From Candidatus Omnitrophota bacterium (GTDB lineage Bacteria > Omnitrophota > Gorgyraeia > Duberdicusellales > 4484-171): a DNA stretch of 64,000 nt. Location of the stretch: NCBI GenBank assembly GCA_018826075.1, contig JAHKAJ010000024.1, positions 4,343 through 68,342 on the forward strand, read 5' to 3'. A program made the position numbers and the translations under genes. Numbering within the stretch: the first letter of the stretch is position 1; each line of letters opens with the position of its first letter. Below, in pieces: positions 1-64,000 of this stretch. The notes under the pieces were generated by a model. The model saw only the letters and a list, made by a program, of their open reading frames with translations. It had not been told where the DNA came from and made no database searches.

Positions 1-2160
1 ACCATTTCCAACATGAAGTCCTTGCTTTCTGAATCCGGACAGGTCCTGTTTGGCGATGAGCCAAATACGATCATGGTCATCGACCATCCGGAAAACATTA
101 ACAAAATCGCGGAATACATTGATATGGTTGATGTTGAACCCCAGCAAGTGCATATTGAAGCCCGGATCGTCGAAGTAAAACTTCAAGGAGAGAATGCGTT
201 AGGGATAGATTGGACTGCTTTCGCACAAAGCGGCGGCTTGAATTTTGGTAATTTCGATATGTATTCCGGTACTGCCAGCAGCGGTATTACAACTAATGGT
301 GTAATTAATTATAAAAGCACAGTTTATCCGCCGATATCCGGGACTACAACCGAGTCCCCTTTTAATCTTACCTTAGCCCAGAACAATATCAATGTGGTCA
401 TGAAGGCTTTAGCTAATACTTATGATAGCGATATTCTTTCAGCTCCTAGCGTGACTACGATCAACAATCATGAGGCTACGATCCAGATGAAGGATGTTTA
501 TCCCTGGGCTGAACCGGAAGTTTCTACCACTGATGCAGTCAGTCAGGTCAGCTGGTCAGTTAATTTTGAGGAAACCGGTATCATGCTTAAAGTTACCCCG
601 ACTATCAGCGAAAATGGAAAAATTGTCCTTGATCTTCAGCCGGAAGTCAGCGAAAAAACTGACGATTATGAAATTACTTTGCAGCCTACCGGAACTGACC
701 CTATTGTTTATACGATACCGATAGTAGCCACCCGTCAGGCAAAGACAAAAGTGGTGGTCGGCAGCGGCGAAACCTTGATCATTGGCGGATTGATTAAAAA
801 TAAGGAAATAGAAGGCGAGACTAAAATACCTTTTTTGGGTGATATTCCCTATATTGGGTACCTTTTTAAAAGCCAGAAAAAAACCCGAGATAAGACTGAA
901 CTGGTTATTTTTGTCTCACCAACGATAATCAACACTCCGGAACTGGCATATAGCGCTAAAATGGAAAAAAAGATCCGTGAAGATGTTGAAGGGAAAGTAT
1001 CTAAAATCGATATGGGTCCGATTAAAGAAGCGGCCCTGAAAGCAGCCGAAAAAGAAAAAGTCCAAGCCGAAAAGGAAGAGTTAGAAGCTGAGAAAGAAAC
1101 TGTCCAAGCTGAGACCGAAGAAGAGCTTTTAGATAAAAAAATAAATGCCTTATACTCTAAAGGAGTGAGGCTATATTTTAACCAGCAGTTTAGAAAATCC
1201 GAAGCAATGTTTAAGGAAATTTTACGTTATGATCCCGATCATAAAGGAGCTCTTAACTATTTAGAGAATAAGCTTCCTGGCAAGTTTCAGGAAGAAAGAG
1301 CTGAGAAGCCTGTTCAGCAAGAGGCAAAAAAACCTGAGCCGCAAGTTTATCAAAAGCCATGGGGCTTGCCTGAAAAAGCCGAACCAGTAAAAATCCAATC
1401 AGAAAGAATAGATATTCAGCAGGCAAAGGAAGCTCAGCAACAAGTCCTGAAAGAACAAGTTAAAAACCTCCAGATCCAGGAGGCAGCCGCTAAAAAAGCC
1501 GCGCAAGTTAAGGCTAAACAGCTTTACAGTTCAGCAGTGTCACTTTACCGCGATAAGCGCTACCAGGAAGCTTACGCTAAATTTCAGGAATTAGATTCTT
1601 TTAGCCCGGACTATGCCCGCAGCAGCTACTATCTGGTTAAAATACCGGAGCTGATTTCGGCTGCTGAAAATAAAAGAAAATCCGAACAAGAGTTAACAGT
1701 TAAAAGGGAAACCGAACTTAAAGCTAAACAGCTTTACAGTTCAGCAGTATCGCTTTATAAAGAAAAGCAGTATGAACGGGCTTACGCTGAATTTCAGAAG
1801 CTGGATAATTTGATGCCTGGATATCAGCGCACAGGAAGTTATTTGACCAGGATACCGGAGTTAATCCAACAACAGCAAAGTATTAAACGGGCGAAAGAAG
1901 CTCGGGAGAAGGAAGCGGCAATTAAAGGCCAGGTTAAGGATGCCTATCAAACCGCAATTTCGCTTTATAAGGCTAAAAGTTACCCGGCAGCCTACGATAA
2001 GTTTTCGCAAGTCCAAAGTCTTATTCCCGGTTATCGAGAAACTGCCTACTATCTAAATAAGATCCCTAAGCTATTGGAAAAAAAACGTAAAGATGATGAG
2101 GCTCGTTTTGAAAAAGACCGTGGTCAGGCAATAAAAGACATGCTGAATGCTTGTGAGTGA
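1..2160 (+). CDS. pilQ: Secretin (PilQ/GspD family), 5'-partial (reading frame open to window edge); secretin C-domain followed by ~450-aa extension with coiled-coil and four ~65-aa repeats
   Basis: Translation contains the canonical secretin C-domain (…VVVGSGETLIIGGLIKN…IPFLGDIPYIGYLFKSQKKTRDKTELVIFVSPTII). Upstream there is an N3-like segment (QVHIEARIVEV…LGIDW). Frame 1 has no stop back to position 1, so the 5' end is outside the window. Confidence 0.8.
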   Translation, partial: TISNMKSLLSESGQVLFGDEPNTIMVIDHPENINKIAEYIDMVDVEPQQVHIEARIVEVKLQGENALGIDWTAFAQSGGLNFGNFDMYSGTASSGITTNGVINYKSTVYPPISGTTTESPFNLTLAQNNINVVMKALANTYDSDILSAPSVTTINNHEATIQMKDVYPWAEPEVSTTDAVSQVSWSVNFEETGIMLKVTPTISENGKIVLDLQPEVSEKTDDYEITLQPTGTDPIVYTIPIVATRQAKTKVVVGSGETLIIGGLIKNKEIEGETKIPFLGDIPYIGYLFKSQKKTRDKTELVIFVSPTIINTPELAYSAKMEKKIREDVEGKVSKIDMGPIKEAALKAAEKEKVQAEKEELEAEKETVQAETEEELLDKKINALYSKGVRLYFNQQFRKSEAMFKEILRYDPDHKGALNYLENKLPGKFQEERAEKPVQQEAKKPEPQVYQKPWGLPEKAEPVKIQSERIDIQQAKEAQQQVLKEQVKNLQIQEAAAKKAAQVKAKQLYSSAVSLYRDKRYQEAYAKFQELDSFSPDYARSSYYLVKIPELISAAENKRKSEQELTVKRETELKAKQLYSSAVSLYKEKQYERAYAEFQKLDNLMPGYQRTGSYLTRIPELIQQQQSIKRAKEAREKEAAIKGQVKDAYQTAISLYKAKSYPAAYDKFSQVQSLIPGYRETAYYLNKIPKLLEKKRKDDEARFEKDRGQAIKDMLNACE

Positions 2161-2172
2161 GGCTGAATAATT

Positions 2173-3888
2173 ATGCCAGAACCAACAATCGACCCCAAGC
2201 CCCAGGAAAAAGAAAATAAATCCCGCAAAAAGCTTGGCGAGATCCTTATTGAGCAGAAGGTGGTAACCGAGGATGTTTTGCGCCAGGCTTTATCCGATCA
2301 AAAAGTTACTCGCCAAAGACTAGGCGAAATTTTGATCGAACGCGGCTGGGTAAGAGCAGAGGATATCAATATCGCCTTGGCCCACCAGATGGAGATCGAG
2401 ACTGTAAGCCTGGCTGATTATGTGATTGATTCCCAGATCCTCTCGGTGATCATAGAGGAGGAAGCTCGTAAATATAAACTGATGCCTTTGTTCAAAGCTG
2501 GAAATGTTTTGTCAGTGGCCATGGCTAACCCTAACGATGTGGTGGCAATTGATCAATTAAGAAGGCAGACCAGTTTTCAAATAAAACCTTTGGCGGCAAC
2601 CGAGTCTGATATATTTTGGGCTATTGAGCAATACTACCAGTCTTCGGGAACAGTTGAAACTGTTTTAACCGGCATAGATATAGACAAACTTCAAAAAGGC
2701 GATTCTAAACAGGAAATGGCGATTTTAAAGCTGGTCAATATGCTGATAACTCATGCGGTTCACGAGAGGATCTCGGACATCCATATCGAACCGGAAAAAA
2801 ATACAGTAAATATCCGTTATCGTCTTGATGGTATGCTTCATAAACAATATGTTTTGCCGAAGGTTTTGCAAGGGGCAGTAACCTCGCGGATAAAGATTTT
2901 AGCTAATCTGGATATTTCCGAAAAACGTTTGCCGCAGGACGGAAGGATCAGGATGCGGGTCGAAGGCCGGGAGATAGATTTTCGAGTTTCAACTTGCCCG
3001 ACAGTTTCCGGCGAAAACACGGTTTTGCGGGTTTTGGATAAGACCGGTTTGACCTTGGGGCTGGAGGGATTAGGATTTCCTGGACGTGACCTGGAAAGAT
3101 TTAAGAAGATGTTTACTTCGCCATATGGGATAATCCTGGTAACCGGGCCGACTGGTTCAGGAAAAACCACCACTCTTTATTCGGTTTTACAACAGCTTAA
3201 TAAAGAAGATGTAAACGTTATGACTGTCGAGGATCCGGTTGAGTATCAGTTTCACGGTATGCGCCAGGTCAATGTCAATTCATCTATCGGCCTTACCTTT
3301 GCCGCGGCTTTGCGTAGTTTCCTGCGCCAGGATCCGGATATTGTCATGGTCGGTGAGATTCGTGATTTAGAAACTGCCGAAATCGCCGTTCAAGCGGCTT
3401 TGACCGGGCATTTAGTTTTGTCAACTCTTCATACCAACGATGCACCTTCGGCTTTCAGCCGGTTGGTTGAGATGGGGGTTGAGCCGTTTTTAGTCTCTAG
3501 TTCACTTCTGGGTGTATTAGCCCAAAGGTTAGTACGTAAAGTCTGCGATAAATGCCATGAAGAATATTCACCCGATGAAACAATGATCAAAGCTTTGCAT
3601 TTAGAGGGAAAAGTGGCTCCTGGTCAAAAGTTTTTTCGGGCCAAAATAAAGGGTTGTCCGGTTTGTAATGGCACTGGCTACAAGGGCCGGGTGGGAATTT
3701 ATGAACTTTTGGATAATACGCCGGGTATCCAGACCTTAGTCCTTAAACGTTCTCCGGCTAATGAGATCCGGGCAAAAGCCCTGACCGAAGGTTTGGTAAG
3801 TTTACGCGATGCAGCAATGGATAAATTTTTAGCCGGACTGATCACCGCTGAAGAAGTCTTCCGGGTAACCCAGGAAGTTGAAATTTAA
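2173..3888 (+). CDS. pilB: Type IV pilus assembly / type II secretion ATPase (PilB/GspE family)
   Basis: N-terminal GspII_E-like domain, Walker A GPTGSGKTTT, Asp box and His box. C-terminal tetracysteine motif CDKCH…CPVCNGTGY typical of PilB/GspE. Confidence 0.9.
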   Translation: MPEPTIDPKPQEKENKSRKKLGEILIEQKVVTEDVLRQALSDQKVTRQRLGEILIERGWVRAEDINIALAHQMEIETVSLADYVIDSQILSVIIEEEARKYKLMPLFKAGNVLSVAMANPNDVVAIDQLRRQTSFQIKPLAATESDIFWAIEQYYQSSGTVETVLTGIDIDKLQKGDSKQEMAILKLVNMLITHAVHERISDIHIEPEKNTVNIRYRLDGMLHKQYVLPKVLQGAVTSRIKILANLDISEKRLPQDGRIRMRVEGREIDFRVSTCPTVSGENTVLRVLDKTGLTLGLEGLGFPGRDLERFKKMFTSPYGIILVTGPTGSGKTTTLYSVLQQLNKEDVNVMTVEDPVEYQFHGMRQVNVNSSIGLTFAAALRSFLRQDPDIVMVGEIRDLETAEIAVQAALTGHLVLSTLHTNDAPSAFSRLVEMGVEPFLVSSSLLGVLAQRLVRKVCDKCHEEYSPDETMIKALHLEGKVAPGQKFFRAKIKGCPVCNGTGYKGRVGIYELLDNTPGIQTLVLKRSPANEIRAKALTEGLVSLRDAAMDKFLAGLITAEEVFRVTQEVEI

Positions 3889-3905
3889 AATAACGGTGTT
3901 ATAAT
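3878..3905 (+). promoter_or_regulatory. Sigma70-like promoter (TTGAAA-16nt-TATAAT) upstream of first pilin gene
   Basis: TTGAAA at 3878-3883 and TATAAT at 3900-3905 with a 16-nt spacer, followed by RBS AAAGGAGAG and ATG at 3924. Confidence 0.45.
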
Positions 3906-3923
3906 GAAATTCAAAGGAGAGAT

Positions 3924-4634
3924 ATGCTAAATTTTAGGTTAGGCCGGAAAAAAATCGCCTTTACTTTAATCGAACTCTCAGTGGTTATTGCTATAATCAC
4001 AGTTTTAGCCAGCATTTCTATTCCCAATGTCAATCGTTACCTGATGAAGTCTCGCGATGCCAAACGGATTTCCGATATCCAGGTTTTGAGCCTGGCAATC
4101 GAAAGCTTTTATGATGACCAGGGTCATTATCCGGGTTGGAACGATACGCTTACCCTTACCCCTAAACTTGGCGATAATGGCGAATGTGTAGGTGTAGTCG
4201 GCCGTACGGTAGGAACAGACCCTTGCGCTAGCAGTATTTCCGGAGGCACTAACCGGGTTGACGGCGCTTTAGATGTCTTACTTAAGCCTTATATCCAGGG
4301 TGCGATTCCCAGGGATCCTTCCTACGATAATCAGCCAAATAATTTTTATTACGGCTATGATCCGCATCACGAGTACGTTATCCCTACTGCCATTGCTTGG
4401 TCTGATACTTTTCCTACTGCGAATACTTCTTGCAGCGGCTTAATGTATCCGCATGCCGGTTGGCCGGGAGTGGCTAACAATACTACTGCTGTTTTGAGCA
4501 TCCGCCGTTTTGAGTCAGATACTATACATCGCCACCGGGATACTTGTCGCGGTGCTACCCTTTATATGGATACTTCTGATTATAACATTGCTTTTCCGAA
4601 TATTGGTTATGGGAGTGGATTGGGTAATCTATAA
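3924..4634 (+). CDS. Type IV pilin / pseudopilin (prepilin-type N-terminal cleavage/methylation domain), 236 aa, many N-x-S/T sequons
   Basis: N-terminus MLNFRLGRKKIA|FTLIELSVVIAIITVLASISIP is a class III prepilin signal with Glu+5 and a hydrophobic helix. Confidence 0.8.
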   Translation: MLNFRLGRKKIAFTLIELSVVIAIITVLASISIPNVNRYLMKSRDAKRISDIQVLSLAIESFYDDQGHYPGWNDTLTLTPKLGDNGECVGVVGRTVGTDPCASSISGGTNRVDGALDVLLKPYIQGAIPRDPSYDNQPNNFYYGYDPHHEYVIPTAIAWSDTFPTANTSCSGLMYPHAGWPGVANNTTAVLSIRRFESDTIHRHRDTCRGATLYMDTSDYNIAFPNIGYGSGLGNL

Positions 4635-4642
4635 AAAAAAAC

Positions 4643-4670
4643 TTGCATTTTTTTTAATTTTCGTTATACT
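4643..4670 (+). promoter_or_regulatory. Sigma70-like promoter (TTGCAT-16nt-TATACT) upstream of second pilin gene
   Basis: TTGCAT at 4643-4648 and TATACT at 4665-4670. A strong RBS AAAGGAGG lies 8 nt before the ATG at 4742. Confidence 0.45.
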
Positions 4671-4741
4671 TCTAATTAAGGAAGTTCTAAATAGATCGGG
4701 TGTTTTTTCGTTGTTTAAAATGTGAAAAGGAGGTGTGTGAG

Positions 4742-5299
4742 ATGAAAGGTTTTACACTTATTGAATTGATTGTAGTCATTGCAATCATTGCAATTTTAGC
4801 TGCAATCATTGCTCCCAATGCTTTTAAGGCCATTGAAAAGGCTAGCCGTTCAGCTGCCATCGGTGATTTCCGCACCATCAAGACAGCTTCTATGGCTTTT
4901 TATGCTGACACTGGAACTTGGCCGATCACGAATTGTGAAGAGGCGCTTTTAAAGAATCGGAATAATACTACAGTTTGTGCTGATGTTACTGGCGCTGGAG
5001 GTATTTCCGGTTGGGATGGCCCTTATGTTGAAATGTGGCCGTCAAAAACCCGTTGGGGCGGGGTTTACACTTATACCAACAACAACAATATAACTTGGAA
5101 TGCTAGTTATGCTGCTGGTGAGACGGCTGGAGCTTGCATTGGAAGGTATATTGCCATGAATGGTACCCCGTTTGATACCGAAAAGAAGCTGGATGAACAG
5201 ATCGACGGAACAGTTAACAATACAACTGGTCAATATCGTTGGAATGCTTCTAATATTTCATACATGTTGATTTCAGCTGATTGCACATTGCAGAATTAA
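4742..5299 (+). CDS. Type IV pilin (likely major pilin), 185 aa; start corrected from ORF-track 4700 to the Met preceding the prepilin signal
   Basis: MKG|FTLIELIVVIAIIAILAAIIAP is a canonical short-leader prepilin signal. The gene has a strong RBS, its own promoter and a strong terminator. The mature part is sequon-rich. Confidence 0.8.
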   Translation: MKGFTLIELIVVIAIIAILAAIIAPNAFKAIEKASRSAAIGDFRTIKTASMAFYADTGTWPITNCEEALLKNRNNTTVCADVTGAGGISGWDGPYVEMWPSKTRWGGVYTYTNNNNITWNASYAAGETAGACIGRYIAMNGTPFDTEKKLDEQIDGTVNNTTGQYRWNASNISYMLISADCTLQN

Positions 5300-5316
5300 T
5301 TTTTAGACTATTAAGT

Positions 5317-5362
5317 AAAACCCTCTCTTTTCAGAAATGAAAGAGAGGGTTTTCTTTTTTTA
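5317..5362 (+). terminator. Rho-independent terminator after pilin gene
   Basis: AAAACCCTCTCTTT-loop-AAGAGAGGGTTTT stem followed by CTTTTTTTT. Confidence 0.7.
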
Positions 5363-5455
5363 AGAGCTTTGGGCTTTAAGAAAAACAAAAATACGATTGA
5401 CGCAGCAATAAACTTTAGTATAATAATCTATGTAGATTTATTCCAAAACCAAACC

Positions 5456-6169
5456 ATGGAACACTTACTTACTTTAGAAGGTATTTACAAAAAATTTAAG
5501 AGGACCGAAGTGCTTAAAGGGGTTAACCTTAAAGTACGAAAGGGCGAGATCTACGGCCTTTTAGGTATCAACGGAGCCGGTAAAACTACGCTGATCCGTT
5601 CCATTCTAGGTTTATTGCGAATCGACCAGGGCCGCATTCTGTTTAAAGGAAATATCTGCCAACCTAAGGATATCCAGAAAAATTTTGGTTTTTTACCGGA
5701 AAATTTCCTGCCCCCGAAAAATCTTAAAGGCATAGAGTTTCTTAGGATTTTAGGTTCGGGCTTTAATCTAAAACTGGCTGATATCAAGTCGTTGCTGGAG
5801 TTGGTTGGTTTAACCAAGCATAGCCGTAAATATATTGGAGCGTACTCCCGTGGGATGATCCAGCGCTTAGGCTTAGCCACTTGCCTGCTTAAAGATCCTG
5901 AAGTGATCATTTTGGATGAACCGACCTTAGGTTTAGATCCTCTGGGCCAGAAGCAGGTTTTAAATATAATCGCTGATTTAAACCGGAGGGGGAAAACCGT
6001 ATTTTTTTCATCGCATATACTTTCCCAAGTCGAACAGCTTAAAGCCAGGATAGCGGTGATCAACTCAGGCACTATCGCTTTTGAATCGGGAGTCGATGAG
6101 ATCCTAAAAAAACACAAGGCTTCCAGTCTAGAGGAGGCCTTTCTTAAAGAGGTAGAAGGGCAGAAATGA
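5456..6169 (+). CDS. ABC transporter ATP-binding protein; start placed at MEHLLTLEG rather than ORF-track 5369
   Basis: Walker A GINGAGKTTL, ABC signature-like SRGMIQRLGLA, Walker B IILDEPTLGLD and an H-loop. Overlaps the downstream permease by 4 nt. Confidence 0.8.
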   Translation: MEHLLTLEGIYKKFKRTEVLKGVNLKVRKGEIYGLLGINGAGKTTLIRSILGLLRIDQGRILFKGNICQPKDIQKNFGFLPENFLPPKNLKGIEFLRILGSGFNLKLADIKSLLELVGLTKHSRKYIGAYSRGMIQRLGLATCLLKDPEVIILDEPTLGLDPLGQKQVLNIIADLNRRGKTVFFSSHILSQVEQLKARIAVINSGTIAFESGVDEILKKHKASSLEEAFLKEVEGQK

Positions 6170-6927
6170 GAAAATTTTTAGCAATTTCTTTTCTTAATTT
6201 TAAAGAAGCAGTGCGCGATAAATTTTTCCTGGGAGTGGTTTTTTTCTTTATTTTTTATCTTTTGTTCTGTATTTTTCTGGGAAAGCTTTCAGTCGGCCAC
6301 GCTGACAAGGTGATGCGGGATGCCGGCCTGGCCGGAATCGAACTTACTGCTATAATCCTGGTCATTTTTAGTTTTACTTTCAGTTTTTTTCGCGAGAAAG
6401 AAAACCGGATCTTAGAAGTTTACTTGACTGATTTTTCACCCGGTATTTGCGTCAGCGGCAAAATTTTCGGTTATGTCCTGCTTTGCGGGTTATACCTACT
6501 TTTGTCAGCAATTGCCTTCGGAGGGCTGCTTTATTTAAACCAGGCCTTTAATCTGGCCTCACTGGTTGCTCTATACCCTTTATTCTTAAAGATCGTGATT
6601 ATCATTTTTTTGGCTTCTTTGTTTTCCACCTTATTTTCTTCGGCAACCACTGCCCTTCTTTCATTGCTTTTTGTTTATGTCGGGGCAGAGCTTATTCCTT
6701 CGGCTTTAGCTATCGTGAAAGCTTACGGGGCTCCGGTCCAAAAAGTTTTTATTAAATTTATCTATCTTTTTTTTCCTAATATGGACAAACTGGACATTAA
6801 ATCCCTGGCAGTATATGGGAAACTTCCCGATTACCGGTTTTTCCTGGGAATCACCATTTATGCCCTGGTCTACTGTTTGTTTTTATGGTTAATAAACTTG
6901 CTCATTTTTCAGAAAAAGGAATATTAA
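6166..6927 (+). CDS. ABC-2 family transporter permease (6 predicted TM helices)
   Basis: Highly hydrophobic 253-aa protein translationally coupled to the ABC ATPase. No specific motifs were seen. Confidence 0.6.
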   Translation: MRKFLAISFLNFKEAVRDKFFLGVVFFFIFYLLFCIFLGKLSVGHADKVMRDAGLAGIELTAIILVIFSFTFSFFREKENRILEVYLTDFSPGICVSGKIFGYVLLCGLYLLLSAIAFGGLLYLNQAFNLASLVALYPLFLKIVIIIFLASLFSTLFSSATTALLSLLFVYVGAELIPSALAIVKAYGAPVQKVFIKFIYLFFPNMDKLDIKSLAVYGKLPDYRFFLGITIYALVYCLFLWLINLLIFQKKEY

Positions 6928-7796
6928 AATTTCTAGTTTTCCTGGCCTGCCTTTTAATTATTCCTTTTTTGTCCCTTCGATTGCAGACGGACACTGCGCT
7001 GCTTGGTGAGCGTCTGCTTTTTGTCCCCCCGCAAGAGTATCTAAGTAACATCCGGGGAGGTTTTCGCAACCTCTTGGCCGATGTTTATTATATCAAAGGC
7101 GTGCTTGCTGTCACTGATGAGTTTAATAGCCGCCAGGAAAGGATTTCCTGGACCCAACAAGTTTTCAAAGCGGCAGTGCTTCTGGATAAAGATATGCTTC
7201 AGGCCTATTTTTTTGCCGGTTCGGCTATTGTCAACAGCAAAGAAGAACTTAAACAGGGAAACGAATTCTTGATCCTGGGTTTGACCAACAGCCCTTCCTA
7301 TTGGCAGATCCCTTACTGGATCGGATTTAATTATTACCTTATCGGCGACAGCCTTAAAGCCGCCGAGTTTTACCGGTTGGCTTCCCAGCGGCCGGGAGCG
7401 CCTAATTTTTTAAAAAGCAACCAGGCGATGCTGTTTTATAAGGCCGGTGAACCGCGAATGGGCTTGATGTACTTGGAAGGTTTGCTGGAGTCAGTAAGCG
7501 ATCCTGAGCAGCTCAAATGGGTAAAGCTTAAAATCGAATGGCTTAAGAACATGATTGTTTTGCAGGATGCAGTCGAGTCGTTTAAGGATCGTTACAACCG
7601 CCTGCCGCAGGATTTGGAAGAACTAATCAGCCGACGGCTGATCTCAAGCGTCCCCAAAGACCCTTTTGGCGGCGGCTATTACCTGGATGATCAATCGGGA
7701 AAAATCAAAAGTTCTTTTGGGATGCCGACTAAGGTCAAAACCACTCCGGAAAAGCCGGCTGAATCCGGAGAAGGCTGTTCTAAATGCAAAAAATAA
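6885..7796 (+). CDS. Hypothetical membrane-anchored protein with TPR-like helical region, part of the pilus/ABC cluster
   Basis: N-terminal TM (ILKFLVFLACLLIIPFLSL) followed by an alpha-helical region. Overlaps the permease 3' end and the next pilin gene start. Confidence 0.4.
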   Translation: MVNKLAHFSEKGILKFLVFLACLLIIPFLSLRLQTDTALLGERLLFVPPQEYLSNIRGGFRNLLADVYYIKGVLAVTDEFNSRQERISWTQQVFKAAVLLDKDMLQAYFFAGSAIVNSKEELKQGNEFLILGLTNSPSYWQIPYWIGFNYYLIGDSLKAAEFYRLASQRPGAPNFLKSNQAMLFYKAGEPRMGLMYLEGLLESVSDPEQLKWVKLKIEWLKNMIVLQDAVESFKDRYNRLPQDLEELISRRLISSVPKDPFGGGYYLDDQSGKIKSSFGMPTKVKTTPEKPAESGEGCSKCKK

Positions 7797-8305
7797 TCAC
7801 CAATCGGCAAAAATCGGGGTTTACTCTAGTTGAATTTATCATGGTCATTGCGATCATCTCCATGATCTCAGTGACTATCGGAGTTTCCCCTTCCACACTT
7901 ACGCCCCGCAAGCTTGAAAACGAAGTCCAGAAAATAGTCGGTGATTTAAACTGGGCCCGGGCTATGGCCATTTCCACTGGCTATCATTACCGGATAGATT
8001 TTGACATCAACAACGATACAGTGGTCAGTAGCACCGACAATAATACCTATATAATCTATAAAGTCGATCCCGCAGATTTAGTCAACGGAACACCGGTCAA
8101 ACGCGGGGTGTTGAGGGTAGATGGTATCAATCTGACTCATTCTTCGCCAGCCGTACCGATATATTTATTTGAATTTATCAGCCCGCAAGGCGGTCTTAAC
8201 AGTACGGTTCTTGACCCTTTGACTATTCATCTGGAGCTAAGCGGCGCGGCAAGTAACATAACTGTCCGCAACTTAACCGGTTATATAAGCTGGGATCGTT
8301 TATGA
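7784..8305 (+). CDS. Minor pilin / pseudopilin (GspH/FimT-like), 173 aa
   Basis: MQKIITNRQKSG|FTLVEFIMVIAIISMISV prepilin signal. The size and position are typical of a GspH-type pseudopilin. Confidence 0.7.
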   Translation: MQKIITNRQKSGFTLVEFIMVIAIISMISVTIGVSPSTLTPRKLENEVQKIVGDLNWARAMAISTGYHYRIDFDINNDTVVSSTDNNTYIIYKVDPADLVNGTPVKRGVLRVDGINLTHSSPAVPIYLFEFISPQGGLNSTVLDPLTIHLELSGAASNITVRNLTGYISWDRL

Positions 8306-9684
8306 AAAAAAAGCTGGCTAAAGCTTTCAGCCTTATTGAAGTTGCCGTGAGCATAACGGTTTTGGGCCTGGTCATTGTCGCAATTGTGCCGGCCATAAAC
8401 AGTGCTTTGCGCCGGGCCCGAATCTCAAACTACAAAGCCGTAGCTCACCGCCTAGCTCAGGAAAGGATTGAGCAGCTGACCGGGACTAATTTCAACAGTG
8501 ATTTTTATGACGGGTTATTCAATCTTACTACCGGCAATCCTTGGAACGATACCGTCTTTCATTTGTTAGGAAACAATACCTTTCCCGGAAACGAGGCTTA
8601 CGGAAACCTTTCGCTTAATACCAGCGACCCTGATGATCCTTTTAGTCATTACAGCCGGTTGACCGAAGGTTCCTGGGATCTTGACCAGGATAGGACTTTA
8701 GATAACGAGAAGTTGGCTGGACGGCCTTTAACGGGGATGTATGGTAATTTAAGCCTGGTCCGGGTAAGCGTATCTTGGGATTTTAATGAAGATGGAGTCG
8801 ATGATTATGAACCGGTGGTAGTAACAACTTTTAAGGCCGGCAGCCTTGAATCTACATGTTCAGCCATGAACCTGGTCAATACTCCTTTTTTAGATAATTC
8901 CACTGACCTTTGCTCTGAACCGGATAAAACTCTGCCAGCCAGTTTTGACGGTACTCTTAACAGCCGGATAACGCCTTACACTGCTGGTACTTTGACTATT
9001 AATGCCAATGTAGGCTGGGCTAATTGTCCTTCTTATTTTATCCTAGCTAATTCGGTAGTTTTAGATGGTTCACCCACGGTTTATGCTGAAGGTAAGACCA
9101 ACTCTACTCTTGATGGCGGTTCGGGTGGTTCTGGCGGCGGCGGTGGTGGTGGCTTTTGTGGGTTTGGTTTTCGTCTTGGAGGCAATGGCGGTAGTGGTGG
9201 TAACGGAATAGGTGCTTGCGGGGCAGGCGGAACTGGCTGTGGCAATAGTTATAATTCAGGTTTTACTTATGGTACGGGTGGTAGTGGTGGCAATGCCGTA
9301 CTGCCTGGCGGAGTCGGTGGCGCTGGCGGTAATGGTTTCGGTGGTGGTGGCGGCGGCGGGACTGTAGCTCCCGGGTTACCTTATGGCCAGGGTGGTGGTG
9401 GAGGTGGAGGCTTAATAGTGATCGTGACTTCTTCCCTTAGTGGCGGCGGCACTTTGAATGCCGCTGGTGGTAATGCTACAGGTTTGTCCTTTCCCGGAGG
9501 GGGCGGAGGAGGAGTGATTTGGATTGCTGCTGAGTCTTACGACGGTAGTATTAGTGCCGACGTTAACCGAGGCACCAACGACTTTCCAGTTCCTATTTTT
9601 AACGCCACATCCGGTATAGCCAGGATTTTTCAACTGAATACTGATGGTTCTCTTACCGCTAGGAATTTCACTGATACCTGGTAA
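8302..9684 (+). CDS. Large minor pilin-like protein with glycine-rich low-complexity central region
   Basis: MKKKLAKA|FSLIEVAVSITVLGLVIVAIVP prepilin-type N-terminus. About 140 aa (roughly 9115-9540) are dominated by GGSGG/GGNGG/GGGGGG tracts. It has ~11 N-x-S/T sequons. Confidence 0.6.
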   Translation: MKKKLAKAFSLIEVAVSITVLGLVIVAIVPAINSALRRARISNYKAVAHRLAQERIEQLTGTNFNSDFYDGLFNLTTGNPWNDTVFHLLGNNTFPGNEAYGNLSLNTSDPDDPFSHYSRLTEGSWDLDQDRTLDNEKLAGRPLTGMYGNLSLVRVSVSWDFNEDGVDDYEPVVVTTFKAGSLESTCSAMNLVNTPFLDNSTDLCSEPDKTLPASFDGTLNSRITPYTAGTLTINANVGWANCPSYFILANSVVLDGSPTVYAEGKTNSTLDGGSGGSGGGGGGGFCGFGFRLGGNGGSGGNGIGACGAGGTGCGNSYNSGFTYGTGGSGGNAVLPGGVGGAGGNGFGGGGGGGTVAPGLPYGQGGGGGGGLIVIVTSSLSGGGTLNAAGGNATGLSFPGGGGGGVIWIAAESYDGSISADVNRGTNDFPVPIFNATSGIARIFQLNTDGSLTARNFTDTW

Positions 9685-9703
9685 AATAAGTTTTGTTTAG
9701 AAT

Positions 9704-11248
9704 ATGAAGTTTAAAAAGTATAAGCTTTCAGTAACTTTGGTCGAGGCAGTGGTAGTTGTGGCTATCTTTGCGGTGATTGCCGCGGCTACTGGTTCGATCC
9801 TGTTTACAGCCAGCCGTTCTGGTTCGCGCCTGGCTGACAAGGCTAAGGTTTTTCAGGATGCTACCTGGGCTATGGATTATATGGTTAACGAAGCCCGCTG
9901 GGGAGCTGATTTTTACCTTGCTCCGGTTCCTTTTGAAAATTATGACCTGATTACCTTTCAAAGCGATACCAACCATAATAGGACTGATCCCAATGATCCT
10001 TGCGTTTGGTATTGGCGGGGTTTTACTACCACCGCTATTCCGGCGGTAAATTACGGCAATAGCAGCATCTTGTACCGTGGTTTGGATGCCGCTTGTAACA
10101 CTGATAATACTACTTCTTTACAGGCAGCTAATGCCAGCCGCCAGGAACTGGTTGGTTTTATAGTCGATAACCCGGTTAATGCTACGGGTAACCCGGTAAG
10201 GGTATTTGGTTGGAACAATACCACTAGTGAATTTAGCGTTGTCTTGACTACCCAGAATCCTTCAATCCATGATAACCAGACCTTGAAAGCTAAGGTAGTG
10301 GCTTTAAATAATGTAGAGAGAGCTATCTGTCAGTGTTCTGATGGCCAAGATAATGATGGAGATGGGGGGATTGATTATCTTACTGAAGCCAGTGAAACCT
10401 GCGGCCTTTTCTTTGAGTATGATGACGTCAGGTACGGCGGGACTGGTTTTCCCAATTTTAGATTTGACCAGACTCTTGATTCGATCTTGCCGGGAAACAA
10501 GTTTCAGGATTTTAATTTTCGCAATGAACGGTTTAAGCTTTGGGTAGATTTCAGGATGTTCTCAACTCTTGGCGCCAGCACCGGTTATGGCTATGGTTCC
10601 TCCGGCTATGCCGGCCCGAATTTCAGCAGCGATGCCGACAGTTTTATACATATGGATTTGCTTGTCCGGGCTCCTTATGATATTCAAGGTATCCCTGAGA
10701 GCACTTTTTATGCCAACACCATCAACTCTCAGACTATGCTGGGTATTGGCAGCTGGCTGGATTTATCCACTCAGCCTGCAGGCAACGTCTGGATTTTTAA
10801 GGATGAAAGAAGGGATAAATATCGTGTAAGCCAGGTTCATTCCAGCCGAGCGGAAAGGGCTGCAGCTGTGGTCAGTGCGCCGAATTTTAGCTATAGTGTA
10901 CCGCCCTGGTGTGAAACCAGCCCCGGCGGCCCCTGCGTAGCGAATTATTATTATAATACTTATGGTAATGGCGGTTATATTTATGTTGATAATAGCGGTG
11001 AGCTGCATATTGGTTACGTGATTAGCCGTACGAAGTACAATTATCTTTGTTCTGCCCACCCGACTTTTCTTGTCGGTATAACCAAAGACAGCTGTACTGA
11101 TCCGGCTTGCGCCGATGGAGTTGATAATGACGGTAATGGTTTTATTGATTATCCTGAGGATCCTGGCTGCGCCTCGGCTAAGGATATTTCAGAAGTTGCC
11201 CATGACCTGCAGTGTGTAGATGCCAATGACATGTACGAATATAAGTAG
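9704..11248 (+). CDS. Large minor pilin-like protein with two MopE-like putative metal-binding motifs
   Basis: N-terminus MKFKKYKLSVTLVEAVVVVAIFAVIAAA is a degenerate prepilin-like signal with Glu and a hydrophobic helix. It has CSDGQDNDGDGGIDY (about 10324-10378) and CADGVDNDGNGFIDYPEDPGC (about 11088-11170). Confidence 0.55.
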   Translation: MKFKKYKLSVTLVEAVVVVAIFAVIAAATGSILFTASRSGSRLADKAKVFQDATWAMDYMVNEARWGADFYLAPVPFENYDLITFQSDTNHNRTDPNDPCVWYWRGFTTTAIPAVNYGNSSILYRGLDAACNTDNTTSLQAANASRQELVGFIVDNPVNATGNPVRVFGWNNTTSEFSVVLTTQNPSIHDNQTLKAKVVALNNVERAICQCSDGQDNDGDGGIDYLTEASETCGLFFEYDDVRYGGTGFPNFRFDQTLDSILPGNKFQDFNFRNERFKLWVDFRMFSTLGASTGYGYGSSGYAGPNFSSDADSFIHMDLLVRAPYDIQGIPESTFYANTINSQTMLGIGSWLDLSTQPAGNVWIFKDERRDKYRVSQVHSSRAERAAAVVSAPNFSYSVPPWCETSPGGPCVANYYYNTYGNGGYIYVDNSGELHIGYVISRTKYNYLCSAHPTFLVGITKDSCTDPACADGVDNDGNGFIDYPEDPGCASAKDISEVAHDLQCVDANDMYEYK

Positions 11249-11251
11249 ACA

Positions 11252-13501
11252 ATGAGTCAAAATAAGCTTCAAAAAACTCAAACTTTGCTTTACGTCAGTT
11301 TTGCCCTGCTGGCAGTCAGTGTGGTGGCGGCTGTGGTTATGACCAGTGTCATCACTAACCTAAAAACCGCCTCTTATCAGCAGAAAGGAATGGATGCTTA
11401 TCAGCTGGCCATGGCCGGGGTTGAACGGGCTAAGGTCGAGCTGGCTAATAGTTGGGGTTGGCCAGGCATGGATGATGGCGGGGATGATGATCCTCATTTG
11501 GGAGAAGCCGGCTCGGATGAAACTGAAAGCCTGGGTGATGGCCAATACTGGGTGGCGATAGCAGATAATGTTGATGGTACGGTGACTGCGATTTCTCACG
11601 GTTGGGTGGGTGATGCTCATCAGGTGATCGAGGTGATAATAGAACAAGTAGCCGGCACAGTCCCTGTTCCTGAAGGGGTATTTGTGGCTGAACGGGATAG
11701 AAACCGGGTCAGTCAACTGGATGAGAACGGTGATCCTGTCTGGTCGCTGGAAGGAGCGCCTATGGGTGCCGGTCAAATTGCTTTTAACCCTAACACTAAT
11801 GAATCCTGGGTGTTTGCCGGGAGTCAGATCGTCAAATTAGGGGCTAATGGCATAGCCGAGTGGTCTTATCAGTTAGCTGTTGGTTCTGGACGCCTTGATG
11901 TTACGGTTAACCCTTATACTAGTGAAGTCTGGGTGGCTAATTTTGACGGCGACCAGGTAGTTAAATTAAATGCTGACGGAAGTTTGGGCTGGGTAGTTAA
12001 TTTTGGCAGTAACAGCCGGCCGACTTCAGTGGCTATAGTTCCTGAAACTACACCAAATACTACTCAATCCTGGGTGAGCTGCAGCAATAGCAACAGAAGG
12101 CTTTATAAGTTAAACGCTAATGGCAGTGTTGCTTGGTCTCTTTACAGGACTGATTTCCGGCTTTATTCGGTGGCAGTTGACCCTAATACTAAGGATTCTT
12201 GGGTAGCGCAGTATTATAACAACCGTATTGGTAGAGTAGATAATAATGGAGCAATGAAGTCTGGCTGGCCTAAAGGCGGCTTTAACCGTCCTTTTGCTGT
12301 TTCAATTAATCCTACTACGCGGGAATGCTGGGTAGGCGAAGTACGTGGTCACCGAATCATAAAATTAAATGATAACGGTACTTGGGCTTGGAATCTGAAT
12401 ACCGGTAGAGATATAGGCAAAATTTCGGTTGACCCTAATACTAATGAATGTTGGGCCGTTGGTGCTAACTGGGTTGCTAAAATAATAGACAATGGTACGT
12501 TTGGATCATTTGCTTTCCAAAATACCTCATTATCGATTCCTAGTTTGGATGTAGCCTCGATTGAAGTTGACCCGGCTACTGGAGAATGCTGGGTGAATGA
12601 ATCTGGCCGCAGCCGGGTTGTGCGTTTGGATACCAATGGCAATAAAGTTTGGCAAAGCCCGGCTTTCAATGCTTATGCGCTTGCCGGACTCGATTCCGGA
12701 GAAGTTTGGGTAGCTAATTACAACTCTTCAGCTGCATACACCGGTGTGGTTAAAGCCAATTCTGTTCCTTCAGTTGACTGGATGAGTGATGATATCTGGG
12801 CTGAGTCGCGTTCGATAGCAGTAAATTTTGCCGGTGAATCCTGGGTGGCTGATTATAACCGTGATAGAGTTAGGAAATTGAGGGCTGATGGTACAATTGA
12901 GTGGACCAAGAATCTTAACAACCCAATTTCAGTTGCAGTTAACCCTAACACCAATGAGTGTTGGGTGGCTTATAATGGTAACAGAGTTAGAAAATTAAAT
13001 GCCGATAGTACAAATGCCTGGACCAGGAGCGGCCTTAACGACCCAAGATCAGTTTCAGTTAACCCTAACACCAATGAGTGCTGGGTGGCTGAATATGGCG
13101 GTGGTAGAGTTAGAAAATTAAGGGCTGATGGTACAATTGAGTGGGGCAGGAATCTTAGCAACCCGATCTCGGTCTCAGTTAACCCCACTACTAGCGAATC
13201 CTGGGTGGCTGAATATGGTGCTAATCGGGTTAGAAAACTAAATGCCGACTCTACAGTTGCCTGGACCAGGGGCAGCCTTAGCGGACCGGTTTCAGTATCA
13301 GTCAATCCGGTTACCAGCCAATGCTGGGTGTCTACTGTTACGGGTACTGCTCGAGTAATCAAGTTGGATACCGACGGTACCGTAGTAGTTGACAAGTCCG
13401 GGTATAGTTATCCATCAGCAGTATCAGTCCCGCTGGTTGACACCAGTGCAACAGTTAACAATTCGATTAATGTTCAGTCCGGCAGCTGGCGGAAACCTTG
13501 A
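11252..13501 (+). CDS. PilX-N-terminal-domain minor pilin fused to ~14 tandem beta-propeller-type repeats (PilY1-like tip adhesin candidate)
   Basis: The N-terminus has a TM helix plus LAMAGVERAKVEL, which is PilX_N-like. About 40-aa repeats then run from 11690 to 13430, with consensus V-R/K-K-L-N-A-D-G-x-x-x-W … V-S-V-N-P-N-T-N-E-C-W-V-A. Confidence 0.55.
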   Translation: MSQNKLQKTQTLLYVSFALLAVSVVAAVVMTSVITNLKTASYQQKGMDAYQLAMAGVERAKVELANSWGWPGMDDGGDDDPHLGEAGSDETESLGDGQYWVAIADNVDGTVTAISHGWVGDAHQVIEVIIEQVAGTVPVPEGVFVAERDRNRVSQLDENGDPVWSLEGAPMGAGQIAFNPNTNESWVFAGSQIVKLGANGIAEWSYQLAVGSGRLDVTVNPYTSEVWVANFDGDQVVKLNADGSLGWVVNFGSNSRPTSVAIVPETTPNTTQSWVSCSNSNRRLYKLNANGSVAWSLYRTDFRLYSVAVDPNTKDSWVAQYYNNRIGRVDNNGAMKSGWPKGGFNRPFAVSINPTTRECWVGEVRGHRIIKLNDNGTWAWNLNTGRDIGKISVDPNTNECWAVGANWVAKIIDNGTFGSFAFQNTSLSIPSLDVASIEVDPATGECWVNESGRSRVVRLDTNGNKVWQSPAFNAYALAGLDSGEVWVANYNSSAAYTGVVKANSVPSVDWMSDDIWAESRSIAVNFAGESWVADYNRDRVRKLRADGTIEWTKNLNNPISVAVNPNTNECWVAYNGNRVRKLNADSTNAWTRSGLNDPRSVSVNPNTNECWVAEYGGGRVRKLRADGTIEWGRNLSNPISVSVNPTTSESWVAEYGANRVRKLNADSTVAWTRGSLSGPVSVSVNPVTSQCWVSTVTGTARVIKLDTDGTVVVDKSGYSYPSAVSVPLVDTSATVNNSINVQSGSWRKP

Positions 13502-13585
13502 ATCGAATAAATTTATTAATCAATAATTTACTTTTGTCCAGGCGCATAATATAATAAACTTAGCGAAAGTTAATTTAAAAAATCT

Positions 13586-14785
13586 ATGCCAGCTTATAAA
13601 TACACAGTAAGGGACAGGTTCGGAAGAAAAGTCAAAGGCTTTTCTATTGCTGCTGACCGCAGAGTTTTAGCTGAAGAGCTGGCTAAAATGGGCTATATTT
13701 TTATCTCCGCTGATGAAGTCGGCCGGCTAAAGCAGGGAAAAACCATAAAGATCAAGAAAGGCGAGGTTCTTAATCTTACCCGTAACCTATCAGCGCTTTT
13801 AAACGGCGGTATTCCTTTACTTGAGTCTTTGACTGCTTTGATCGGTGATACGTCCGAGTTAAATTTATTAAGTATCCTTATAAGTATTAAGAGTTATGTT
13901 GAGGCCGGCGGTTCATTCCGGGATGCTTTAGTTCTTCATCCCAAAGTATTTTCGGAATTATACCGGGCAGTAGTGGCTGGCGGAGAGGCAACTGGAAGGT
14001 TAGGGGCAGCGCTTGAGCAGATGTCTGATTATCTTGAGTGGGAGCAGGACCTTCAATCAAGGGTGCAAGGATTGGCAATATACCCGATCATTCTTTCAGT
14101 GATCATGCTTTTGGCTTTAGGTGTTATTGTTATCGTAGTTTTGCCGAAGTTTGAAGCTTTGTTTTCTGATTTTGGAGCTGAATTACCACTGATCACCCAG
14201 TTGGCCATGTCCATGAGTAAAATAGTCGCCAAGACCTGGGTTTATATTCTTGGGGCTATCATTTCTGCGGTAATTGTGTTAAAATTGATAATAAAGCGGA
14301 ATTACCGCTTGGCTCTTTTTTTCGATAAGTATAAACTTAAGCTTCCGATTTTCGGCGATGTAATCTATAAGTTATGCGTTTCACATTTCGCCAGGTCAAC
14401 GTACCTTTGTTTGTTTAACGGGATACCGATCGTCACCACCTTGGATATGGTACGCCAGACTGTGGGGAACAAATATTTAGAGGCGGCTTTGGACATGGTT
14501 AAGAAAAGTGTTTTTACCGGAGGCGAACTTTCAATGGCTCTTTCCGGGACCAATGCTTTCCCCAGCTTTATGGTCCGGATGGTCCACGTCGGAGAGAGCG
14601 CCGGTAATTTAGCCGACGGTTTTAGTAAAACCTGTAAGTTTTACGATAAGGAGATCCCCCGATTGATCGGCGCGGTATTCTCTATTTTAGAGCCGCTAAT
14701 AATTGTTTTTTTAGGCGTAGCAGTCATGGGTTTGGCCTTTGTGGTCTTTTTGCCTTTGACCCAGCTGTTACAGAAAGTAGGTTAA
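13586..14785 (+). CDS. pilC: Type IV pilus / T2SS inner-membrane platform protein (PilC/GspF family)
   Basis: 399 aa with two T2SSF-like repeats and 3 TM segments. The N-terminal cytoplasmic domain resembles PilC. Confidence 0.8.
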   Translation: MPAYKYTVRDRFGRKVKGFSIAADRRVLAEELAKMGYIFISADEVGRLKQGKTIKIKKGEVLNLTRNLSALLNGGIPLLESLTALIGDTSELNLLSILISIKSYVEAGGSFRDALVLHPKVFSELYRAVVAGGEATGRLGAALEQMSDYLEWEQDLQSRVQGLAIYPIILSVIMLLALGVIVIVVLPKFEALFSDFGAELPLITQLAMSMSKIVAKTWVYILGAIISAVIVLKLIIKRNYRLALFFDKYKLKLPIFGDVIYKLCVSHFARSTYLCLFNGIPIVTTLDMVRQTVGNKYLEAALDMVKKSVFTGGELSMALSGTNAFPSFMVRMVHVGESAGNLADGFSKTCKFYDKEIPRLIGAVFSILEPLIIVFLGVAVMGLAFVVFLPLTQLLQKVG

Positions 14786-14786
14786 T

Positions 14787-16448
14787 ATGAAAAATATTGT
14801 TGCTATTGATATCGGCGCCTGCCTTACCAAAATAATTGTTGCTGAAGACAAGCGCAAACTGCTGGAGATAGCCTCGTTTAAATATTTCCCGACCCCTTAC
14901 CGTAAAGACGACGTTTTTGATGAAGAGGTTTTTTTCGAACGCTTATTTGCGGTTATCAGCCAGGAAGTGCTAAAGTCATCACAGGTGGCTATCGGGCTTC
15001 CTTCGCCGACGACTAACTTTTCTTTTTTTGAATTACCGTCGATGGGGGCTGCTGATTTAAAAAAAGCCATTATCAGTGAAGCTCAGCGGACGATCCGTCC
15101 CACACCGGCAGATAGTGATATCCTGCGCTATGCTGTTTTGAAGAGTCCCCAGGCTAAGGAAGTCAAACATGCCAATATTTTAGTTGGTTCGGGGGTATCG
15201 GCTGAGATTACCCGCTATTACACTTTATTCGAGCGCCAGGGGATCACCCCCAGTTTTATCGGTTCTTCGGCCTCAAGCCCGATGGTTTATCCTTTAGGCT
15301 ATTACCCGGATTTACCGTCCGGTTGGTGTTTTGTCGACATTGGTTATACTAACACTACGATTGTTATTTTTTTCAACAACATCCCGACTTTAGTCCGGAC
15401 CATACTTTTTGCCACTCGCGATTTTATCCGGGCCATCTCCACCGATAAAAAAATCGGGCTTAAAGAAGCTCAGGATGTTTTTTTAAAACGCGAAGCCCAG
15501 GAATTAGCCGATACTAACTGGGAATACCTGATTTCGGAGATCCGGCGTTCTTTTGCTTACTACAAGGAAGTTTCCGGCGGTAAAGCCATTGAAGGGGTGC
15601 ACTTTACCGGAGGCATCTTTGCCGTAGGGCCCTATATCGATATTTTAAAGAAAAACATTGGCGGAAAAGTCGAGCTATTCGATGCCCGTATAGTTAAAAA
15701 AATATCCTTGGATAAAGTCGCGGCTGAAGAAATTACCAGCGCCGGTTACTTTTTCGCTAATTCTTTAGGTTTAGCCTTATCTTTATGCGAAAAGAAGCAA
15801 ACCTTGAATTTTTTACCGGAAACGGCTTTGAAAGAGAAACAAACCGAAATCGTTAAGTCTCTTTCTCGGCAAGTGCTCACGGTTTTGACTCTTGGCTTAG
15901 CAGTAATTTTCTGCCTGTCGTTGTTTTGGATTTCAGCAGTCAGGGGAAAATTAAAAAATGAGCTTTTGACTTTTTCCGAACAGGAATACCAAGATGCGGT
16001 TGCTACTGAAAATGAGATCACTCAAATAGAAAATCAAGTTACCGCCGAAGCTGATTTTATTGCCGAACAAGTCAGGCTCGGCGAGCAGCGCCGTAAGGTT
16101 TTTTCGGTTATCGCCAAATGCCTGCCTAGCAATGCTTATGTGGTTACTTTTGAATTCGGTTCGGGTTCTCCAGCGGCTGCCCCAAGTTCTTCTGGCGGCC
16201 GGCGCGGCCAGCCAGCCAGTCCAGCCAGCGAAGGAGAAACTGTTAAATGTGAGGGCCGGATTCAAGGAACCTACGAAGATACCGTTGAACAGCTTAAAGT
16301 CCTTGCCCGCAAGCTGCGTAAATCCGATATGTTTTCGGAAGTCACAGTTTCCCGTCAGACCCTTGGCAGTGAGCCGTTTTTGCCTTATCTTTCTGATTTT
16401 ACCGAAAATGTAAGAAGACAATTTACTTTGGAGTTAAAATTAAAATGA
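14787..16448 (+). CDS. pilM: Fused PilM (actin-like ATPase fold) - PilN-like (TM + periplasmic) protein
   Basis: N-terminus MKNIVAIDIGACLTKIIV is a PilM/FtsA-like fold running for ~340 aa. A single TM helix (VLTVLTLGLAVIFCLSLFWISAV) follows, then a ~180-aa periplasmic region. Confidence 0.6.
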   Translation: MKNIVAIDIGACLTKIIVAEDKRKLLEIASFKYFPTPYRKDDVFDEEVFFERLFAVISQEVLKSSQVAIGLPSPTTNFSFFELPSMGAADLKKAIISEAQRTIRPTPADSDILRYAVLKSPQAKEVKHANILVGSGVSAEITRYYTLFERQGITPSFIGSSASSPMVYPLGYYPDLPSGWCFVDIGYTNTTIVIFFNNIPTLVRTILFATRDFIRAISTDKKIGLKEAQDVFLKREAQELADTNWEYLISEIRRSFAYYKEVSGGKAIEGVHFTGGIFAVGPYIDILKKNIGGKVELFDARIVKKISLDKVAAEEITSAGYFFANSLGLALSLCEKKQTLNFLPETALKEKQTEIVKSLSRQVLTVLTLGLAVIFCLSLFWISAVRGKLKNELLTFSEQEYQDAVATENEITQIENQVTAEADFIAEQVRLGEQRRKVFSVIAKCLPSNAYVVTFEFGSGSPAAAPSSSGGRRGQPASPASEGETVKCEGRIQGTYEDTVEQLKVLARKLRKSDMFSEVTVSRQTLGSEPFLPYLSDFTENVRRQFTLELKLK

Positions 16449-17170
16449 GCGAAAAAATCAAAGTGAAAATCCCCAAAATAAGCCCCGAACTGTTAAAAAA
16501 TAATCTGTTGATCGTGGTTTTCGCCGCCGCCGTATTATTTTTAGTTTTGAATGTTTTAGTTTGGCTTTCAGGGCAGGCGGTGGTGAAGCAGACCGTTGAG
16601 ATCAAGCAAAAGAAGGAAAAGATAGTACAGGTCGCTAAAAAATTAAAAAAGACCATTGAAAATAAGCCTCACCTTAAGGCTGAGGAGTTTGCCCGAAAAA
16701 TTCCTTTTCAGGCAATACCGCCGATAGCGGCTATTCAACAGGCTGGCTTGATCATCAGCTCAATCGGAGCCCAAGGTGAGATTGTTGCCAGCGAAGGTTC
16801 AGCCGGGGCTGCATCAGGGGGGTCTGGTTCGGGAAGCCAGGGCACTTCCAGCCAGGACATCGGAGAACTTATTCTAGTTGGTTCCAAAAGCCTCAGCCAA
16901 CAGCAATTTTCTTTTCAATTTGACTCTGACTATGAAGATCTTATGAAAATTTTGGAAAAAATCCCTTCTGCTGATCCTTTGATGTTGGTTAGTGGTTTTG
17001 TCATCGAGCGGATAGATAAAGATGATGTAGGAGAACCGATACCCGGCACCCCATTCGTTACCATACCTCTGGTATCCGGCGACGTGCGTAAGCTGGACAT
17101 TGAACTTAAACTGATTACTTTTACTGAAGTCTCGCCCGATGAACCTATCTGGTCATCAGGAAAAAAATAA
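16445..17170 (+). CDS. PilO/PilP-like bitopic membrane protein (hypothetical)
   Basis: N-terminal TM followed by a coiled segment, a Gly/Ser linker and a beta-rich C-terminal domain. It sits directly after PilM-N. No diagnostic motif was seen. Confidence 0.35.
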   Translation: MSEKIKVKIPKISPELLKNNLLIVVFAAAVLFLVLNVLVWLSGQAVVKQTVEIKQKKEKIVQVAKKLKKTIENKPHLKAEEFARKIPFQAIPPIAAIQQAGLIISSIGAQGEIVASEGSAGAASGGSGSGSQGTSSQDIGELILVGSKSLSQQQFSFQFDSDYEDLMKILEKIPSADPLMLVSGFVIERIDKDDVGEPIPGTPFVTIPLVSGDVRKLDIELKLITFTEVSPDEPIWSSGKK

Positions 17171-17209
17171 TTCCCAATTTTCCAACCTTAAGGTATAATC
17201 CTTCTAATC

Positions 17210-19885
17210 ATGGAAATTTTACCGCGCTATAACCCTAAACAGGTTGAACCCAAGATTCTGAAAAGCTGGCTGGAAAACGGTTTTTTCAAAGCTAAAATCA
17301 CGGCGAAAGCTAAGCCTTTCTCGATTGTTATTCCGCCGCCTAATGTTACTGGAATTCTTCATATGGGCCATGCCTTAAACAACACTATTCAGGATGTTTT
17401 GATCCGTTATCAGCGCCTGAAAGGCTCAAGCGTTCTTTGGATGCCGGGAACTGACCATGCCGGGATAGCCACCCAGAACGTGGTTGAAAAAAAATTGGCT
17501 AAACAGGGTAAAAACCGCAAAAGCCTCGGCCGCGATAATTTTTTAGAGGAAGTCTGGAAGTGGCGTGATGAATATGGCACGACCATAATCAGTCAATTAG
17601 AAAAACTGGGAGCGTCTTGTGACTGGGAGCGCCTGCGCTTTACTATGGATGAGGCTTATTCCCAGGCGGTAACCCGGGTTTTTGTTCAGCTTTGGCGAAA
17701 GAAATTGATCTATCAGGGTAATTATATTATAAATTGGTGCCCGCGTTGTCAGACTGCCCTTTCAGACGAAGAGGCCCCCCGTCAGGAGAAAGAGGGGTTT
17801 CTTTATTATATAAAATACCGGCTTAAAAATTCCGATCAATTTATAACTGTGGCTACCACCCGGCCGGAGACCATGCTAGGAGATGTGGCTGTGGCAGTTA
17901 ACCCCCAGGATCTGCGTTATCAGTCTTTTTGGGGTAAGACTTTAATCTTGCCGTTAGTCGAACGGGAAGTCCCGCTAATAAAAGACAAGTTGGTTGATTC
18001 TCAATTCGGTACTGGAGCGGTTAAGGTGACTCCGGCCCATGACCTGGCTGACTTCCAGATGGCTAGCCGCTGTAAAGAACTGACTCCGGTATTAGTGATG
18101 AATCCTGATGCCACTATGAATGAAAATGCCGGTGTTTATCAGGGGATGGATCGGTTCCAGGCCAGGGAAGCGATTGTTGAAAGCTTAAAAAAACTGGATT
18201 TACTTGAAAAAATCGAACCACATTCTTTGGCCGTTGGCCACTGCTACCGCTGCAATACCATAATTGAACCCTATCTGTCCCGGCAGTGGTTTGTCCGGAT
18301 GAAACCTTTAGCTAAGCCGGCGATCAAGGCTGTAAAAAAAGGCGATATTAAGTTTTACCCCCAAAGGTGGACTAAAGTCTATCTTAATTGGATGGAAAAT
18401 ATTCGCGATTGGTGTATATCTCGGCAAATCTGGTGGGGCCACCGGATCCCGGTCTATTATTGCCGGGATTGCCGCAAGGAAGTCATCGCTTCAGAAACCA
18501 AGCCGGAAAAATGCCGTTTTTGCAAATCCACTAATTTAGAGCAGGATCAGGATGTTTTGGATACCTGGTTTTCTTCCTGGCTTTGGCCGTTTGCTACTTT
18601 TGGCTGGCCATTTGAAAGTTCACCAGTTGCCAGTTGCCAGTTGCCAGTAGATATAAAGAAGAAGAAAAAGGAGTTTGAATATTTCTATCCGACTTCGGTC
18701 CTGGTTACTGCGCCGGAGATAATTTTTTTCTGGGTAGCTCGGATGATTATGGCTGGATTTGAATTTACCGGCAAACTTCCCTTTAAGGATATCTATATCC
18801 ACGGGACAGTCCGGGACAAGACTGGTAAAAAAATGTCTAAGTCCCTGGGCAATACCATAGATCCCTTGGAAGTGATTGAAGATTTCGGAGCTGATGCTTT
18901 ACGGTTTTCTATAATTCTTTGTGCGGCAAGCGGTTCTGACGTGTATCTTTCTAATGAGCGATTTCTGGTCGGCAGAAATTTTTCCAATAAGATTTGGAAT
19001 GCTGCCCGGTTTATCCTGCTTAAAATCGAAAGCCTGGGGATTGAGATAGCTGATTTTGATTTTACCCAATTAGCCGATTCTGAAAAGTGGATAATCGCCG
19101 AGCTCAACCAGACGGTGGCCGCGGTTTCAGCTCATCTCGATTCGTTCCGCCTCAATGAAGCGGCTAAAGAAGTCTATGATTTTTTCTGGCATGATTTTTG
19201 TGACTGGTATATTGAGATCATTAAAGATGATTTTTCAGGCACCCAGGCCAAAGTCTCTCTATATATACTGCAGGAGTCCCTAAAACTGTTGCATCCGTTT
19301 ATGCCGTTTATCAGTGAGGAGATCTTTGGATTGATTAAGAAAAATACTGCTTTGACTTTGCCACCGGCCCTGGTGGTTTCTGCCTGGCCGCAGTGCCGCA
19401 AAAAAATCGAGCCCCGGGAAATCGAAACCTTTAAAGCCTTGATAAAAACGGTAGCCGAAATCAGGAACATAAAAGCTATTCTTGGTCTAAGCAGCCGCCG
19501 CCTGGATTTAGCCATACGGACCGATAGTGATCACCTTCAATTTTTAGAAGCCAATAAGATTTGGTTGCGGCGTTTAACCCTCGCTGATGAGGTAAAGTTT
19601 AAGGATAAAAACCAGGGAGAGGATTTAACCCGGGTCCTTTATGATAATGGTTTATGGCAGATTGACCTTGATGCCGGAAATATTAGTCCTGAAAGTTTTG
19701 TTGCTGTTTTAGACAAAAAGATTCAAGCTAAAGAAGCAGTCGCCGGCAAAATCAAAGCCCGCTTGGCCAGCCAGCAATTTCGCAAAAATGCCGGGTCAGA
19801 AAAAATCGCCGAGGAAGAATTTAGATTAAAGGATTTGCAGGCGGAACTGGACCGCTTAGAGGGTTTGAAAGATGCATATCAATAA
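17210..19885 (+). CDS. valS: Valine--tRNA ligase
   Basis: HIGH motif (PPPNVTGILHMGHALN), KMSKS motif (KKMSKSLGN), zinc-binding cysteines, 891 aa with a C-terminal coiled coil. Confidence 0.95.
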   Translation: MEILPRYNPKQVEPKILKSWLENGFFKAKITAKAKPFSIVIPPPNVTGILHMGHALNNTIQDVLIRYQRLKGSSVLWMPGTDHAGIATQNVVEKKLAKQGKNRKSLGRDNFLEEVWKWRDEYGTTIISQLEKLGASCDWERLRFTMDEAYSQAVTRVFVQLWRKKLIYQGNYIINWCPRCQTALSDEEAPRQEKEGFLYYIKYRLKNSDQFITVATTRPETMLGDVAVAVNPQDLRYQSFWGKTLILPLVEREVPLIKDKLVDSQFGTGAVKVTPAHDLADFQMASRCKELTPVLVMNPDATMNENAGVYQGMDRFQAREAIVESLKKLDLLEKIEPHSLAVGHCYRCNTIIEPYLSRQWFVRMKPLAKPAIKAVKKGDIKFYPQRWTKVYLNWMENIRDWCISRQIWWGHRIPVYYCRDCRKEVIASETKPEKCRFCKSTNLEQDQDVLDTWFSSWLWPFATFGWPFESSPVASCQLPVDIKKKKKEFEYFYPTSVLVTAPEIIFFWVARMIMAGFEFTGKLPFKDIYIHGTVRDKTGKKMSKSLGNTIDPLEVIEDFGADALRFSIILCAASGSDVYLSNERFLVGRNFSNKIWNAARFILLKIESLGIEIADFDFTQLADSEKWIIAELNQTVAAVSAHLDSFRLNEAAKEVYDFFWHDFCDWYIEIIKDDFSGTQAKVSLYILQESLKLLHPFMPFISEEIFGLIKKNTALTLPPALVVSAWPQCRKKIEPREIETFKALIKTVAEIRNIKAILGLSSRRLDLAIRTDSDHLQFLEANKIWLRRLTLADEVKFKDKNQGEDLTRVLYDNGLWQIDLDAGNISPESFVAVLDKKIQAKEAVAGKIKARLASQQFRKNAGSEKIAEEEFRLKDLQAELDRLEGLKDAYQ

Positions 19886-20762
19886 AGCGATTAAAAAGTT
19901 TATTAGTTTAGCGTTAGCCGAGGATTCAGCCAGCCGGGATGTCACTACTGGTTTGTTGATTTCTGAAGGTATCCGGGCTAGAGCTAAGATTATTGCTAAA
20001 GAACCCGGAGTTCTTTGTGGGTTGGATATTGCTAAAACGGTTTTTAAACAGTTAGATAAAAGAGTCGTTTTCCGAGTTTTAAAAAAAGAGGGGGCGGTTT
20101 TAACAAGGTTTGAGGAGGTGGCTTTGATTCGGGGGCCGGCCAGAGCTATTTTACAGGCCGAGAGAATAGCTTTAAATTTCTTATCGTTTTTGTCGGCTAC
20201 CGCTACTCTTACTGCTAAATTCATCGAACAGGTAAAAGGTATCGATGTAAAAATCATGGATACCCGAAAAACCATACCCAATTTACGCTGTTTTCAGAAA
20301 TATGCAGTTTCAGTCGGCGGCGGAATAAACCACCGCAGTTCCTTATCGGAAGCGGTCTTGATCAAGGACAATCATCTCAAAGCCGGCTGTTTCTTTAATA
20401 AAAAAAGGCTTGATTCCAAAAAGTTAGCTGCCTTATTCGGCAGTTCAGCGGTCAGAACCTTAGCTAAGGCTGAAGTCGAAGTTGAGAATTTAGACGAATT
20501 TAAACAGGTGATTAAGCTTAACCCTGGGATAATTATGCTGGATAATTTTTCTCTGGTTTCTTTGAAAAAAGCAGTCCGGCTGCGTAATGAATACTGTTTA
20601 AGAACGCCGAGTTTAAAACAACGTATCCTTCTGGAAGCTTCCGGGGGGATAGCTCTAAAAAATATAAGGGCAGTTGCCCTTACCGGCGTTGACCGCATAT
20701 CAATCGGGTTAATAACTCACTCTCCGAAAGCCATTGATTTTTCTTTAGAGATAAGAAGATGA
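19872..20762 (+). CDS. nadC: Nicotinate-nucleotide pyrophosphorylase (quinolinate phosphoribosyltransferase)
   Basis: The QPRTase fold motifs DTRKT…AVSVGGG and NHR…LIKDNH are conserved. Overlaps valS by 14 nt. Confidence 0.8.
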   Translation: MHINKAIKKFISLALAEDSASRDVTTGLLISEGIRARAKIIAKEPGVLCGLDIAKTVFKQLDKRVVFRVLKKEGAVLTRFEEVALIRGPARAILQAERIALNFLSFLSATATLTAKFIEQVKGIDVKIMDTRKTIPNLRCFQKYAVSVGGGINHRSSLSEAVLIKDNHLKAGCFFNKKRLDSKKLAALFGSSAVRTLAKAEVEVENLDEFKQVIKLNPGIIMLDNFSLVSLKKAVRLRNEYCLRTPSLKQRILLEASGGIALKNIRAVALTGVDRISIGLITHSPKAIDFSLEIRR

Positions 20763-20773
20763 TTCGTGTTTAT

Positions 20774-20802
20774 GTAGGGGCGACCCGCCGGGTCGCCCCT
20801 AC
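20774..20802 (+). repeat. REP-like palindrome copy 1 (GTAGGGGCGACCCG-C-CGGGTCGCCCCTAC)
   Basis: A perfect 14-bp inverted repeat with 1-nt centre. Near-identical copies lie at 29250-29280 and 41822-41850, all in same-strand intergenic gaps. Confidence 0.7.
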
Positions 20803-20826
20803 GGTGATTATCAACAAACAAGAGAT

Positions 20827-22797
20827 ATGAATTTTAGGTTGGTTAGCAAATTCAAACCAACCGGAGACCAGCCCCGGGCGATCAAAGCTATTGTTCAGCG
20901 CCTTAAGGAACAAAAGCCTTACACCACGCTTTTGGGGGTAACTGGTTCAGGTAAAACCTTTACTTTGGCCGCGGCAATCGAAAAGCTTGACCGGCCGGTC
21001 TTAGTTATTTCGCATAATAAGACTTTAGCCAGCCAGCTTTACGCCGAGTTCAGGGATTTTTTTCCGCAAAATTCGGTAGAATATTTTGTCAGTTATTACG
21101 ACTATTATCAGCCGGAAAGCTACATTCCTCAAACCGATACTTATATTGAGAAAGATGCTTCGATTAATGAACGCCTTGACCGCTTGAGGCTTTCGGCTAC
21201 CAGTTCCCTGGTCAGCCGCCGGGATGTATTAGTGGTGGCCTCGGTTTCCTGTATTTATAACCTCGGTTCGCCTGAGGATTACCAGAAGCTGACCTTAAAC
21301 CTTTCAGCCGGCCGGCCGCTTAAAACTGAAGAAGTCATCGCCGGTTTAGTCAGCCTGCAATATGAACGTAATGATTACGATTTTAAACCGGGAACTTTCC
21401 GTCTGAAGGGAGACAATCTAGATATTTTTCCTGCTTATCGCCAGCTGCCGTTGCGGTTTGAATTTTTTACTGACTGCCTTGAAAAGATCTATGAGTTTGA
21501 ATCATTGAGCGGTAAGAAAATTGCAAAGCTCGATAAAGTCAGCATCTATCCGGCAAAACATTTTATTATCGAAAAGGAACGGATCGAGTCAGCTTCCCAG
21601 GTGATAACCCGGGAGCTAAATCAGCACCTCGATTTTTTAAAAACCGAAGGTAAACTGCTTGAAGCCCAGCGTCTTAGGCAGCGTACCCTTTTTGATTTGG
21701 AGATGCTTAAAGAATGCGGATACTGTCATGGGATCGAAAACTATTCACGGCATTTATCCGGCCGTCCGTCCGGATCGCGGCCGTTTTGCCTGATCGATTA
21801 TTTTCCCGAAGATTTTATTACCCTGATTGATGAAAGCCACGTTACTGTACCTCAACTGCGCGGGATGTATGAAGGTGACCGTTCACGTAAACAGACTTTA
21901 GTCGATTATGGTTTTCGTCTGCCGTCTTGCTTGGATAACCGGCCTTTGCGGTTTGATGAGTTCCGGAAATTGACTAAACAGACGGTTTATGTTTCGGCAA
22001 CCCCGGCTGAGTTTGAAACCAACCTTTGCGGCGGCCAGATCGTGGAGCAGATAATCAGGCCGACTGGTTTGCCGGATCCGCAAATCCAGGTCCGGCCGAG
22101 TGAAAACCAGATCAGTGATTTGATCCAGGAGATCAAAAAACGGACTAAGAATAAAGAACGGACTTTAGTCACTACCTTGACTAAGCGGATGGCCGAAGAC
22201 CTGGCTGGATATTTATTTGAGGCCGGCCTGAAGGCTTCCTATATTCATTCAGAAATCGACACTTTGAAGCGTTCGCAGATCCTTAAAGACCTGCGTTTGA
22301 AAAAAATCGACATTTTAGTGGGAATAAATCTGTTACGTGAAGGTTTGGATTTACCCGAGGTATCCTTGGTAGCGATTCTTGATGCCGATAAAGAAGGGTT
22401 TTTGCGTTCAGCCAGCTCGTTGATTCAGGTGGCTGGCCGTTGTGCCCGCAATATAAACGGAAAAGTCATCATGTATGCCGATACCATTACTAAATCGATG
22501 CAGAAAGCGATCTCTGAAAGTAACCGGCGGCGCAAAACCCAGATTAGCTATAATGCCCGTCATAAAATCACACCGCGCAGTATCGTGAAGGCGATCGGCG
22601 AAGGTATCGAGGTCCATTTAAAAGAGGACTCTAAACTAAGCCGTTTTTTAGACATTTCCCCGGAGGAAAACGAACTTCTCGATATTATCAGCCAACTCCA
22701 GAAAGAGATGGATTTGGCGGCCAAGAGCTTGCATTTTGAGAAAGCCGCCGAACTCCGCGACAAAATAGCGGATTTACACAAAGCCTTGAAAAAGTGA
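20827..22797 (+). CDS. uvrB: Excinuclease ABC subunit B
   Basis: Walker A GVTGSGKTFT, helicase motifs, and a C-terminal UVR domain (…FEKAAELRDKIADL). Confidence 0.95.
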   Translation: MNFRLVSKFKPTGDQPRAIKAIVQRLKEQKPYTTLLGVTGSGKTFTLAAAIEKLDRPVLVISHNKTLASQLYAEFRDFFPQNSVEYFVSYYDYYQPESYIPQTDTYIEKDASINERLDRLRLSATSSLVSRRDVLVVASVSCIYNLGSPEDYQKLTLNLSAGRPLKTEEVIAGLVSLQYERNDYDFKPGTFRLKGDNLDIFPAYRQLPLRFEFFTDCLEKIYEFESLSGKKIAKLDKVSIYPAKHFIIEKERIESASQVITRELNQHLDFLKTEGKLLEAQRLRQRTLFDLEMLKECGYCHGIENYSRHLSGRPSGSRPFCLIDYFPEDFITLIDESHVTVPQLRGMYEGDRSRKQTLVDYGFRLPSCLDNRPLRFDEFRKLTKQTVYVSATPAEFETNLCGGQIVEQIIRPTGLPDPQIQVRPSENQISDLIQEIKKRTKNKERTLVTTLTKRMAEDLAGYLFEAGLKASYIHSEIDTLKRSQILKDLRLKKIDILVGINLLREGLDLPEVSLVAILDADKEGFLRSASSLIQVAGRCARNINGKVIMYADTITKSMQKAISESNRRRKTQISYNARHKITPRSIVKAIGEGIEVHLKEDSKLSRFLDISPEENELLDIISQLQKEMDLAAKSLHFEKAAELRDKIADLHKALKK

Positions 22798-22810
22798 TAT
22801 AATTATCGTT

Positions 22811-23563
22811 ATGATTGCTGTAGACATTGGAAATACTTATCTGCATTTTTTCGGGTTTAAAAACGGCGAGATTTTTAAGAGCTTAAGAATTCCAACTTTA
22901 GGGGTTACCAAAAATAAGATCAAAGAAACTTTGGCAAAGTTTCTTTCGGGGCCGGTGATCGTCTGTTCGGTTGTGCCGGGAATAAACCATTTGTTTCGGG
23001 GATTAAAGCTAAAAGTTTATTTCGTTGGTTCCCAGATCCGAGTCCCGATAATCTGCCAGTACAAAAAAACAGAAGTTGGCAGTGACCGGTTGGTTGCGGC
23101 CTTTGCCGCCCGAACCCTATTTAGCCAAACCCGGATAGTTATTGATTTTGGCACTGCCATAACTTTTGATTTTTTATCCAAGAATGGGCATTACCAGGGT
23201 GGTATTATTTTGCCGGGTATTGGCTCGACGCTTTCAGTATTTTCCAGTTGTGCTTTGCTGCCCAATCATATAAAATTAAAAAAAACCAATCGGATGATTC
23301 CTCGCAATACCCAGGAAAGCATCAGTAAGGGTTTGACCGAAGGGTTTCCGGCAATGATTAATACTTTAGTTAAAAAGTATATCAAGCTTTTAAAAATTTC
23401 CGCTGAACCAACAGTAGTCCTTACCGGCGGAGAAGCTTTTGGGATCAAATCAGCTTTAAATTTCCGTTACTATTACGAACCTTATTTGGTAGCCAAAGGC
23501 CTTTATTTTTTGGCAGCTAAATATGGCTTTACCGAACAGCCGCCGACAACCCCGAAAAATTAA
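22811..23563 (+). CDS. coaX: Type III pantothenate kinase
   Basis: N-terminus MIAVDIGNTYLHF and the ASKHA fold motifs (VIDFGTAITFD, LTGGEA) are present. Confidence 0.8.
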   Translation: MIAVDIGNTYLHFFGFKNGEIFKSLRIPTLGVTKNKIKETLAKFLSGPVIVCSVVPGINHLFRGLKLKVYFVGSQIRVPIICQYKKTEVGSDRLVAAFAARTLFSQTRIVIDFGTAITFDFLSKNGHYQGGIILPGIGSTLSVFSSCALLPNHIKLKKTNRMIPRNTQESISKGLTEGFPAMINTLVKKYIKLLKISAEPTVVLTGGEAFGIKSALNFRYYYEPYLVAKGLYFLAAKYGFTEQPPTTPKN

Positions 23564-23603
23564 AAAATTTCCTTGACAAGTTTTTAGGCTTGAGTAAAAT
23601 AGT

Positions 23604-23630
23604 TAGCAATCTCAGGTCGAGAGTGCTAAA
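23604..23630 (+). promoter_or_regulatory. CIRCE operator (HrcA binding site) upstream of groES
   Basis: TTAGCAATC-N9-GAGTGCTAA matches the CIRCE consensus TTAGCACTC-N9-GAGTGCTAA with 1 mismatch. It lies 17 nt upstream of the groES ATG. Confidence 0.8.
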
Positions 23631-23646
23631 CTAAGGAGGTGTTTGT

Positions 23647-23934
23647 ATGAAGTTTAAACCATTAGCTGACCGGATTCTCGTTAAGCCGCTTGAGGCCAAA
23701 GAGCAGACTAAAGGAGGGATAGTCCTTCCGGATACTGCCAAAGAAAAGCCCCAGGAAGGCGAAATCATTGCTGTGGGATCCGGTAAAAAAACCGATGACG
23801 GCAAAGTGATCGCGGTATCACTGAAGGCCGGTGACAAGGTCCTTTACGGAAAATATTCCGGGACTGAAATCACCTTGGACGGTGAAGAGTATTTGATCAT
23901 TCGGGAAGAAGATGTTTTAGGAATAGTGGGATAA
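23647..23934 (+). CDS. groES: Co-chaperonin GroES
   Basis: 95 aa with the mobile-loop region and conserved …KEKPQEGEI…GDKVLY. Confidence 0.95.
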
Positions 23935-23944
23935 GGAGGCGTAA

Positions 23945-25588
<1,644 letters not shown>

Positions 25589-25600
25589 TCGCTTGATTTG

Positions 25601-25640
25601 ATTTTTAATTAAGGGACACATCCTTAAAGGGTGTGTCCCT
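25601..25640 (+). terminator. Rho-independent terminator after groEL
   Basis: AAGGGACACATCC-TTAAA-GGGTGTGTCCCTT stem-loop followed by TTTATTTTTT. Confidence 0.7.
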
Positions 25641-25708
25641 TTTATTTTTTATGGATTTTTGTTTCAAACAGTGCTATAATAAATAAAAGTTTTTATACTT
25701 TGATTTTT

Positions 25709-27058
25709 ATGAATGAAACGCCTTTTTATCTGACTACTCTCGGTGCCGATAACCTGGAATTAGGTTTATTTCGCTATTCGCTTTTGCCCGAGGAAGGGTT
25801 TATCGCTTCTAATACTTCTTTATTTCGTCTGCTCGGCTATACCAACAAGGGGAATTTTCTCCAGAAAAAGTTAGCTGAACTCTTTTTTAACCCCCAGGAT
25901 AGCGATATTTTTTTTGAGCTCCTGCGTCGGAACCAAAAGGTCAAATTTTTCGAAGTTGCTTTTAAGAAAAAAGACGCTTCGCCGATCTGGATAGCCATCA
26001 CCGCTTCGCTTATTTTTTCCAGCGACCAGCGCCAGTGTTTAGAAGGGGTGGTCCAGGATATTTCTTATCAAAAACAGATGCAGAATAAGCTTTTAATGGA
26101 GAAAGATTTCTTGCAGGCCCTTTTTGACAATATCCCTGACGCGGTTTATTTTAAGGACCGTAACAACCGGATAATCAAAGTCAATAAATTTTACGTTAAA
26201 GGTACCGGCCTTGACGAAAAAAATATCGTCGGAAAGACTGATTTCCATTTTTTCCCTTACCAGCAAGCCAAAGAGATGTTTGAAGATGATAATCATGTTC
26301 TAAACACTGGAAAACCGATAGTCGGCAAGATCGAAAAAACCCAGTTGCCTGACGGCAGCTGGAACCAGGTCATTACTACTAAAATCCCGATGCATGATCG
26401 TGACGGAAAAATTATCGGCTCGATCGGTACTACCCGGGACATGACTGCCCATGCTAACCTGGAAGAAAAACGCCTGTTTATGGCCATAAATGCTTTAGAG
26501 GTTTTGGGTAAGGCCCTTGAGATGCGCGATCCTTACACTTTCAGCCATACCCGCCATGTAGCTAAAATCGCCGCAACCATTGCTAAAGCTTTAGGTTGGG
26601 ATGAAAACCGCCTTCTGGCTATGCAGTTAGCCGGCGAGCTTCATGATTTGGGAAAAATCAGTATCCCCTTGGATATTCTAAACAAGCCTGGAGATCTAAG
26701 TAATTTAGAATATGGTTTGATCAAGGAACATACTACTAATTGTTACAATTTGATCAAAGATATTGAATTTCCTTTTCCTCTGGCCGAAATCATCTACCAG
26801 CATCATGAGCGGCTTGACGGTTCTGGTTATCCTCGTAAGCTTTCCGGAAAAAAGATCCTGCCTGAAGCCCGCATCCTGGCGGTTAGCGATGTTTTAGAGG
26901 CCATGACTCATCACCGGCCATACCGGGCAGCTTTAGGCTTAAAAGCTGCCTGTAATGAGTTATCAACTAACAAAGGCACTAAGTACGATCCGGTTATTGT
27001 AGAGGTGCTGTTGAGCTTAGTCAAAAACAGCGGCGACAAAGAGTTTTGGCTAAACTAA
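25709..27058 (+). CDS. PAS domain - HD-GYP domain protein (probable c-di-GMP phosphodiesterase); start moved to MNETPFYL
   Basis: HD motif (HTRHVAKIA…HDLGK), HHERLDGSGYP (the GYP motif), and an upstream PAS-like region (LQALFDNIPDAVYFKDRNNRII). Confidence 0.8.
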   Translation: MNETPFYLTTLGADNLELGLFRYSLLPEEGFIASNTSLFRLLGYTNKGNFLQKKLAELFFNPQDSDIFFELLRRNQKVKFFEVAFKKKDASPIWIAITASLIFSSDQRQCLEGVVQDISYQKQMQNKLLMEKDFLQALFDNIPDAVYFKDRNNRIIKVNKFYVKGTGLDEKNIVGKTDFHFFPYQQAKEMFEDDNHVLNTGKPIVGKIEKTQLPDGSWNQVITTKIPMHDRDGKIIGSIGTTRDMTAHANLEEKRLFMAINALEVLGKALEMRDPYTFSHTRHVAKIAATIAKALGWDENRLLAMQLAGELHDLGKISIPLDILNKPGDLSNLEYGLIKEHTTNCYNLIKDIEFPFPLAEIIYQHHERLDGSGYPRKLSGKKILPEARILAVSDVLEAMTHHRPYRAALGLKAACNELSTNKGTKYDPVIVEVLLSLVKNSGDKEFWLN

Positions 27059-27216
27059 TTCGGGACACATCCCATTTAAATAGGTTATGGTTTTATTGCG
27101 TCATTTATACTCGATTAGCTTTTTGTGTTTTTTATTTATCGGTATTTGGGGTTTTTAAAATAGTCCTAATTGGTTAAACAAAACATGCAGTTTTTAAATG
27201 GGATGTGTCCCGAATT
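27057..27216 (+). repeat. 160-bp element bounded by perfect 24-bp terminal inverted repeats (AATTCGGGACACATCCCATTTAAA … TTTAAATGGGATGTGTCCCGAATT); MITE-like or long regulatory palindrome upstream of por operon
   Basis: The left arm 27057-27080 and right arm 27193-27216 are exact reverse complements. The 112-bp interior is AT-rich. The GGGACACATCC core is shared with the groEL terminator. Confidence 0.6.
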
Positions 27217-27257
27217 AGTTCTTGCTATTCTTTTATTTTGTGATATAACCAAACCTT

Positions 27258-27794
27258 ATGAAAGAAGCCAAAATTTTTGCTCGAGCCGGGCAGGGGGCGA
27301 TTACTACTGCAGCGATCCTCGGTGAAGCCCTGTTTTATGAAAATAAATACGCTTATGCTTTTCCGCATTTCGGAGCCGCGCGTATGGGGGCGCCGATGAA
27401 TGCTTTTTTACGCTTTGATTCCAAACCGATTCGTTTACGTTCTCAAGTATATAACCCAGACTATGTTATAGTGGTAGATCCGACTTTAATCAAAAGCCAA
27501 AATTGTTTCACCAATTTAAAAACCGGCGCAAAAGCGGTGGTGGCGGTGCGTGAAGCAACAGTTATTCCTAAAGTTGCCGGCGTCGATATCTATTCCTTAG
27601 AGGCAGAAAAAATTGCCATGGAGCTTATCGGCCGGCCGTTTGCTAATACTGTGTTGATTGGAGCTTTCGCCAAAATGAGCGGCGAGTTAAGCCTGGATTC
27701 AATATTTAAAGCGGTAACCAATGCCTTTGCTGAAAAGCCGGAGGTTTTGGAGAAGAACCTGGCGGCAGTAAAAAAGGGGTACGAAAGTGTTTAG
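27258..27794 (+). CDS. porC: Pyruvate/2-oxoacid:ferredoxin oxidoreductase gamma subunit
   Basis: 178-aa Pyr_Fd_oxred gamma-like sequence. It is first in the gamma-delta-alpha-beta gene order. Confidence 0.75.
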   Translation: MKEAKIFARAGQGAITTAAILGEALFYENKYAYAFPHFGAARMGAPMNAFLRFDSKPIRLRSQVYNPDYVIVVDPTLIKSQNCFTNLKTGAKAVVAVREATVIPKVAGVDIYSLEAEKIAMELIGRPFANTVLIGAFAKMSGELSLDSIFKAVTNAFAEKPEVLEKNLAAVKKGYESV

Positions 27795-28041
27795 TGTTTT
27801 AGCCAGTCGCGCGAAGACTTCTAAAGCAAATTTGACCGGTTCCTGGCGTTCAACCCAGAAACCGAAGTTTTTAAAAAAAGATTGTATTAATTGCGGATTA
27901 TGTAAATTCGTCTGTCCGGAAGGTTGCATTGAGGGTATCGAGAAGAATGCTTACGATACCGACCTTGACTATTGCAAAGGTTGCGGTCTTTGCGCCTACA
28001 TTTGTCCGAAGAAAGATATTGAGATGGTCTCTAATGATTAA
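27787..28041 (+). CDS. porD: Pyruvate:ferredoxin oxidoreductase delta subunit (2x[4Fe-4S] ferredoxin)
   Basis: Two CxxCxxCxxxCP motifs (CINCGLCKFVCP and CKGCGLCAYICP). Confidence 0.8.
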   Translation: MFSVLASRAKTSKANLTGSWRSTQKPKFLKKDCINCGLCKFVCPEGCIEGIEKNAYDTDLDYCKGCGLCAYICPKKDIEMVSND

Positions 28042-28066
28042 ATTTCGATCAGGAGGATTAATCTAA

Positions 28067-29242
28067 GTGAAACAGTTTCTTGAAGGTTCCTGGGCGGTGG
28101 CGCAAGCGACTAAACTTTGCCGTCCCGGCGTAGTAGCAGCTTATCCGATAACACCCCAGACTCATATTGTTGAGCATCTGGCCCAATTTATCGCCGACGG
28201 CGACCTGAAAGCGCAAACTCTGAATGTGGAAAGTGAACATTCGGCGGCTTCAGTAGTCCTGGGTTCACAGGCTGCCGGAGTCAGGAGTTTTACCTGTACT
28301 AGCTCTCAAGGCCTTCTTTTGATGGGTGAAGTTGTTTTTTGTATAGCCGGTATGCGGCTTCCGGTGATGATGGTCTGTGCTAACCGGGCGATTTCAGCAC
28401 CGATTAATATTTGGAATGATCAGCAGGATTCAATATCTTTACGGGATGCCGGTTGGATACAGTTTTATGCCGAAAACAATCAGGAAGCAGTAGACCTGAT
28501 CATTGCCGGCTACAAAATCGGCGAAAATCCTAAGATCATGCTTCCGATAATGGTCTGTATGGATGGTTTTATTTTGACTCATGGTATGGAAGTCGTAGAT
28601 GTCCCGGATCAGGCCGAGGTCGATAAATTTCTTCCCAGCTACAAACCGCCCTATAAACTAGATGTAAACGACCCGATGAGCTTCGGCCTTTTAGGTGATC
28701 CTACGGTTTATACGGAAACGCGTTTTGCGATCCAGGATACTTTTAAAGATTTGCTTAAGCTCATACCGGATGTCGGGGCCGAATACAGTAAAGTTTTTGG
28801 CCGCCAGAGCATAAGATTAGTTGAGGAATATCTTATGGAGGATGCTGATACCGTTTTGGTGGCTATGGGGTCGGTTTGCGGGACAATAAAAGATGTAATT
28901 GATCTTGAACGCCAGAAAGGCAAAAAGGTCGGCCTGCTTAAAGTAGTGACTTACCGTCCGTTTCCTAAAGAAGCGATAAAAAAATCTTTAGCTAAAGTTA
29001 AATCTATCGGCGTGTTGGATAAAGATATTTCTTTGGGTTCTGACGGAGCTTTGTTTACTGAAGTCAAGGCAATCACTCCTGAGGATAAAAAAATCAGCGG
29101 CTTTATCGCTGGTTTAGGCGGCCGGGATATTCGGCCGGAATCTATTGAAAAGATGATTGTTACAACTGAAAAAGGTTCGGGATCTTCTGAATTTATCGAC
29201 TTAAATAAAGATTTGCTGTGGAACGAATTCCGGGTGATATAG
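28067..29242 (+). CDS. porA: Pyruvate:ferredoxin oxidoreductase alpha subunit
   Basis: 391-aa PFOR domain I/II-like sequence (AYPITPQT…, GMRLPVMMV). Confidence 0.8.
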   Translation: MKQFLEGSWAVAQATKLCRPGVVAAYPITPQTHIVEHLAQFIADGDLKAQTLNVESEHSAASVVLGSQAAGVRSFTCTSSQGLLLMGEVVFCIAGMRLPVMMVCANRAISAPINIWNDQQDSISLRDAGWIQFYAENNQEAVDLIIAGYKIGENPKIMLPIMVCMDGFILTHGMEVVDVPDQAEVDKFLPSYKPPYKLDVNDPMSFGLLGDPTVYTETRFAIQDTFKDLLKLIPDVGAEYSKVFGRQSIRLVEEYLMEDADTVLVAMGSVCGTIKDVIDLERQKGKKVGLLKVVTYRPFPKEAIKKSLAKVKSIGVLDKDISLGSDGALFTEVKAITPEDKKISGFIAGLGGRDIRPESIEKMIVTTEKGSGSSEFIDLNKDLLWNEFRVI

Positions 29243-29249
29243 GCATATA

Positions 29250-29280
29250 TGTAGGGGCGACCCGACGGGTCGCCCCTACA
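29250..29280 (+). repeat. REP-like palindrome copy 2 (TGTAGGGGCGACCCG-A-CGGGTCGCCCCTACA), located inside the por operon between porA and porB
   Basis: Same palindrome as at 20774 and 41822. Only the central nucleotide differs. Confidence 0.7.
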
Positions 29281-29300
29281 GAACGAGGTAAAAGATAGAT

Positions 29301-30185
29301 ATGGAACGAAAACATTTTACTGAAAATCTTTATGTGTCCGGGCATACAGCCTGTTCAGGCTGCGGCCAGTCAATGGCTGTACGGATAGTGATGAATACTG
29401 CCGGAAAAAATACCATGGTGGCTAATTCAACTGGTTGTCTTGAGGTTTTTTCGACTAAAGCGCCGGAAACTGCTTTTGGTGTACCTTGGATTCATTCGCT
29501 GTTTGAGAATTCAGCGGCAGTAGCCAGCGGCATAGAAGCGGCTTTAAAGCATCTAGGCACCCTTGATAAAATAAAAGTGATCTCTCAGGCCGGCGACGGT
29601 GGAACCGGAGACATCGGTTTGCAGGCAATATCCGGGATGCTTGAGCGCGGCCATGATATTTTATTTGTTTGTTACGATAATGAAGCCTATATGAATACCG
29701 GTATCCAGCGCAGCGGCTTGACCCCGTTTTATGCTAATACTACTACTTCACCGGTAGGTAAAAATTCTTTCGGTAACCCTCAAGTCAAAAAACCGGTGGT
29801 TGAGATCTGTGCCGCACACCATATTCCTTATTCAGCTACAGCTTCTGTAGGAAACCCTAAGGATATTGAGCGGAAAGTTAAAAAAGCCTTGTCGATCCGC
29901 GGCCCGAAATATCTACAGATCCATGTGCCTTGTCCTTTAGGTTGGAAATCTGAACCTTCTCAGACTATTGAGATCGCCCGCCTAGCAGTGGCTTGCGGTT
30001 TATATCCTTTGGTCGAATACGAATACGGAAAACTGGTAAGGGTTAATAAGTTGCCGGCGGCTAAACCAGTTGCTGATTACTTAAAGCTTCAAGGCCGCTT
30101 TCGCCATTTATTGAAGAAACCCGAAGAGCTAAAACGGGTTCAGGAAGTCGCTGACAAAAATATTGAATATTACGGATTGAAGTAG
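29301..30185 (+). CDS. porB: Pyruvate:ferredoxin oxidoreductase beta subunit (TPP-binding)
   Basis: A Cys-rich N-terminus (CSGCGQS) and a TPP-binding GDG…N region (AGDGGTGDIG). Confidence 0.8.
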   Translation: MERKHFTENLYVSGHTACSGCGQSMAVRIVMNTAGKNTMVANSTGCLEVFSTKAPETAFGVPWIHSLFENSAAVASGIEAALKHLGTLDKIKVISQAGDGGTGDIGLQAISGMLERGHDILFVCYDNEAYMNTGIQRSGLTPFYANTTTSPVGKNSFGNPQVKKPVVEICAAHHIPYSATASVGNPKDIERKVKKALSIRGPKYLQIHVPCPLGWKSEPSQTIEIARLAVACGLYPLVEYEYGKLVRVNKLPAAKPVADYLKLQGRFRHLLKKPEELKRVQEVADKNIEYYGLK

Positions 30186-30196
30186 GAGGATTCGTT

Positions 30197-30382
30197 ATGT
30201 CTAAGGTTAAGATTGACGAAAATGCTTGTGTTGGTTGCGGTTTGTGCGTTAATATTTGTGCTGAAGTTTTTGAGCTGGCCGATAACGGCATTGTCAAAGT
30301 CAAAGCTCATGAATGCGCCAGTTGCGACCTTTCCGAGGTAGCTTCTCAATGCCCGGTTAATGCGATTTTAATTGAAGATTAG
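30197..30382 (+). CDS. Small 2x[4Fe-4S]-type ferredoxin
   Basis: 61 aa with CVGCGLCVNIC and C…CASCDLSEVASQCP. Confidence 0.7.
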   Translation: MSKVKIDENACVGCGLCVNICAEVFELADNGIVKVKAHECASCDLSEVASQCPVNAILIED

Positions 30383-30395
30383 TTTTTAGTTAACT

Positions 30396-30433
30396 AAAAA
30401 CCCCGTTTGAAGAGATTTAAACGGGGTATTTTT
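30396..30433. terminator. Bidirectional rho-independent terminator between convergent ferredoxin and ppiD-like genes
   Basis: AAAAA-CCCCGTTT-loop-AAACGGGG-TATTTTT. A-run and T-run flank the stem on both sides. Confidence 0.65.
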
Positions 30434-30441
30434 CTATCAGT

Positions 30442-31890
30442 TTAAGGCAGGAAGTCAAGGGTCAGGTTAGCTTCGGTTTTTATCTTTTCCAGAAATCGCT
30501 GGTATTTGAACAACCTTTTATTCTGGTCGATCAAAGCGTAGTAGTTATCTTTTTTCTTCTGAAAATCCTTTTCATCAAAATCAGTCAGGTTTTTTAATTG
30601 AATAATAACAGCAGCGGTTTCTTTCAGGAATAGCTGTGAATCGACTTGATCAGGTTGTAGCGAAAAAACTGCTTGGCTGATTCTTGAGTCAACCCCCAAC
30701 CCTTCAATATAATCGTAAAATTTAAAGTAGCCGGTTTCCTGGTAGGTGATATTTTCTTGGCTGGCTATTTTTTTCAAATTGGTAAGATTTTCGGTTTTTA
30801 TCTTTTCAAGCAGCTCCCGGCTGAACCTTTCGGTTTCGGTCTTTGCCCGCTCCAGCACCAGGCGGTCATTGACTTCAGCCTCAATATCAGAAAGCGGCGG
30901 AGTGAATTGTGGTTGTTGGTCAAGTTTTTCGATGATCAGGATCCCTTTTTCGGTTTCCAGCGGAGGAGTTAAACTGTTTTTATCCAGCGAAAAAGCTATT
31001 TGGGTTATTTCCGGCTGCCAGCCGATTTCCTCGATCGGATCGGAAATCCCGATTGGCCCGGTTTCCTTAAGCGGCAGATTATACATTTCAGCCAGTTTAT
31101 TCAAAACCTTGATTTCGGAAAGGCTTTTAAGGATATTGGTGACTTTGGGGTTATTTTTTTCGATAAGGACATAAGCAATGGTGACTTTGGCTTCCCGTTC
31201 AAAGAACAGTTTATTGTTTTGATAAAAATCTTCGATTTCAGCCGGGGTGATCCCGATCTCGACTTTAAATTTTTCATAGGGAATGGTCAAATAGGCGATT
31301 TTAGCTTTTTGGCTATCACGCAGGTAGAGCTCTTTGATTTCTTCAGGTTTCACGTCGACCTCGGCATATTTTTGGAATAATTTATCGATTTTTACGAACG
31401 AACGGATATATTCCTCAAAACTACGGGCGTCCAAGCCTAAATTGTAGCGCCGGGAAATAGTCTGCAAGAAACGAGCGTAGGTTTCTGGGTTAAATTTTCT
31501 TCCGGCGAACAGGTTTCGGATGATATAATTTCTGACTTCCTGGTTGCTGGCGGTGATTTTTTCCTGTTTAGCTTTCCAGATCAAAACCAAAAAGTCAAAA
31601 CCCAAGCGTTCAAAATCAAGCGGAGTTAAAGTTTTAGCGTCTTCCTTGGAGAGGATAAGCTGGATTTGGGCCAGGCGAATAGCGTTTTGAAGTTCAGAAA
31701 GGGTTATTTTTTTCCCGCCGATTTTACCGATCGGTTTTTTATCCCGGCCGCTTAAGTAAAAACCGGCTCCTGAGAGCCCAAAAGCGATGATAATCACTAT
31801 TGCCAGTATCCAGATTATCTTTTTAGCATGACGGTCGCGAAATTGGTTAAGCATGACGCCTATATTATCATAGAAAGCCTGTCTTGCCAA
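30442..31890 (-). CDS. Membrane-anchored periplasmic chaperone, SurA-N-terminal-domain type (PpiD-like); no clear PPIase motif recognised
   Basis: N-terminal TM (IIWILAIVIIIAFGLSGAGFYL) followed by a long helical chaperone-like domain. The call comes from overall architecture only. Confidence 0.4.
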   Translation of the reverse strand: MARQAFYDNIGVMLNQFRDRHAKKIIWILAIVIIIAFGLSGAGFYLSGRDKKPIGKIGGKKITLSELQNAIRLAQIQLILSKEDAKTLTPLDFERLGFDFLVLIWKAKQEKITASNQEVRNYIIRNLFAGRKFNPETYARFLQTISRRYNLGLDARSFEEYIRSFVKIDKLFQKYAEVDVKPEEIKELYLRDSQKAKIAYLTIPYEKFKVEIGITPAEIEDFYQNNKLFFEREAKVTIAYVLIEKNNPKVTNILKSLSEIKVLNKLAEMYNLPLKETGPIGISDPIEEIGWQPEITQIAFSLDKNSLTPPLETEKGILIIEKLDQQPQFTPPLSDIEAEVNDRLVLERAKTETERFSRELLEKIKTENLTNLKKIASQENITYQETGYFKFYDYIEGLGVDSRISQAVFSLQPDQVDSQLFLKETAAVIIQLKNLTDFDEKDFQKKKDNYYALIDQNKRLFKYQRFLEKIKTEANLTLDFLP

Positions 31891-31943
31891 TAGTCTTAGT
31901 TTATGTTATCTTTTAAGCAGTTGATTATGGTTCATTGATAAAT

Positions 31944-32299
31944 GGGGGTGTAAAGGCTTCGACGTACTGGCTAAATGAACGGCCGCATGCCGCGAGGGTA
32001 AGCCGCCCGCGTTAACGGGGCTTACAAAACACAAATGCAACACCTTACGTTGCTGAACCTGAATACGCGTTAAGCTAATCAGGGCACTGATATTCTTTAC
32101 CTCAAGGGGTATTAGTGTTTAAACTAAGAGGTTAGGATCCGGTTCTTTTGCTTTGAGAGCCTGGTCTGAAAACAAGAAAGCTGCTGCTCGGAGGATCTGG
32201 CCCTTTAGAGCCTTGGGGCTTAAGCTAAACAGAGGGATAAGCATGTAGTGGCTTTTCGTTGAACCTTTACGGACGCGGGTTCGATTCCCGCCACCTCCA
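31944..32299 (+). ncRNA. ssrA: tmRNA (SsrA)
   Basis: The 5' GGGGGTG pairs with the 3' CACCTCC to form a 7-bp acceptor stem with a G3:U70 pair. The 5' GGCTTCGACG is a D-analogue. A 3' T-arm GCGGGTTCGATTCCCGC is followed by discriminator A. An internal tag-like ORF reads …ANTNATPYVAEPEYALS-stop. A T-run follows. Confidence 0.85.
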
Positions 32300-32397
32300 G
32301 TTTTTATTTTTGCAAAGTAAAAAACGGTATGGTAAAATAAATTAAGTTTCAGTTAACTTTTTTTGTACAGAATTTTTTGTAAAACAAAGGGGGCAGG

Positions 32398-32712
32398 ATG
32401 GCTAAAAAAAATGATGGGCTAAAGGAGATGTTGGATAAGATTTGGCCGAAGACTAAAAAGGAATTGGAAAAGGGTATTGTCGAGGCAAAAAAGATGCTCG
32501 GCAAGGGCGAGAAATATCTTAAGCAAGTTTCGGAACGGGGAGTCATTAAGACCAAGAAACTTTCTTTAGGATTAAAGAAAGAGAAGCTGTATTATGATTT
32601 AGGCAAGGCTTTAGCTAAAACCCAGGCTAGCGAATGGCCGGCTAACCGAAAGATCAGCAGCCTGCTCGGCCAAATTAAAAACTTGGATCAGCAGATTCGG
32701 AAAATAAAATAA
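32398..32712 (+). CDS. Hypothetical Lys-rich small protein (104 aa)
   Basis: A clean ORF after tmRNA with a GGAGG-like RBS (AAAGGGGGCAGG). No recognisable motif. Confidence 0.4.
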   Translation: MAKKNDGLKEMLDKIWPKTKKELEKGIVEAKKMLGKGEKYLKQVSERGVIKTKKLSLGLKKEKLYYDLGKALAKTQASEWPANRKISSLLGQIKNLDQQIRKIK

Positions 32713-32739
32713 ATAGTCAGCAAAAGGGGGAAAGCAGTT

Positions 32740-33057
32740 ATGGAAATCAACCTCACCGCCAAAAATTTTCAGTCTGAAGTTATTGAGGCTAAAACGCCGG
32801 TATTAGTCGATTTTTGGGCTCCCTGGTGCGGGCCTTGCAAGCTGGTCGCACCTTATCTTGAGCAGTTAGCTAAAGAATACGAGGGTAAACTCAAGGTTTG
32901 CAAGCTTAACGTTGATGAAGCCCCGGATTTAGCCACTAAATATACGATAATGAGTATACCGGCCTTGTTGATATTTAAAGACGGCAAGATTATGGAAAAG
33001 CGGGTCGGGGCAATGGGTAAAAATGAGCTTGAGAAGTTTAGCCAAGCTTATTTGTAG
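32740..33057 (+). CDS. trxA: Thioredoxin
   Basis: WAPWCGPC active site in a 105-aa protein. Confidence 0.95.
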   Translation: MEINLTAKNFQSEVIEAKTPVLVDFWAPWCGPCKLVAPYLEQLAKEYEGKLKVCKLNVDEAPDLATKYTIMSIPALLIFKDGKIMEKRVGAMGKNELEKFSQAYL

Positions 33058-33158
33058 TCTTTTTCTTCCCTCCTAAATAATATATGGCTCCGGCTAAAAA
33101 ATACTTGCCGATAAGCTGATATATTGCTATAATCATACGGTTTAAACCGGCTTATCAC

Positions 33159-33232
33159 GGGCCCGTAGCTCAGCTGGTTAGAGCAGGACACTCATAATGT
33201 CTTGGTCCGGGGTTCGAGTCCCTGCGGGCCCA
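33159..33232 (+). tRNA. tRNA-Met (anticodon CAT; elongator-type, could alternatively be lysidine-modified tRNA-Ile2)
   Basis: Cloverleaf with acceptor GGGCCCG/CGGGCCC, D-arm GCTCAGCTGGTTAGAGC, anticodon loop CTCATAA and T-loop GGTTCGAGTCC. No encoded CCA. Confidence 0.85.
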
Positions 33233-33339
33233 TTCTGCTTCGCCGCTCGAGCAGCAAAATTACGGTGCGGCTACGCAGTAATTTGAGTAGTCCTGCGAAG
33301 CTCTACCGGCGTGTTAGAAAGTCTAAGAGCGAAGTAGAC

Positions 33340-33413
33340 GCGCGCATGGCTCAGTTGGCTAGAGCATTGCCTTCACATGGCAGGGATCGCTGGTTCAAGT
33401 CCAGCTGCGCGCA
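33340..33413 (+). tRNA. tRNA-Val (anticodon CAC)
   Basis: Acceptor GCGCGCA/TGCGCGC, D-arm GCTCAGTTGGCTAGAGC, anticodon loop TTCACAT and T-loop GGTTCAAGTCC. Confidence 0.85.
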
Positions 33414-33435
33414 TTTAAAAATTTAAGCAGTTTTC

Positions 33436-34161
33436 ATGAATTTAAAAGACGAAATCAGAAAATTAGCCGAACTTCAGGAGTTGGATTCCCAAATATACGA
33501 GTTAAACCGGGAGCACGACGTAACCAAGCCGGAATCATTGCAAAAAATAAAAACTGATTTTCAGGAAAAACAAAGCACATTGGCAAAGTTTGAAACCGAT
33601 CTGAAAAATCTGCAGTTAAAGAAAAAAGAACGTGAAATTGAGCTGGCAACTAAAGAAGACAGTTTGCGTAAAGCCCAGGGGCAGCTTTATCAATTGAAAA
33701 CCAACAAAGAGTATCAAGCTAAACTTACTGAAATCGGTTCGTTGAAGGCCGATATTTCGGTTGCCGAAGAGGAAGTTTTAAAGACCCTTGAAGAAATCGA
33801 TGTAGCCAAAACTAAGTTAGACCAGGAAAAGGCCGTTGTTCTTGAGATTGAAAATAAATATAAGCTTCAAGAAGGGAAAGTAAATCAGGAGATAAAAGAT
33901 ATCGAGGTGAAACTTTCAAGTCTAAACAGTAAGCGCGATCAACTCTCCCGAGAAATTGATAAGACCATCGCGGTCAAATACGAAAAGTTGATTTTAAGCC
34001 GTAATGGCCTGGCGCTAGCGGCGGTGAAAAACAACAATTGCAGTGCTTGCCATCTAGCCCTGACTCATCAGAAAATAAATGAAATAAAAATGTACGATAA
34101 TATGGTTTTTTGTGAAAACTGTGTGCGAATGCTTTATCTGCCAGAGGATATTTTCCAATGA
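33436..34161 (+). CDS. Coiled-coil protein with C-terminal C4 zinc-ribbon (DUF164-like)
   Basis: A long heptad-rich N-terminus and a C-terminal CSACH…CENC zinc ribbon. Translationally coupled to the downstream RNase H gene. Confidence 0.55.
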   Translation: MNLKDEIRKLAELQELDSQIYELNREHDVTKPESLQKIKTDFQEKQSTLAKFETDLKNLQLKKKEREIELATKEDSLRKAQGQLYQLKTNKEYQAKLTEIGSLKADISVAEEEVLKTLEEIDVAKTKLDQEKAVVLEIENKYKLQEGKVNQEIKDIEVKLSSLNSKRDQLSREIDKTIAVKYEKLILSRNGLALAAVKNNNCSACHLALTHQKINEIKMYDNMVFCENCVRMLYLPEDIFQ

Positions 34162-34550
34162 CAGTTTATATCGACGGCGCTTCGGTAGGCAATCCCGGTA
34201 AAAGCGGTATCGGTTATTTGATCTACGATCAGGGCCGCTGCTTAAAAAAAGAAAGTATTTATCTAGGCGTACAGTCAAACAACTTTGCCGAATATATGGC
34301 CTTGATTTTTTCGTTAGCCGAGATAACTGCCATGGGCCAGAAAGAAGCGGCAGTATTTTCTGACAGTGAATTGATCTGTGAACAGATCAAGGGTAACTAC
34401 AAGGTGAAAAATCAAAATCTCTATCCGCTTTATGTTTTAGCCAAGACTTTGATCTCAAAATTAGACAAGTTTACTATAACTCATATCGATCGGGAGAAAA
34501 ATCAGGAAGCTGATAAATTAGCTAAGCAAGCAACTGGATTTTTAGTATAG
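34158..34550 (+). CDS. rnhA: Ribonuclease H (type 1 family)
   Basis: MTVYIDGASVGNPGKSGIGY…NNFAEYMALI…D…REKNQEAD carries the DEDD catalytic-residue pattern of RNase HI. Confidence 0.7.
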   Translation: MTVYIDGASVGNPGKSGIGYLIYDQGRCLKKESIYLGVQSNNFAEYMALIFSLAEITAMGQKEAAVFSDSELICEQIKGNYKVKNQNLYPLYVLAKTLISKLDKFTITHIDREKNQEADKLAKQATGFLV

Positions 34551-34569
34551 CCTAATTAAGGAGGTAATA

Positions 34570-35325
34570 ATGAGTGGTCATTCAAAATGGGCAAGTATTA
34601 AACATAAAAAAGGAGCGGCTGACGCTAAACGCGGCCGCCTGTTTACAAAATTAATCCGGGAAATTACCGTAGCCGCCAAGTCCGGAGGTGGTAACTCCGA
34701 TACCAATCCCAGCCTGCGCACTGCTGTTTCCCGGGCCCAGGCCGCTAATATGCCTAAAGATAATATTGAGAAGGCAATTAAGAAAGGCACTGGCGAACTT
34801 CCCGGGGTAAACTATGAAAGCTGCGTTTTTGAAGGCTATGGCCCGGGAGGAGTTGCGATCATCGTTGATGTCCTTACTGATAATAAAAACCGGGCTTCTG
34901 CTGAAATCCGCAATATTTTTACTAAGCGTGGTGCCAATATGGCCGGCGCTGGCAGCGTAGCCTGGATTTTCACATCTAAAGGCTATATTTTGATCGATAA
35001 AGAGGTTATTTCTGAAGAGGAGCTTTTTTCGCTGTGTATTGATGCCGGAGCTGAAGACATAAAAGCTGCCGATAAAAGTTTTGAAGTTTATTGCGACCCT
35101 AAAGATTTTGAAAAAGTAAAAGCGGCTCTGGAAGCTAAAAAGATTACTTGGGAAGAGGCCGACCTGACTAAAGTTCCAAACTCTACTGTCCGAGTCGGCG
35201 GGCCAGAAGCCAAGCAACTCCTTTCGCTTGTCGAATCGCTGGAAGACCATGATGATGTCCAAAAGGTTTACGCTAACTTTGATATTCCTGATGATGTTTT
35301 AGAAAAGATAGCCCAGGAGATCTAA
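34570..35325 (+). CDS. yebC: YebC/PmpR family DNA-binding transcriptional regulator
   Basis: Highly conserved N-terminus MSGHSKWASIKHKKGAADAKRG. Confidence 0.95.
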   Translation: MSGHSKWASIKHKKGAADAKRGRLFTKLIREITVAAKSGGGNSDTNPSLRTAVSRAQAANMPKDNIEKAIKKGTGELPGVNYESCVFEGYGPGGVAIIVDVLTDNKNRASAEIRNIFTKRGANMAGAGSVAWIFTSKGYILIDKEVISEEELFSLCIDAGAEDIKAADKSFEVYCDPKDFEKVKAALEAKKITWEEADLTKVPNSTVRVGGPEAKQLLSLVESLEDHDDVQKVYANFDIPDDVLEKIAQEI

Positions 35326-35327
35326 GA

Positions 35328-35822
35328 GTGGTAGTTTTAGGGGTTGATGTCGGGATAAGAGTCTTAGGATACGTTCTTTGTAAACTACACGGTTTGGAGG
35401 TTAGCTTACTCAAAGAGAGCCAGATTAAACCCGACCCCAAAAAAACTTTACCTGAAAAACTGGGTTATATTTTTCAGGAGTTATCTGGTGATATTAGTCA
35501 ATATCAGCCCAAAGCCATAGTGGTTGAAAAACTTTATTCGCACTATCGTCATCCTACCACTTTAGGAGTTTTGGCCCAGGTGCGCGGCGCGGTAGCTTTG
35601 CTGGCTCATCAGCGGGCAGTAGATTTTTTTGAATATTCACCCACCCGGGCTCGTAAATCTTTTTTGGGAAAGGGAAGTGCTGATTCCCGCCAGGTTCAGC
35701 GGATGGCTGAAAATATCACCGGTAGGAGTTTTATTTCCGGGCACACCGCGGATGCGTTTTCTTTAGTGGTGGCTTTTTCCCATGCTCAAAAACTAAAAAA
35801 AGTGTTAGAGGGGGCTTTCTAA
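35328..35822 (+). CDS. ruvC: Crossover junction endodeoxyribonuclease RuvC (GTG start)
   Basis: VLGVDVGIRVLGYV fits the RuvC N-terminal catalytic Asp region. 164 aa, with RBS AGGAGA. Confidence 0.75.
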   Translation: MVVLGVDVGIRVLGYVLCKLHGLEVSLLKESQIKPDPKKTLPEKLGYIFQELSGDISQYQPKAIVVEKLYSHYRHPTTLGVLAQVRGAVALLAHQRAVDFFEYSPTRARKSFLGKGSADSRQVQRMAENITGRSFISGHTADAFSLVVAFSHAQKLKKVLEGAF

Positions 35823-35839
35823 AGCTTTGAAAATAGTTT

Positions 35840-36451
35840 ATGATCTATAAGCTTAAAGGTAAACTGGTCAAAAAAGAGGATCACCGAGTGATCATCGATG
35901 TTAACGGTATTTTTTATGAGGTGAATATACCGCAAACTGTTGCTAGGAACCTTAAACCCGATGCCAATAATAATGTTGAGTTGATCATTTATCATTATTT
36001 GTCGATGGATCAAAACCGGGGAATCCCGGTTTTAGTCGGATTCAGCGAAGAGTTGGAAAAAGATTTTTTTGAGAAGTTTATCAGCGTTACCGGAGTCGGG
36101 CCACGGGCAGCTTTAAAAGCATTTGAGGAACCAGTGCCAGCTATTGCCCAGGCGATTGAAAGAGGCGATTCAGGATTTCTTACTAGTTTAGTCGGTATCG
36201 GCAACCAGCGGGCTAAACAGATCATTGCTCATCTTCAGGGTAAAGTCGGCAGGTTTGCCCTTATCCGGACTGAAGAAACGAAACCCGAGCCTCAAAAAAC
36301 CGCAGTCATCGAAGAAGCCAAACAGATCTTGCGGCGCCTTCAATATAACCCGCGGGAAATCGAAACTATGATTGAGAAGGCGGTTTCCGCCAACTCCGGG
36401 TTGGGCAGCAGTGAAGAGTTATTAAATGAGATCTATCGTCAGAGGAAATAG
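35840..36451 (+). CDS. ruvA: Holliday junction branch migration protein RuvA
   Basis: N-terminus MIYKLKGKL…VIIDVNGIFYEVNI and an HhH domain (GVGPRAALKA). Confidence 0.85.
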   Translation: MIYKLKGKLVKKEDHRVIIDVNGIFYEVNIPQTVARNLKPDANNNVELIIYHYLSMDQNRGIPVLVGFSEELEKDFFEKFISVTGVGPRAALKAFEEPVPAIAQAIERGDSGFLTSLVGIGNQRAKQIIAHLQGKVGRFALIRTEETKPEPQKTAVIEEAKQILRRLQYNPREIETMIEKAVSANSGLGSSEELLNEIYRQRK

Positions 36452-36454
36452 ACT

Positions 36455-37018
36455 ATGGATAACCAAAAAATAAAATCGATTCTTGAATCCTTACTTTTTA
36501 TTAATGAACGACCGGTAGAGGTAAATGAGCTCTTGGATGTCCTTGAAGTCGGAAAAAAAGAGATCGAAGCTGCGGCTTCTGATCTGATCGAGGAGTATAA
36601 ACAACGTCAAAGCGGGATATCGATTGTGAAGGTAGCTGGCGGATATCAAATGTGTTCGACTCCCGACAATGAGCCTTGGGTTAAAAAGATGTACCAGGAG
36701 CGGACTAAACAAAAACTTTCTACGGCTTCACTGGAAACTTTGGCGATTGTGGCTTACAAACAGCCGATTACCCGTATCGAGGTCGAAGCTATCCGTGGCG
36801 TCAATATCGACGGTGTGGTAAAAAAGTTAACTGATGCCGGATTGATCAAAATCGGCGGTAGAAAAGATGTAGTCGGCCGGCCGTTTCTTTATATCACTAC
36901 CCGTAAATTTTTGGAATATTTTGGAATTAACAGCTTAAAAGACCTGCCTAAATTGGAAGATTTTGTTGCTTTGGCTGGCAAAGAACAGGAATCTCCGGCG
37001 CCGGCAGAGTCAGGATAA
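36455..37018 (+). CDS. scpB: Segregation and condensation protein B
   Basis: Tandem winged-helix ScpB architecture (…ILESLLFINERPV…, …YKQPITRIEVEAIRGV…). Confidence 0.8.
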   Translation: MDNQKIKSILESLLFINERPVEVNELLDVLEVGKKEIEAAASDLIEEYKQRQSGISIVKVAGGYQMCSTPDNEPWVKKMYQERTKQKLSTASLETLAIVAYKQPITRIEVEAIRGVNIDGVVKKLTDAGLIKIGGRKDVVGRPFLYITTRKFLEYFGINSLKDLPKLEDFVALAGKEQESPAPAESG

Positions 37019-37035
37019 ACAAAGGAGATTAAAGT

Positions 37036-38172
37036 ATGAAAAGTTATTTTGCCTCAGAATCAGTAACCGAAGGCCATCCGGATAAAGTTTGCGATCAGAT
37101 ATCTGACGCTGTTCTAGATATGGTTTTAACCAACGATACCAAAGGTAGGGTAGCCTGTGAGGCCTTGGTGACCCGCGGTTTGGTGATCGTGGCTGGAGAA
37201 ATAACCACTGATTGTTATGTGGGAGTGCCGAAGCTGGTCAGAAAACTGCTTAAAGATATCGGCTATGATGACCCGGCAGTAGGGTTTGATTATGAAAGCT
37301 GCGGGGTGATGACGGCAATCCAAGAGCAGTCAGCGGATATCGCCTTAGGTGTCGATACTGGCGGCGCCGGAGATCAGGGGCTGATGTTTGGTTTTGCCAA
37401 TAATGAAACTCCGGAGTTGATGCCGATGCCGATCATGCTTTCGCATAAACTGGTGCGCCGGCTTTCGGCAGTGCGTAAAGACGGGACTCTAAGCTATCTA
37501 CGTCCCGACGGTAAATCTCAAGTTTCGGTTGAATACGAAAACGGGATTCCCAAACGGGTAGATGCGATTGTTATCGGCGCTCACCACACTAAGGACGTAA
37601 AGACCGAAGACTTAAGGGCCGATGTCCGAAAATTAGTTATTGACCAGGTAGTTCCTAAACAGCTTTTGGATAGCAATTCTAAGATTTTTATAAATGGTAC
37701 CGGCCGGTTTGAGATCGGCGGCCCGGTTTCGGATACCGGAGTTACCGGAAGAAAAATAATCGTCGATACTTATGGCGGGTATGCCCGTCACGGCGGCGGG
37801 GCTTTTTCGGGAAAAGACCCGACCAAAGTCGACCGTTCAGCTTCTTATGTTTCTCGCTATGTAGCTAAAAACATCGTTAAGGCCGGGATCGCTACTGCTT
37901 GTGAAGTCCAGCTTTCCTATTGTATCGGTGTTGCTGAACCAGTGTCAGTAAATGTAAATACTTTCGGCACTGCCCAGGTCGATGAAGTTAAGATCGCTAA
38001 AGCGGTGAGAGAAGTATTTAAACTGACTCCAGCCGGAATCATCCAGGATTTAAAATTGCTGCAGCCGATTTATACAAAGGCGGCTGCTTACGGGCATTTC
38101 GGGCGTGAAGATGAGGGCTTTACCTGGGAAAACACCGATAAGGTCGATCAACTCAAGAGGGCTTTAAGATGA
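37036..38172 (+). CDS. metK: S-adenosylmethionine synthetase
   Basis: Has [24 protein letters not shown] and [16 protein letters not shown], the hallmark MetK motifs. Confidence 0.95.
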
Positions 38173-39434
38173 ATTACGATATTAAGGATAAAAATTTAGC
38201 TAAAATCGGAAAACAGAGGATTGAATGGGCAGTTCAGAGGATGCCGGTCCTAGAACAGATCCGGCAGCGTTTTTCCAGAGAGCAACCGTTAAAAGGCTTA
38301 ACCGTTGCTGCGTGTTTGCATATTACCACTGAAACTGCCGGTTTAGCGATTACCTTGAAAGCTGCCGGCGCCCGGGCTCTGTTTTGCGCATCCAATCCTT
38401 TATCAACCCAGGATGACACAGCAGCGTCATTAGTATTGGATTACGGAATAGAAGTCTTTGCGATTAATGCTGAAAATACAAAAGTCTATTATCAGCACAT
38501 TGATTCAGTTTTGGCAGTCAAACCCCAGATTACCTTAGATGACGGAGCAGATTTAGTTTCAACGATCCACAAGCGGGCAGCCGGTTCTGGTAAAGATTTT
38601 CACCTTCCTTGGGCTAGTACCGAAGAGACTACTACCGGCGTTATCCGCCTTAAAGCTTTGGAGAAAGAAGGCCGTCTGCTTTACCCGGTAATCGCGGTTA
38701 ATGATGCTTATACTAAACATCTGTTCGATAACCGTTATGGAACCGGCCAGTCAACTCTGGACGGGATCATTCGTTCGACCAACAAGTTGATTGCCGGGAC
38801 AACCGTGGTTATCTGCGGTTACGGCTGGTGTGGACGGGGAGCCTCTCAGAGAGCCAGGGGTATGGGTGCTAAGGTGGTTATTTGCGAAGTCGATCACTTA
38901 AAAGCCTTAGAAGCGGTTATGGACGGATTTTCAGTGATGCCGATGAAAGAAGCGGCAAAACTTGGCGATATCTTTATCACCGTTACCGGAGATATCAATG
39001 TTATCACTACCGAACATTTCCGGTTGATGAAAGATCAAGCCATAATTTCAAATTCCGGCCATTTTGATGTGGAAATCGATATTAAAAGCCTGGAAAAGAT
39101 CGCAGTTAAAAAACGCGAGGTTAAGCCCCTGGTGCGGGAATATACCCTTAAAGATAAAAAGCGGATTTATCTTTTAGGCGAAGGCCGTTTGGTAAATCTT
39201 GCCTGCGCTGAAGGCCATCCGGCCGAGGTAATGGATTTAAGTTTCGCTAACCAGGCTTTGAGTTGTGAATATATTGCCAAAAATAAGGATAAACTAAAGA
39301 AAAAAGTTTACAAGGTCCCTGATGTGATAGATCTAAAGGTCGCCGAACTAAAATTAAAATCACTGGGGATTAAAATCGATAAGCTTACGCTTGAGCAGAA
39401 AGCCTATTTGAGCGCCTGGCAGGAAGGGACTTAA
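38169..39434 (+). CDS. ahcY: Adenosylhomocysteinase
   Basis: AdoHcyase fold with NAD-binding GYGWCGRG, 421 aa. Coupled to metK. Confidence 0.9.
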
Positions 39435-39440
39435 AAAAAG

Positions 39441-40394
39441 ATGAAAAAGATTGCCGTTATAACTCGTGATTGTGCCGGAGTAAATGCTGCACTTCGGTCA
39501 GTGGTCCGTAGCGCCTCAGCCAAGGGTGTTGAAGTTTTAGGGGTTATGCGCGGCTATGACGGTTTGATTGACGCTGACCTGATGTCTTTGGATCGCCGGG
39601 CAGTTTCCGGGATAATAAATCGCGGAGGGACGATTTTAAAAACTTCCCGTTCTTTAAGGTTTAAATCGGCTAATTGGCAAAAGCAGGCAGTGATGACCAT
39701 CAGGGATCAGAGGATAGACGGTTTGATTGTAATCGGCGGCAATGGTTCTTTGACCGGCGCCCATATTTTAGCCAGCCGTTATTCAATACCGGTAGTCGGT
39801 ATTCCGGCAACCATTGACAATGATGTGAACGGGGTGACGATGACTATCGGGGCTGATACAGCGATCAATGTAGCCTTGGATGCTTTGGATAAAATACGCG
39901 ATACCGCAACTTCCCTGGAGCGTATTTTTGTGGTTGAGGTTATGGGCCGCAATTGCGGCTATATTGCTTTACGGGTAGCTTTGGCAGCCGGCTGTGAGGA
40001 TGTGATAATCCCCGAACGTAAATTTAACCTCAAGAAAATTTCTGAAAATATCGTAGAAGGCAACATTCGCGGCAAGCGCAGCTGGATTACAATTGTTGCT
40101 GAAGGAAAGGCTAAGGCTTCGAAAGTTGCTTCGGAGATCACCAGGCTAACCGGTTTGGAAACCAGGATCGTGGTATTAGGGCACGTTCAGCGCGGCGGCT
40201 CGCCTACTGCTTTTGACCGGATTTTGGCGGCTCGTTACGGACATTTTGCGGTTTCAGTCTTATTAAAAGGTAAAACCGACTGCTGCGTGGCTTTAAGAAA
40301 TGACCAATTGACCACGGTTAGCTTAGCCAAAGCTATCCAGAAAAAAGACATTGAAGCTAGTGAGTATTATAGACTTATTCAAATACTTACCTAA
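39441..40394 (+). CDS. pfkA: ATP-dependent 6-phosphofructokinase
   Basis: N-terminus MKKIAVITRDCAGVNAA, plus GGNGS, MGR and an F6P-binding region. Confidence 0.85.
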   Translation: MKKIAVITRDCAGVNAALRSVVRSASAKGVEVLGVMRGYDGLIDADLMSLDRRAVSGIINRGGTILKTSRSLRFKSANWQKQAVMTIRDQRIDGLIVIGGNGSLTGAHILASRYSIPVVGIPATIDNDVNGVTMTIGADTAINVALDALDKIRDTATSLERIFVVEVMGRNCGYIALRVALAAGCEDVIIPERKFNLKKISENIVEGNIRGKRSWITIVAEGKAKASKVASEITRLTGLETRIVVLGHVQRGGSPTAFDRILAARYGHFAVSVLLKGKTDCCVALRNDQLTTVSLAKAIQKKDIEASEYYRLIQILT

Positions 40395-40403
40395 GGAGGG
40401 GAA

Positions 40404-41807
40404 ATGATTTATACAAAAGAGGTAGAATTGCTCAATAACAAAGGTTTGAAAACCGTAGATGGACGAGTTAAAGTTATTGATGAGAAAGAATTTCGTGCTC
40501 ATATTATCGATAATCTTTTAGACACTATTGTGTTGGGCGTTGATCCGCATTTACGAAGATTGTCTTACTGGGTAGCTTACAGTGCCGGAGTCCAACTGGG
40601 AGTCGTTCCGGCTTCGATTCAGGAACTTTATACAGCTATGGGGCAGGGTAAAGTAAAAGGATTTACGGTTCCGGCGATGAATATCCGTACGCTTACTTTT
40701 GACCTGGCCAGGGCGGTTTTTCGGTCAGCTAAAAAAATCAATGCCGGAGCATTTATTTTTGAGATCGCCAAGAGCGAAATCGGCTATACTGACCAGCGTC
40801 CTTTGGAATATAGCTCGGTGATCACTTTGGCAGCGCTTAAAGAAGGCTATCACGGCCCGATTTTTATCCAGGGTGACCATTTTCAACTTAAGGCGGCAAA
40901 CTATCTAAAAGACCGTGAAAAAGAAATTTCTCAGTTAGAGGTTTTGCTCAAAGAGGCGATCTCGGCACATTTTTACAATATCGATATTGATTCTTCGACT
41001 TTAGTTGATTTATCTAAAGATAACCTTAACGAACAGCAAAGAAACAATTACGAAGTCTGTGTTGAGATCAGCCGGTATATACGCAAACTCCAGCCGGCTG
41101 GAATCAATATTTCTATCGGTGGCGAGATCGGCGAGGTGGGCGGTAAGAATTCAACCCCTGAGGAATTAGATGCTTTTATGCAAGGGTATCTAAATTCTCT
41201 GGGTTCACAAGCTGGTATTTCTAAAATCAGTATCCAGACCGGTACCAGCCATGGCGGGGTGGTCCTGCCTGACGGTTCAATCGCAAAGGTCAGTATTGAT
41301 TTTGATACTTTGGCCAAGCTTTCGGAAATTGCCAGGAAAAAATACGGTTTAGCCGGCGCTGTCCAGCATGGAGCTTCAACTTTGCCTAACGAAGCCTTTC
41401 ACCGTTTTTCAGAAGTCGGCTGTGCTGAAATTCACCTGGCCACCCAATTTCAAAATATGGTTTATGATTATTTGCCGTTGCCGCTTAAAGAAGAGATCTA
41501 TGCTTGGCTGCATACTAATTGTGCCGGTGAAAAAAAGCCTGATTGGACCGATGACCAGTTTATTTATAAAACTCGTAAAACTGCCCTTGGGCCGTTTAAA
41601 AAGAAGATCCACTCGCTTTCCCGGGAGCTAAAAGATAAGATATCTTTGGTTTTAGAAGAGGAATTTTCTTTTCTTTTTGAGCAGCTGAAAATAAAAGATA
41701 CTAAAAATTATGTTGACCAGTATATTACTTTGCTTAAAACCGAGAAAGAAAAAAATTATTTTTTGGGCGAAGAAAAAGATTTAGGCGAATTAGAAGGAGC
41801 GGATTGA
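40404..41807 (+). CDS. fba: Class II fructose/ketose-bisphosphate aldolase family protein (unusually long, 467 aa)
   Basis: IFIQGDHFQ (DH zinc ligand), [12 protein letters not shown] and [10 protein letters not shown] resemble class II FBA motifs. Placement directly after pfkA supports the call. Confidence 0.55.
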
Positions 41808-41821
41808 AATAATTTGTCACC

Positions 41822-41850
41822 GTAGGGGCGACCCGGCGGGTCGCCCCTAC
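41822..41850 (+). repeat. REP-like palindrome copy 3 (GTAGGGGCGACCCG-G-CGGGTCGCCCCTAC)
   Basis: Third copy, between the aldolase gene and ilvD. Confidence 0.7.
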
Positions 41851-41868
41851 AATAAATCGGAGGTTTTA

Positions 41869-43539
41869 ATGCGTTCGGACAAAATCAAAAAAGGAATTGA
41901 ACGGATGCCTAACCGGGCATTACTTTATGGTACCGGAGCCCATCCCGATCATTTAAGACGCCCGTTTATCGGTATTGCTTCAAGCTTCAGCGATCTTATT
42001 CCCGGGCATATTAACATGCGCACTCTTGAGCGCTATATTGAGCGGGGAGTTGAAAATGCTGATGGCGCGCCGTTTATCTTCGGTGTTCCCGGGATCTGCG
42101 ACGGAATCGCCATGGGCCACAGCGGGATGAAACAATCACTGCCTTCCCGGGAGCTAATCGCTGACATCATCGAAAGCATGGTTTCTGCTTATTCTTTAGA
42201 TGGATTGATCCTGCTGACCAATTGCGACAAGATTACTCCTGGTATGATCATGGGGGCTTTGCGGGTGAATGTACCGGCGATTGTGGTTACTGCCGGGCCG
42301 ATGCTGGCCGGTCATCTGGGTAAAAAACGACTATCTTTGGTGCGGGATACTTTTGAAGCGGTTGGTCGTTTCCAGGCTGGAGAAATAACTGAAAGTGAGC
42401 AGAAAAATTTGGAAATCGAGGCTTGTCCGTCTTGCGGTTCCTGCCAAGGGCTTTATACTGCAAACACCATGGCTTGTCTAACCGAGGCTATGGGTTTTTC
42501 TTTGCCCTATTGCGCAACTTCACCGGCAGTATTAAATAAAAAAATGCGGATTGCCTATGAAAGCGGGCAAAAAATAGTCGCTTTAGTCAAACAAGGGTTA
42601 AAGCCGCGTGATATTATCAATAAGGATTCGTTGGCGAATGCTATCCGGGTGGATATGGCTTTAGGCGGTTCGACTAACACGGTTTTACACCTGATGGCTA
42701 TTGCTAAGGAAGCTGGAATAAAGCTGGATTTGAAGGAGTTTGACCGGATAAGCCTGGAAACTCCTCATATTTCTAATTTGCGGCCCGGTGGAGAATATTT
42801 TATGGAGGATTTAGACCAGGCTGGGGGGATTCCGGCAGTTTTACATCGCCTGATCAATAAATTAAAACCTAGCCCTACGGTTTGCGGTAAATCAATAAAA
42901 GAAATCGCCAAAAGTGCTTTGGTCAGCGACCAAGACATTATCCGGCCGTTGAACAACCCTTACCATAAGCAGGGAGGGATCGCTATTCTTTTTGGCAATC
43001 TTGCGCCGGAAGGAGCGGTGGTCAAACAGTCTGCGGTTGATCCGCAAATGTTAAGTTTTTGCGGCAAAGCGAATGTTTTTGACTCTGAAGAAGATGCTAT
43101 GACTGCGATTCTCGGTAAGAAAGTTAAAAAGGGGGAAGTAGTGGTTATCCGTTATGAAGGGCCGGCCGGCGGACCAGGTATGCGGGAGATGTTGGCGCCT
43201 ACTTCAGCAATAGTCGGTTTGAACCTTCATAAACAGGTAGCTTTGATCACTGATGGCCGTTTTTCCGGCGGAACCCGCGGGCCTTGTATCGGCCATATTT
43301 CTCCCGAGGCCGCTTCGGGAGGGTTATTAGCTTATTTAAAGAATGGCGATGCCATTACTATTGATATACCTAAGCGAAAAATTGAAGTAAAACTTAGCCA
43401 AGCTGAAATCAAAAACCGTAAAAAAGCAATAAAAATAAGGCCGGCTAAGGCGATTAGCGGATATCTAAGCCGTTATTCAAAATCGGTGAGTTCGGCTTCA
43501 ACCGGGGCGGTTTTGGGAAAGCTATTGACAGAGAAGTGA
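41869..43539 (+). CDS. ilvD: Dihydroxy-acid dehydratase (IlvD/EDD family)
   Basis: [18 protein letters not shown], the Cys ligands (CPSCGSCQG) and the C-terminal SGGTRG are present. No other ilv genes are nearby. Confidence 0.85.
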
Positions 43540-43563
43540 CTCTTTGTTATGATTTAGTCTAAT

Positions 43564-44634
43564 ATGAATAAAGCGGTAAAAATTATTAAACGGGTTATTA
43601 AGAATATTGCCAACCTTCTTGGCACTTTTTCCAGCGATATTGGAATAGATTTGGGGACAGCCACCACGTTGGTCTATTTACGCGGTGAGGGTATAGTCCT
43701 TTGTGAACCGTCAGTAGTTGCAATCTATAAAGATACTGGTGTTCCCTTGGCAGTTGGCGAAGAGGCTAAGCGCATGCTTGGTAAAACACCGGGAAGTATT
43801 GTGGCTATTCGCCCGATGAAGAATGGGGTAATCGCTGATTTTGGCGTTACCGAAGAAATGCTGCGTTATTTTATTAAGAAGGCTTATCCGCGAAGACTTC
43901 TTATCGGTCCGCGCATCGTGATTGCGGTTCCTTCAGGGATAACTGAGGTAGAACGCCGGGCAGTAAAGGATTCTGCGCACCGGGCCGGAGCCCGGGAAGT
44001 AATACCAGTTGAAGAGCCGGTAGCCGCAGCCATTGGCGTGGGATTACCGATTGCTGAACCCCAAGGGAATATGATTATCGACGTTGGCGGCGGAACCACT
44101 GAAATTGCCGTTCTATCTTTGGGCGGCATAGTTTCTGCCCGTTCAATCCGCATTGGCGGCGATGAGATGGATACGGCGATAACTGAACATTTGAAGAAAA
44201 ATTATAACCTGCTGATTGGTGAAAGAACTGCTGAAGAAATAAAAATCAAAGTGGGCTCGGCTTGGCCTATGGCTGAGGAGCTAACCATCGAAGTAAGAGG
44301 CCGTGATCTTATTACCGGATTACCTAAATTTATAAAGGCTCATTCTGAGGAAATCCGGACAGCTTTAGAAGCTCCTTTGCGGGAGATCGTGGAAGCCACT
44401 AAAGTTACTCTTGAACGTACCCCGCCGGAACTAGCCGCTGACCTTATTGAACGCGGAATAGTCCTTTGCGGAGGTGGGGCATTATTACGGGGTTTGGATA
44501 AATTAATCTCCGAGGAGACCGGCTTGGCCTGTTTTGTAGCTGACGACCCTTTGACTGCCGTAGCCTTGGGCACCGGAAAAATTTTAGAAGAGCCAAAATT
44601 CCTAAAAAAGCTTTCCCTTGTATCTTCCTTCTAG
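43564..44634 (+). CDS. mreB: Rod shape-determining protein MreB
   Basis: Actin-like sequence ([24 protein letters not shown]). Confidence 0.95.
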
Positions 44635-45343
44635 ATCGAAAGTAAAAATCTCCTTATTAATCCTTGCCGGTATTTTTCTGCTTTTTCTGTCTTTTAAAAG
44701 TTTCGTTAGCTACCTCCTGTTTTTTACTGCTGAGCGGCTTTTTTCGCCGCAGACCAACAGTCAGAAAACAATAAGTACCCTTGAACAAGAAATGGTTGCC
44801 CGGGATCTTAAACTGGCCGAATATAAAACTTTACTTGAGGAAAATGACCGGTTACGCAAAGCCCTTGATTTTAAAACCAAAACCAGCTACCAACTTACCG
44901 GGGCCGAAGTTTTAGTTTTTTCGCCTTCAGCCTGGCAGCGTTTGGTAGTTATTTCGGCCGGCCGGGACCAGGGAATAGAAAAAGGTTTTTTCGCTATCGA
45001 CGCAGAGGGAAATTTGGCCGGAAAAATAGTCGAGGTTGATAAAAATTTTTCTCGCTTGATGCTGGTTTCTGACCCGGATTTTTCAGCACCGGTATTTATC
45101 GGTAAAAATAATCTCGGGCTTTTTAAAGGTGGTTTGGCCGGTGCTCAAGTTCTCTATATCGAAGATGCTGAATCAATAACGGTCGGCGATCCGGTCAGCC
45201 TTAAGGTCAGCCAGCTGCCAATACCTTTAGAGATCGGGAAAGTAAAACGTTTGACTAAGGATTCAAACAGTTTATTTTGGGATTTAGAAGTAGAGCTGAT
45301 CCAGAAAAAAGGATTTTTCAGCAAAGTCTATATAATCAAATGA
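44618..45343 (+). CDS. mreC: Rod shape-determining protein MreC
   Basis: N-terminal TM, a coiled coil and a beta-rich C-terminal domain. Sits in the mreB-C-D position. Confidence 0.7.
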
Positions 45344-45813
45344 TAAAGTCGGTTTTTAAAGTTTTCCTGATTATTTTTGGATTGTTTATCTTGGATTCAG
45401 TAAAGCCTTTTGGTTACTCTTTGTCGGTAGAGTTTGTTTTTTTAGGTTTTGTCATCGTAGCTTTAACCCAACCCTTGCCGATAGCTTTTTTCGGTGCTTT
45501 GTTTGCGGCTTATTTTCGGGATTTTTTTATTTCCAGTGGTTTTTCGCTCTCCTGGCTGGAATTTCCGCTTCTCTGTGTAGCTATTCGTTATATACGTTTA
45601 CACCGGATTTTTTTGGACCGTCAAAGATATTTTTTTATCGCCCGGGGGGTTTTAGCTGGGTTTTGTCTTCTGGTTCACAGCCTGGTAAATTCATTAACCA
45701 GCGGTTTGACCGGCCCGATTTTTTTACTGCAATTTTTTATTCAATCTCTGTGCCTTTATTACCTTATGGATTACCTTTTACAGCTAAAGGCCGGTCCCGA
45801 CCATAGCTTTTAA
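45340..45813 (+). CDS. mreD: Rod shape-determining protein MreD (start at ATGA overlap with mreC stop)
   Basis: Small polytopic membrane protein in the mreD position. Confidence 0.6.
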   Translation: MIKSVFKVFLIIFGLFILDSVKPFGYSLSVEFVFLGFVIVALTQPLPIAFFGALFAAYFRDFFISSGFSLSWLEFPLLCVAIRYIRLHRIFLDRQRYFFIARGVLAGFCLLVHSLVNSLTSGLTGPIFLLQFFIQSLCLYYLMDYLLQLKAGPDHSF

Positions 45814-45825
45814 ATTAATTTTTCT

Positions 45826-47553
45826 ATGTTTAGGAACTTTTTTCGGATCGTCAGCGGAAGTTTTTCCCCGGAATTACTAAAAAGAGTCTATCTCGGCGGT
45901 TTTCTTGTTCTAGCCGGGGTGCTTTTTTGGTATCAAATCATCCGCGGTGATTATTATTTCCAGCGGGCCAAGAATAATTATCTTAAAGTCATTCCTTTGG
46001 CATCAATGCGCGGGGCGATTTTTGATCGTAACGGCCAGGCCATTGCTTATGACCGGCCGGTATTCAGTATCGGGGTTATTCCCTATCAAATCGAGAGTTC
46101 CCGGGAAGGATTGTTTGCGGCTTTGAGTGAGTTCTCGGGTTCTAGCCTTAAAACTTTAGATAAAAGTTACCGCAAAAACTTTCAAAGTTATTTTAGCCCG
46201 GTGGATATAATCACTGATGTCGATAAGGCTAAAGCCTTGGCGATTAAAGAAAAATTTTCCGATTCAGTAGTAGTCATTACCCGTCCTCAGCGTTATTATC
46301 CTAATTCTTATCAACTGGCTCATGTTTTGGGTTATGTTAAGGAAGCTAAAGCTTTTTATCAAGAGCTTAAAAATTACGGCTACAGCCCCTTGGAACGGGT
46401 CGGCATTAACGGCGTTGAACAGGTTTACGATGCTTACTTGCGCGGTGCCGAAGGCGGAAAGCTCATCGAGGTCGACTCCCGGGGGAGGATTATGGGATTT
46501 TTAGGCGAACAACTTCCTCAAAAAGGCAAGGATATTACTCTTACTGTTGACAGCCGAATACAGCTTGCTGCTGACAGCGCTCTTGGCCAGCAAAAAGGTG
46601 CTCTTATCTTGATGGATTCGCAAGACGGAGGAATCCTGGCGCTGTGTTCAAAGCCGTATTTTAACCCTAATGATTTTATTAGCGGAAAAAATATTCAGGC
46701 AGTTTTTAATGATCCGGGTAGCCCTTTATTAAACCGGGCTTACCAGGCCACTTTTCCGATCGGTTCGACTTTTAAACCGATTATGGCCACTGCTGCCCTT
46801 GAAGAGGGAAAAATAACTCCGGCTTCAAGTTTTAACTGCAGTGGAGAATTTCATCTGGGTAGAGCCGCGTTCCGCTGTTGGACTATTCACGGTATCCAGA
46901 ATCTTTATGAAGCCTTGGCTCATTCCTGCAACGTTTATTTTTATAATTTAGGCATGATTTTAGGCCCGGAACCGATCACTGACTGGGCTGGGAAATTCGG
47001 GCTAAATTCACTTACCGGTATAGATCTACCTTCAGAAAAGTCAGGGTTTGTTCCCAGCCGGCAGTGGAAACAAAAGGAGATCAAGTCTGTCTGGTATCCC
47101 GGTGATACGGTTAATTTTTCAATCGGCCAGGGTTATTTACTGGCTAGTCCCCTGGCGATAATGCGAGCGATGAATGTTTTTGCTAACGGTGGGTATTTAG
47201 TTCGTCCCCATCTAATTAAGGAGATTGATTCAATTGATTCCGGGATAAGTACCAGGGCTTATTTGGGGATTTCGGAAAAAAATCTTCAGGCCGTGCGTCA
47301 AGGTTTACGTGAAGCGGTCTTGCGCGATGACGGTTCAGCTCATATTTTACAGCGGTTAAACCTCAAATTCAGCGGTAAAACCGGAACTGCCCAGAATTCG
47401 GGTAAGGCCCATGGTTGGTTTACCGGGTTTTTTACCTATCAGGATAAAACTTATACTATTTGCGTTTTTATCGAACACGGCGGCGCAAGCTACGAGGCAG
47501 TGAAGATCGCCTACTATTTTTTAAAGTCGGTAATTGAAAATAATCTTTTATGA
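45826..47553 (+). CDS. mrdA: Penicillin-binding protein 2 (peptidoglycan D,D-transpeptidase)
   Basis: N-terminal TM, SxxK (GSTFKP), SxN and KTG (SGKTGTAQ) motifs. Confidence 0.9.
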   Translation: MFRNFFRIVSGSFSPELLKRVYLGGFLVLAGVLFWYQIIRGDYYFQRAKNNYLKVIPLASMRGAIFDRNGQAIAYDRPVFSIGVIPYQIESSREGLFAALSEFSGSSLKTLDKSYRKNFQSYFSPVDIITDVDKAKALAIKEKFSDSVVVITRPQRYYPNSYQLAHVLGYVKEAKAFYQELKNYGYSPLERVGINGVEQVYDAYLRGAEGGKLIEVDSRGRIMGFLGEQLPQKGKDITLTVDSRIQLAADSALGQQKGALILMDSQDGGILALCSKPYFNPNDFISGKNIQAVFNDPGSPLLNRAYQATFPIGSTFKPIMATAALEEGKITPASSFNCSGEFHLGRAAFRCWTIHGIQNLYEALAHSCNVYFYNLGMILGPEPITDWAGKFGLNSLTGIDLPSEKSGFVPSRQWKQKEIKSVWYPGDTVNFSIGQGYLLASPLAIMRAMNVFANGGYLVRPHLIKEIDSIDSGISTRAYLGISEKNLQAVRQGLREAVLRDDGSAHILQRLNLKFSGKTGTAQNSGKAHGWFTGFFTYQDKTYTICVFIEHGGASYEAVKIAYYFLKSVIENNLL

Positions 47554-48653
47554 ATATTTTTTCTCGAAAATTCACAAGTCTTGATTTTAAAGGCCTGAAG
47601 ACTATCTGTGTCTGCTTACTGATCCTCAATATTTTGAGTTTAGCCTCGATCTACAGCAGTTTGCATCAGGCCGGCCAGTTTGCCGAACGAGAAGTCCTTT
47701 ATAAACAGATAGTCTGGATCATTGTTTCTTGGCTGGCGTTGATAATTTTCGCTAACATCAACTACCGTATCTATTTTGACTTAGCTTATCTGATCTATGG
47801 TTTAAATCTGATTTTGTTGATCGGAGTAATGTTTTTCGGAAAAAGCGTAATGGGAGCGCAAAGATGGATTGAGATTTTCGGAATGAATTTTCAGCCGTCG
47901 GAACTTTCAAAAATTGCGGCAATAATTATTTTAGCTAGGTTTTTTTCCCTGTCTTCGCCGCGCGGCTTGGTCTATGGTTTTTTACTGCCCTTGATTTTTA
48001 TTGTCCTGAATGCCCTGGTTATTTTTATCCAACCGGATTTAGGCACGGCTTTGATAATCGTTTTTCTATTTTTTAGTTTAGGTTTTTTTTCGCGTATCCC
48101 TAAGCGGTTTTTCATCGGTTTGATCGCCCTTGGCCTTTTGGTCTCGCCGTTTTTATTAAACCATTTAAAGGATTATCAAAAGCGGCGGCTGTTAGTGTTT
48201 ATGAATCCTAACCTAGATCCCTTAGGGGCTGGTTATAGTATTATTCAGTCAAAGATTGCCGTTGGTTCGGGAAAATTAGCCGGTAAAGGTTTTCTTTCGG
48301 GAACCCAAAATCAATTTAACTTTCTTCCCGAGCGCCACACTGATTTTATTTTTACGGTTATTGGTGAAGAATGGGGATTTATCGGCTCCTTGTTTTTAAT
48401 TATTATTTATTGGTTGATCTTGAAGAAAATACTCCAGCAGGCTCAGCGAGCCCGTGATGAATTCGCCTCATTTTTTTGCCTGGGAATCAGCTTGTTTTTT
48501 TTCTTTCATCTGTTCATTAATATCGGGATGACTTTAGGGATTTTACCGGTGGTCGGGCTGCCGTTGATTTTCTTGAGCTACGGAGGAAGCAATCTATTGA
48601 TTGCTTCCATTCTTTTGGGCATATTTTTTAATATTTCCCGAACCGCCAGATAA
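47550..48653 (+). CDS. rodA: Peptidoglycan glycosyltransferase RodA (SEDS family)
   Basis: 10-TM FtsW/RodA-like sequence. Coupled to mrdA. Confidence 0.85.
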   Translation: MNIFSRKFTSLDFKGLKTICVCLLILNILSLASIYSSLHQAGQFAEREVLYKQIVWIIVSWLALIIFANINYRIYFDLAYLIYGLNLILLIGVMFFGKSVMGAQRWIEIFGMNFQPSELSKIAAIIILARFFSLSSPRGLVYGFLLPLIFIVLNALVIFIQPDLGTALIIVFLFFSLGFFSRIPKRFFIGLIALGLLVSPFLLNHLKDYQKRRLLVFMNPNLDPLGAGYSIIQSKIAVGSGKLAGKGFLSGTQNQFNFLPERHTDFIFTVIGEEWGFIGSLFLIIIYWLILKKILQQAQRARDEFASFFCLGISLFFFFHLFINIGMTLGILPVVGLPLIFLSYGGSNLLIASILLGIFFNISRTAR

Positions 48654-50278
48654 TGATCGACTTTAAAAATTTCCAGCGGCCGCAGCGCTACATCGGAAAT
48701 GAATGGAATGTGGTAAAGAAATCTCATTCGGGGCGAGTTTCTTTTTGTTTTTGCTATCCTGACCTTTACGAGATCGGGATGAGCAACCTTGGCACCCATA
48801 TCGTTTACGGGTTGCTTAATCGTAACCCTGATTTTGTTTGCGAACGCTCATTTATGCCGGCCGAAGACCTGGCGAATTACCTTAAAACTAGTAAAATTCC
48901 TTTATTCTCCTTGGAAACCAAAACTGCTTTGCACGATTTTGAGGTTTTGGGGTTTCATCTGGGTTGCGAACTAAATTTTACCAATGTTTTACACATGTTG
49001 GCTTTGGGCGGCGTTGAGATTTTTTCGGCTGAGCGCAAAGACCTAATCGTCTTGGGGGGCGGGATAGTTAATCCTGAACCTTTGGCTGAATTCATTGATG
49101 TATTCTATTTAGGTGAATTTGAGGAGGTCGCCGACCGGTTTATCGAGATTTTTCATAAATATAAAGATAAATCAGCCCGACTCAAAGCCTTGGCTGAAAC
49201 AGAAGGTTTTTATGTGCCGGCATTTTACCAGGCCAGCCGCCAAGCCGACCAGTATGTTTTTGAGCAAAGATACAGTTATGCCCGGCTGCCCCAAAAACGG
49301 GTAGCAGTTAAAGATTTAAACCGTTCTTTTGTTCCGGAGGCGTGGCTTACTGCCCATACTGAGATTATCCATGACCGGATACCGATTGAGATTGCCCGGG
49401 GTTGCCCTAATGCCTGCAGTTTTTGCCAGGCTAGAGCCGTGTATACTCCTTATCGCCAGCGTCAGACAGCTACGGTCATCAACATTCTCCAAAGGCTTTA
49501 TCAGGGCAGCGGTTCTGAAAATTTTTCGTTTTTAGCGCTTTCAGCTTCGGATCATTCTGAAATAGAAGAGCTTATTGATGCCGGGCTGGATTATTGCCGC
49601 AAGCGACGCATCGGGTTATCGCTGCCATCGTTGCGGGCCAGTGATATAGTCGGCCGGCTTTATAAAAAACTGTCTTCTTTTAGGAAAGCTTCCCTTACTG
49701 TTGCCATTGAGGCAGCCCGGCAGCCGTTGCGAGAAGCCTTGAATAAAAAAATAGATCTTGGGGTTGTTTTTGAAGCGGCAAAAATACTTCAAAGCCTGGG
49801 CTTAAGACAGATAAAAATTTATTTTATGTATGGTTTTCCTCAGGAGACTGATGAAGATTTGTTGGCTATCGGCGAGTTTTTAGATGATTTGTACCGCAGA
49901 AGCCGCCTGAAGTTGAGGGTGAGCCTGAATGTATTTATCCCCAAGCCGTTTTCGCTTTGGCAGGCAAAATCTATATTGCCGGAGGATATTTTGCGTCGCC
50001 GCCAAGACCTGATCCTTAGAAATCTTCCCCGGCAGAGGGGGGTCAGTGTTTCGTTTTCCTCTATTGAACGTAGCCTTTTTGAAGCCCTGGTTTCGCGAGC
50101 CGGCCGGGAGTTCGGAAAGGTTTTATACCTGGCTTATTCCCGGGGTGTTTGTTTTGACGGTTCCCGGGAGAATTTTTCGTTTGGAATTTGGAAGGAATTA
50201 ATGGAGGAAGCCGGCTTTGATTATCGAAGGTGCCTGGAAGAACAAACCGCCAACTTCCCCTGGTCCTTCATCGAGTAA
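48653..50278 (+). CDS. Radical SAM protein with N-terminal B12-binding-like domain (TIGR03960-like)
   Basis: CPNACSFCQA carries the CxxxCxxC motif. 541 aa. Paired with the downstream DUF2344-like gene. Confidence 0.65.
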   Translation: MIDFKNFQRPQRYIGNEWNVVKKSHSGRVSFCFCYPDLYEIGMSNLGTHIVYGLLNRNPDFVCERSFMPAEDLANYLKTSKIPLFSLETKTALHDFEVLGFHLGCELNFTNVLHMLALGGVEIFSAERKDLIVLGGGIVNPEPLAEFIDVFYLGEFEEVADRFIEIFHKYKDKSARLKALAETEGFYVPAFYQASRQADQYVFEQRYSYARLPQKRVAVKDLNRSFVPEAWLTAHTEIIHDRIPIEIARGCPNACSFCQARAVYTPYRQRQTATVINILQRLYQGSGSENFSFLALSASDHSEIEELIDAGLDYCRKRRIGLSLPSLRASDIVGRLYKKLSSFRKASLTVAIEAARQPLREALNKKIDLGVVFEAAKILQSLGLRQIKIYFMYGFPQETDEDLLAIGEFLDDLYRRSRLKLRVSLNVFIPKPFSLWQAKSILPEDILRRRQDLILRNLPRQRGVSVSFSSIERSLFEALVSRAGREFGKVLYLAYSRGVCFDGSRENFSFGIWKELMEEAGFDYRRCLEEQTANFPWSFIE

Positions 50279-50281
50279 AAC

Positions 50282-50593
50282 ATGCAAACTATCAAATTCC
50301 CTATAGCAGTAATTTTACATAAACACGGCGAGATGGTCTATTTTTCCCAGCTTGACCTGATACATATTCTGGAACGGGCTTTACGCCGCAGCGATTTGCC
50401 GCTTTACTTTACTCAAGGATTCAATCCTCACGTAAAGATAAGTTTTAAGAACGGCTTAAAACTCGGCCAGGAAGGCTTTATTGAAGTTATCTTTTATTTT
50501 ACCGAAAATATAGTTTTTTGCCGGCTTAAGGAAATTCTTCAGCCGCAGTTGCCCGAAGGATTGGAAATAATAGATAAGGAGGTCAGCGGGTAA
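50282..50593 (+). CDS. Radical-SAM-linked DUF2344-like protein (short form)
   Basis: HKHGEMVYFSQLDLIHILERALRRSDLPLYFTQGFNPHVK fits the TIGR03936 core motif. Confidence 0.5.
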   Translation: MQTIKFPIAVILHKHGEMVYFSQLDLIHILERALRRSDLPLYFTQGFNPHVKISFKNGLKLGQEGFIEVIFYFTENIVFCRLKEILQPQLPEGLEIIDKEVSG

Positions 50594-51071
50594 GGAAAGT
50601 GCTTTTTATACTTTCAGCTTTAAAAAATTCCTTAGTGAATTTTTCAGCCAGTTTATGGTCGTATTTTTGGCAGGAAAAAATATTGATATAGGATTTGCGC
50701 CAGTATTCGGAAAAATGTCCGGTAATCGAACTAGTCTCGATAAACTGCAGAAGAGAATAGCCCTTAGTGAAAGGTTTGTCCAGGCCAAAATAGGGCAGCT
50801 GAACTTTACCGAACTTCTTCATTTTAATCAACTTACAAAGCTCATCTACGTATTGGCTTAGCTTTTTTTTCGAACTCATAACCGCCAGGTCACATCCGGA
50901 AAGGTCAAGAATCAACTCATAACCGAATACATTAGTTTTTTTCTTTAATGGATCGAGTTTGGAAGTGGAGGGAAAAGTAGGGTTACCAGATGGTTCGTTT
51001 GCAAGGCGAACCTCTGGGGAATGCGTTAGCTCGTCAGTCACAGAGTATTTTTCTGGTATCATCCCCTTCAA
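50583..51071 (-). CDS. speH: S-adenosylmethionine decarboxylase proenzyme-like (SpeH/class 1a family) with ~45-aa N-terminal extension
   Basis: GYELILDLSGCD, IETSSITGHFSEY (putative Glu-Ser self-cleavage region) and YINIFSCQKYD parallel the SpeH motifs. Confidence 0.55.
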   Translation of the reverse strand: MKGMIPEKYSVTDELTHSPEVRLANEPSGNPTFPSTSKLDPLKKKTNVFGYELILDLSGCDLAVMSSKKKLSQYVDELCKLIKMKKFGKVQLPYFGLDKPFTKGYSLLQFIETSSITGHFSEYWRKSYINIFSCQKYDHKLAEKFTKEFFKAESIKSTFLTR

Positions 51072-51344
51072 ATGTTTTTAAAGTCGTTATTAACATAATA
51101 ATATCTTTACTAATTAAGTTTATATCACAATTTTATTTTCTTGGCAAGCCTTTTTTTAAAAATTTTTTAATGAGCAGATAATTTATAAAAATCAAAGATT
51201 TTCATAAATTATAGTCCCGCTAACGGCGGGACGCCTGCGAATTAACTCTGGACATTTACTTTGATATTTTTATTTAGGTAAATGTCCAGAGTAAGTTCGG
51301 ACAAACAACTTACGTTCGCTTTGCTCCGTAAGTTGTGTCCTCAC

Positions 51345-52592
51345 TTAGCTTAGTAAGTGAACTGATTCAAAAGTTGCCGGCACTTCGGAAATTTTAGTTT
51401 CCAAACCCAGGGTGTCCAGTAGCTTTATGAATGGATCCGGGTCTAGCTCTTCGACATTGGCCATGGTTTTTACGTCCCAGGTCCCTTGAGCTATCAGCAT
51501 TGCCACGGCGACGGGAGGAACTCCGGCAGTATAACAGATAGCCTGTGACTCTAACTCTTTATAACAGGCGGCATGGTTGCAGATATTATAAATAAAAATG
51601 TCTTTATCTTTACCGTCTTTCTCACCGTGGATCAGGTTTCCAATGCAGGTTTTTCCGGAGTATTTGGGTGCCAGAGAAAGAGGGTCAGGTAAAATGGCCT
51701 TCAAAACTTTTAGCGGCACGACTTCAATGCCTTCGGCGGTTTTTACCGGTTTTTCGGAAGTCAGCCCCAGGTTGGTCAGGACTGAAAAAACATTAATATA
51801 GTGGTCGCTAAAACCCATCCAAAAACGGATGCTATTGGCATCGATATTTTTTGACAGGGAATGAAGCTCATCATGGCCGTTTAAATAGATCGGTTGTTTG
51901 CCGACTACCGGAAAATCGTAGATTCTTTTTATCGAATGAACTTTTTCGCAAACCCATTTACGGTCGATCCAGGCCCAAACTTTTTTAAATTCCCGAAAGT
52001 TTATTTCCGGGTCAAAATTAGTAGCAAAATATTTACCGTGGTTTCCGACATTAACATCCATAATGTCAATAGTATCGATTTTATCAAAGTGATGCTTTAC
52101 CGCTAAAGCGCAATAGGCGTTTACTACTCCCGGGTCAAAGCCTGCGCCTAAAATAGCCGTAATCTTGTTTTCTTTGCAACGATCTTTGCGTTTCCATTCA
52201 TAGTTAGCATACCATGGCGGATCTTCACAAACCTTATTTGGTTCTTCATGAATGGCCGTATCAATATAGGCAGCCCCGGTTTGGATACATGCCTCGAGAA
52301 GAGACATATTCACATAAGATTGCGCAAGATTAAGCACTATTTCAGAGTTAGTTTCCTTGATTAGTTTTATTGTAGCCGGGATATCTAAGGCGTCTATCTG
52401 ACGTGAATATAACTTTTGATTGTTCATTTTTATGTGTTTTTTTCTTTTAACACTTTCAATGATCAGGTCACATTTTTTTTGGGTCCTTGAAGCAAGGCAA
52501 ATATCACCTAGAAGATCATTGTTTTGAGCGCATTTGTGTGCGGCTACATGGGCAACGCCTCCGGCCCCGACAATTAGTATGTTTTTTCTCAT
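51345..52592 (-). CDS. Carboxynorspermidine/carboxyspermidine dehydrogenase (saccharopine dehydrogenase family)
   Basis: Rossmann motif ILIVGAGGVAHVAAHK in a 415-aa protein immediately downstream of the nspC-like gene. Confidence 0.75.
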   Translation of the reverse strand: MRKNILIVGAGGVAHVAAHKCAQNNDLLGDICLASRTQKKCDLIIESVKRKKHIKMNNQKLYSRQIDALDIPATIKLIKETNSEIVLNLAQSYVNMSLLEACIQTGAAYIDTAIHEEPNKVCEDPPWYANYEWKRKDRCKENKITAILGAGFDPGVVNAYCALAVKHHFDKIDTIDIMDVNVGNHGKYFATNFDPEINFREFKKVWAWIDRKWVCEKVHSIKRIYDFPVVGKQPIYLNGHDELHSLSKNIDANSIRFWMGFSDHYINVFSVLTNLGLTSEKPVKTAEGIEVVPLKVLKAILPDPLSLAPKYSGKTCIGNLIHGEKDGKDKDIFIYNICNHAACYKELESQAICYTAGVPPVAVAMLIAQGTWDVKTMANVEELDPDPFIKLLDTLGLETKISEVPATFESVHLLS

Positions 52593-52607
52593 CTTTTAAT
52601 ACCCTCC

Positions 52608-53711
52608 TTAGGATAAGCTTTTTAAAAAATCTTCATATTCAAAACAGCGGACAGTATCTATTGTTCCATCCAATCTTTTTACCACGATTGAAGGCATTGG
52701 CAACCCGTTAAACCAGTTCTTTTTTACCATGGTGTAACCGGCAGCATCCTTGATCCGGATGATCGTACCGGTTTTGAGGGGGGATTTAAAGCAGTAAGTC
52801 CCAAAGATATCGCCGGCTAAACAGGAACGGCCGGCAACCATATATTTATAGCGGCCGTCATCCGGCGTTGAGATCTTAGCTTTTGTCTGGTAAACTAAAA
52901 GATCCAGCATATGAGCTTCAGTTGAAGCATCAATCACAGCGATATTGATCTCGTTGCGGACAATATCTAAAACCCGGGTTACTAATTCTGCTGATTGGCT
53001 GACTACGGCTTCACCCGGTTCAAGATAGACTTGAAGTTTAAACCGGCTTGCGAATTCTTTTAATTTTCTGGCGAATTTTTCTATTGGGTAGCCGGGTTTA
53101 GTGAAGTGGATTCCGCCGCCCAGGCTGACCCATTCTAGATTTTTTAGGATGCCGCCGTAATTGCCAGCGATTAAGTCGAGATTACTGGAAAAATTTTCAA
53201 AGTCGTCGTTTTCACAGTTAAAATGAAACATTAAGCCGTTGATCAAACCGGCTGATTTCTTGAGCGATTTTTTATCGGTTACTCCTAATCGGGAGAACCT
53301 TCGGGCCGGGTCAGCCAGTTTGAACCGGGAATAGCTGACCTGAGGATTTACCCTCAAACCCAATTGACGGCCGGGCAAGCTTCTGTAGAACATCTTCAGT
53401 TGTGACAGCGAATTGAAGATGATTTTATCGGCATAGGGTTTGATCTGGTTTATTTCGCCTTTAGAGAAAGCCACGCTGTAGGCATGGACTTCTTTAGCGA
53501 ATTTTTCATAACCCAGGCGGGTTTCATACAGCGAACTGCTGGTTGTCCCATCGAGGTAGTCTTTCATCAAATCAAAAACCGACCAGGTAGAGAAACATTT
53601 TAAAGCCAGGACAAATTTAGCTCCCGAAAGCCGGCCGATCCTGCGGACGATCTTTAGATTTCGCAGGAGCTTTTGTTCATAGATCAGATAATAAGGTGTT
53701 ACTGGGGGCAT
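52608..53711 (-). CDS. nspC: Carboxynorspermidine/carboxyspermidine decarboxylase
   Basis: Has TPYYLIYE, LALKCFS and DGTTSSSLYE, the characteristic NspC motifs, in a PLP fold. Confidence 0.85.
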   Translation of the reverse strand: MPPVTPYYLIYEQKLLRNLKIVRRIGRLSGAKFVLALKCFSTWSVFDLMKDYLDGTTSSSLYETRLGYEKFAKEVHAYSVAFSKGEINQIKPYADKIIFNSLSQLKMFYRSLPGRQLGLRVNPQVSYSRFKLADPARRFSRLGVTDKKSLKKSAGLINGLMFHFNCENDDFENFSSNLDLIAGNYGGILKNLEWVSLGGGIHFTKPGYPIEKFARKLKEFASRFKLQVYLEPGEAVVSQSAELVTRVLDIVRNEINIAVIDASTEAHMLDLLVYQTKAKISTPDDGRYKYMVAGRSCLAGDIFGTYCFKSPLKTGTIIRIKDAAGYTMVKKNWFNGLPMPSIVVKRLDGTIDTVRCFEYEDFLKSLS

Positions 53712-53859
53712 AAGTTTGTTTGTTCTCCTGTTTACTAAAATTTCTAACGGGATTTATATTAGCAATATTTGATTATTCTGGCAAGAAAAAAGTTTATTCA
53801 ATAACCTGCTTGTTAACAAAGGGTATTTCTGTTAAAATCTAAACACTACTCAAGAAGCT

Positions 53860-53932
53860 GCCCGCGTAGCTCAGCTGGCAGAGCAGAGCATTCGTAATGC
53901 TCAGGCCGGAGGTTCGACTCCTCTCGCGGGCT
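53860..53932 (+). tRNA. tRNA-Thr (anticodon CGT)
   Basis: Acceptor GCCCGCG/CGCGGGC, D-arm GCTCAGCTGGCAGAGC, anticodon loop TTCGTAA and T-loop GGTTCGACTCC. Confidence 0.85.
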
Positions 53933-53944
53933 TAAAATAAATAA

Positions 53945-55213
53945 ATGATCATACCTTATTTTAAACTACTTCTAAAGAGAAATTTTTTTCTGCTTTGTTT
54001 TAGCCAAATAATCTCTCAATTTGGCGATAAATTGACTCAGTTGGCGCTGGTCGGTTTAGTCAGTTCGCTTTTTAAAACTTCTTCTAATATCCACTTGGCG
54101 ATAGTTTTCAGCATGACGATTATCCCGGTGGTCCTTTTTTCACCGATCACCGGAGTCTATGTTGACCGCTGGAGCAAACGTAAAACAATGTATTTTTGTG
54201 ATTTTCTGCGGGCAATAATGATCTTTACTATCCCGCTTTTTTTCCTTAAAACCCATCTTTTTCCGTTTATCTGTTTGATGATATTTTTATCGGCCAGCGC
54301 CGGAAGATTTTTCATTCCGGCCAAAATGGCTTTTTTTCCCCAGCTTATCGAAAAGAAAGAAATATTTCTGGCTAATTCTCTGATCTCGGTAACCGCGACC
54401 AGTGCGGCAATTTTTGGTTTCTTTTTCGGCGGAATAATCGTTGACCGATTAGGATTAGATGCTGTTTTTCGCTTGGATGCAGCCACTTTTTTGATTTCAG
54501 CCTTAGCTATTATTTTTATCACTGCCCGGGAAGAAGATAAGTTTTTCACAAAAAATATCCTAAAAGTTGGAAAAGAAATGGTTGAAGCGGTGAAGAGGTC
54601 ATTTATCCAGGAACTTAAAGAGGGGATCAAATACATACACAGTTCAGATGAAACTAAGTATGCTTTTCGAACTTTCCTATTTCTTTTTTCCTATGTGGGA
54701 GCCCTTTCTACTGCCAGCATAAGATATTTTCAGAAAATTTTGGGCGATTCTTCTTCCAATGTTAGAGAGGTGGGGTTTATCGGGGTGTCCTTAGGGGTAG
54801 GTATTTTTATCGGTTCTTTGATCTACGGGAGGATCGCCCATCGATTTTCAATAAAAAAGATCATTAACTATTCAATACTTATCGCTTCGGGTTTTTTGAT
54901 TTTCTTTACGGTTTCAATTAGAGTAAATCCCGATTCCGGGTATGCGATTTTTCTTTCTTTTATCTTGGGCTTGATTATTTCCCCGATATTTATCGGGATA
55001 AACGCACTTATCCATAAGGAAAGCCAGGCAGATCTTTTAGGAAGAATTTTCGGCAGCCTGGAGTTTATCGGCCACTTGGGCCTTTTAATCTTTATGTTTG
55101 TTTCCTCGCTTTTAGCCGACATCATGACTCCCTTTACAATTATTGTTTCGGTTGGTATAATTGGTTTCCTTTTTTCAATATTTTTTATTTTTTCCGATGA
55201 TCACAGTCATTGA
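53945..55213 (+). CDS. MFS transporter
   Basis: 12-TM hydrophobic protein with an MFS-like loop motif (GVYVDRWSKRK). Confidence 0.6.
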   Translation: MIIPYFKLLLKRNFFLLCFSQIISQFGDKLTQLALVGLVSSLFKTSSNIHLAIVFSMTIIPVVLFSPITGVYVDRWSKRKTMYFCDFLRAIMIFTIPLFFLKTHLFPFICLMIFLSASAGRFFIPAKMAFFPQLIEKKEIFLANSLISVTATSAAIFGFFFGGIIVDRLGLDAVFRLDAATFLISALAIIFITAREEDKFFTKNILKVGKEMVEAVKRSFIQELKEGIKYIHSSDETKYAFRTFLFLFSYVGALSTASIRYFQKILGDSSSNVREVGFIGVSLGVGIFIGSLIYGRIAHRFSIKKIINYSILIASGFLIFFTVSIRVNPDSGYAIFLSFILGLIISPIFIGINALIHKESQADLLGRIFGSLEFIGHLGLLIFMFVSSLLADIMTPFTIIVSVGIIGFLFSIFFIFSDDHSH

Positions 55214-56483
55214 CCACAAAGAGCCTCAAAAGGCAAAACCGTCCGAAAAGTTTTTAACCCCGAAAAAACTCTATTTGCCGCTTTCCCAGCATACCGGAAA
55301 GCCTTCAAACCCTTGTGTTAAGATCTCTGACTTAGTCCAGGAGGCGCAGCTGATCGCTAAGGCTGACGGTTATATCTCTTCTAACCTTCATGCTCCGGTT
55401 AGCGGAAAGATTGCTGCCGTTGAGCGGTATAATCATCCGGTTCTTCAAAGCGCCGAAGCAATAGTTTTAGAGCCTAGTGGAACCAATAAAGAATACTTGT
55501 TTTCTGAACCGGCAAAAAGCCTTAAAAAAGAGGAGTTGCTCGAGATCATTGCCCAGGCCGGTATCGTCGGAATGGGCGGCGCGGCTTTTCCTTCTCAGGT
55601 CAAGCTTAAGCCCCCGAAAAAAATCATTACTTTGATCATTAATGGCTGTGAATGTGAGCCTTACTTGACCTGCGATCACCGGTTGATGCTGGAAAATTTA
55701 AAAGAGATATTTTTAGGTATCGAGATAATCTGTCGGATAATCGAGCCAAGTAAGGTGATTTTTGCCATTGAAGAGAATAAGCCCGATGTGATAAAACAGC
55801 TTAATCTATACGTAAATACCAAAAAATTCAATCTACCGGCCCTTGAGACAGTAATCTTACCCCATGAATACCCGCAAGGCTCCGAAAAACAACTTATTTA
55901 CAATACTACCAACCGTAAAGTTCCCGGAGGTAAACTTCCCCTAGATGTCGGCTGTCTGGTGCATAATGTGGCAACTTGTTTTGCTATTTATCAGGCAGTT
56001 TATTATTCAAAACCTTTGATCGAGCGTTTGGTGAGTTTTTGCGGCGAAGCCTTGACCTCGCCTAAAAATATCTGGGTAAAAATAGGGACATCACTGCGTG
56101 AGCTGTTTGAACAGAAGATCCTGGAGTTAGACTGTGAACCGGCGAAAATAATTTCCGGAGGCCCCTTGATGGGGATAGCACTTACCGATCTGGATTACCC
56201 GATTTTAAAATCAACCGGCGGATTTTTATTTTTAAAGCCGTCCCCAGATCCGGTTTCTGAACAACCTTGCTTAAAGTGCGCCCGCTGTGTTGATAATTGT
56301 CCGATGGGCCTTCTGCCCTTAGAATATGTCCGGCAGGTTAAACGCGAAAATTATGAAAGTTTAACCGGCTACAATATCAATGATTGTATTGAATGTGGCT
56401 GCTGCACTTACGGTTGTCCAGCTAAAATATCCCTGGTACATTATATAAAAATCGGAAAAGGTTATGTCCCTAAAAGTAACTAG
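55197..56483 (+). CDS. rnfC: Rnf electron transport complex subunit C (start uncertain; ORF track starts at 55161)
   Basis: PLSQHTG, GIVGMGGAAFP (NADH-binding) and two 4Fe-4S motifs (CLKCARCVDNCP, CIECGCCTYGCP). Confidence 0.85.
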   Translation: MITVIDHKEPQKAKPSEKFLTPKKLYLPLSQHTGKPSNPCVKISDLVQEAQLIAKADGYISSNLHAPVSGKIAAVERYNHPVLQSAEAIVLEPSGTNKEYLFSEPAKSLKKEELLEIIAQAGIVGMGGAAFPSQVKLKPPKKIITLIINGCECEPYLTCDHRLMLENLKEIFLGIEIICRIIEPSKVIFAIEENKPDVIKQLNLYVNTKKFNLPALETVILPHEYPQGSEKQLIYNTTNRKVPGGKLPLDVGCLVHNVATCFAIYQAVYYSKPLIERLVSFCGEALTSPKNIWVKIGTSLRELFEQKILELDCEPAKIISGGPLMGIALTDLDYPILKSTGGFLFLKPSPDPVSEQPCLKCARCVDNCPMGLLPLEYVRQVKRENYESLTGYNINDCIECGCCTYGCPAKISLVHYIKIGKGYVPKSN

Positions 56484-57390
56484 TTCGCCTCATATTTTTT
56501 CCAGCGTCAATACCCGGCAGTTGATGTTTGGAGTTTTAATCGGGCTTATCCCGGTTGCTTTCGCCTCGTTGTATTTTTTCGGAATCAGAGCTTTGACCCT
56601 TATTTTAAATTGCTTAATAACTTCTCTAATTTCCGAAAGAATTATTTCCTGGTTACGTAAAAAACCTTCTACTCTAAGCGATGGCAGTGCAGTAGTTACC
56701 GGGCTGCTTTTAGCCTTGATTCTGCCGCCGTCTACTGCCTGGTATGCGGCTACCCTGGGTTCAGTATTCGCGATTTTTATCGGTAAACATATCTTTGGAG
56801 GATTGGGTGCTAATATTTTTAACCCGGCTTTGATTGCCCGGGCCTTTCTCATGGCTGCTTACCCTAAGATGCTTACCACTTTTATTAAGCCCCGGACTAT
56901 TGATGCCGTGACCAGCGCAACGCCTTTAGTCTTAAAAAAATTCAGCCAGACTTCGACTGGAATTCGGGATTTATTTTTAGGTAATGTTTCCGGAAGCCTG
57001 GGGGAGACTTCGGCCCTTTGTATTCTTATCGGAAGCGTTTATCTTTTAGCCAGAAAAATTATTGATTGGCGTATACCTTTAAGCCTTATTTTAACGGTGG
57101 CAGTTATTTCCGGAACCGGTGTTCTATTGGATCCGGCCAAAGGCTCGGTTTTATTCCATCTTTTAAGCGGAGGAGTTCTTCTAGGGGCTTTTTTTATGGC
57201 CACTGATCCGGTGACTACTCCGGTTACCAAAAAGGGAAGGTATATTTTTGGAATTGCTTGCGGCTGTCTGATCATGGTAATTCGTTATTTTAGCGGCTTA
57301 CCAGAAGGAGTCATGTATTCAATACTTTTTTTAAATGCTTTTACGCCGTTAATCAACCGTTACACTAAACCAAAACCTTTTGGAAGGTAA
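56464..57390 (+). CDS. rnfD: Rnf complex subunit D
   Basis: Polytopic NqrB/RnfD-like membrane protein. Confidence 0.85.
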   Translation: MSLKVTSSPHIFSSVNTRQLMFGVLIGLIPVAFASLYFFGIRALTLILNCLITSLISERIISWLRKKPSTLSDGSAVVTGLLLALILPPSTAWYAATLGSVFAIFIGKHIFGGLGANIFNPALIARAFLMAAYPKMLTTFIKPRTIDAVTSATPLVLKKFSQTSTGIRDLFLGNVSGSLGETSALCILIGSVYLLARKIIDWRIPLSLILTVAVISGTGVLLDPAKGSVLFHLLSGGVLLGAFFMATDPVTTPVTKKGRYIFGIACGCLIMVIRYFSGLPEGVMYSILFLNAFTPLINRYTKPKPFGR

Positions 57391-57393
57391 ATA

Positions 57394-57951
57394 ATGAAAG
57401 AGACGTTAAGGATTATTGGAGTGTTGACTTCGGTTTGTCTGGTTTGTGCGTTTTTACTGGCTTTGGTCTATAGCCGGGCAGCTGAAAAAATCGAAGTCAA
57501 TCAGAATCAACGTTTGAAAACTGCCATTGCTAATTTGGCTCCCGGAGCGGAAAAGGTTGAGGAAGTTTCGCTTGGAGATTCAACTATTTTTAAACTTAGC
57601 GACAAAAAACAAAAGCTGATCGGTTATGCCTTTTTAGCTCAAGGCCAGGGTTATCAGGATAAAATAGCCATTTTGGCGGTGATTGATGTTTCCTTCGGGA
57701 AATTGTCGGGAATCGAGATCCTGGAGTCATCGGAAACTCCCGGTTTAGGCGGTAAAATCCAGGAAACAGATTTTTTAAAACAGTTTAAACAGCTTCCAGT
57801 AAACAATGGCCTTGAGTGTGTAAAAACTGAAGCCCAGGCTGACGGCCAGATCAAGGCTATTACCGGAGCAACGGTTTCTTCCCGGGCAGTTGTTGATACC
57901 ATAAATAAAAAACTGGTGGTTTTAAAATCGGAGATCAAAAATTTAAAATGA
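57394..57951 (+). CDS. rnfG: Rnf complex subunit G (FMN-binding)
   Basis: N-terminal TM and the FMN-attachment motif ITGATVSSRAV. Confidence 0.85.
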   Translation: MKETLRIIGVLTSVCLVCAFLLALVYSRAAEKIEVNQNQRLKTAIANLAPGAEKVEEVSLGDSTIFKLSDKKQKLIGYAFLAQGQGYQDKIAILAVIDVSFGKLSGIEILESSETPGLGGKIQETDFLKQFKQLPVNNGLECVKTEAQADGQIKAITGATVSSRAVVDTINKKLVVLKSEIKNLK

Positions 57952-58535
57952 ATAACCGCGACAACTTTCTTAAAGGGCTATGGTCAGAGCATCCGGTGTT
58001 TCGCCAGCTCTTAGGCATGTGCCCGACTCTGGCAGTGACTACTTCGGCTAAAAACGGCCTTTATATGGGTATGGCAGTCATCTTTGTGCTTACCTTTTCT
58101 TCGTTGGTAGTTTCTTTGATCAAAAAAATAGTGCCGAATCAGGTCAGGATAGCAGTATATACGGTTATTATCGCTACTTTCGTGACTGTGGTCGATATTT
58201 TTTTTAAGGCTTATATCCCGGATATGAGCCGCCAGCTTGGGCCTTATCTTCCTTTGATCATTGTTAATTGTATAATCCTTGGACGTTGCGAAGCCTTTGC
58301 TTCTAAAAATAACCTGAAAAAATCCACAATTGATGCTTTGGGTATGAGCGCTGGTTTTACCTGGGGGCTTTTTGTCTTAGGCTCGATCAGGGAACTTTTC
58401 GGTTCGGGGATGATTTTAGGATTTACTATTTTAGGCAAAAATTACAATCCTTTGATCGTGATGATCCTGCCGGCCGGAGCCTTTATTGTTTTAGGGCTTT
58501 TGGTGGCCGGAATGAATAGATTGGAGCAAAAATGA
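57948..58535 (+). CDS. rnfE: Rnf complex subunit E
   Basis: FRQLLGMCPTLAVTTS matches RnfE. Confidence 0.85.
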   Translation: MNNRDNFLKGLWSEHPVFRQLLGMCPTLAVTTSAKNGLYMGMAVIFVLTFSSLVVSLIKKIVPNQVRIAVYTVIIATFVTVVDIFFKAYIPDMSRQLGPYLPLIIVNCIILGRCEAFASKNNLKKSTIDALGMSAGFTWGLFVLGSIRELFGSGMILGFTILGKNYNPLIVMILPAGAFIVLGLLVAGMNRLEQK

Positions 58536-59116
58536 CCGAGTTATTATTAATTTTCATATCCACGCTTTTAATCAACAATTTTGTTCTTTCATATTTTTTG
58601 GGGATTTGCCCGTTTCTCGGTGTATCGGGAAAGATCGAATCAGCTATTGGGATGGGCTTGGCGGTTACTTTTGTGATGACTCTGGCCACTAGTATCAGCT
58701 GGCTGATCTACCATTTGATTTTGGTAAAGTTTAACCTGCTTTTTTTGCAATACGTTATTTTTATCCTGGTTATTGCATCTTTAGTCCAGATGGTTGAGAT
58801 GTTTATCCGTAAGTTTTCATCCGGGCTCTATCAGGCCTTGGGAATATATTTACCGTTGATCACTACTAATTGTGCGATCCTGGGCGCGGCCTTGTTTATG
58901 GTTTCCCGAAATTACTCATTTTTAGAATCAGTGGTTTTCGGATTTTCCGGAGGCTTGGGGTTTTCATTAGTGCTTTTAGTCATGGCTGGAATCCGTCAGG
59001 AATTAGAGGATGCTGATGTTCCTCGGGTATTTAAGGGAGTTCCTTTGACTTTGATTACCGCGGGATTATTGGCTTTGATCTTTATGGGCTTTTCCGGTTT
59101 ATTCAGCAGCATTTAA
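58532..59116 (+). CDS. rnfA: Rnf complex subunit A
   Basis: NNFVLSYFLGICPFLGVS matches RnfA. Confidence 0.85.
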   Translation: MTELLLIFISTLLINNFVLSYFLGICPFLGVSGKIESAIGMGLAVTFVMTLATSISWLIYHLILVKFNLLFLQYVIFILVIASLVQMVEMFIRKFSSGLYQALGIYLPLITTNCAILGAALFMVSRNYSFLESVVFGFSGGLGFSLVLLVMAGIRQELEDADVPRVFKGVPLTLITAGLLALIFMGFSGLFSSI

Positions 59117-59121
59117 TATCG

Positions 59122-59937
59122 ATGATTACTACGGCAATAATAACTTTAGGAGTGGCCGGTTTTATTTTTTCCTTAACTTTAGCTTTGTTGAGTAAACGGC
59201 TGAAGGTAGAGGAGGATCCTCGCGCATTAAAAGTCATAGAAATCCTTCCTGGCTTGAATTGCGGAGCCTGTGGTTTTTCCGGTTGCCGGGCTTTTGCTGA
59301 GGCGGTAGTAAGGGAAGGCCAGATTTTTAACGGCTGTCTGCCTGGCGGGGATGAGTTAAACCAGCAGATATCGGCAGTAATCGGCGTAACTGCCTGCTTA
59401 CAGTCAAAAAGCCAGGTAGTAGTCTGCCGTTGTGGAGCCGAAGCCAGTGAAAAAAAAGTGGCTACTGATTACCAGGGTCTTTTAACCTGCCGGGCGGCTC
59501 AAATAACCGGTGGAGCTTTAGATTGCCTTTACGGCTGTTTGGCCTTTGGTGATTGCTTGAAAGTTTGCCCGGTAAGCGCCTTGTCGCTGGAGAATAAAAA
59601 AATCCGTGTTGATTTTTCAAAATGTATTGCCTGCGGCAAATGTATCCAGGCTTGTCCGCGCAATCTTTTTGAATTGGTTCCTTGGTCCAAAGTAAATGAT
59701 CTTTATTGGGTTGCCTGCAATAATACCGAAAAAGCCCTGAAGGTAAAAAAAGTCTGCAGCCGTGGGTGTATTAGTTGTACAATTTGCGCTAAAGTCAGCG
59801 AATCGCCTTACTATATAAAAAATAACCTTTCTTATCTAGACTACACTAAGCTTAGTAGCGAAACACCTTTGGAAGCCGCAAAGACTAAATGCCCGACCAA
59901 GTGTATTTTTTCAGCTAAAAACCCAAAAGGCGCTTAA
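59122..59937 (+). CDS. rnfB: Rnf complex subunit B (polyferredoxin)
   Basis: N-terminal TM, CGACGFSGC, and several CxxCxxCxxxCP clusters. Confidence 0.85.
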   Translation: MITTAIITLGVAGFIFSLTLALLSKRLKVEEDPRALKVIEILPGLNCGACGFSGCRAFAEAVVREGQIFNGCLPGGDELNQQISAVIGVTACLQSKSQVVVCRCGAEASEKKVATDYQGLLTCRAAQITGGALDCLYGCLAFGDCLKVCPVSALSLENKKIRVDFSKCIACGKCIQACPRNLFELVPWSKVNDLYWVACNNTEKALKVKKVCSRGCISCTICAKVSESPYYIKNNLSYLDYTKLSSETPLEAAKTKCPTKCIFSAKNPKGA

Positions 59938-60335
59938 TGCCCAAGGAAATCTTAAAAGTAACCAAAGTTTTTGAGGGGAAAGTCAGCCTAAAAACTGACC
60001 GGTTGAAAATGTGCTCGTGTTGTTCGTTGTTTCATTTCTGCGGCAACCGTAAAGATGATTTCACGGTTGCCGACCAGGGAATAAGTTATAAACCCGGCGA
60101 TAAGGTCGAAGTCGAGATCAGCGAGGGAAAGATAGTTTCAGCCGGGCTGATTATTTTTCTATTGCCGGCAATGATTTTTCTCGTTAGCCTGGTAGGTTTT
60201 CGCCGTTTCGGCGAGCTTAGGAGTTTTTTACTTGCCTTGGGGGTAGTTTCTGTTTATTATATAACTGTAAAGCTAAGTTTAAGAAAATGGGGTAAGCGTT
60301 GGGAGTTAAAAGTTATAAAAAAATGCGAATCGTAA
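59937..60335 (+). CDS. RseC/MucC-family protein (SoxR-reducing system/Rnf-associated)
   Basis: 132 aa with an N-terminal Cys cluster (MCSCCSLFHFCG) and two C-terminal TM helices. It sits immediately after rnfB. Confidence 0.55.
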   Translation: MPKEILKVTKVFEGKVSLKTDRLKMCSCCSLFHFCGNRKDDFTVADQGISYKPGDKVEVEISEGKIVSAGLIIFLLPAMIFLVSLVGFRRFGELRSFLLALGVVSVYYITVKLSLRKWGKRWELKVIKKCES

Positions 60336-60931
60336 ATATTGCGGTATTAGCTTCAGGGAAGGGGAGTAATTTTGAGGCGATCGTCAATGCCCAGCGGCGC
60401 GGCCAGATCAGGGCTGAAATAAAGCTTTTGCTGGTTGATAAGGTCAAGGCTTTCGCCCGTCAGAAGGCCAAACGTTTGGGGGTCAGAGAAATATTTTTGA
60501 GCCCTAAGGATTATCCGACTTCTTTAGAGTTTGACCGGGCGGCAGTTAAAATTTTAAAAAGCGAAAAGATCGATCTTGTGGTCTTGGCCGGATACCTAAG
60601 GATTCTCTCGCCTTACTTTATTAAAAAATATAAAAACCGTATTTTAAATATTCATCCGGCGCTTTTGCCGAGTTTTAAAGGCATTGATTCTATCCAACGG
60701 GCATTTGAATATGGTTGTAAAATAACCGGAGTTACGGTTCATCTGGTCGATGAAAAAGTTGACCACGGGCCGATAATTTTACAGGAACCAGTTTGGATAA
60801 AGAAGGGGATGTCTCTAGAGCTTTTAGAGAAAAAAATTCATCATCTTGAACATAAACTTTATCCTTTGGCTATACGGCTTTTTATCCAAAAAAAGCTAAA
60901 AATCAAAGGAAGAAATGTTTCGACCATATAG
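60323..60931 (+). CDS. purN: Phosphoribosylglycinamide formyltransferase
   Basis: N-terminus MRIVNIAVLASGKGSNFEAI and the HPALLPSFKG formyltransferase motif. Confidence 0.8.
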   Translation: MRIVNIAVLASGKGSNFEAIVNAQRRGQIRAEIKLLLVDKVKAFARQKAKRLGVREIFLSPKDYPTSLEFDRAAVKILKSEKIDLVVLAGYLRILSPYFIKKYKNRILNIHPALLPSFKGIDSIQRAFEYGCKITGVTVHLVDEKVDHGPIILQEPVWIKKGMSLELLEKKIHHLEHKLYPLAIRLFIQKKLKIKGRNVSTI

Positions 60932-61352
60932 AATCATCTTTTTGTCCATTTTAGCTGTCGGTTTATTGGGAGCTGGAAAAACCGAGAACCTGGTCAAGGC
61001 TAGGGTGGATAAGGTTTCGGTTTCAACCGGTGAACCTTTACGCTACACTTTGGTTGTTGAAGGAGTTTTTGATGAGCCAAAGTTAAAACTTCCGGAATTC
61101 AAAGGATTTAAGATTATTTCTCAGGCTCAGTCAGAGAACTATTCTCATCTAAAAAGTGGCACAAGGCTTACTCTAAAGCTGGAATATGTTTTATATGCCG
61201 GAGAGCCAGGCGAGTTAATTATCGAGCCGGCAACTATTGAAGATAAAAAGAGTGAATATAAAAGTGATCCGATTTCTGTCCGCGTAAACGGCAAGCCTTT
61301 AAAAGAAAAGAAAAAAATCCTTCCCTTTTTGAGAAACAGCACCGACCTTTAA
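60915..61352 (+). CDS. Hypothetical secreted/membrane-anchored protein (BatD-like N-terminus)
   Basis: A signal/TM segment (IIFLSILAVGLLGAG) followed by a beta-rich domain. No motif recognised. Confidence 0.4.
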   Translation: MFRPYRIIFLSILAVGLLGAGKTENLVKARVDKVSVSTGEPLRYTLVVEGVFDEPKLKLPEFKGFKIISQAQSENYSHLKSGTRLTLKLEYVLYAGEPGELIIEPATIEDKKSEYKSDPISVRVNGKPLKEKKKILPFLRNSTDL

Positions 61353-61355
61353 AAA

Positions 61356-61519
61356 TGGGGACAGGTCCCGTTCAAATCAACCCAATAAAATCAAGCGTTA
61401 TTTGCTGGTTTTTACGAAAATCAAAAATATTCATAAAGAAAAGGGAATTTTTAAAAATTTTAAAAAATGACCAAAAAAGTATTGAAAACATTAGGTTAAT
61501 AAAGCGGGACCTGTCCCCA
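61356..61519. repeat. 164-bp element bounded by perfect 15-bp inverted repeats (TGGGGACAGGTCCCG … CGGGACCTGTCCCCA) in a convergent intergenic gap
   Basis: The arms at 61356-61370 and 61505-61519 are exact reverse complements. The 134-bp interior is AT-rich. The GGGACA..TCCC core resembles the 27057-27216 element. Confidence 0.55.
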
Positions 61520-61530
61520 AAAGTCAAAAG

Positions 61531-63579
61531 TCAAGGGATGTTGCGCAGGTTTTCTTCAGCTTTACGAGCGTTAAGGTAGTCTTTACGCTCGTAGAAGATA
61601 TTATGGGCTTTTAAGAAATTTTCTTTGGCTTTATCGTTTTGGCCCAAGGCATACCAGGCCCGTCCCAGCCCGAAATAGCTTTCAGCTAAACCGGGGTTAA
61701 GTTCTATGGATTTTTGAAAGTATTCCGCTGCTGCATTGTTTTTTCCCAAATTAGCATAATTTTCCCCTAAACGATAATAGATCCTAGAGTTAGTAGGAAA
61801 GGATTTTAAAGCTTTCTTAAGGTAACCTATAGCTTTTTTGTATTCCGAAGGTTTAGATTTAGCCAGACCCAATTCAGTATGAGCTAACGCTAGGTCAATA
61901 TAAATTTCGCTAGATTCGGGGCTTAGCTGAATAGCCTTTTTATATTCGTTAATCGCTAACTCATGTTGGCCTAAAAGCAGATAGGTGTGGGCTAATTCAA
62001 AATGAACCAGACCATAGTCAGGGTTAAGAGCCAAGGCTTTCTGAAGGTTTTTTATTGATTCATCGGAATTAGCCAACAAGCGGTAAGTTCTACCTAGCGA
62101 AAGATAAACCGGAAGATAATCAGGTTTTGAATCCTTGGCTTTATTTAGGTAGATAAGGGCTTTTTGGTATTGGCCAAGTTCAGTGTAGCTGTCGCCGAGA
62201 AGGCGGTAATTTTCGGGATCTTCAATTTTTTGCTCTATAGTCTGCTTAACCGCTTGCTCTAAATAGGCAGAAGCTTCTTTGAGATCGCCTAAACTAATAT
62301 GCACTAGACATAACTTTAAAGAAATTCCCGGATATTGCGGATAGAATAAAGCCGCATCTTCAAAATGATTCAAAGCTTCCTGGAATTTTCCCGATACCCG
62401 ATAAAATTCACCGAGGTTGAAGTGAAGGATCGGGTTGTGTGGATCTTTAATAGCAGCATCCTGCAGGATTAGGAGAGCTTGCTCTGGTTGATTAAGCAGA
62501 CTGTAGATTTCAGCTAGGAGAGTCTGAGCGTAAAGATAGCGCGGAAAAACTTCAAGGGCTTTTTTGCAAAATTCAGCAGCTTTTAGTAAGTTTTTTTGGT
62601 CCGTCCGTAAATCGTAGGCAAGAGCAGTGTAGAGGCTGGCTTGAGAAAGTTTTGATAAAGTATTAGTCTGTTCAGACTTGATGTCGGCAATTGAATCAGT
62701 CGGCATAAGGTCAGGATTGGAAGCGAAGGTAATAGTCCTGGTCTTGTCATTAAAGGTATCATTGATGACAACCCGAGGGATGTTTACGAAGGAGGAATAG
62801 ATGCCGATAACTTTCCGGGTTATTTCTTCGATTTTTTCTAGAGGTATCGATAAGTTTTCTTTGAATTTTTTGAATTTTATATTAAAGCCTATATTTAAAG
62901 TTCCAGAGGCATAACCCATAGTCAGATCGTTAAATTCGTAATCATCTTTATGCTCCGCGGATAAAAAAGTACGGATGATATTTTGTTGGATAAGCAAAAG
63001 TATAAATTCGGTCAAAGGGATGTCATATTTATGGATATAATTTCCTTCAATATCTTTTAGTATTTCACTGTCGATCGAAGGTATTTGAACAGTGACTACC
63101 CGTTCACTTAATTCTTTTGTGGAGACTGGGATTCCCAGAGCCCAGGATATTATTTGGAGCCTTATCTGATCTGGGATAAACACTAAGTCGTAAGAATCAA
63201 GCCTAAGGAGGTCAACCCCTCCGGTCCGTAAAATATCCGATTTAATAAAACAGTAAAATGTTGGGAGGCTTTCGATGTTCAGGAGAGCCCGGTTTATTGA
63301 TTCGGAGATTTTTCGGGTAGTTTCAAAAAGGTCTTCGTCGAGCCGGCCTTCTTTATTGACTTTTAGTTTTCCCTGCTCATTGAAAAGTTTTATTGGTGCA
63401 AAGACCCAGACTGTATCGCCGACTGCCCAAGCATTGATTTTAGTCTTAAAATCGGATTGAGCGATATTTTTTATCACTTTATCAATATCTTTACGGGAAT
63501 AGGTGGGGGGTGTTGAGCAGGATATAAAAATTAGCAAGCAGAGGCTAAAGATATTTTTCTTTAGGACGTTCTTTGCCAT
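61531..63579 (-). CDS. Large TPR-repeat lipoprotein/periplasmic protein (start uncertain: 63579 MAKNV… or 63621)
   Basis: N-terminal signal with lipobox-like LIFISC. The C-terminal ~330 aa are consecutive TPR motifs (…AxxYxxLGxxYxxxGxxxxAxxxxxKAL…). Confidence 0.65.
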   Translation of the reverse strand: MAKNVLKKNIFSLCLLIFISCSTPPTYSRKDIDKVIKNIAQSDFKTKINAWAVGDTVWVFAPIKLFNEQGKLKVNKEGRLDEDLFETTRKISESINRALLNIESLPTFYCFIKSDILRTGGVDLLRLDSYDLVFIPDQIRLQIISWALGIPVSTKELSERVVTVQIPSIDSEILKDIEGNYIHKYDIPLTEFILLLIQQNIIRTFLSAEHKDDYEFNDLTMGYASGTLNIGFNIKFKKFKENLSIPLEKIEEITRKVIGIYSSFVNIPRVVINDTFNDKTRTITFASNPDLMPTDSIADIKSEQTNTLSKLSQASLYTALAYDLRTDQKNLLKAAEFCKKALEVFPRYLYAQTLLAEIYSLLNQPEQALLILQDAAIKDPHNPILHFNLGEFYRVSGKFQEALNHFEDAALFYPQYPGISLKLCLVHISLGDLKEASAYLEQAVKQTIEQKIEDPENYRLLGDSYTELGQYQKALIYLNKAKDSKPDYLPVYLSLGRTYRLLANSDESIKNLQKALALNPDYGLVHFELAHTYLLLGQHELAINEYKKAIQLSPESSEIYIDLALAHTELGLAKSKPSEYKKAIGYLKKALKSFPTNSRIYYRLGENYANLGKNNAAAEYFQKSIELNPGLAESYFGLGRAWYALGQNDKAKENFLKAHNIFYERKDYLNARKAEENLRNIP

Positions 63580-64000
63580 GCTTTTTGAATATTTCGACGA
63601 TCTCGTCATATTCCAGCTCACCCTTAGTGACTAGCTGTTGTGAGAAATTATCGAGAAGCTCTTTTTCGCGAGTTAAAATTTCTTCGACTTCCTTAATACA
63701 GGTTTGCAATATGGTTTGTACGTCTCTTTCCATCCTTTGACGGGTTTCTTCGGAAAGCTGGTATCCCCCGAATAATTGTGAATCGCCATAACCAGACCGG
63801 ATCCCAGCAGTCAGAGCGTCGAAATTACCGAGGATGCCGCTGGGGCCCATACCGTAGTTAAAAACCATTCCATGAGCTAGGAGTAAAGCGCTTTGAAAAT
63901 CGCTGCTTACGCCGGAAGTGGTTGTTCCATAACGAATCTTTTCCGCAGCATAGCCTCCCAACGAACATTTTATATTAGCTAAAAACCATTCTTTGGTTTG
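63545..64000 (-). CDS. ftsH: ATP-dependent zinc metalloprotease FtsH, 3'-terminal part only (gene starts beyond window end)
   Basis: The translation matches the FtsH protease-domain C-terminus (…LGGYAAEKIRYGTTTSGVSSDFQSA…GMGP…). The open frame reaches position 64000. Confidence 0.7.
   Translation of the reverse strand, partial: QTKEWFLANIKCSLGGYAAEKIRYGTTTSGVSSDFQSALLLAHGMVFNYGMGPSGILGNFDALTAGIRSGYGDSQLFGGYQLSEETRQRMERDVQTILQTCIKEVEEILTREKELLDNFSQQLVTKGELEYDEIVEIFKKHGKERPKEKYL

Follow-up and report, generated by a model that had tools for sequence, protein, structure and literature searches.

Secretins are among the best-studied outer-membrane machines. To our knowledge, their accessory regions comprise N-terminal domains and, at most, a short C-terminal S-domain. 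The S-domain is a helical region of about 30-65 aa which packs on the barrel and binds the pilotin. TPR pilotins, on which the localisation or multimerisation of the secretin depends, are lipoproteins encoded apart from it, and their 5-6 contiguous TPRs build a crescent with a groove for binding. In the solved structures of GspD, PilQ, RcpA and InvG the chain ends 0-65 aa past the barrel. The secretin analyzed in our study belongs to the Omnitrophota, whose cells are ultra-small and possibly predatory. Pili have been proposed to serve these uncultured nanobacteria for host attachment (PMC10066038) and, therefore, the architecture of a pilus or secretion machine bears on their lifestyle.

The secretin gene and its neighbourhood

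The window, a 64,000-nucleotide stretch of Candidatus Omnitrophota DNA, begins inside the secretin gene, so that it holds the C-terminal part of the coding sequence (Table 1). The full-length protein is represented by P0001 and P0277 (771 and 751 aa), which differ in length by the start codon called, and P0277 has its own signal peptide. A liposecretin was considered and rejected, as the Cys of the signal peptide (LLVC/PGQ) is not conserved across homologues and the lipobox is poor. The Pfam Secretin domain was matched at window aa 136-310. Moreover, PulD, XcpQ and PilQ were the sequence matches among GspD/PilQ structures in the PDB (E about 1e-30), and GspD, PilQ and InvG were the top matches in a fold search with the secretin core. 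The partial Secretin_N-like match covers aa 8-49, and in the model this region adopts the beta-alpha-beta-beta-alpha arrangement of an N3-like domain, which is the sole periplasmic N domain on this chain. Related loci were collected with the full-length alignment, a choice that favours the secretin domain. In 18 of 19 loci, STN/N0 and one Secretin_N domain reside on another protein encoded upstream. A signal peptide is thus found on the same chain as the pore, N0 and N1 are not, and judged by its sequence the window protein is the core of a split secretin and still a secretin.

The gene lies beside type IV filament machinery (ATPase, platform protein and pilins), and with the GspF/PilC and PilM-like genes this cluster of filament genes is complete. 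An unannotated ORF of 241 aa (16445-17170) adjoins the PilM-like gene, and a DUF8575/DUF5684 protein is specific to the clade. No gene resembling that of a pilotin was noticed in this part of the window. The window secretin is best explained as the pore-forming core of a split secretin that belongs to a T2SS or type IV pilus-like machine.

Past the barrel, which closes with ...VIFVSPTIINT, the chain continues for about 409 aa as an all-helical tail. An alignment with E. coli GspD reaches window aa 328, from where the tail runs on for another ~380 aa. The segment directly after the barrel, modelled as a helix in the full-length protein, lies where an S-domain would be expected, and a Y, a G and a P in it are invariant among nine tailed homologues. 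A preliminary description of this DNA had already recognised the secretin with its long helical C-terminal tail and had placed a charged helical stretch first in it. Both were confirmed, and the charged stretch contains a 21-nt (7-aa, heptad) tandem repeat with 3.1 copies at 1044-1109. According to the predicted model this Glu/Lys-rich helix passes unbroken into helix A of the first repeated unit, R1.

Table 1. Features of the secretin gene and of the neighbouring filament genes (positions in the window)
Feature	Position	Strand	Basis
Secretin gene, 3' part (719 codons and stop)	1..2160	+	Pfam, homologue search
N3-type Secretin_N-like domain	22..147	+	PF03958 partial, E 8e-4; model fold
Secretin beta-barrel domain (PF00263)	406..930	+	Pfam E 6.6e-46; GspD/PilQ structure matches
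Post-barrel segment PELAYSAKMEKKIREDVEGKVSKIDMGP, predicted helix	937..1020	+	homologue alignment, model
Glu/Lys-rich helix	1021..1140	+	composition, repeat scan, model
R1, divergent unit of the '...ILRYDPxHKGALxYLExKIP' type	1141..1287	+	alignment, BLASTP
Pro/Lys-rich spacer, predicted disordered	1306..1398	+	pLDDT below 50
Polar helical spacer leading to helix A of R2	1399..1512	+	model
R2 unit, 49 aa (TPR helix A, helix B, PDY loop, helix C)	1513..1659	+	
R3 unit, exactly 210 nt after R2	1723..1869	+	
R4 unit, exactly 210 nt after R3	1933..2079	+	
C-terminal helix, motif R..KDRxQxIKDMLNACE	2080..2157	+	kept in nine of nine tailed homologues
GspE/PilB-type ATPase (MshEN and T2SSE)	2173..3888	+	domain content
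Two (pseudo)pilin genes (3924-4634 and 4700-5299)	3924..5299	+	N-methylation motif
GspH-like minor pilin and two large pilin-like proteins (460 and 514 aa)	7784..11248	+	
GspF/PilC platform protein	13586-14785	+	
PilM-like protein	14787-16448	+	

The repeated units and their predicted fold

Repeats of the Y/A/L/F/P pattern reported in the preliminary description are present as R2, R3 and R4 and, in divergent form, as R1. They had been counted as four near-identical repeats of ~65 aa; we found three clear units with an exact period of 210 nt or 70 aa, and one divergent unit 124 aa upstream of R2, separated from it by a stretch that includes the disordered Pro/Lys-rich spacer. The pairs among R2, R3 and R4 share 32, 23 and 25 of 70 residues per period (33-46%) and 45-63% within the 49-aa core, and R1 is 14-27% identical to the other units. 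With BLASTP E-values of 6e-15 (R2 against R4) and 3e-6 (R1 against R3), the similarity of the units is far above chance.

At the DNA level, nt 1513-1590 and 1723-1800 had been described as almost identical, which was taken as a sign of recent duplication. However, only 60 of these 78 positions match (77%), an exact run is confined to 26 nt common to R2 and R3 (1513-1538 and 1723-1748), and the whole periods of R2 and R3 are 58% identical. Therefore, a recent duplication is not borne out. Among identical residues, 22 of 32 codons are identical between R2 and R3, compared with 8 of 23 and 9 of 25 in the other pairs; this excess would agree with a slightly later divergence of R2 and R3 or with a short tract of conversion. 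Independent NCBI, JGI, ENA and Logan assemblies contain the same protein and differ in it by no more than two substitutions. This agreement disposes of the assembly artefact that had been raised as a possible objection and, together with the 58% DNA identity of R2 and R3, led us to reject a collapsed repeat as well.

The tail might also be regarded as a non-functional low-complexity expansion, or as an artefact of assembly or annotation, since charged spacers expand by slippage, as the 21-nt repeat and a 14-aa indel separating P0005 from P0283 illustrate. However, the open frame and the order of the units are kept in nine homologues at 40-55% identity, the model is of high confidence, and independent assemblies yield the same protein, which makes this explanation extremely improbable.

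The TPR-like nature of the repeats, as first proposed, found support in the Pfam and structure profiles. TPR_2 matches 22 of 23 units of the nine homologues (best E 5.6e-6, mostly below Pfam's cut-off), R1 being the best match within the window secretin, and the best PDB match of the unit profile is a consensus TPR (E 2.5e-5). The A and B helices of the canonical 34-residue helix-turn-helix motif are present in the model, according to which each 49-aa unit is a single TPR hairpin with a third helix. At a period of 70 aa, the units do not form the run of three or more contiguous TPRs at ~34-aa spacing that builds a grooved superhelix. The AlphaFold model of the tail, calculated from nine sequences with a method that tends to over-predict long straight helices, has a mean pLDDT of 82.7 and exceeds 90 for tail residues 170-407. 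In this model, B helices of 14 residues are interspersed between long helices at tail residues 155-205, 229-275, 299-345 and 369-406, continuous helices of 47-51 residues link neighbouring units, and the full-length secretin model shows the same helix pattern. Because the third helix runs via about 20 charged residues into the next helix A, the tail is predicted to be a segmented rod of long helices with three-helix knots and not a compact TPR solenoid. The linkers between the units are 45-55% charged and 10-15% hydrophobic, and their density of opposite-charge pairs at i/i+4 is 0.25-0.38. In ER/K single alpha-helices, with which they may be compared, E-K/R pairs of this type are dense and the long, highly charged helix is stable as a monomer; the linkers of the tail are only about 20 aa long. 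A fold search with the tail returned local TPR similarity only (TM 0.12-0.14, rmsd 26-47 A), with PilF, BamD and YbgF/CpoB among the weak matches.

Residues Y5, Y12, K15, Y17, Y34 and Y40 are invariant or nearly so in the 23 aligned units. The many conserved Tyr in the TPR knots could point to a specific ligand-binding role and not to mere spacing. The tail would then be an anchor whose Tyr/Lys surface binds peptidoglycan or another envelope polymer, as the AMIN domains of PilQ or GspB/OutB do. The weak fold match to YbgF/CpoB, a periplasmic protein which combines a coiled coil with TPRs, is in line with this idea, and known secretins need wall anchoring according to two reports (PMC9239104, PMC2572700). 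However, most of the conserved residues of the unit occupy canonical TPR packing positions, and a search of the secretin and the units against Pfam and PDB profiles detected no known peptidoglycan-binding domain. We therefore consider such a binding anchor quite improbable.

Distribution of the tail and of its unit

The family comprises about 1,000 secretins. A post-barrel tail was found in 117 of the 120 best-matching Omnitrophota secretins, with a median of 92 aa and a heptad-like sequence; only nine of the 120 have a tail of more than 300 aa and carry TPR units. The view that a C-terminal extension is unusual thus has to be qualified for this lineage, as a coiled-coil tail is near-universal in the family and the long form with units is uncommon. 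The nine tailed homologues align with full coverage and contain 2-4 clear units, which in most cases follow a single divergent one. The parts come in the same order and the C-terminal motif is kept in all of them; the number of units and the length of the spacers differ. In P0002-P0005 the final unit is the positional orthologue of R4, with 59-61% identity. The long tail is best explained as an elaboration of the shorter coiled-coil tail common to nearly all secretins of the family.

A C-terminal docking motif common to the whole family was considered and rejected, as KDRxQxIKxMLNxxE is confined to the nine tailed homologues. Because the short-tailed majority has no such motif, the notion of a docking end that was retained when a spacer entered the chain holds within the clade only. 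Short-tailed secretins show vague resemblances only to this helix.

The same unit tail is also present in a second, PilQ-type secretin lineage (P0217 and P0250), whose members are unsplit with N0 on the chain; the gene of P0250 is followed by a separate gene for a 132-aa TPR protein. In the literature that we covered on secretins with a C-terminal TPR or coiled-coil region and on Omnitrophota secretins, which is incomplete so that absence is no proof, we found no account of this architecture. The tail is real and, as far as this literature goes, undescribed.

A search with the unit profile, which was built from the tailed secretins themselves, matched 2,993 proteins, of which 179 had an E-value under 1e-30. 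Non-secretins account for about 97% of the best unit-bearing proteins, and all organism-named matches are from Omnitrophota. Among the matches listed, the proteins average 1,210 aa and 8 units, the spacing between units has a median of 98 aa (n=1,110) and is at most 50 aa in 0.5%, and the intervening sequence is mostly >50% charged. Standalone unit proteins contain 3-20 units, reach about 2,300 aa and have no pore domain; examples are P0121 (2,301 aa), P0123 of Ca. Zapsychrus exili and P0144. They usually begin with a signal-like hydrophobic stretch and are annotated as 'tetratricopeptide repeat protein' or hypothetical. Two of the largest, from two related loci, adjoin genes for AsmA-like envelope-bridging proteins and PilZ genes. 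Fusions of the unit to TolC-like (OEP) and UPF0164 proteins (P0216 and P0229) were dropped, as scores of 10-27 bits per unit correspond to generic TPRs.

One might suppose that the spaced single-TPR unit is a hitherto unrecognised, phylum-typical building block of modular envelope rods or rulers in Omnitrophota, used both for spacing secretins and in standalone organisers of the periplasm. In this full extent the idea is rather unlikely. If true, the units fused to secretins would determine how far the outer-membrane pore stands from deeper layers or how it is linked to them, and standalone chains of 10-20 units beside AsmA-like bridges would organise the periplasm of Omnitrophota cells. Rod or ruler units, combined with the conserved split of N0/N1 from the core secretin, would then make these type IV filament machines architecturally distinct.

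A possible periplasmic tether and its relation to known systems

We tentatively propose, as the best of the readings considered, that the tail may be a length-adjustable periplasmic strut or tether of a split secretin, a plausible role though not a probable one. By analogy with known secretins, the C-terminus would leave the barrel on its periplasmic outer face, and 12-15 tails per pore would hang into the periplasm. Each chain would continue from the helix at the S-domain position through the charged heptad helix and R1 to the flexible Pro/Lys linker, followed by the three regular units of 70-aa period and the conserved C-terminal helix. Estimated from the predicted helix lengths, an extended tail might reach ~25-35 nm. 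The C-terminal helix and the TPR knots could thereby be presented to a partner deeper in the envelope, for which the cell wall, the inner-membrane platform and the separately encoded N0 protein are candidates.

As an alternative, the tail might act as a pilotin or assembly factor fused to the secretin, replacing a TPR lipoprotein of the PilF/PilW/TadD/MshN type in helping the secretin to reach the outer membrane and assemble there. The units are TPR-like, the weak fold matches include PilF and BamD, and no gene for a pilotin-like protein was seen in the cluster of the window. Moreover, secretins have TPR partners in TadD, PilF and MshN, the last a predicted TPR protein, and the C-terminus of the secretin is bound by TadD (PMC10499894). 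However, no superhelical groove is predicted because the units are at least 70 aa apart and never contiguous, and the TM-score to PilF is ~0.12. Neither a Cys nor a lipobox is conserved in the signal peptides of the nine homologues, and the tail lies at the C-terminal end. Besides, most family members are without units, ~97% of the best unit proteins are non-secretins, and the tailed P0250 has a separate TPR protein gene next to it. A fused pilotin is therefore improbable, and in appearance the tail is closer to a periplasmic strut or tether than to an assembly chaperone fused to the secretin. Of the roles suggested in the preliminary description, the substitute for PilF thus fares poorly, and the anchor, like a strut, would be compatible with all data.

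A self-assembling periplasmic cage was weighed as well, in which equivalent units of 12-15 neighbouring subunits would lie side by side in stacked TPR rings and form a tiered vestibule in place of the missing N0-N2 rings. An isolated TPR hairpin normally depends on neighbours to cover its packing faces, equivalent units would come to the same height through the exact 70-aa register of R2-R4, the chain has one N domain with N0/N1 on a separate protein, and TadD forms a ring around RcpA (PMC10499894). On the other hand, the unsplit secretins with N0 (P0217 and P0250) are tailed too, the third helix already caps the hairpin in the monomer model (pLDDT >90), the number of units and the spacer length vary among homologues, and standalone proteins carry up to 20 units with no obvious ring-forming scaffold. 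Such a cage is unlikely in our view.

If the tail acts as a tether or ruler, it would show a new way of positioning and coupling a pore across the envelope when N0 sits on another polypeptide, and many uncharacterised 'TPR proteins' of Omnitrophota would be structural elements of the envelope. If it is a mere spacer with no specific partner, it would be a descriptive curiosity. The Omnitrophota have a phylum-level secretin family with C-terminal coiled-coil tails, which one clade expanded to more than 400 aa by a reusable module of TPR knot and helix.

In comparison with GspD and PilQ, the window protein has a similar barrel and N3 domain, a similar cluster with a GspE-type ATPase, pilins, GspF and PilM, and a post-barrel helix at the S-domain site. 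It differs from them in the 409 aa beyond the barrel, at most 65 aa being present in the solved chains, in the location of N0/N1 on a separate upstream protein and in a cluster in which no pilotin gene was noticed. With PilF/PilW, TadD and MshN it has in common that TPR motifs are associated with a secretin, TadD binding the extreme C-terminus of its partner (PMC10499894). In contrast to the compact crescent of these pilotins, the units of the window protein are single, at least 70 aa apart, fused to the secretin and free of a lipidation signal. SlpA of Deinococcus and CpoB/YbgF place a long helical stalk at outer-membrane components in the periplasm (PMC9388160). The notion of a helical spacer that sets or bridges an envelope distance would be shared with them as a functional analogy and not as homology; the tail is without an SLH, OmpA or other wall-binding domain, and its stalk is broken by TPR knots. 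The multi-unit proteins of Omnitrophota, which have no pore domain, are built from the same 49-aa unit and charged helical spacers as the tail of the secretin.

Repeat units in the secretin tail

The secretin ORF occupies frame 1 of the plus strand, which stays open from the first base of the window through position 2160 (719 residues). Pfam placed a partial Secretin_N domain at window aa 8-49 and a secretin barrel at aa 136-310 (E 6.6e-46); downstream of these domains only weak TPR matches were obtained. The gene is truncated by the window start. Its full protein (P0001, 771 aa) shows 100% identity, and P0277 (751 aa) differs from it only in being called from a downstream start, which gives a normal signal peptide. 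Going by the source names of P0277 and of close homologues, the window stems from an uncultured Omnitrophota bacterium. In databases such proteins are named 'hypothetical', 'tetratricopeptide repeat protein' or 'CpaC'. Since the window secretin was found, exactly or with 1-2 substitutions, in independent NCBI, JGI, ENA and Logan assemblies, the collapsed or expanded repeat considered in the preliminary description as an assembly artefact can be set aside.

Self-comparison of the tail that follows the barrel revealed three units (R2, R3 and R4) with an exact 70-aa (210-nt) period, and a divergent unit, R1, lies upstream. The mutual similarity of the four units is far above chance (BLASTP, R2 vs R4: E 6e-15; R1 vs R3: E 3e-6). 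Nevertheless, the units are not near-identical as initially described: pairs of R2, R3 and R4 share 32, 23 and 25 residues per 70-aa period, their 49-aa core is 45-63% identical, and R1 shows 14-27% identity to the others. Similarly, DNA segments that had been called almost identical match at 60 of 78 positions, and just one exact run of 26 nt (1513-1538) is noteworthy in them. The same codon is used at 22 of 32 identical residues in R2/R3, compared with 8 of 23 and 9 of 25 in the other pairs. No other pair is as close as R2 and R3, which may share a short conversion tract, yet whole periods are just 58% identical in DNA, which argues against the proposed recent duplication.

A 21-nt tandem repeat (1044-1109, 3.1 copies) is located in the Glu/Lys-rich stretch 5' of R1 and encodes the heptads AEKEKVQ/AEKEELE/AEKETVQ. 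The tailed homologue P0005 and its close relative P0283 differ by a comparable indel of 14 aa, also within a charged spacer, suggesting slippage as the source of changes in spacer length.

In an alignment of 23 R2-R4-type units from nine homologues, residues 2-33 of the unit match a single TPR motif, followed by a 'PGY' loop and a third helix that bears the 'YLxxIPxLI' motif. The TPR-like character noted earlier was confirmed, as the top PDB profile match of the unit was a designed consensus TPR (E 2.5e-5) and 22 of the 23 units weakly matched Pfam TPR_2. The AlphaFold2 model of the tail, based on nine aligned sequences, reached a mean pLDDT of 82.7, with values >90 in the whole C-terminal part that starts at tail residue 170. 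In each predicted long helix, helix C of a unit continues through ~20 charged linker residues into helix A of its successor. The model of the full-length protein displayed the same helix pattern and, moreover, a conserved helix directly after the barrel (P0001 364-381). Foldseek against the PDB retrieved TPR proteins by local similarity only (TM 0.12-0.14, rmsd 26-47 A), which argues that the modelled tail is not a compact TPR solenoid. Charged residues make up 45-55% of the inter-unit linkers and hydrophobic ones 10-15%, a composition more in line with single helices exposed to solvent than with a classical coiled coil.

Positions of repeat units, predicted tail elements and genes downstream of the secretin
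Feature	Position	Remark
R1	nt 1141-1287	divergent; 124 aa upstream of R2
R2	nt 1513-1659	
R3	nt 1723-1869	
R4	nt 1933-2079	
Long helix	tail residues 29-81	AlphaFold2
Short B helix	tail residues 85-98	AlphaFold2
Helix	tail residues 103-123	AlphaFold2
Pro/Lys-rich segment	tail residues 124-157	AlphaFold2; pLDDT <50; no predicted helix at 124-154
Long helix	tail residues 155-205	AlphaFold2
Short B helix	tail residues 209-222	AlphaFold2
Long helix	tail residues 229-275	AlphaFold2
Short B helix	tail residues 279-292	AlphaFold2
Long helix	tail residues 299-345	AlphaFold2
Short B helix	tail residues 349-362	AlphaFold2
Long helix	tail residues 369-406	AlphaFold2
MshEN-T2SSE ATPase	window 2173-3888	
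Two pilins	window 3924-5299	
ABC-transporter ATPase and two overlapping ORFs	window 5369-7796	ORFs without Pfam matches
GspH-like and two large pilin-like proteins	window 7784-11248	
Beta-propeller (NHL) protein	window 11252-13501	749 aa; after the two large pilin-like proteins
GspF/PilC	window 13586-14785	
PilM-like protein	window 14787-16448	

Tails and units in Omnitrophota proteins

A search with the full-length sequence yielded 1,032 relatives, and all source-named ones belong to Omnitrophota. Among the best 120, 117 have a recognisable barrel end followed by a tail (median 92 aa, range 43-438 aa) that is typically heptad-like; a C-terminal coiled-coil tail is therefore the rule in this family. 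Unit-bearing tails of 310-438 aa were restricted to nine of these 120 (P0001-P0009), which have the same arrangement of parts, a post-barrel segment with an invariant Y/G/P signature and the C-terminal helix 'KDRxQxIKEMLNxCE'. Two clear units are present in P0004, P0005 and P0009, three in P0001, P0002, P0003 and P0008, and four in P0006 and P0007, and all except P0008 carry an extra divergent first unit. The last unit is positionally orthologous in P0001-P0005. Internal units of P0006 and P0007 are most similar within their own protein (71-82%), which indicates lineage-specific duplications. A comparison of repeat number among related strains had been proposed; within clusters of at least 90% identity the unit number was constant, the P0005/P0283 indel being the sole length change seen. 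The full tail was found in 3 of 19 related loci of GTDB species representatives.

When the 49-aa unit was used as the profile of an exhaustive search, 2,993 proteins matched with E <=1e-3, 179 of them with E below 1e-30, and all organism-named matches were from Omnitrophota. The 147 newly listed unit proteins have a mean length of 1,210 aa and a mean of 8 units (maximum 20 units in 2,301 aa); most start with a signal-like hydrophobic stretch, TPR is their sole Pfam content, and they are highly charged between units. As the median inter-unit spacing is 98 aa and only 0.5% of 1,110 spacings are <=50 aa, spacing is a defining trait of the module. Standalone proteins of ~2,000 aa with 16-20 units of the secretin-tail type are encoded at locus L026 (8001-16564), where a gene of >3,400 aa lies just upstream, and on the P0126 contig. 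Both, among the largest such proteins, share the gene order large protein, small ORF, AsmA/DUF748 protein and PilZ protein, and this shared neighbourhood hints at an envelope role.

Only two of the 147 proteins, P0217 and P0250, are secretins. In each, a single chain holds N0/STN, Secretin_N and Secretin and continues with 4-6 units, so that the tail also occurs on a second, PilQ-type lineage. The P0250 gene is located between pilO and pilM; a gene for a 132-aa TPR protein (L005:4263-4661) overlaps it by 4 nt and precedes pilM. This protein may be a conventional small accessory factor alongside the P0250 tail.

Split secretin and filament genes

A secreted protein (253-272 aa) with STN/N0 and one Secretin_N domain is encoded on the window's contig (L003:866-1684), just upstream of window position 1, and at L001:9201-9962; it is the N-terminal half as known from conventional secretins. 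The core gene that follows encodes N3, barrel and tail with its own signal peptide. Of 19 related Omnitrophota loci, 18 keep this split; a single fused protein is seen in L014 and in P0010/P0012. Farther upstream, L001:6653-9163 encodes a protein of 836 aa that has a signal peptide, an HEMVH (HExxH-like) motif and, at its C-terminus, a DUF5684 membrane domain. Its homologues (L003, L008, L009, L019, L022) are confined to tailed-clade loci; neither 10 tail-less loci nor the tailed L007 have one. A clade-specific partner or processing enzyme is possible.

The genes downstream of the secretin form a complete type IV filament cluster, within which no retraction ATPase was noticed. The ABC-transporter/ORF block separates major and minor pilins, an arrangement kept in L001, L008 and L019. 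The large pilin-like proteins (460 and 514 aa) are unusually large and have N-terminal pilin methylation motifs; together with the beta-propeller protein (window 8302-13501 for all three) they could be filament tip or adhesin components. Rfam further detected a tmRNA gene (31944-32302) and three tRNA genes (33159-33232, 33340-33413, 53860-53932), all unrelated to the tail.

Possible role of the tail and comparison with known secretins

The anatomy of the tail is solid; its function we infer. In known secretin structures the chain exits the barrel on the periplasmic outer face, the site of S-domains and pilotin binding (PMC10499894). Tails from each of the 12-15 subunits would project into the periplasm with an inferred extended reach of roughly 25-35 nm, comparable to a periplasm, estimated by counting 0.15 nm for every residue in the predicted helices and subtracting the back-tracking B helices. 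The preliminary description suggested a substitute for a pilotin or PilF. This reading fares poorly, as the tail has neither a groove nor a lipid anchor, unit carriers are mostly non-secretins, and a separate TPR gene adjoins P0250. We favour a length-adjustable strut or tether whose end and knots would be offered to a partner, because unit number varies, the charged spacers are slippage-prone, the C-terminal helix is conserved and the module is reused in long standalone rods. Alternatively, units of neighbouring subunits might pack laterally into a cage, or the conserved Tyr/Lys surface of the units might bind the wall.

In the literature searched, neither secretins with a long coiled-coil or TPR tail at the C-terminus nor split secretins of Omnitrophota were described, and a survey of this phylum covers T4a and Tad pili without the tail feature (PMC10066038). 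In the solved structures of GspD, PilQ, RcpA and InvG the chain ends 0-65 aa past the barrel, unlike the tails of the Omnitrophota family.

Follow-up and report, generated by a model that had tools for sequence, protein, structure and literature searches.

The 64,000-nt stretch of Candidatus Omnitrophota DNA analysed here (the window) encodes a 514-aa pilin-like protein with two acidic, cysteine-containing motifs, for which a preliminary description had considered copper binding of the MopE type as well as calcium binding as in PilY1. This raises the question of which repeat family the motifs belong to, which metal they are likely to bind, and what they might contribute to a pilus subunit. The open reading frame is identical to the NCBI entry [quoted passage not shown]. 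Both motifs were located in it, with their starts 260 aa apart, in agreement with the initial observation that two related motifs of the metal-binding type reside on this protein. The module order is a minor pseudopilin (aa 1-205), repeat 1, a region that we refer to as domain X (aa 234-461), and repeat 2 (Table 1).

Table 1 Features of the locus, with nucleotide positions counted from the first letter of the window.
Feature	Position	Strand	Description or basis
Type IV filament (T4P/T2SS-like) gene cluster	13..17170	+	Pfam/NCBIfam annotation, gene order
Minor pseudopilin, 460 aa, upstream	8302..9684	+	A/FSLIE; own EF-hand-like loop, Gly-rich C-terminal extension
EF-hand-like loop of the 460-aa pseudopilin	8779..8805		D160-F-N-E-D-G-V-D-D168
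Probable modular minor (pseudo)pilin, 514 aa	9704..11248	+	ORF list; 100% match to P0001
Pilin module, aa 1-205	9704..10318	+	KLS/VTLVE with Glu5, hydrophobic helix, conserved pair Cys100/Cys131
Motif 1, aa 209-225	10328..10378		CQCSDGQDNDGDGGIDY
Repeat copy 1, aa 209-233	10328..10402	+	C209-Q-C211-SDGQDNDGDGGIDY-LTEASET-C233; degenerate half-unit
Domain X, aa 234-461	10403..11086	+	Rare beta-rich passenger without database annotation
Repeat copy 2 with outer Cys, aa 464-504	11093..11215	+	C464-TDPA-C469-ADGVDNDGNGFIDYPEDPG-C489-ASAKD494-IS-E497-VAHDLQ-C504
Canonical core of repeat copy 2, C469..E497	11108..11194		
Motif 2, aa 469-489	11108..11170		CADGVDNDGNGFIDYPEDPGC
749-aa protein, downstream	11252..13501	+	Pilin-like hydrophobic N-terminus without Glu5; NHL-type beta-propeller repeats

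Gene context and pilin module

Four minor-pilin-like genes, of which the gene for the 514-aa protein is the third, form a block within a complete type IV filament operon (secretin/GspE/GspF/PilM). The first part of the cluster comprises a secretin, a GspE/PilB ATPase, two pilins, and an ABC ATPase together with two unknown ORFs; the last part comprises the four minor-pilin-like genes, GspF/PilC, a PilM-like gene and one unknown ORF. The cluster is syntenic with L001 (Omnitrophica MAG GCA_021735655.1), L004 and L006. T4aP clusters are common in Omnitrophota, and host attachment has been proposed as their role (PMC10066038). A "symbiotic" F-type ATPase had been reported next to Omnitrophota T4aP clusters; an operon of this kind is absent from the 20 annotated ORFs downstream (up to ~47.5 kb), which are housekeeping genes.

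Both neighbours of the 514-aa gene are relevant to its interpretation. The EF-hand-like loop of the upstream 460-aa pseudopilin is invariant in two orthologues, and the L005/L006 orthologue of this pseudopilin carries one canonical repeat unit at its end. The downstream 749-aa protein matches the Pfam families NHL, Vgb_lyase and DUF5122; it has orthologues in L004 and L006, and a 981-aa LamG protein stands in its place in L001. This NHL protein is a probable tip partner of the 514-aa pilin. No PilY1 gene was seen among the annotated genes of the operon.

The putative class III signal peptide of the 514-aa protein combines a basic leader, Glu5 and a hydrophobic helix, with Ser instead of Gly at position -1, and the match to Pfam N_methyl is sub-threshold (18.8 bits at a cut-off of 21.2). 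A canonical G/FTLLE is found in P0134 (193 aa), a distant homologue of the pilin module and one of several stand-alone homologues, the others being P0132 (207 aa) and proteins of L004 (201 aa) and L006 (222 aa). The N-terminus, these stand-alone homologues and the location in a pilus operon together argue for the pilin nature of the protein. In the AlphaFold2 model, a long helix at the N-terminus leads into beta strands, with pLDDT 83-88 at aa 100-150; a profile of the module found no match among PDB sequences. Judging from gene order and the sub-threshold HMM matches, the 514-aa protein is probably a modular minor pilin of an Omnitrophota type IV filament, with a place in the tip or priming complex.

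The two motifs as copies of an acidic repeat

The motifs correspond to the repeat unit of NCBIfam NF033662, C-x-DG-x-DNDGDG-x-x-D-[FY]-P-x-DPGC-x-S-x-x-D-x-x-E, in which two invariant Cys are spaced by 21 residues. This "acidic double-disulfide repeat" forms tandem arrays in secreted and surface proteins of Myxococcota, Rhodanobacteraceae, CPR bacteria and Nanoarchaeota, and 115 of the 118 repeat-bearing proteins in our hit set contain 3-12 copies (mode 7). On the 514-aa protein, the NF033662 model matched two stretches with a whole-protein score of 33.1 bits (E = 3.3e-8), which is below the curated cut-off of 41, as is the score of the orthologue P0002 (37.1 bits); multi-copy proteins reach 74-212 bits and pass this cut-off easily. 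Counted per copy, motif 1 scored 23.1 bits and motif 2 scored 28.1 bits. These values are typical of the family, since bona fide array proteins average ~16-19 bits per copy (for example, 211.6 bits for 11 copies).

For a closer comparison we used our own repeat HMM, built from 130 units of unrelated proteins, with the 514-aa protein and its orthologue left out. Motif 2 aligned along the full unit with 56.9 bits, which exceeds the 95th percentile of 924 family units, and matched all consensus positions of 679 family units. Motif 1 scored 21.2 bits, near the 5th percentile of the same 924 units, and aligned to profile positions 3-18 only. This first copy preserves the EF-hand-like loop D216-N-D-G-D-G-G-I-D224 in full; the second half of the unit is divergent, and a 2-residue shift of the closing Cys gives a Cys spacing of 23. 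Besides the two motifs, nothing in the six-frame translation of the window scored above 4 bits. The earlier assignment of the motifs to a repeat that is common among secreted, Cys-containing proteins is supported. The repeat is also present on another pilin, P0051, which carries at least 7 tandem units and is encoded in a GspE/GspF locus.

Literature searches for the repeat (DNDGDG, Cu-binding_MopE, minor pilin plus thrombospondin) returned teneurin papers only and no bacterial proteins, and neither a metal-binding experiment nor a solved structure was found in the literature or the PDB for bacterial members of the family.

Copper or calcium

The Pfam model Cu-binding_MopE (PF11617) gave no match on the whole protein (E ≤ 1) or on the excised motifs (E ≤ 10), and none on five multi-repeat array proteins (E ≤ 1); the Pfam search for other metal-binding families yielded only marginal EF-hand matches. 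The copper site of MopE*/CorA is formed by two His and a kynurenine, which is an oxidised Trp, in a beta-sandwich protein with a separate structural Ca2+ (PMC3423442, PMC3912023), whereas motifs 1 and 2 are devoid of His, Met and Trp. Their conserved positions are all Asp, Asn or Glu, and their candidate ligands are all oxygen donors. MopE-type copper binding by the 514-aa protein, as initially proposed, is therefore not expected from its sequence. A broader version of this proposal, in which the two motifs mediate MopE-like copper binding, the binding of another transition metal, or mineral binding and adhesion, can draw on the alignment of the teneurin core with PF11617 by Tucker et al. 2012 (PMC3278476), on the presence of PF11617 in one repeat-bearing hit (P0094), and on C209-x-C211 of motif 1, which could in principle hold a soft metal. 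It is very unlikely nonetheless, given that Asp, Asn and Glu are hard-oxygen ligands typical of Ca2+ and that the homologous teneurin domain binds Ca2+.

The relationship to this domain is visible at the level of single residues. The best PDB match of the 514-aa protein was the C-rich domain of teneurin-4 (7PLP), with an E-value of 1.1 that is marginal and not significant alone. The domain binds three Ca2+ via E835, D840, D843, N844, D845, D847, D851, D854 and D856, and its six Cys are paired 1-3, 2-5 and 4-6, including a C838-C857 disulfide (PMC9058538). D466, D471, D474, N475, D476, N478, D482 and D486 of motif 2 align, in this order, to the first eight of these ligands. Hence eight of the nine side-chain ligands are kept in motif 2, in which D856 is replaced by G488, and seven of the nine in motif 1. 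C469 and C489 align to the C838-C857 pair; C852 and C858 correspond to Y483 and A490, and the six-Cys pairing is unmatched.

The repeat profile and motif 2 also align to loop 2 of calmodulin (DADGNGTIDFPE), with marginal E-values of 0.001-0.4, and D474-NDGNGFIDYP-E485 fits all positions of the 12-residue EF-hand loop DxDxDGxIDxxE. EF-hand_1 scored 12.4 bits compared to a cut-off of 25.4, and the AlphaFold2 model has coil on either side of the loop and no helix-loop-helix. Among the ~128,000 translated residues, just three stretches fit the looser EF-hand-like pattern D.[DN].[DN]G..[DE], namely motifs 1 and 2 and one in the adjacent minor pilin gene, which encodes the 460-aa pseudopilin. PilY1 proteins need an EF-hand-like site of the consensus Dx[DN]xDGxxD for the function of T4aP and the stability of the protein (PMC8833165). 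The thrombospondin type 3 repeat (PF02412) was matched neither by the 514-aa protein nor by the excised motifs. PF02412 is present in some other repeat-bearing proteins of the hit list.

Overall, the sequence of the repeat points to Ca2+ rather than copper binding. The suggestion of calcium binding as in PilY1 fits, with motif 1 being an exact instance of the PilY1 consensus and motif 2 nearly identical to calmodulin loop 2.

Domain X and modularity of the pilin

Domain X is rare and, in a set of 1.84 billion representative proteins, confined to 13 clusters. Elsewhere, it lacks flanking repeats and is located either at the C-terminus of Fn3/Big-rich proteins or at the N-terminus of giant proteins rich in Cys. 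A domain X profile found no match among PDB sequences, and the comparison with the LamG module of the positional orthologue by hhalign gave a probability of 0.2%, so that the two have no detectable relationship.

An AlphaFold2 model from a 4-sequence alignment had a mean pLDDT of 35 and was unusable for this reason. An enriched 40-row alignment gave moderate confidence for domain X and motif 2, but not for motif 1 and aa 151-230. The core of domain X is all-beta (pLDDT 80-97), motif 2 has no regular secondary structure (pLDDT 73-80), and motif 1 reaches a pLDDT of 30-45. Foldseek found no match of this model in the PDB at E ≤ 0.001; the weak top matches (jelly-roll capsid proteins and GH16 enzymes) had TM values of 0.1-0.2 and were not relied on.

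Comparison with the orthologue P0002 revealed that the modules diverge to different extents, with 90% identity in the pilin module and 53% in domain X. Repeat unit 2 differs in 11 of its 29 residues, and C1, D3, D6, N7, D8, [DN]10, D14, D18, C21, D26 and E29 are kept. In the motif 1 loop, C-x-C-S-D-G-x-D-N-D-G-D-G-x-I-D-Y, every consensus position is the same, with three synonymous codon changes, and Cys233, the closing Cys of copy 1, is Gly in P0002. The alternative that the motifs are part of a disordered linker without Cys pairing, which the preliminary description had raised, is contradicted for motif 2 by its 21-residue Cys-to-Cys spacing and its pLDDT, and holds in part for motif 1, which combines low pLDDT with the missing Cys in the orthologue.

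The positional orthologue in the syntenic operon of L001 consists of a pilin and a LamG module and lacks domain X, and the orthologous pilins of L004 and L006 have no extension at all. The pilin module is found alone (P0132, P0134 and the genes of L004 and L006) as well as with a different graft (the LamG variant P0003), and domain X is found independently of it, which is the pattern that defines modular pilins.

Proposed role of the repeats

We consider it fairly probable from these sequence comparisons that the 514-aa protein is a modular minor pilin in which NF033662-type repeats serve as connectors, stabilised by Ca2+ and disulfides, of the tip module domain X, with no MopE-type copper involved. 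After export and prepilin processing, the disulfides C469-C489, perhaps the outer C464-C504, and C211-C233 would close acidic loops, as suggested by the invariant Cys1/Cys21 spacing in the family and by the C838-C857 bond of teneurin-4. The loop residues D-x-D-N-D-G-[DN]-G-x-x-D...D/E would bind at least one Ca2+ via oxygen ligands, in line with their match to the EF-hand and PilY1 loops and to calcium sites I/II of the teneurin C-rich domain. Ca2+ and disulfide may rigidify segments that have no hydrophobic core and yield stiff connectors or caps at both ends of domain X, a role suggested by other surface proteins, in which tandem arrays of the repeat are stalk-like. Domain X itself might be a fast-evolving ligand-binding or adhesive module shown by the pilus, considering the LamG swap in the positional orthologue and its fast divergence compared to the pilin module; its tip location and adhesin function are inferred from analogy and synteny only.

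Instead of being structural, the sites might act as a regulatory calcium switch as in PilY1, in which Ca2+ occupancy controls pilus assembly, extension and retraction, or the deployment of domain X. Such a switch would suit the PilY1 consensus in motif 1, whose counterpart is needed for T4aP function and stability (PMC8833165), the apparent lack of PilY1 in the operon, and the placement of all three EF-hand-like matches of the window on two adjacent minor pilins, the third being invariant in orthologues. We regard it as unlikely, because the long tandem arrays in non-pilus surface proteins imply a structural role of the repeat and the teneurin and thrombospondin-type sites are structural. Moreover, orthologous pilins without extension exist in L004 and L006, and the repeats must therefore be dispensable for filament assembly as such. 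A similarly improbable alternative is that only motif 2 is functional, motif 1 being what is left of a decaying repeat in a flexible stretch that links the pilin module to domain X, with no role in ion binding. The partial profile match in the 5th percentile, the Cys-to-Gly exchange in P0002 and the low pLDDT would agree with decay, but the loop consensus is the same in both orthologues while domain X is only 53% identical, and motif 1 retains the complete Dx[DN]xDGxxD loop that is sufficient for Ca2+ binding in PilY1 (PMC8833165).

A further reading, which we judge to be quite unlikely, concerns a tip without PilY1 that bears three EF-hand-like loops on two adjacent minor pilins. Here, the first and last strands of domain X would pair at its base, and the two repeats would come together at this point as a composite clamp that depends on Ca2+ and disulfides, so that the adhesive module would be rigid and competent only in a Ca2+-containing exterior. 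If true, attachment of a possibly host-dependent nanobacterium would be under the control of a calcium gate that is carried by a pilin and independent of PilY1. Dockerins also contain paired EF-hand-like loops, and the loops might accordingly be docking devices, dockerin-like or T3-like, that tie the pilin to its NHL-propeller neighbour or to other repeat-bearing surface proteins. The modules of the neighbouring tip proteins indeed co-vary (NHL with domain X in the window, LamG with LamG in L001). Yet the loops are separated by 260 aa and do not form one small module, no cohesin-like partner was identified, and Pfam gave no dockerin or TSP_3 match; we rejected a dockerin or TSP3 reading of the repeats for lack of HMM support and hold a docking function to be extremely unlikely.

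The NF033662-type repeat is abundant in surface proteins of the poorly studied Myxococcota, CPR bacteria, DPANN archaea and Omnitrophota and has no Pfam model, and the searches turned up no member that had been studied by experiment. Its sequence link to the Ca2+-loaded C-rich domain of teneurin and to the EF-hand and PilY1 loops provides a testable chemistry, and a misleading copper/MopE label is corrected. The locus is also a further example of an operon family whose tip minor pilins exchange large C-terminal modules, namely domain X, LamG, a Gly-rich and a Cys-rich region and NHL propellers, with recurrent sites of the calcium type. This pattern fits the proposed host attachment by Omnitrophota type IV pili and indicates which parts are likely to determine specificity.

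Comparison with known systems

Several known systems resemble the 514-aa protein in part. With PF11617, the motifs share the short acidic core C.DG.DN[DN]CDG..D, but PF11617 has Cys where the NF033662-type repeat has Gly (DNDCDG compared to DNDGDG), and the copper site of MopE*/CorA is unrelated to the repeat motif. Within NF033662, motif 2 represents a complete, top-scoring unit, and the outer Cys464/Cys504 recall a four-Cys variant of the repeat (CPxC...C...SExC); in contrast to the tandem arrays of the family, however, the 514-aa protein has two copies, one of them a half-unit, which flank another domain. The teneurin C-rich domain shares the core CxDxxDNDGDGxxD[CY]xDPxC in a segment without regular secondary structure, but has six Cys and a conotoxin-like C-terminal half, whereas the bacterial unit has two (or four) Cys and a conserved downstream D...E.

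As regards PilY1, its consensus is matched exactly by motif 1 and, with N at position 5, by motif 2, and in both cases the site is located on a minor-pilin or tip-complex protein. It differs in that the loop of the 514-aa protein lies in a repeat predicted to be disulfide-closed, on a pilin, and without a PilY1 domain. Both modular pilins and pilus tip proteins that depend on Ca2+ are already established, and the 514-aa pilin is no new principle. The former class includes S. sanguinis PilB with vWA, PilC with a lectin module, and CofB (PMC8179133). The 514-aa protein has in common with them an N-terminal pilin module with a grafted and probably tip-exposed C-terminal module, and modules that can be swapped, as illustrated by LamG in the orthologue and in PilC. 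What sets it apart is its passenger, a rare unannotated domain, which is joined to the pilin via Ca2+-type repeats instead of a short plain loop.

Two copies of an acidic repeat in a minor pilin-like protein

The 514-aa protein is 100% identical to an NCBI entry annotated as 'hypothetical protein' from a Candidatus Omnitrophica MAG and contains 12 cysteines (100, 131, 209, 211, 233, 403, 411, 449, 464, 469, 489, and 504). Both of its motifs are matched by the NCBIfam model NF033662 ('acidic double-disulfide repeat'; 23.1 and 28.1 bits). The sum for the protein, 33.1 bits, is below the whole-protein cut-off of 41, which is tuned to arrays; bona fide array proteins reach about 16-19 bits per copy. 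Among 134 fetched proteins, mostly homology-search hits, 118 carried the repeat, mostly as 3-12 tandem copies and adding up to 837 units. From the 679 units in which Cys-to-Cys spacing is 21 residues, we derived the consensus C-[SA]-D-G-x-D-N-D-G-D-G-x-[ITV]-D-[FY]-P-x-D-P-G-C-x-[SA]-[AP]-x-D-x-x-E. Motif 2 agrees with all conserved positions, including downstream D494 and E497, while motif 1 agrees at positions 1-15 and 18 and differs beyond, its closing cysteine lying two residues late.

We additionally scored the motifs with our own profile of 130 repeat units taken from unrelated proteins. Motif 2 reached 56.9 bits, above the 95th percentile among 924 family units, and motif 1 reached 21.2 bits, with the match confined to the first half of the unit. 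With the 64-kb window translated in all six frames, no further segment exceeded 4 bits. In view of these scores, the two metal-binding-type motifs reported in the preliminary description are real and not a product of chance.

Features of the minor-pilin region (AF2 values from the enriched alignment)
Feature	Protein (aa)	Window (nt)	Strand	AF2 pLDDT	Remarks
Secretin		13-2160			long C-terminal extension
ABC-type ATPase gene and two ORFs		5369-7796			ORFs of 253 and 303 aa
Minor-pilin-like gene 1	173 in total				GspH-like
Minor-pilin-like gene 2	460 in total	8302-9684			pseudopilin
EF-hand-like loop of gene 2	160-168	8779-8805			W-D-F-N-E-D-G-V-D-D
Minor-pilin-like gene 3	514 in total	9704-11248	+		ORF with motifs 1 and 2
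Putative prepilin cleavage site	8-14	9725-9745			KLS|VTLVE
Pilin module	first ~205				complete minor pseudopilin
Motif 1	209-225	10328-10378	+	30-45, with preceding linker	CQCSDGQDNDGDGGIDY; model unreliable
Domain X	234-461	10403-11086	+	80-97 (core)	all-beta core
Domain X insertion	402-411	10907-10936			WCETSPGGPC; 11 residues
Motif 2	469-489	11108-11170	+	73-80	CADGVDNDGNGFIDYPEDPGC; without regular secondary structure
Minor-pilin-like gene 4	749 in total	11252-13501			NHL beta-propeller repeats

Probable calcium rather than copper binding

The preliminary description had suggested MopE-like metal binding or, alternatively, calcium as in PilY1. The first suggestion was not supported: PF11617 (Cu-binding_MopE), the Pfam family proposed there as a check, matched neither the 514-aa protein (E ≤ 1) nor the excised motifs (E ≤ 10) nor five multi-repeat relatives (E ≤ 1). 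In addition, copper in MopE*/CorA is bound by two His residues and a kynurenine, and the structural Ca2+ there is separate from this site (PMC3423442, PMC3912023), whereas motifs 1 and 2 offer oxygen-donor residues only. A copper site of the MopE type is therefore not supported. MopE was nevertheless a fair lead, since the resemblance of the teneurin core to PF11617 had already been noted by Tucker et al. 2012 (PMC3278476), but the oxygen donors direct the chemistry to calcium.

The sole solved relative obtained by sequence search, with a weak E of 1.1, is the C-rich domain of teneurin-4 (7PLP). [quoted passage not shown] In this HMMER alignment, motif 2 matches eight of the nine side-chain ligand positions (D466, D471, D474, N475, D476, N478, D482, and D486), and C469/C489 fall on the disulfide; motif 1 retains seven of nine. 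Separately from the teneurin match, calmodulin EF-hand loop 2 aligns with the repeat profile and motif 2 (VDNDGNGFIDYPE versus VDADGNGTIDFPE), and motif 1 corresponds to the EF-hand-like PilY1 consensus Dx[DN]xDGxxD (PMC8833165). Judged by sequence, these likenesses support the PilY1-like alternative, and the repeat chemistry points to calcium.

Across the six translated frames of the window, the pattern D.[DN].[DN]G..[DE] has only three matches, and these lie in the adjacent 460-aa and 514-aa minor pilins. The loop of the 460-aa pseudopilin is unchanged in its orthologues from two related loci, L006 and L001.

A passenger domain between the repeats

The pilin module has stand-alone homologues (P0132, 207 aa; P0134, 193 aa, with a canonical G|FTLLE; L004, 201 aa; L006, 222 aa). 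The putative cleavage site has Ser instead of Gly at -1, which is kept in P0132, P0003, and P0002, the sole full-length orthologue (68% identical). Domain X is a rare, separate, uncharacterised beta-rich domain of ~200 aa; when 1.84 billion representative proteins were searched in full with HMMER, only 13 clusters at 50% identity contained it. Elsewhere it is C-terminal in Fn3/Big-rich proteins or N-terminal in Cys-rich giant proteins, and none of these other cluster members has flanking repeats. Strongly conserved motifs are FKDExRDRW, HSSR, APTFxGxPW, and NTYGNGxYxYVD (including P0121-P0131); several of the proteins are large, exceeding 1,000 aa, and rich in Cys. The insertion carrying Cys403 and Cys411, probably a small disulfide-closed loop, sits in the most conserved part of the domain and is missing from P0002 and all other family members.

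The order pilin, repeat 1, domain X, repeat 2 was found only in the 514-aa protein and P0002. Identity between the two is 90% in the pilin module and only 53% in domain X; in unit 2, 11 of 29 residues are changed, with all consensus and ligand positions kept. Such divergence would be expected for a fast-evolving exposed module on a constrained scaffold.

AF2 gave a pLDDT of 35 with a four-sequence alignment and a mean of 67.6 with an enriched 40-row alignment. The irregular model of motif 2 resembles teneurin C-rich and T3 repeats, which likewise lack regular secondary structure. Foldseek of the model yielded no significant match, PDB profile searches with the pilin module and domain X were negative, as was hhalign of domain X against LamG. 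The two motifs may lie close together in the fold, because they adjoin the beta-strands that open and close domain X (aa 234-240 and 450-461, respectively) and because P0002, which lacks C233 and C464 and retains C209, C211, C449, and C504, still has, once the canonical pairs are set aside, cysteines at the two ends that could pair with one another.

Overall, we favor, with some reservation, a structural role, in which the repeats would be Ca2+- and disulfide-stabilised connectors that fix a variable passenger domain to a minor pilin of the tip. The minority alternative is a regulatory calcium switch.

Related operons and module exchange

The 514-aa gene is the third of four minor-pilin-like genes within a cluster encoding a secretin, a GspE/PilB ATPase, two more pilins, GspF/PilC, and PilM. 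The secretin extension has weak TPR matches, likewise in L001. The pilin genes are separated from the minor-pilin block by a gene for an ABC-type ATPase and by two ORFs that have no Pfam match, an arrangement kept in L001. The 460-aa pilin has a long Gly-rich C-terminal extension (aa ~300-440; GGSGG/GGGGGGG runs, scattered Cys), which is missing in the 179-aa L001 orthologue and is replaced by a Cys-rich one in L006. At its N-terminus, the 749-aa protein is hydrophobic and pilin-like, lacking Glu5, and it contains roughly a dozen repeats of the NHL type (NPNTNECWVAEY..RVRKL.ADGT..W). It may be a beta-propeller fused to a pilin and acting in the role of PilY1; its orthologues measure 734 aa (L004) and 445 aa (L006). 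Over the first 50 kb (1-50278), the + strand carries nearly all long ORFs and GC skew stays positive, which would agree with a single replichore whose genes strongly favor one strand.

In the syntenic operon of another Omnitrophica MAG (L001, GCA_021735655.1), the same pilin module is fused to LamG, and a 981-aa LamG protein replaces the NHL protein in the following gene. The orthologue in L005/L006, from another Omnitrophota MAG, has no extension; the preceding gene (L006:4962-6014; same protein in L005) encodes a 350-aa minor pseudopilin with a single canonical C-terminal unit (CSNNLDDDGDCLIDFPDDPGCMSPSDDDE, 44 bits), and the repeat also occurs on a different tip pilin within the same operon family. 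An unrelated pilin from a GspE/GspF locus (P0051, GFSLIE start) carries at least seven tandem units. Therefore, pilins have acquired the repeat on several occasions, and tip pilins of this operon family freely exchange C-terminal modules.

The NF033662 repeat, the modular pilin, and the Ca2+-dependent pilus tip protein are each of an already known kind. Repeat grafting and module exchange fit established modular pilins (PMC8179133), as well as the proposal that Omnitrophota T4aP mediate host attachment (PMC10066038).

Follow-up and report, generated by a model that had tools for sequence, protein, structure and literature searches.

Among the described proteins closest to the one analyzed here are GspK, Caulobacter CpaL and Thermus ComZ, which have no Glu at position +5 and supply their own C-terminal β-strand (PMC13533445). 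In all three, a large domain lies between the pilin sheet and the extreme C-terminal segment (an α-domain in GspK, a β-solenoid in ComZ and an adhesin domain of its own in CpaL), and the gene comes last in an H-I-J-K-like set, in a cluster with no separate PilY1 gene. According to a recently proposed rule, the apical minor pilin needs a terminal β-strand, which is provided in cis where PilY1 is missing, and PilK homologs are invariably without Glu+5 (PMC13533445). Also related are the modular type IV pilins, such as Streptococcus sanguinis PilB (vWA module) and PilC (ConA-like lectin module), in which a small pilin module bears a bulky binding module, not specific to pili, for display on the filament; of the 264 architectures in a survey of these proteins, one is a pilin with three NHL repeats (PMC8179133). 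The PilC/PilY1 tip adhesins likewise have a β-propeller at the pilus tip alongside minor pilins, but PilY1 is not itself a pilin and its propeller is of another family (PF05567/IPR008707) than the repeats described below. Propellers that do share their blade sequence type and fold with these repeats occur in YncE, the Methanosarcina S-layer YVTN protein (1l0q), Vgb and the PknD sensor; however, these are free, S-layer or kinase-linked domains and none lies inside a pilin.

The gene that we compare with these systems is located at positions 11252..13501 (+ strand) of the window, the whole 64,000-nucleotide stretch of DNA that was analyzed, from a Candidatus Omnitrophota bacterium. It is a single ORF, encoding 749 aa plus a stop, that spans the entire feature described in an initial annotation of the sequence, and its product is identical to NCBI MBU2044395.1 ([quoted passage not shown]). 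The DNA is base-for-base the same in three other assemblies (two Logan assemblies from separate runs and GCA_018827925.1), and this identity in independent assemblies rules out a mis-assembly of the repeat gene, which the initial annotation had named as grounds for dismissing its repeat duplication. Two further protein variants, from other MAGs, are 99.3% identical to the 749-aa protein. We think it probable that the protein is an apical (PilX/PilK/GspK-position) minor pilin of a type IV filament machine, with a ~590-aa double-propeller module inserted into a ~150-aa pilin. With aa 1-136 as its pilin part and aa 142-727 as NHL/YVTN propellers, it is a modular pilin as defined in the survey (PMC8179133). 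It differs from the described modular pilins in its carrier, a PilX_N-type module with no match to the IPR012902/N_methyl signatures, and in its payload, a two-propeller tandem which is inserted before a conserved C-terminal segment and not simply appended.

The N-terminal module (aa 1-136; 11252..11659, + strand) was assigned to the PilX/PilK/GspK-type minor pilins by profile search, hhalign and AF2 secondary structure, which predicts a long helix (aa 5-65) and three β-strands (aa 98-131). Direct searches returned little: Pfam gave no family at E≤10 for aa 1-135, with no direct match to PilX_N (PF14341), a PDB profile search with the four closest N-terminal sequences gave nothing, and a word-indexed search with the N-terminus found one fragment only. 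However, an exhaustive profile search with the module identified 59 representatives, in which it is always N-terminal. PilX_N was detected at E≤0.01 in 15 of the 33 short relatives (best E 1.8e-14) and above cut-off in five long relatives. In addition, hhalign matched the module to a family of ~130-aa minor pilins at 99.9% (E 4.9e-35), and the profile of this family matches ComZ (6qvi) at E 2.4e-4. The PilX-like N-terminus of the initial annotation is therefore supported by profile and transitive homology, although not by a Pfam match of its own.

The start of the module resembles a class III signal sequence (MSQNKLQKT-QTLLY, with Thr at -1), and aligning QTLLY with the FTLIE motifs of the other pilins in the operon places Tyr, not Glu, at +5. 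There is no Gly in residues 1-15, and the Gly at -1 of the type IV pilin class III signal peptide is lacking. Classical prepilin peptidases require Gly at -1, and Ala is poorly tolerated. Processing by prepilin peptidase is thus uncertain, owing to Thr at -1 and the absence of Gly from the leader, and the same features would suit a membrane-anchored periplasmic protein, uncleaved and never part of a filament, that acts as an assembly factor or sensor. We regard such a protein as improbable, based on the fact that three other operon pilins have Ala, Ala or Ser at -1 in otherwise canonical FTLIE-type motifs, and small residues may therefore be tolerated by the local peptidase. The -1 residue is also Ala or Ser in close relatives, and Gly in remote ones, while the missing Glu+5 and a conserved C-terminal motif are hallmarks of tip subunits.

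That C-terminal motif also changes how the protein is organized, since the initial annotation had the propeller repeats fused to the pilin N-terminus, whereas family C-termini, motif counts and a delta-middle alignment indicate an insertion, with the pilin sheet before the propellers and a conserved C-terminal segment after them. [quoted passage not shown] The motif was found in 30 of the 59 family members and in none of 122 controls, and is common to stand-alone, lectin-bearing and propeller-bearing members. When aa 1-137 and aa 727-749 are joined in a delta-middle construct, its alignment to the stand-alone family runs from one end to the other (template positions 4-137). We predict that the segment returns to the pilin module as its last β-strand (an in-cis "C-beta"); AF2 pLDDT is below 50 for aa 719-749 and the model does not place it. 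Compared to GspK, CpaL and ComZ, the strand addition in this protein is read from sequence only, and a double NHL/YVTN propeller takes the place of their inserted domains.

Hand segmentation divides the protein from aa 142 to aa 749 (nt 11675-13498) into 14 contiguous units, each 39-54 aa long. A blade HMM for which 172 blades were taken exclusively from relatives, and none from the target, recovered all 14 of the tandem ~40-aa repeats that had been proposed, in register between aa 149 and 733; blade 9 gave the weakest i-E value (3e-4), and the strongest was 1.5e-21. In a control of 200 shuffles of the repeat region there were just seven matches at i-E<0.01, the best at 9e-4. The consensus given in the initial annotation, VRKLNADGT..W...VSVNPNTNECWVA, is that of units 10-13, of which the older units are degenerate forms (19-47% aa identity), blades 8-9 being degenerate. 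The repeats are NHL/YVTN-type β-propeller blades: Pfam gave Vgb_lyase at 54.3 bits (cut-off 50), NHL at 25.7 (20) and DUF5122 at 30.9 (27), and 282 NHL/YVTN proteins were found at E≤1e-6. Sequence matches in the PDB were PknD-derived "Pizza" propellers, the PknD sensor domain and streptogramin B lyase (E 1e-9 to 1e-20), and SLH cell-surface anchors are frequent among the closest propeller relatives. The Vgb_lyase score, barely above its cut-off, and a weak SGL match might be taken to indicate an enzyme on the filament, a lyase or lactonase of the Vgb/SGL type. We consider this very improbable as NCBIfam Vgb(B) reaches 39 bits against a cut-off of 600 and SGL 18 bits against 26.3, which rules out a Vgb lyase or lactonase at family level, and in sequence the repeats are most similar to non-enzymatic PknD-type sensor blades and to SLH-anchored surface proteins. 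Kinship to PilY1, as implied by the description of the propellers as PilY1-like, was also ruled out, since PF05567 (PilY1 family) gave no match at E≤1 and the 50 best Foldseek matches include no PilY1 structure.

We assign blades 1-7 to propeller 1 (aa 142-450; 11675..12601, + strand), based on the blade HMM, AF2 and TM matches, and blades 8-14 to propeller 2 (aa 451-727; 12602..13432, + strand), based on segmentation, blade counts and the blade HMM; the boundary between them is approximate. A full-length AF2 model from a mixed MAFFT alignment was poor (pLDDT 66) and confident for aa 550-715 only, its confidence tracking patchy alignment coverage because single-propeller homologs aligned to some blades only. 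Since the whole-region alignment could not be evened out, blades 1-7 (aa 137-455) were modeled alone, and in this model, which takes up for these blades the AlphaFold check that the initial annotation had proposed for the repeat region, they form a closed propeller of 29 strands (pLDDT 84.5, pTM 0.84). Its top fold matches (TMq 0.74-0.76) are all 7-bladed, namely the YVTN S-layer propeller 1l0q, YncE and the designed WRAP-T, followed by the 7-bladed streptogramin B lyase (TMq 0.69), with these TMq values for fold likeness (0.69-0.76) spanning about 300 residues. In contrast, 6-bladed NHL domains reached only TMq 0.53-0.55; PknD and classical NHL domains have six blades. Blade runs are of exactly 7 in 14 relatives and of 21 in another (P0008), compared to 14 in the target, and the end of propeller 2 (...PSAVSVP) is the same end point as in stand-alone 7-blade relatives. 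Propeller 2 as a closed 7-blade unit is put forward from blade counts and homology. An arrangement of the 14 blades in two 7-bladed propellers fits all of the evidence, and both this arrangement and the NHL/YVTN-type fold had been anticipated.

Blades 10-13 (12854..13336, + strand; four units of ~120 nt) correspond to what had been described as a recent tandem duplication of a ~243-bp, two-repeat unit at ~80% identity. A younger four-blade subfamily is real: its units share 78% (u10/u12), 76% (u10/u11), 71% (u11/u12), 70% (u11/u13), 66% (u12/u13) and 61% (u10/u13) nucleotide identity, compared to 46-60% for the older blades, and their dS values are 0.4-0.9 versus ~1.7 for the remaining blades. 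However, segments 12841-13083 and 13081-13330 are 75.6% identical with 7 gap positions (79% in the best ungapped piece, 12835-12979 versus 13075-13219, and 73% in the second piece), and the period detected by Tandem Repeats Finder is 120 nt (3.1 copies, 74%) rather than 240. An alternating two-unit pattern is seen at the protein level, but a single 243-bp duplication as the only model is not favored because u10/u11 has the lowest dS of any blade pair (0.42), and no one event is singled out. Nor was the event recent, as the two-unit blocks differ at dS 0.77 and dN 0.21; blades 10-13 are younger than the other blades, yet the repeats are not expanding now. The ongoing expansion and length variation that had been suggested also found no support among the copies: all of the full-length copies found (the window, the three DNA-identical assemblies and the two 99.3% variants) are 749 aa, with no differences in blades 10-13, and no length polymorphism was found among the cluster members. 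A scan of genome contigs for relatives found none, and a metagenome search gave short contigs only, which stop before the repeats end.

The payload at this locus is swapped between orthologs. At a syntenic locus (L004) in which the flanking genes are 50-79% identical and the pilin module is 55% identical, a Laminin_G_3 lectin module is present where the target has propellers. Two other pilin modules (L006 and L007), 65-66% identical to that of the target, are followed by the same blades, and a further relative (P0130) has blades plus lectin domains. The heads seen are of three kinds: the double propeller of the target, lectin domains of the ConA type (one to seven of them) in relatives, and combinations of both.

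The target gene sits after H-, I- and J-like genes in a type IV filament operon. Upstream are a secretin truncated by the edge of the window, an ATPase of the PilB/GspE type that bears an MshE-type c-di-GMP motif and two major-pilin-like genes (13..5299, + strand), and then three minor pilins of 173, 460 and 514 aa in GspH/I/J order (7784..11248, + strand), the presumed tip-complex partners. Their matches (N_methyl, GspH, ComGD/ComGE and GspI) are mostly below family cut-offs: 7784-8305 is GspH/ComGD-like, while 8302-9684 and 9704-11248 have N_methyl and weak GspI/ComGE matches, and the I/J assignment comes from gene order and these weak matches. Downstream (13586..17170, + strand) are a GspF/PilC platform, a PilM-like protein of 553 aa with a long C-terminal extension and a 241-aa protein without family match. 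The cluster has no PilY1 gene, and no PilT was found among the window ORFs scanned, a set that leaves aside ~25 ORFs of at least 120 aa (mostly at 33-37 kb and beyond 50 kb). The type of machine is ambiguous, T4aP- or T2SS-like, with near-equal scores, all below cut-offs, for PilB versus GspE and PilQ versus GspD; the ATPase is best as PilB (612.8 bits versus 582.3 for GspE), and GspD and GspF are the slightly better-scoring models for the secretin and the platform.

These scores bear on whether the protein might cap the short pseudopilus of a type II secretion system, its propellers serving in or at the secretin mouth as a piston head or substrate-docking platform. The H-I-J-K gene order, an in-cis C-terminal segment typical of T2SS GspK, the lack of PilY1 and (in the ORFs scanned) PilT genes, the GspD and GspF scores, and the resemblance of the PilM-like protein's extension to GspL are all consistent with such a cap. 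Nevertheless we think it unlikely, given the PilB score of the ATPase, the two major-pilin-like genes and the lectin payloads of relatives, which suggest external ligands; in-cis strands are also known in T4P (ComZ, CpaL and Vibrio cholerae), and such clusters in Omnitrophota have been assigned to T4aP, with a link to host attachment (PMC10066038). Much fainter is the case for a DNA receptor of a competence pilus, in which the propellers would bind DNA like those of Escherichia coli YncE and the protein would have the role of ComZ in Thermus. YncE is the best fold match of the full-length model and among the best for blades 1-7, the family profile of the pilin module matches ComZ and the minor pilins are weakly similar to ComGD and ComGE. 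However, YncE is alike in fold but not in sequence (11-13% identity), the ComG matches cover mainly N-terminal helices and are below cut-offs, and the lectin payloads of orthologs point to glycans, not DNA.

We return to an apical minor pilin with an adhesive head, the tip adhesin role of the initial annotation being the best inference from Tyr at +5, a gene position following the H-I-J-like genes and membership of a type IV filament operon. The N-terminal helix would anchor the protein in the inner membrane, and the C-terminal segment would fold back and, like those of GspK, CpaL and ComZ, complete the sheet of the pilin in cis. The completed module would then be recognized by the I/J-like minor pilins encoded upstream, with which it would jointly prime filament assembly. 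Because it has no Glu at +5, the protein would end up at the very tip, with the two propellers displayed as a ligand-binding head. The in-cis strand addition, the tip location, the binding function and the ligand are what we infer here, and a binding head at the filament tip is the most likely role of the propellers. The protein would join the roles of PilX and PilY1 in one chain.

Omnitrophota are uncultured and mostly ultra-small; a life on other cells is suspected, and few attachment devices besides type IV pili have been proposed for them (PMC10066038). Tip-subunit heads that differ between syntenic loci, with propellers here and lectin domains in a relative, are concrete candidates for specificity determinants. 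We tentatively suggest that the PilX-position tip pilin of Omnitrophota might be a cassette holder, with different heads swapped at an orthologous locus into one fixed site between the pilin sheet and the terminal strand; the head would replace PilY1 and set the host or prey surface to which these probably host-dependent cells attach. The target protein is also a natural example of the in-cis terminal-strand rule for apical minor pilins (PMC13533445). Beyond specificity and the strand rule, it adds another architecture to a class, the modular pilins, that was already large.

The whole repeat array lies within a single ORF (11252-13501, + strand) encoding a 749-aa protein, whose identical entry at NCBI is a hypothetical protein from a Candidatus Omnitrophica/Omnitrophota MAG. 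The same-strand run of genes around it is a type IV filament machine, either for long pili or for a short T2SS-like pseudopilus. It comprises a secretin (13-2160, truncated at the window edge), a PilB/GspE ATPase (2173-3888), two major-pilin-like genes (3924-4634 and 4700-5299), an ABC-transporter ATPase (5369-6169) and two genes without family match (6166-6927 and 6885-7796), minor pilins of 173, 460 and 514 aa in GspH/I/J order immediately before the target gene and, after it, a GspF/PilC platform protein, a 553-aa PilM-like protein (14787-16448) and a 241-aa protein without family match; housekeeping genes follow from 17.2 kb on. As the ATPase has an MshEN domain and the MshE-type c-di-GMP-binding motif NF053729 (61 bits, cut-off 38), the filament may be under c-di-GMP regulation. 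The ABC-transporter ATPase and its two unmatched neighbors (5369-7796) lie inside the operon, where they separate the major-pilin-like genes from those of the minor pilins, and the trio is also found in other assemblies of this locus. The PilM-like protein has a long C-terminal extension past its PilM domain that recalls GspL, and in the secretin a weak TPR-like match, below threshold, follows the secretin domain at aa ~379-597. The I-position minor pilin (460 aa, 8302-9684) has a family match to its N-terminal motif only; its long C-terminal part is rich in glycine and includes, for example, the runs GGSGGSGGGGGGG and GGGGGGGL. The J-position pilin (514 aa, 9704-11248) carries acidic double-disulfide repeats of type NF033662 (best stretch aa 466-492), which are also present in the related tip proteins P0002 and P0003.

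The initial annotation described the N-terminus as PilX-like, and this stands by homology to PilX_N proteins, although a Pfam scan of aa 1-135 gave no direct match even at E<=10. In a search of 1.84 billion representatives, a profile built from the pilin module together with the three relatives nearest to it found 59 proteins, always matched at their N-termini and mostly stand-alone at 130-170 aa; Pfam PilX_N was matched by 15 of 33 stand-alone relatives (best E 1.8e-14), and several longer ones are above its cut-off. Profile-profile comparison of the module with the stand-alone family gave 99.9% probability (E 4.9e-35), and the family profile matched the Thermus tip pilin ComZ in the PDB (E 2.4e-4). 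AlphaFold predicts a helix (aa 5-65) and three strands (aa 98-131), which is the pilin pattern. Registered against the FTLIE motifs of the operon's other pilins, the N-terminus reads KT|QTLLY, with Thr at -1 and Tyr at +5; Glu+5 is invariably absent from PilK/PilX/GspK homologs, which marks the apical subunit (PMC13533445). The -1 residue is Ala, Ala and Ser in three other pilins of the operon. Thus four of the six pilin-like genes (3924-4634, 8302-9684, 9704-11248 and 11252-13501) have an otherwise canonical class III motif with a non-Gly -1 (KKIA|FTLIE, AKA|FSLIE, KLS|VTLVE and QKT|QTLLY), Gly being present only in 4700-5299 and 7784-8305; this suggests a prepilin peptidase of relaxed specificity or, alternatively, unprocessed subunits.

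The repeats had been described as fused to the pilin, but the family's shared C-terminus indicates that the double propeller is probably inserted before the C-terminal segment of the pilin. Almost all members, regardless of payload, end in [VI]-x-[PS]-G-[ST]-W-x-[EK]-x: the stand-alone P0132 (VAGSWEEI) and P0133 (VPGTWSEI), the lectin-bearing P0002 (ILPETWNER), P0003 (ILSGTWSER), P0127 (VIPGTWRER) and P0128 and P0129 (both PVSGTWGER), and the target (NVQSGSWRKP). In 30 of the 59 members the core motif lies within the final 10 residues, versus 0 of 122 unrelated propeller proteins. A construct joining aa 1-137 to aa 727-749 aligned end to end with the stand-alone family, its tail falling on the C-terminal W-x-E, and the propeller array ends in PSAVSVP (aa ~727), the point at which stand-alone propellers of this type also stop. 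The arrangement is the same as that of GspK, CpaL and ComZ, in which the pilin sheet is completed by the outermost C-terminal strand folding back onto it, and this licenses assembly of the tip complex (PMC13533445), although in the target this strand is predicted from sequence and lies in a segment with AlphaFold pLDDT <50.

By our count, the stretch between aa 142 and the C-terminus holds 14 contiguous repeat units. An HMM built from 172 blades of other proteins recovered 14 of 14 in register (i-E 3e-4 to 1.5e-21, blade 9 being the weakest), while shuffled repeat regions gave ~0.035 matches per sequence at i-E<0.01; fourteen is therefore a sound count. Scores exceeded the gathering cut-offs of Pfam Vgb_lyase, NHL and DUF5122, and a profile search found 282 NHL/YVTN/YncE-type proteins, many of them cell-surface proteins with SLH anchors. 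Sequence matches in the PDB were PknD-derived designer propellers, the PknD sensor domain and streptogramin B lyase. By the same HMM, 14 of the closest relatives have runs of exactly seven blades and one has 21.

The full-length AlphaFold model was poor (mean pLDDT 66, pTM 0.55), its confidence tracking uneven alignment coverage, yet its top PDB match was 7-bladed YncE. A second model, of aa 137-455 with an evenly covered alignment of 7-blade segments, reached pLDDT 84.5 and pTM 0.84 with 29 strands. Its structural match scores (TMq) were best for the 7-bladed YVTN S-layer domain 1l0q, YncE and designed WRAP-T (0.74-0.76), followed by the 8-bladed design Cake8 (0.71), 7-bladed streptogramin B lyase 2qc5 (0.69), 9- and 10-bladed designs (0.60-0.62) and 6-bladed NHL domains (0.53-0.55). 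The predicted 7-bladed propeller of the first half, as the initial annotation proposed, is therefore well supported by modeling; that of the second is supported by blade counts, homology and length (277 aa versus ~265-320 aa in stand-alone 7-blade relatives). The suggested likeness to PilY1 found no counterpart, as neither the domain search nor the top 50 fold matches of the two models gave a PilY1-family signal.

Blades 10-13 (12854-13336), previously read as a recent tandem duplication, share 54-72% aa and 61-78% nt identity, and the other blades 19-47% and 46-60%, respectively. Pairwise dS was 0.42 (blades 10/11), 0.68 (10/12), 0.81 (11/12), 0.89 (11/13 and 12/13) and 1.70 (10/13), and the two-unit blocks 10-11 and 12-13 differ by dS 0.77 and dN 0.21; the median of the older blades is 1.68, with 14 of 45 pairs saturated. 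Based on these values, blades 10-13 are a younger, or once-homogenized, subfamily rather than the product of a recent event. Nor was there any sign of the ongoing expansion or length variation postulated earlier, every copy found in a small strain sample having 14 blades and 749 aa. The gene is identical at the DNA level in the window and three other assemblies, and two protein variants from other MAGs (P0183 and P0184) are 99.3% identical to the target, each differing by five substitutions that all lie outside propeller 2. Both variants have E265G, T266I and Q272E, all in blade 3 within its single long loop (aa 265-272, 12044-12067), with the propellers otherwise unchanged; this extended loop may be a variable surface.

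In long members of the pilin family the payload is mostly one to seven ConA-like lectin domains of the Laminin_G_3 type. A 1344-aa member from the representative library, P0130, has ~four NHL-type blades directly past its pilin module, then four Laminin_G_3 domains; two further weak blade matches lie at aa 527-600, and its payload may be mixed or interrupted. The window and the locus encoding P0003 (L004) are syntenic and share the order tip pilin, GspF, PilM, small protein, tRNA synthetase, QRPTase, UvrB and pantothenate kinase, with flanking proteins 50-79% identical. The P0003 and target pilin modules are 55% identical over ~148 aa and the proteins are unrelated beyond, a clear case of payloads being replaced like cassettes at an orthologous locus. 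The J-position pilins encoded upstream diverge toward their C-termini as well; the end of the one in L004 (3-914) resembles Laminin_G_3 by eye, in place of the double-disulfide repeats, and thus a second tip subunit appears to swap modules too. Two short metagenome contigs (L006 and L007) encode pilin modules 65-66% identical to that of the target with the same blades directly after, and the propeller version is therefore present in other lineages.

By analogy and context, the propellers would be a binding head, since lectin domains occupy this insertion point in relatives, the proteins closest to the propellers are anchored at the cell surface, modular pilins display adhesive modules at the tip (PMC8179133) and Omnitrophota type IV pili have been proposed to attach to other cells (PMC10066038). 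The target belongs to the modular pilins, a described class with hundreds of architectures including one NHL-repeat pilin (PMC8179133), and K-position pilins with inserted adhesin domains have also been described (PMC13533445). As a new member of this class, the target is of moderate interest for its double-propeller payload and for the cassette-like replacement of that payload at an orthologous locus, in a phylum without cultured members.

What the first reader, a model, noticed from the sequence alone, without database searches (positions are those of the whole stretch)
20774..41850. Three copies of a GTAGG-type 29-31-bp perfect palindrome (REP-like element), one inside the por operon
GTAGGGGCGACCCG-N-CGGGTCGCCCCTAC occurs at 20774-20802 (nadC/uvrB gap), 29250-29280 (porA/porB gap, inside an operon) and 41822-41850 (fba/ilvD gap). 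Only the central base differs. The 5' GTAG tetranucleotide and GC-rich stem are the hallmarks of REP sequences mobilised by RAYT (TnpA-REP) transposases. No RAYT gene lies in this window. The elements may also act as mRNA stabilisers or attenuators, for example by setting porCDA versus porB stoichiometry.
Basis: partly seen in the sequence, partly recalled or inferred. Interest (0 to 1): 0.55.

Follow-up and report, generated by a model that had tools for sequence, protein, structure and literature searches.

The report
RAYT-type double-foot REP hairpins
The three identical 29-base hairpins are copies of a small mobile palindrome (a "double-foot" REP) that in other bacteria lies in frame inside the gene of its presumed transposase (RAYT); this is a known kind of element, notable here because the exact sequence recurs across at least 17 phyla and differs in presence between near-identical strains.

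Summary
GTAGGGGCGACCCG-N-CGGGTCGCCCCTAC occurs exactly three times, against 0 expected by chance. Each copy lies 8-14 nt after a stop codon and 18-24 nt before the next start, between co-directional genes of a Candidatus Omnitrophota MAG.

The element is a GTAG-type "double-foot" REP of the kind described for TnpA-REP subclass 2.4, which is RAYT group 4 (Quentin et al. 2018).

- **Link to RAYT:** in 13 of those loci it lies in or beside a RAYT-like gene. In 9 intact genes it is in frame ([10 protein letters not shown]) just after the HUH motif.
- **Sister RAYTs:** these carry other palindromes at the same site, with changes that compensate on both arms.
- **Mobility:** strains about 99.9% identical to the window lack the nadC|uvrB and fba|ilvD copies but keep the por copy. 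Relatives at 75% identity lack the por copy.
- **Odd feature:** the alleles with and without the REP differ by 80-115 bp mosaic patches, not by clean 29-bp insertions.

No RAYT lies in the window, and none was identified for this species. Any regulatory role remains inferred. This is a new member of a known kind.

The parts
20774..20802 (.). REP copy 1 (centre C), 11 nt after the nadC stop and 24 nt before the uvrB ATG. It shares the flanks T...GGTGA with copy 3 in inverted orientation.
   Evidence: (I1, 35-nt identity). Absent in strains about 99.9% identical (L207, L208).
29251..29279 (.). REP copy 2 (centre A; palindrome extends to 29250-29280), 8 nt after the porA stop and 21 nt before the porB ATG, inside the por operon.
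   Evidence: Present in L213-L215 (99.97-100% identical). Absent in 75%-identical relatives L209-L211, where the gap is 2 nt.
41822..41850 (.). REP copy 3 (centre G on the + strand, which is C on the - strand), 14 nt after the aldolase stop and 18 nt before the ilvD ATG.
   Evidence: Absent in L212, L216, L217 and L218.
41808..41858 (+). 51-nt segment present in the window but absent from four near-identical relatives: AATAATTTGTCACC + 29-mer + AATAAATC.
   Evidence: Alignment A4, difference map, raw junctions.
41789..41868 (+). Mosaic patch around copy 3. It holds 9 of the 13 substitutions seen against L212 over 5.7 kb, including 6 synonymous changes in the last 7 aldolase codons and 3 changes next to the ilvD ribosome-binding site.
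20753..20865 (+). Mosaic patch around copy 1. It holds 21 of the 22 substitutions and all indels seen against L207 over 5.9 kb, and it changes the last nadC codons and the first 13 uvrB codons.
29243..29300 (+). The 58-nt porA|porB spacer that holds copy 2 and a separate GAGG ribosome-binding site for porB.

Best explanation
The three sequences are copies of a non-autonomous mobile DNA hairpin. It is a GTAG-type 'double-foot' REP: a 13-14 bp G+C-rich stem with GTAG at the 5' end and CTAC at the 3' end. It belongs to the REP class associated with TnpA-REP subclass 2.4, which is RAYT group 4.

The inferred mechanism follows the characterised group 2 and 3 RAYTs and IS200/IS605 TnpA. On single-stranded DNA the palindrome folds. 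A Y1 HUH transposase binds the stem and its GTAG foot, cuts a few bases outside the hairpin, and rejoins the piece elsewhere, usually just downstream of a gene.

In this RAYT lineage the same 29-mer is carried in frame inside the transposase gene, where it encodes [10 protein letters not shown] in a surface loop after the HUH strand. Enzyme and substrate therefore travel together, which would explain the identical sequence in many phyla.

In the Omnitrophota strain of the window the por copy is the older one. The nadC|uvrB and fba|ilvD copies were gained or lost very recently.

Once present, each copy is transcribed inside an operon as a hairpin of about -29 kcal/mol, 8-14 nt after a stop codon. 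It most likely acts as a barrier to 3'-exonucleases or a brake on translation termination for the upstream gene. At por it uncouples porB translation from porA.

What is shown: sequence identity, distribution, the RAYT association, in-frame embedding, compensatory variation, strain polymorphism, the fold and the lack of a T-run. What is inferred: catalysis by the RAYT, the cleavage sites and any effect on RNA.
For: - **Occurrence:** three perfect copies against 0 expected.
- **Distribution:** the exact 29-mer is in 120 or more loci of 78 assemblies from at least 17 phyla, with a truncated scan. Several assemblies hold 3-9 loci even so.
- **Flanks:** they are not conserved between genomes, but position -1 is a pyrimidine in 98 of 126 instances and +1 a purine in 92 of 126.
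- **RAYT association:** 13 of 120 8-kb loci carry a RAYT-like gene at the 29-mer. It is in frame as [10 protein letters not shown] after PNHxHGIIxI in 9 intact genes, directly upstream of the gene in 2, and inside frameshifted RAYT pseudogenes in 2.
- **Family identity:** NCBIfam REP_Tyr_transpos E 1e-16 to 5e-20 and Pfam Y1_Tnp. Sources name the proteins 'REP element-mobilizing transposase RayT'. The AF2 model has pLDDT 86, and its best PDB fold match is 4ER8, the E. coli RAYT with its REP. The REP-coded peptide falls in a low-confidence loop.
- **Selection on the DNA palindrome:** sister RAYTs carry VGA-x-RR-y-APT with x/y = T/V, Q/C, R/R, N/F or S/L. In 106 of 108 cases the pair is the one required by a DNA palindrome.
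- **Turnover:** empty sites exist in strains about 99.9% identical.
- **Placement:** the position close behind upstream ORFs between co-directional genes is the usual REP position (PMC3733652).
- **In-frame insertions in other genes:** seen in ValRS, an Fe-S oxidoreductase and a radical SAM protein of other genomes.
Against: - No RAYT lies in the 64-kb window. None could be tied to this species among the top hits of two family searches.
- The copy number in the whole genome is unknown.
- The REP-bearing and REP-free alleles are not clean 29-bp insertions. They are 80-115 bp patches with clustered substitutions, including synonymous changes in flanking codons. This fits import of a diverged allele by recombination better than a simple cut-and-paste in this strain.
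- No biochemical data exist for subclass 2.4 enzymes. The published assays cover groups 2 and 3 (PMC8266576).
- Here GTAG is base-paired within the stem, unlike the unpaired GTAG foot of E. coli REPs, so recognition may differ.
- The RAYT matches are below NCBIfam's equivalog cut-off (60-72 bits against 80).
Confidence: 0.8

Rival explanations
1. The copies in this strain did not arise by transposition here. REP-bearing intergenic alleles were imported, or REP-free ones were imported into the sister strains, by short-tract homologous recombination from a diverged relative. On this view the REP is a passenger of recombination, and no active RAYT is needed in this genome.
For: Against relatives that are otherwise about 99.9% identical, substitutions cluster tightly at the two polymorphic sites. 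There are 6 synonymous changes in the last 7 aldolase codons, 3 next to the ilvD ribosome-binding site, and a remodelled nadC end and uvrB start that includes a one-codon indel. A third small patch without a REP (45390-45414) shows that such tracts occur in this population. No RAYT was found for the species.
Against: This only moves the origin of the copies to a donor lineage. It does not explain why the same 29-mer is in 78 or more assemblies or why it is tied to RAYT genes. Copies 1 and 3 share 35 nt including non-palindromic flanks, which points to copying from one site to the other within a genome. No donor allele was found.
Confidence: 0.4
2. The hairpins are chiefly host regulatory RNA elements, such as mRNA stabilisers, barriers to decay within an operon or uncouplers of translation. 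They would be kept at these junctions because they set the ratio of upstream to downstream gene products.
For: All three lie in co-directional junctions, 8-14 nt after a stop codon, and leave the downstream ribosome-binding site free. The RNA hairpin is very stable, with centroid energies of -28.6 to -33.6 kcal/mol and z about -5. REPs are known to sit close behind upstream ORFs and are thought to act as RNA (PMC3733652). The por junction is tightly coupled in REP-free relatives.
Against: Two of the three copies are missing in strains about 99.9% identical, which have normal 10- and 22-nt junctions, so they are dispensable. The same sequence occurs in unrelated contexts, and inside coding regions, in many phyla. 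No expression data are available.
Confidence: 0.15
3. They are intrinsic transcription terminators or attenuators.
For: Each has a long G+C-rich stem.
Against: No T-run follows on either strand. The scan does not call them terminator-like, although it does find canonical hairpin-plus-T-run terminators nearby at 25611-25641 and 30400-30427. The por copy sits inside an operon whose subunits are all needed.
Confidence: 0.05
4. They are binding sites (operators) of a palindrome-recognising regulator, or an artefact of assembly.
For: A perfect dyad symmetry is typical of dimeric DNA-binding proteins.
Against: The flanking genes share no pathway. The identical sites occur in 17 or more phyla at non-orthologous positions and inside ORFs. 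Independent assemblies reproduce the sites, and short-read contigs break there, as expected for a real repeat.
Confidence: 0.02

Closest known systems
'Double foot' REPs of TnpA-REP subclass 2.4 (Quentin, Siguier, Chandler and Fichant 2018, PMC6006769), which is RAYT group 4 of Bertels et al. 2017 (PMC5581495)
   Same: The element has a 5' GT[AG]G and a 3' C[TC]AC at the two ends of a long stem with G-C pairs at its base. [quoted passage not shown] The protein motifs are NHxH, WQ and YIxxNP. The taxonomic distribution is patchy across many phyla, and the copy number is lower than for Pseudomonas or E. coli REPs.
   Different: Omnitrophota is not among the taxa the paper names for this subclass (Cyanobacteria, Bacteroidetes and 'various phyla'). 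The sections read here do not mention exact identity of one 29-mer across phyla. Nor do they mention the residue pairs that compensate on both arms, or polymorphism between strains with mosaic flanks.
Classical REP/BIME of E. coli (RAYT group 2) and REPINs of Pseudomonas (group 3)
   Same: Both have a GTAG foot, a G+C-rich hairpin, a position after stop codons between co-directional or convergent genes, and an association with a single-copy Y1 HUH transposase.
   Different: Classical REPs have one unpaired GTAG foot. They are imperfect (bulged) or short, usually come as inverted dimers (REPINs or BIMEs), are specific to a lineage and are mostly inherited vertically. The element here is a single perfect 29-nt palindrome with two paired feet, found unchanged in many phyla.
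Subterminal hairpins of IS200/IS605 elements and their MITE derivatives
   Same: Both are DNA hairpins recognised on single strands by a Y1 HUH enzyme. The fold of the associated protein is shared.
   Different: This element has no left and right ends bracketing a gene, the transposase is not flanked as in an IS, and no tnpB is present. The mobile unit is apparently the hairpin with a few flanking bases.
Rickettsia palindromic elements (RPE) and intragenic REPs (Di Nocera et al. 2013, PMC3733652)
   Same: Both are small palindromes that can insert in frame into protein-coding genes and are tolerated in loops. Two of the three frames on each strand of the 29-mer are open.
   Different: RPEs are longer, their sequence is unrelated, and they have no known dedicated transposase.

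Membership tests
GTAG-type REP (repetitive extragenic palindrome) | A short (20-40 bp) G+C-rich palindrome able to form a stem-loop | tested here: met
   29 nt with a 13-bp stem and 3-nt loop in the predicted fold. DNA -16.0 kcal/mol (z -5.4 to -6.3). RNA about -29 kcal/mol.
GTAG-type REP (repetitive extragenic palindrome) | A conserved GT[AG]G tetranucleotide at the foot of the hairpin | tested here: met
   GTAG at the 5' end and its complement CTAC at the 3' end of all copies. This is the 'double foot' form, in which the tetranucleotide is paired.
GTAG-type REP (repetitive extragenic palindrome) | Many copies dispersed in the intergenic space of one genome | tested here: inconclusive
   There are 3 copies in 64 kb, all intergenic. 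The whole genome could not be scanned. Other assemblies show 3-9 loci each in a truncated scan, and short-read contigs break at the element.
GTAG-type REP (repetitive extragenic palindrome) | Placement mainly between co-directional or convergent genes, close to the 3' end of the upstream ORF | tested here: met
   The copies lie 11, 8 and 14 nt after stop codons, and all three are between co-directional genes. Compare PMC3733652.
REP of TnpA-REP subclass 2.4 / RAYT group 4 | A cognate RAYT gene flanked by, or containing, the same REP | tested here: met
   This is met in other genomes. In 13 of 120 loci a RAYT-like gene lies at the 29-mer. In 9 of them the 29-mer is in frame inside the gene.
REP of TnpA-REP subclass 2.4 / RAYT group 4 | A cognate RAYT present in the same genome as the window | not testable with these tools
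   None lies in the window. The top hits of two family searches and one look-up of cluster members gave no Omnitrophota RAYT.
REP of TnpA-REP subclass 2.4 / RAYT group 4 | Protein motifs NH[IFV]H (HuH), WQ and YIxNNP (Y motif), with an insertion between beta3 and alphaC | tested here: met
   Alignments A1 and A6 show PNHxHGI, WQRNYYEH and YIxxNP, with a variable REP-coded insert after the HUH strand. The model places the insert in a loop.
Y1 HUH transposase superfamily (the protein partner) | The HUH/Y1 fold and significant similarity to family models | tested here: met
   NF047646 at E 1e-16 to 5e-20, below the equivalog cut-off. PF01797 for one protein. Foldseek gives 4ER8_A at E 6.6e-7, followed by IS608 and ISDra2 TnpA. 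A sequence-only PDB search found nothing.
Mobile element (any) | Presence/absence polymorphism at orthologous sites | tested here: met
   The nadC|uvrB and fba|ilvD copies are absent from strains about 99.9% identical. The por copy is absent from relatives at 75% identity. The flanks are mosaic, so the event type (transposition or recombination) is unresolved.
Intrinsic terminator | A G+C-rich hairpin followed by a T-run | tested here: not met
   There is no T-run, and the sites are not called by the scan that finds true terminators nearby.
Rfam RNA families | A match to a curated covariance model | tested here: not met
   Only tmRNA and three tRNAs reach the gathering score in the window. Nothing matches at the three sites.

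The most novel reading that the evidence does not exclude
The RAYT gene carries its own substrate as a coding hairpin. On this reading the in-frame 29-mer ([10 protein letters not shown]) is the heritable master copy that seeds a genome with REPs after horizontal transfer. It is kept palindromic by selection at the DNA level, seen as the residue pairs T/V, Q/C, R/R, N/F and S/L that compensate on both arms. This would make one exact 29-mer a pan-bacterial mobile sequence present in at least 17 phyla. New copies may enter operon junctions through short templated patches (51 nt inserted, with 80-115 bp of remodelled flanks) rather than by the clean single-strand cut-and-paste known for IS200/IS605. 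That would point to an integration route not yet described for REPs.
Probability: 0.25. Interest if true: 0.6.

Novelty: new member of a known kind. Interest (0 to 1): 0.4.

Why it matters
- **Placing the element:** the result puts an unannotated repeat of an uncultured phylum (Omnitrophota) in a defined class of mobile element and links it to its probable enzyme.
- **Annotation:** it explains a nuisance in MAG annotation, where contigs break at the palindrome and spurious peptides such as '[10 protein letters not shown]' or 'RGDPPGRPY' appear.
- **Natural comparisons:** three pairs of REP-bearing and REP-free junctions are now available, two of them in near-identical strains (nadC|uvrB, fba|ilvD) and the por pair only against relatives about 75% identical. 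They would let the long-standing question of what REPs do to operon expression be tested without genetics.
- **Evolution:** the exact conservation across phyla and the in-gene location are useful for studying how group 4 RAYTs spread and recognise their substrates. No biochemistry exists for this group.

Tried and rejected
- **Terminator reading:** rejected. There is no T-run and the sites are not called by the scan.
- **Known RNA family:** none at the sites.
- **Longer conserved element around the 29-mer:** rejected across genomes, because the flanks are unrelated apart from a pyrimidine at -1 and a purine at +1. Within single genomes the core is often part of a longer genome-specific repeat, as in the CAJXGR, CAZZAO and CALGYR loci, and in copies 1 and 3 of the window.
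- **Literature search for the sequence or its peptides:** no relevant paper.
- **Source organism among the 120 genome loci:** not present. The best nucleotide identity was 76%.
- **Hunting the RAYT of this species:** the look-up of P0074 gave another assembly. The second family search and the cluster look-up gave no Omnitrophota entry. Walking off both window ends failed because the ORF products as I delimited them are not on record.
- **Sequence-only PDB search:** no hits, so a fold search was used instead.
- **First structure job:** It was repeated with P0005 as the first row.
- **Metagenome relatives of PorB:** only 70% identity or less. They were useful for junction lengths but not as empty sites. 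The empty sites came from 90%-identity cluster members.
- **Paper showing that REPs within about 15 nt of a stop codon lower translation of the upstream gene:** not found in the library. That point rests on my own recollection of work in E. coli.

Full report
**1. The observation**

The pattern GTAGGGGCGACCCG-N-CGGGTCGCCCCTAC occurs exactly three times in the window: 20774-20802, 29251-29279 and 41822-41850. The centre base is C, A and G respectively. There are no extra hits at up to three mismatches and none in 100 shuffles.

Copy 2 is extended by one further pair to 31 nt. The arm and the GTAGGGGC foot occur nowhere else in the window, so there are no decayed copies.

The window is about 43% G+C, and almost all genes are on the + strand. 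Each copy lies in a 58-65 nt gap between co-directional genes. The distances are 11, 8 and 14 nt after the stop codon, and 24, 21 and 18 nt before the next ATG. The downstream ribosome-binding site is left free.

The organism is a Candidatus Omnitrophota MAG, according to the source names of identical proteins. Independent assemblies reproduce the sites base for base. Short-read contigs end at the palindrome.

**2. What it is**

These come from 78 assemblies. They include Chloroflexota, Planctomycetota, Nitrospirota, Desulfobacterota, Gemmatimonadota, Spirochaetota, Acidobacteriota, Zixibacteria, Armatimonadota, Bacteroidota/Ignavibacteria, Myxococcota, Latescibacterota, Nitrospinota, Methylomirabilota, Edwardsbacteria and Pseudomonadota. 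One viral-catalogue contig also carries it.

The flanks are unrelated between genomes. The only regularity is a pyrimidine at -1 (98 of 126 instances) and a purine at +1 (92 of 126). Within some genomes the 29-mer is the core of a longer repeat specific to that genome. In the window, copies 1 and 3 share 35 nt in inverted orientation (T-REP-GGTGA).

Reading the flanks showed 'PNHVHGIIWI' coding sequence next to several copies. tblastn with that ORF found a RAYT-like gene at the 29-mer in 13 of the 120 loci.

| Arrangement | Loci |
|---|---|
| 29-mer in frame inside an intact gene, encoding [10 protein letters not shown] after the HUH strand | 9 |
| 29-mer just upstream of the gene | 2 |
| 29-mer inside a frameshifted RAYT pseudogene | 2 |

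The centre base is the third position of an Arg codon.

The proteins match NCBIfam REP_Tyr_transpos (E 1e-16 to 5e-20, below the equivalog cut-off) and, for one, Pfam Y1_Tnp. Their sources call them 'REP element-mobilizing transposase RayT'.

An AlphaFold model (pLDDT 86) is closest in fold to 4ER8, the E. coli RAYT bound to its REP, and next to IS608 and ISDra2 TnpA. The REP-coded peptide sits in a low-confidence loop.

The family is very large, with at least 8000 clusters. Of the 120 best hits, 64 contain [10 protein letters not shown]. Others carry VGAQRRCAPT, VGARRRRAPT, VGANRRFAPT or VGASRRLAPT at the same place. These residue pairs are exactly those a DNA palindrome imposes, in 106 of 108 cases. 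The hairpin inside the gene is therefore maintained at the DNA level.

**3. Comparison with the literature**

Quentin et al. 2018 describe TnpA-Y1 subclass 2.4, which is Bertels' RAYT group 4. Its motifs are NH[IFV]H, WQ and YIxNNP. It has 'double foot' REPs, with a 5' GT[AG]G and a 3' C[TC]AC. [quoted passage not shown] It occurs in Cyanobacteria, Bacteroidetes and 'various phyla'.

Bertels et al. report group 4 in 61 species from 17 classes.

The placement of the window copies, close behind the upstream ORF between co-directional genes, is the usual one for REPs. In-frame REPs in housekeeping genes are also known (PMC3733652). I saw such insertions of this 29-mer in a valyl-tRNA synthetase, an Fe-S oxidoreductase and a radical SAM protein of other genomes.

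Biochemistry exists only for groups 2 and 3. There, cleavage at C|T or C|A near the hairpin is guided by GTAG (PMC8266576).

**4. Evidence for turnover in this lineage**

Cluster members at 90% identity or more gave orthologous loci.

- **fba|ilvD:** four relatives (L212, L216, L217, L218) have a 10-nt junction, TGA-GGAGGTAATT-ATG. The window has 51 extra nt, namely AATAATTTGTCACC + REP + AATAAATC.
- **nadC|uvrB:** L207 and L208 have a 22-nt gap without the REP.
- **porA|porB:** the copy is present in L213-L215. L213 lies on the same contig as the REP-free nadC|uvrB site of L207. The copy is absent from relatives at 75% identity, where the porA stop and the porB ATG are 2 nt apart.
- **More distant metagenome relatives:** of 25 por junctions evaluated, 14 overlap or abut and 6 have gaps of 2-20 nt.

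The por copy is therefore older, and the other two are polymorphic between strains about 99.9% identical.

An unexpected point is that the alleles with and without the REP are not clean insertions. Nearly all substitutions in the compared 5.7-5.9 kb cluster at the REP sites.

- At fba|ilvD the cluster spans 41789-41868 and includes six synonymous changes in the last seven aldolase codons.
- At nadC|uvrB it spans 20753-20865 and includes a one-codon indel in uvrB.

The clustering suggests exchange of diverged alleles by short-tract recombination, or an insertion process that remodels the flanks. I could not decide between the two.

**5. How it most likely works**

By analogy with characterised RAYTs and IS200/IS605 TnpA, the palindrome folds on single-stranded DNA (-16 kcal/mol). 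The Y1 HUH enzyme recognises the stem and the GTAG foot, then cuts and rejoins a few bases outside it. This would explain the short genome-specific flanks that travel with the core.

Because the REP is embedded in the RAYT ORF, enzyme and substrate are transferred together. That accounts for the identical sequence across phyla. All of this is inference.

As RNA, each copy is a hairpin of about -29 kcal/mol with no T-run. It is not a canonical terminator; true terminators with T-runs lie at 25611-25641 and 30400-30427. The most likely effects are protection of the upstream mRNA segment from 3' exonucleases and interference with termination at a stop codon only 8-14 nt away. These effects are known for E. 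coli REPs. That statement rests on my own knowledge and was not retrievable here. At por, the tight porA-porB junction seen in relatives is lost. None of this could be tested.

**6. Verdict**

The element is a new member, in a new host phylum, of a known kind. Two features are probably under-described: exact identity of one 29-mer across many phyla, and mosaic alleles with and without the REP.

Still open are a RAYT in this genome, the copy number in the whole genome, the cleavage chemistry and the RNA-level effects.

Noticed in passing
window 25611-25641; 27053-27093 and 27180-27220: A second small repeat with the core GGGACACATCC has four occurrences. One pair forms a terminator-like hairpin with a T-run after ORF 23948-25588. 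The other pair forms the arms of a 41-nt inverted repeat (85% complementary, 86 nt apart) just upstream of porC.
   Followed up: partly
window 45390-45414: Four substitutions against L212 cluster within 25 nt in a region that is otherwise identical, and no REP is present. This shows that short mosaic tracts occur in this population apart from the REP sites.
   Followed up: no
window 31944-32302; 33159-33232; 33340-33413; 53860-53932: A tmRNA gene and three tRNA genes are the only Rfam matches in the window.
   Followed up: no
window 11252-13501 (and 9704-11248): A large ORF holds about 9-11 diverged tandem repeats of roughly 120-140 nt that encode a recurring 'NPNTNECWV'-like motif. A Gly-rich repeat lies at 9118-9410 (families D1-D4 and D7).
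   Followed up: no
L025 7626; L030 6345; L116 3345: The same 29-mer is inserted in frame as [10 protein letters not shown] into genes other than RAYT in other phyla. By eye these are a valyl-tRNA synthetase, an Fe-S oxidoreductase and a radical SAM protein.
   Followed up: partly
L031 1596-1950; L064 4250-4470; P0033, P0077, P0111: Many RAYT genes carry 1.5 or more copies, or tandem half-copies, of the palindrome (for example [17 protein letters not shown], and repeated RVVPT units). A partial copy also lies next to a full one upstream of the L031 RAYT. This suggests slippage or abortive cleavage and rejoining at the hairpin.
   Followed up: no
L047, L053, L093 (Phototrophicaceae MAG JBMOFU01): Other GTAGGGGC-footed palindromes, such as GTAGGGGCGCAGCGC... 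which corresponds to VGAQRRCAPT, lie within 30 nt of the 29-mer. Several sister REP families therefore coexist in one genome.
   Followed up: no
L152 909-968; L144 1254-1450; L138 1295-1387: In other lineages the porA|porB junction holds different insertions: an unrelated palindrome (CCCACCCTGAC...GTCAGGGTGGG), a 195-nt repeat-rich spacer and a 91-nt A+T-rich spacer. This operon junction has been invaded repeatedly.
   Followed up: no
L001 60-88 (IMG/VR UViG_3300005573_001167): One contig in the viral catalogue carries the exact 29-mer near its end, in a G+C-rich context.
   Followed up: no
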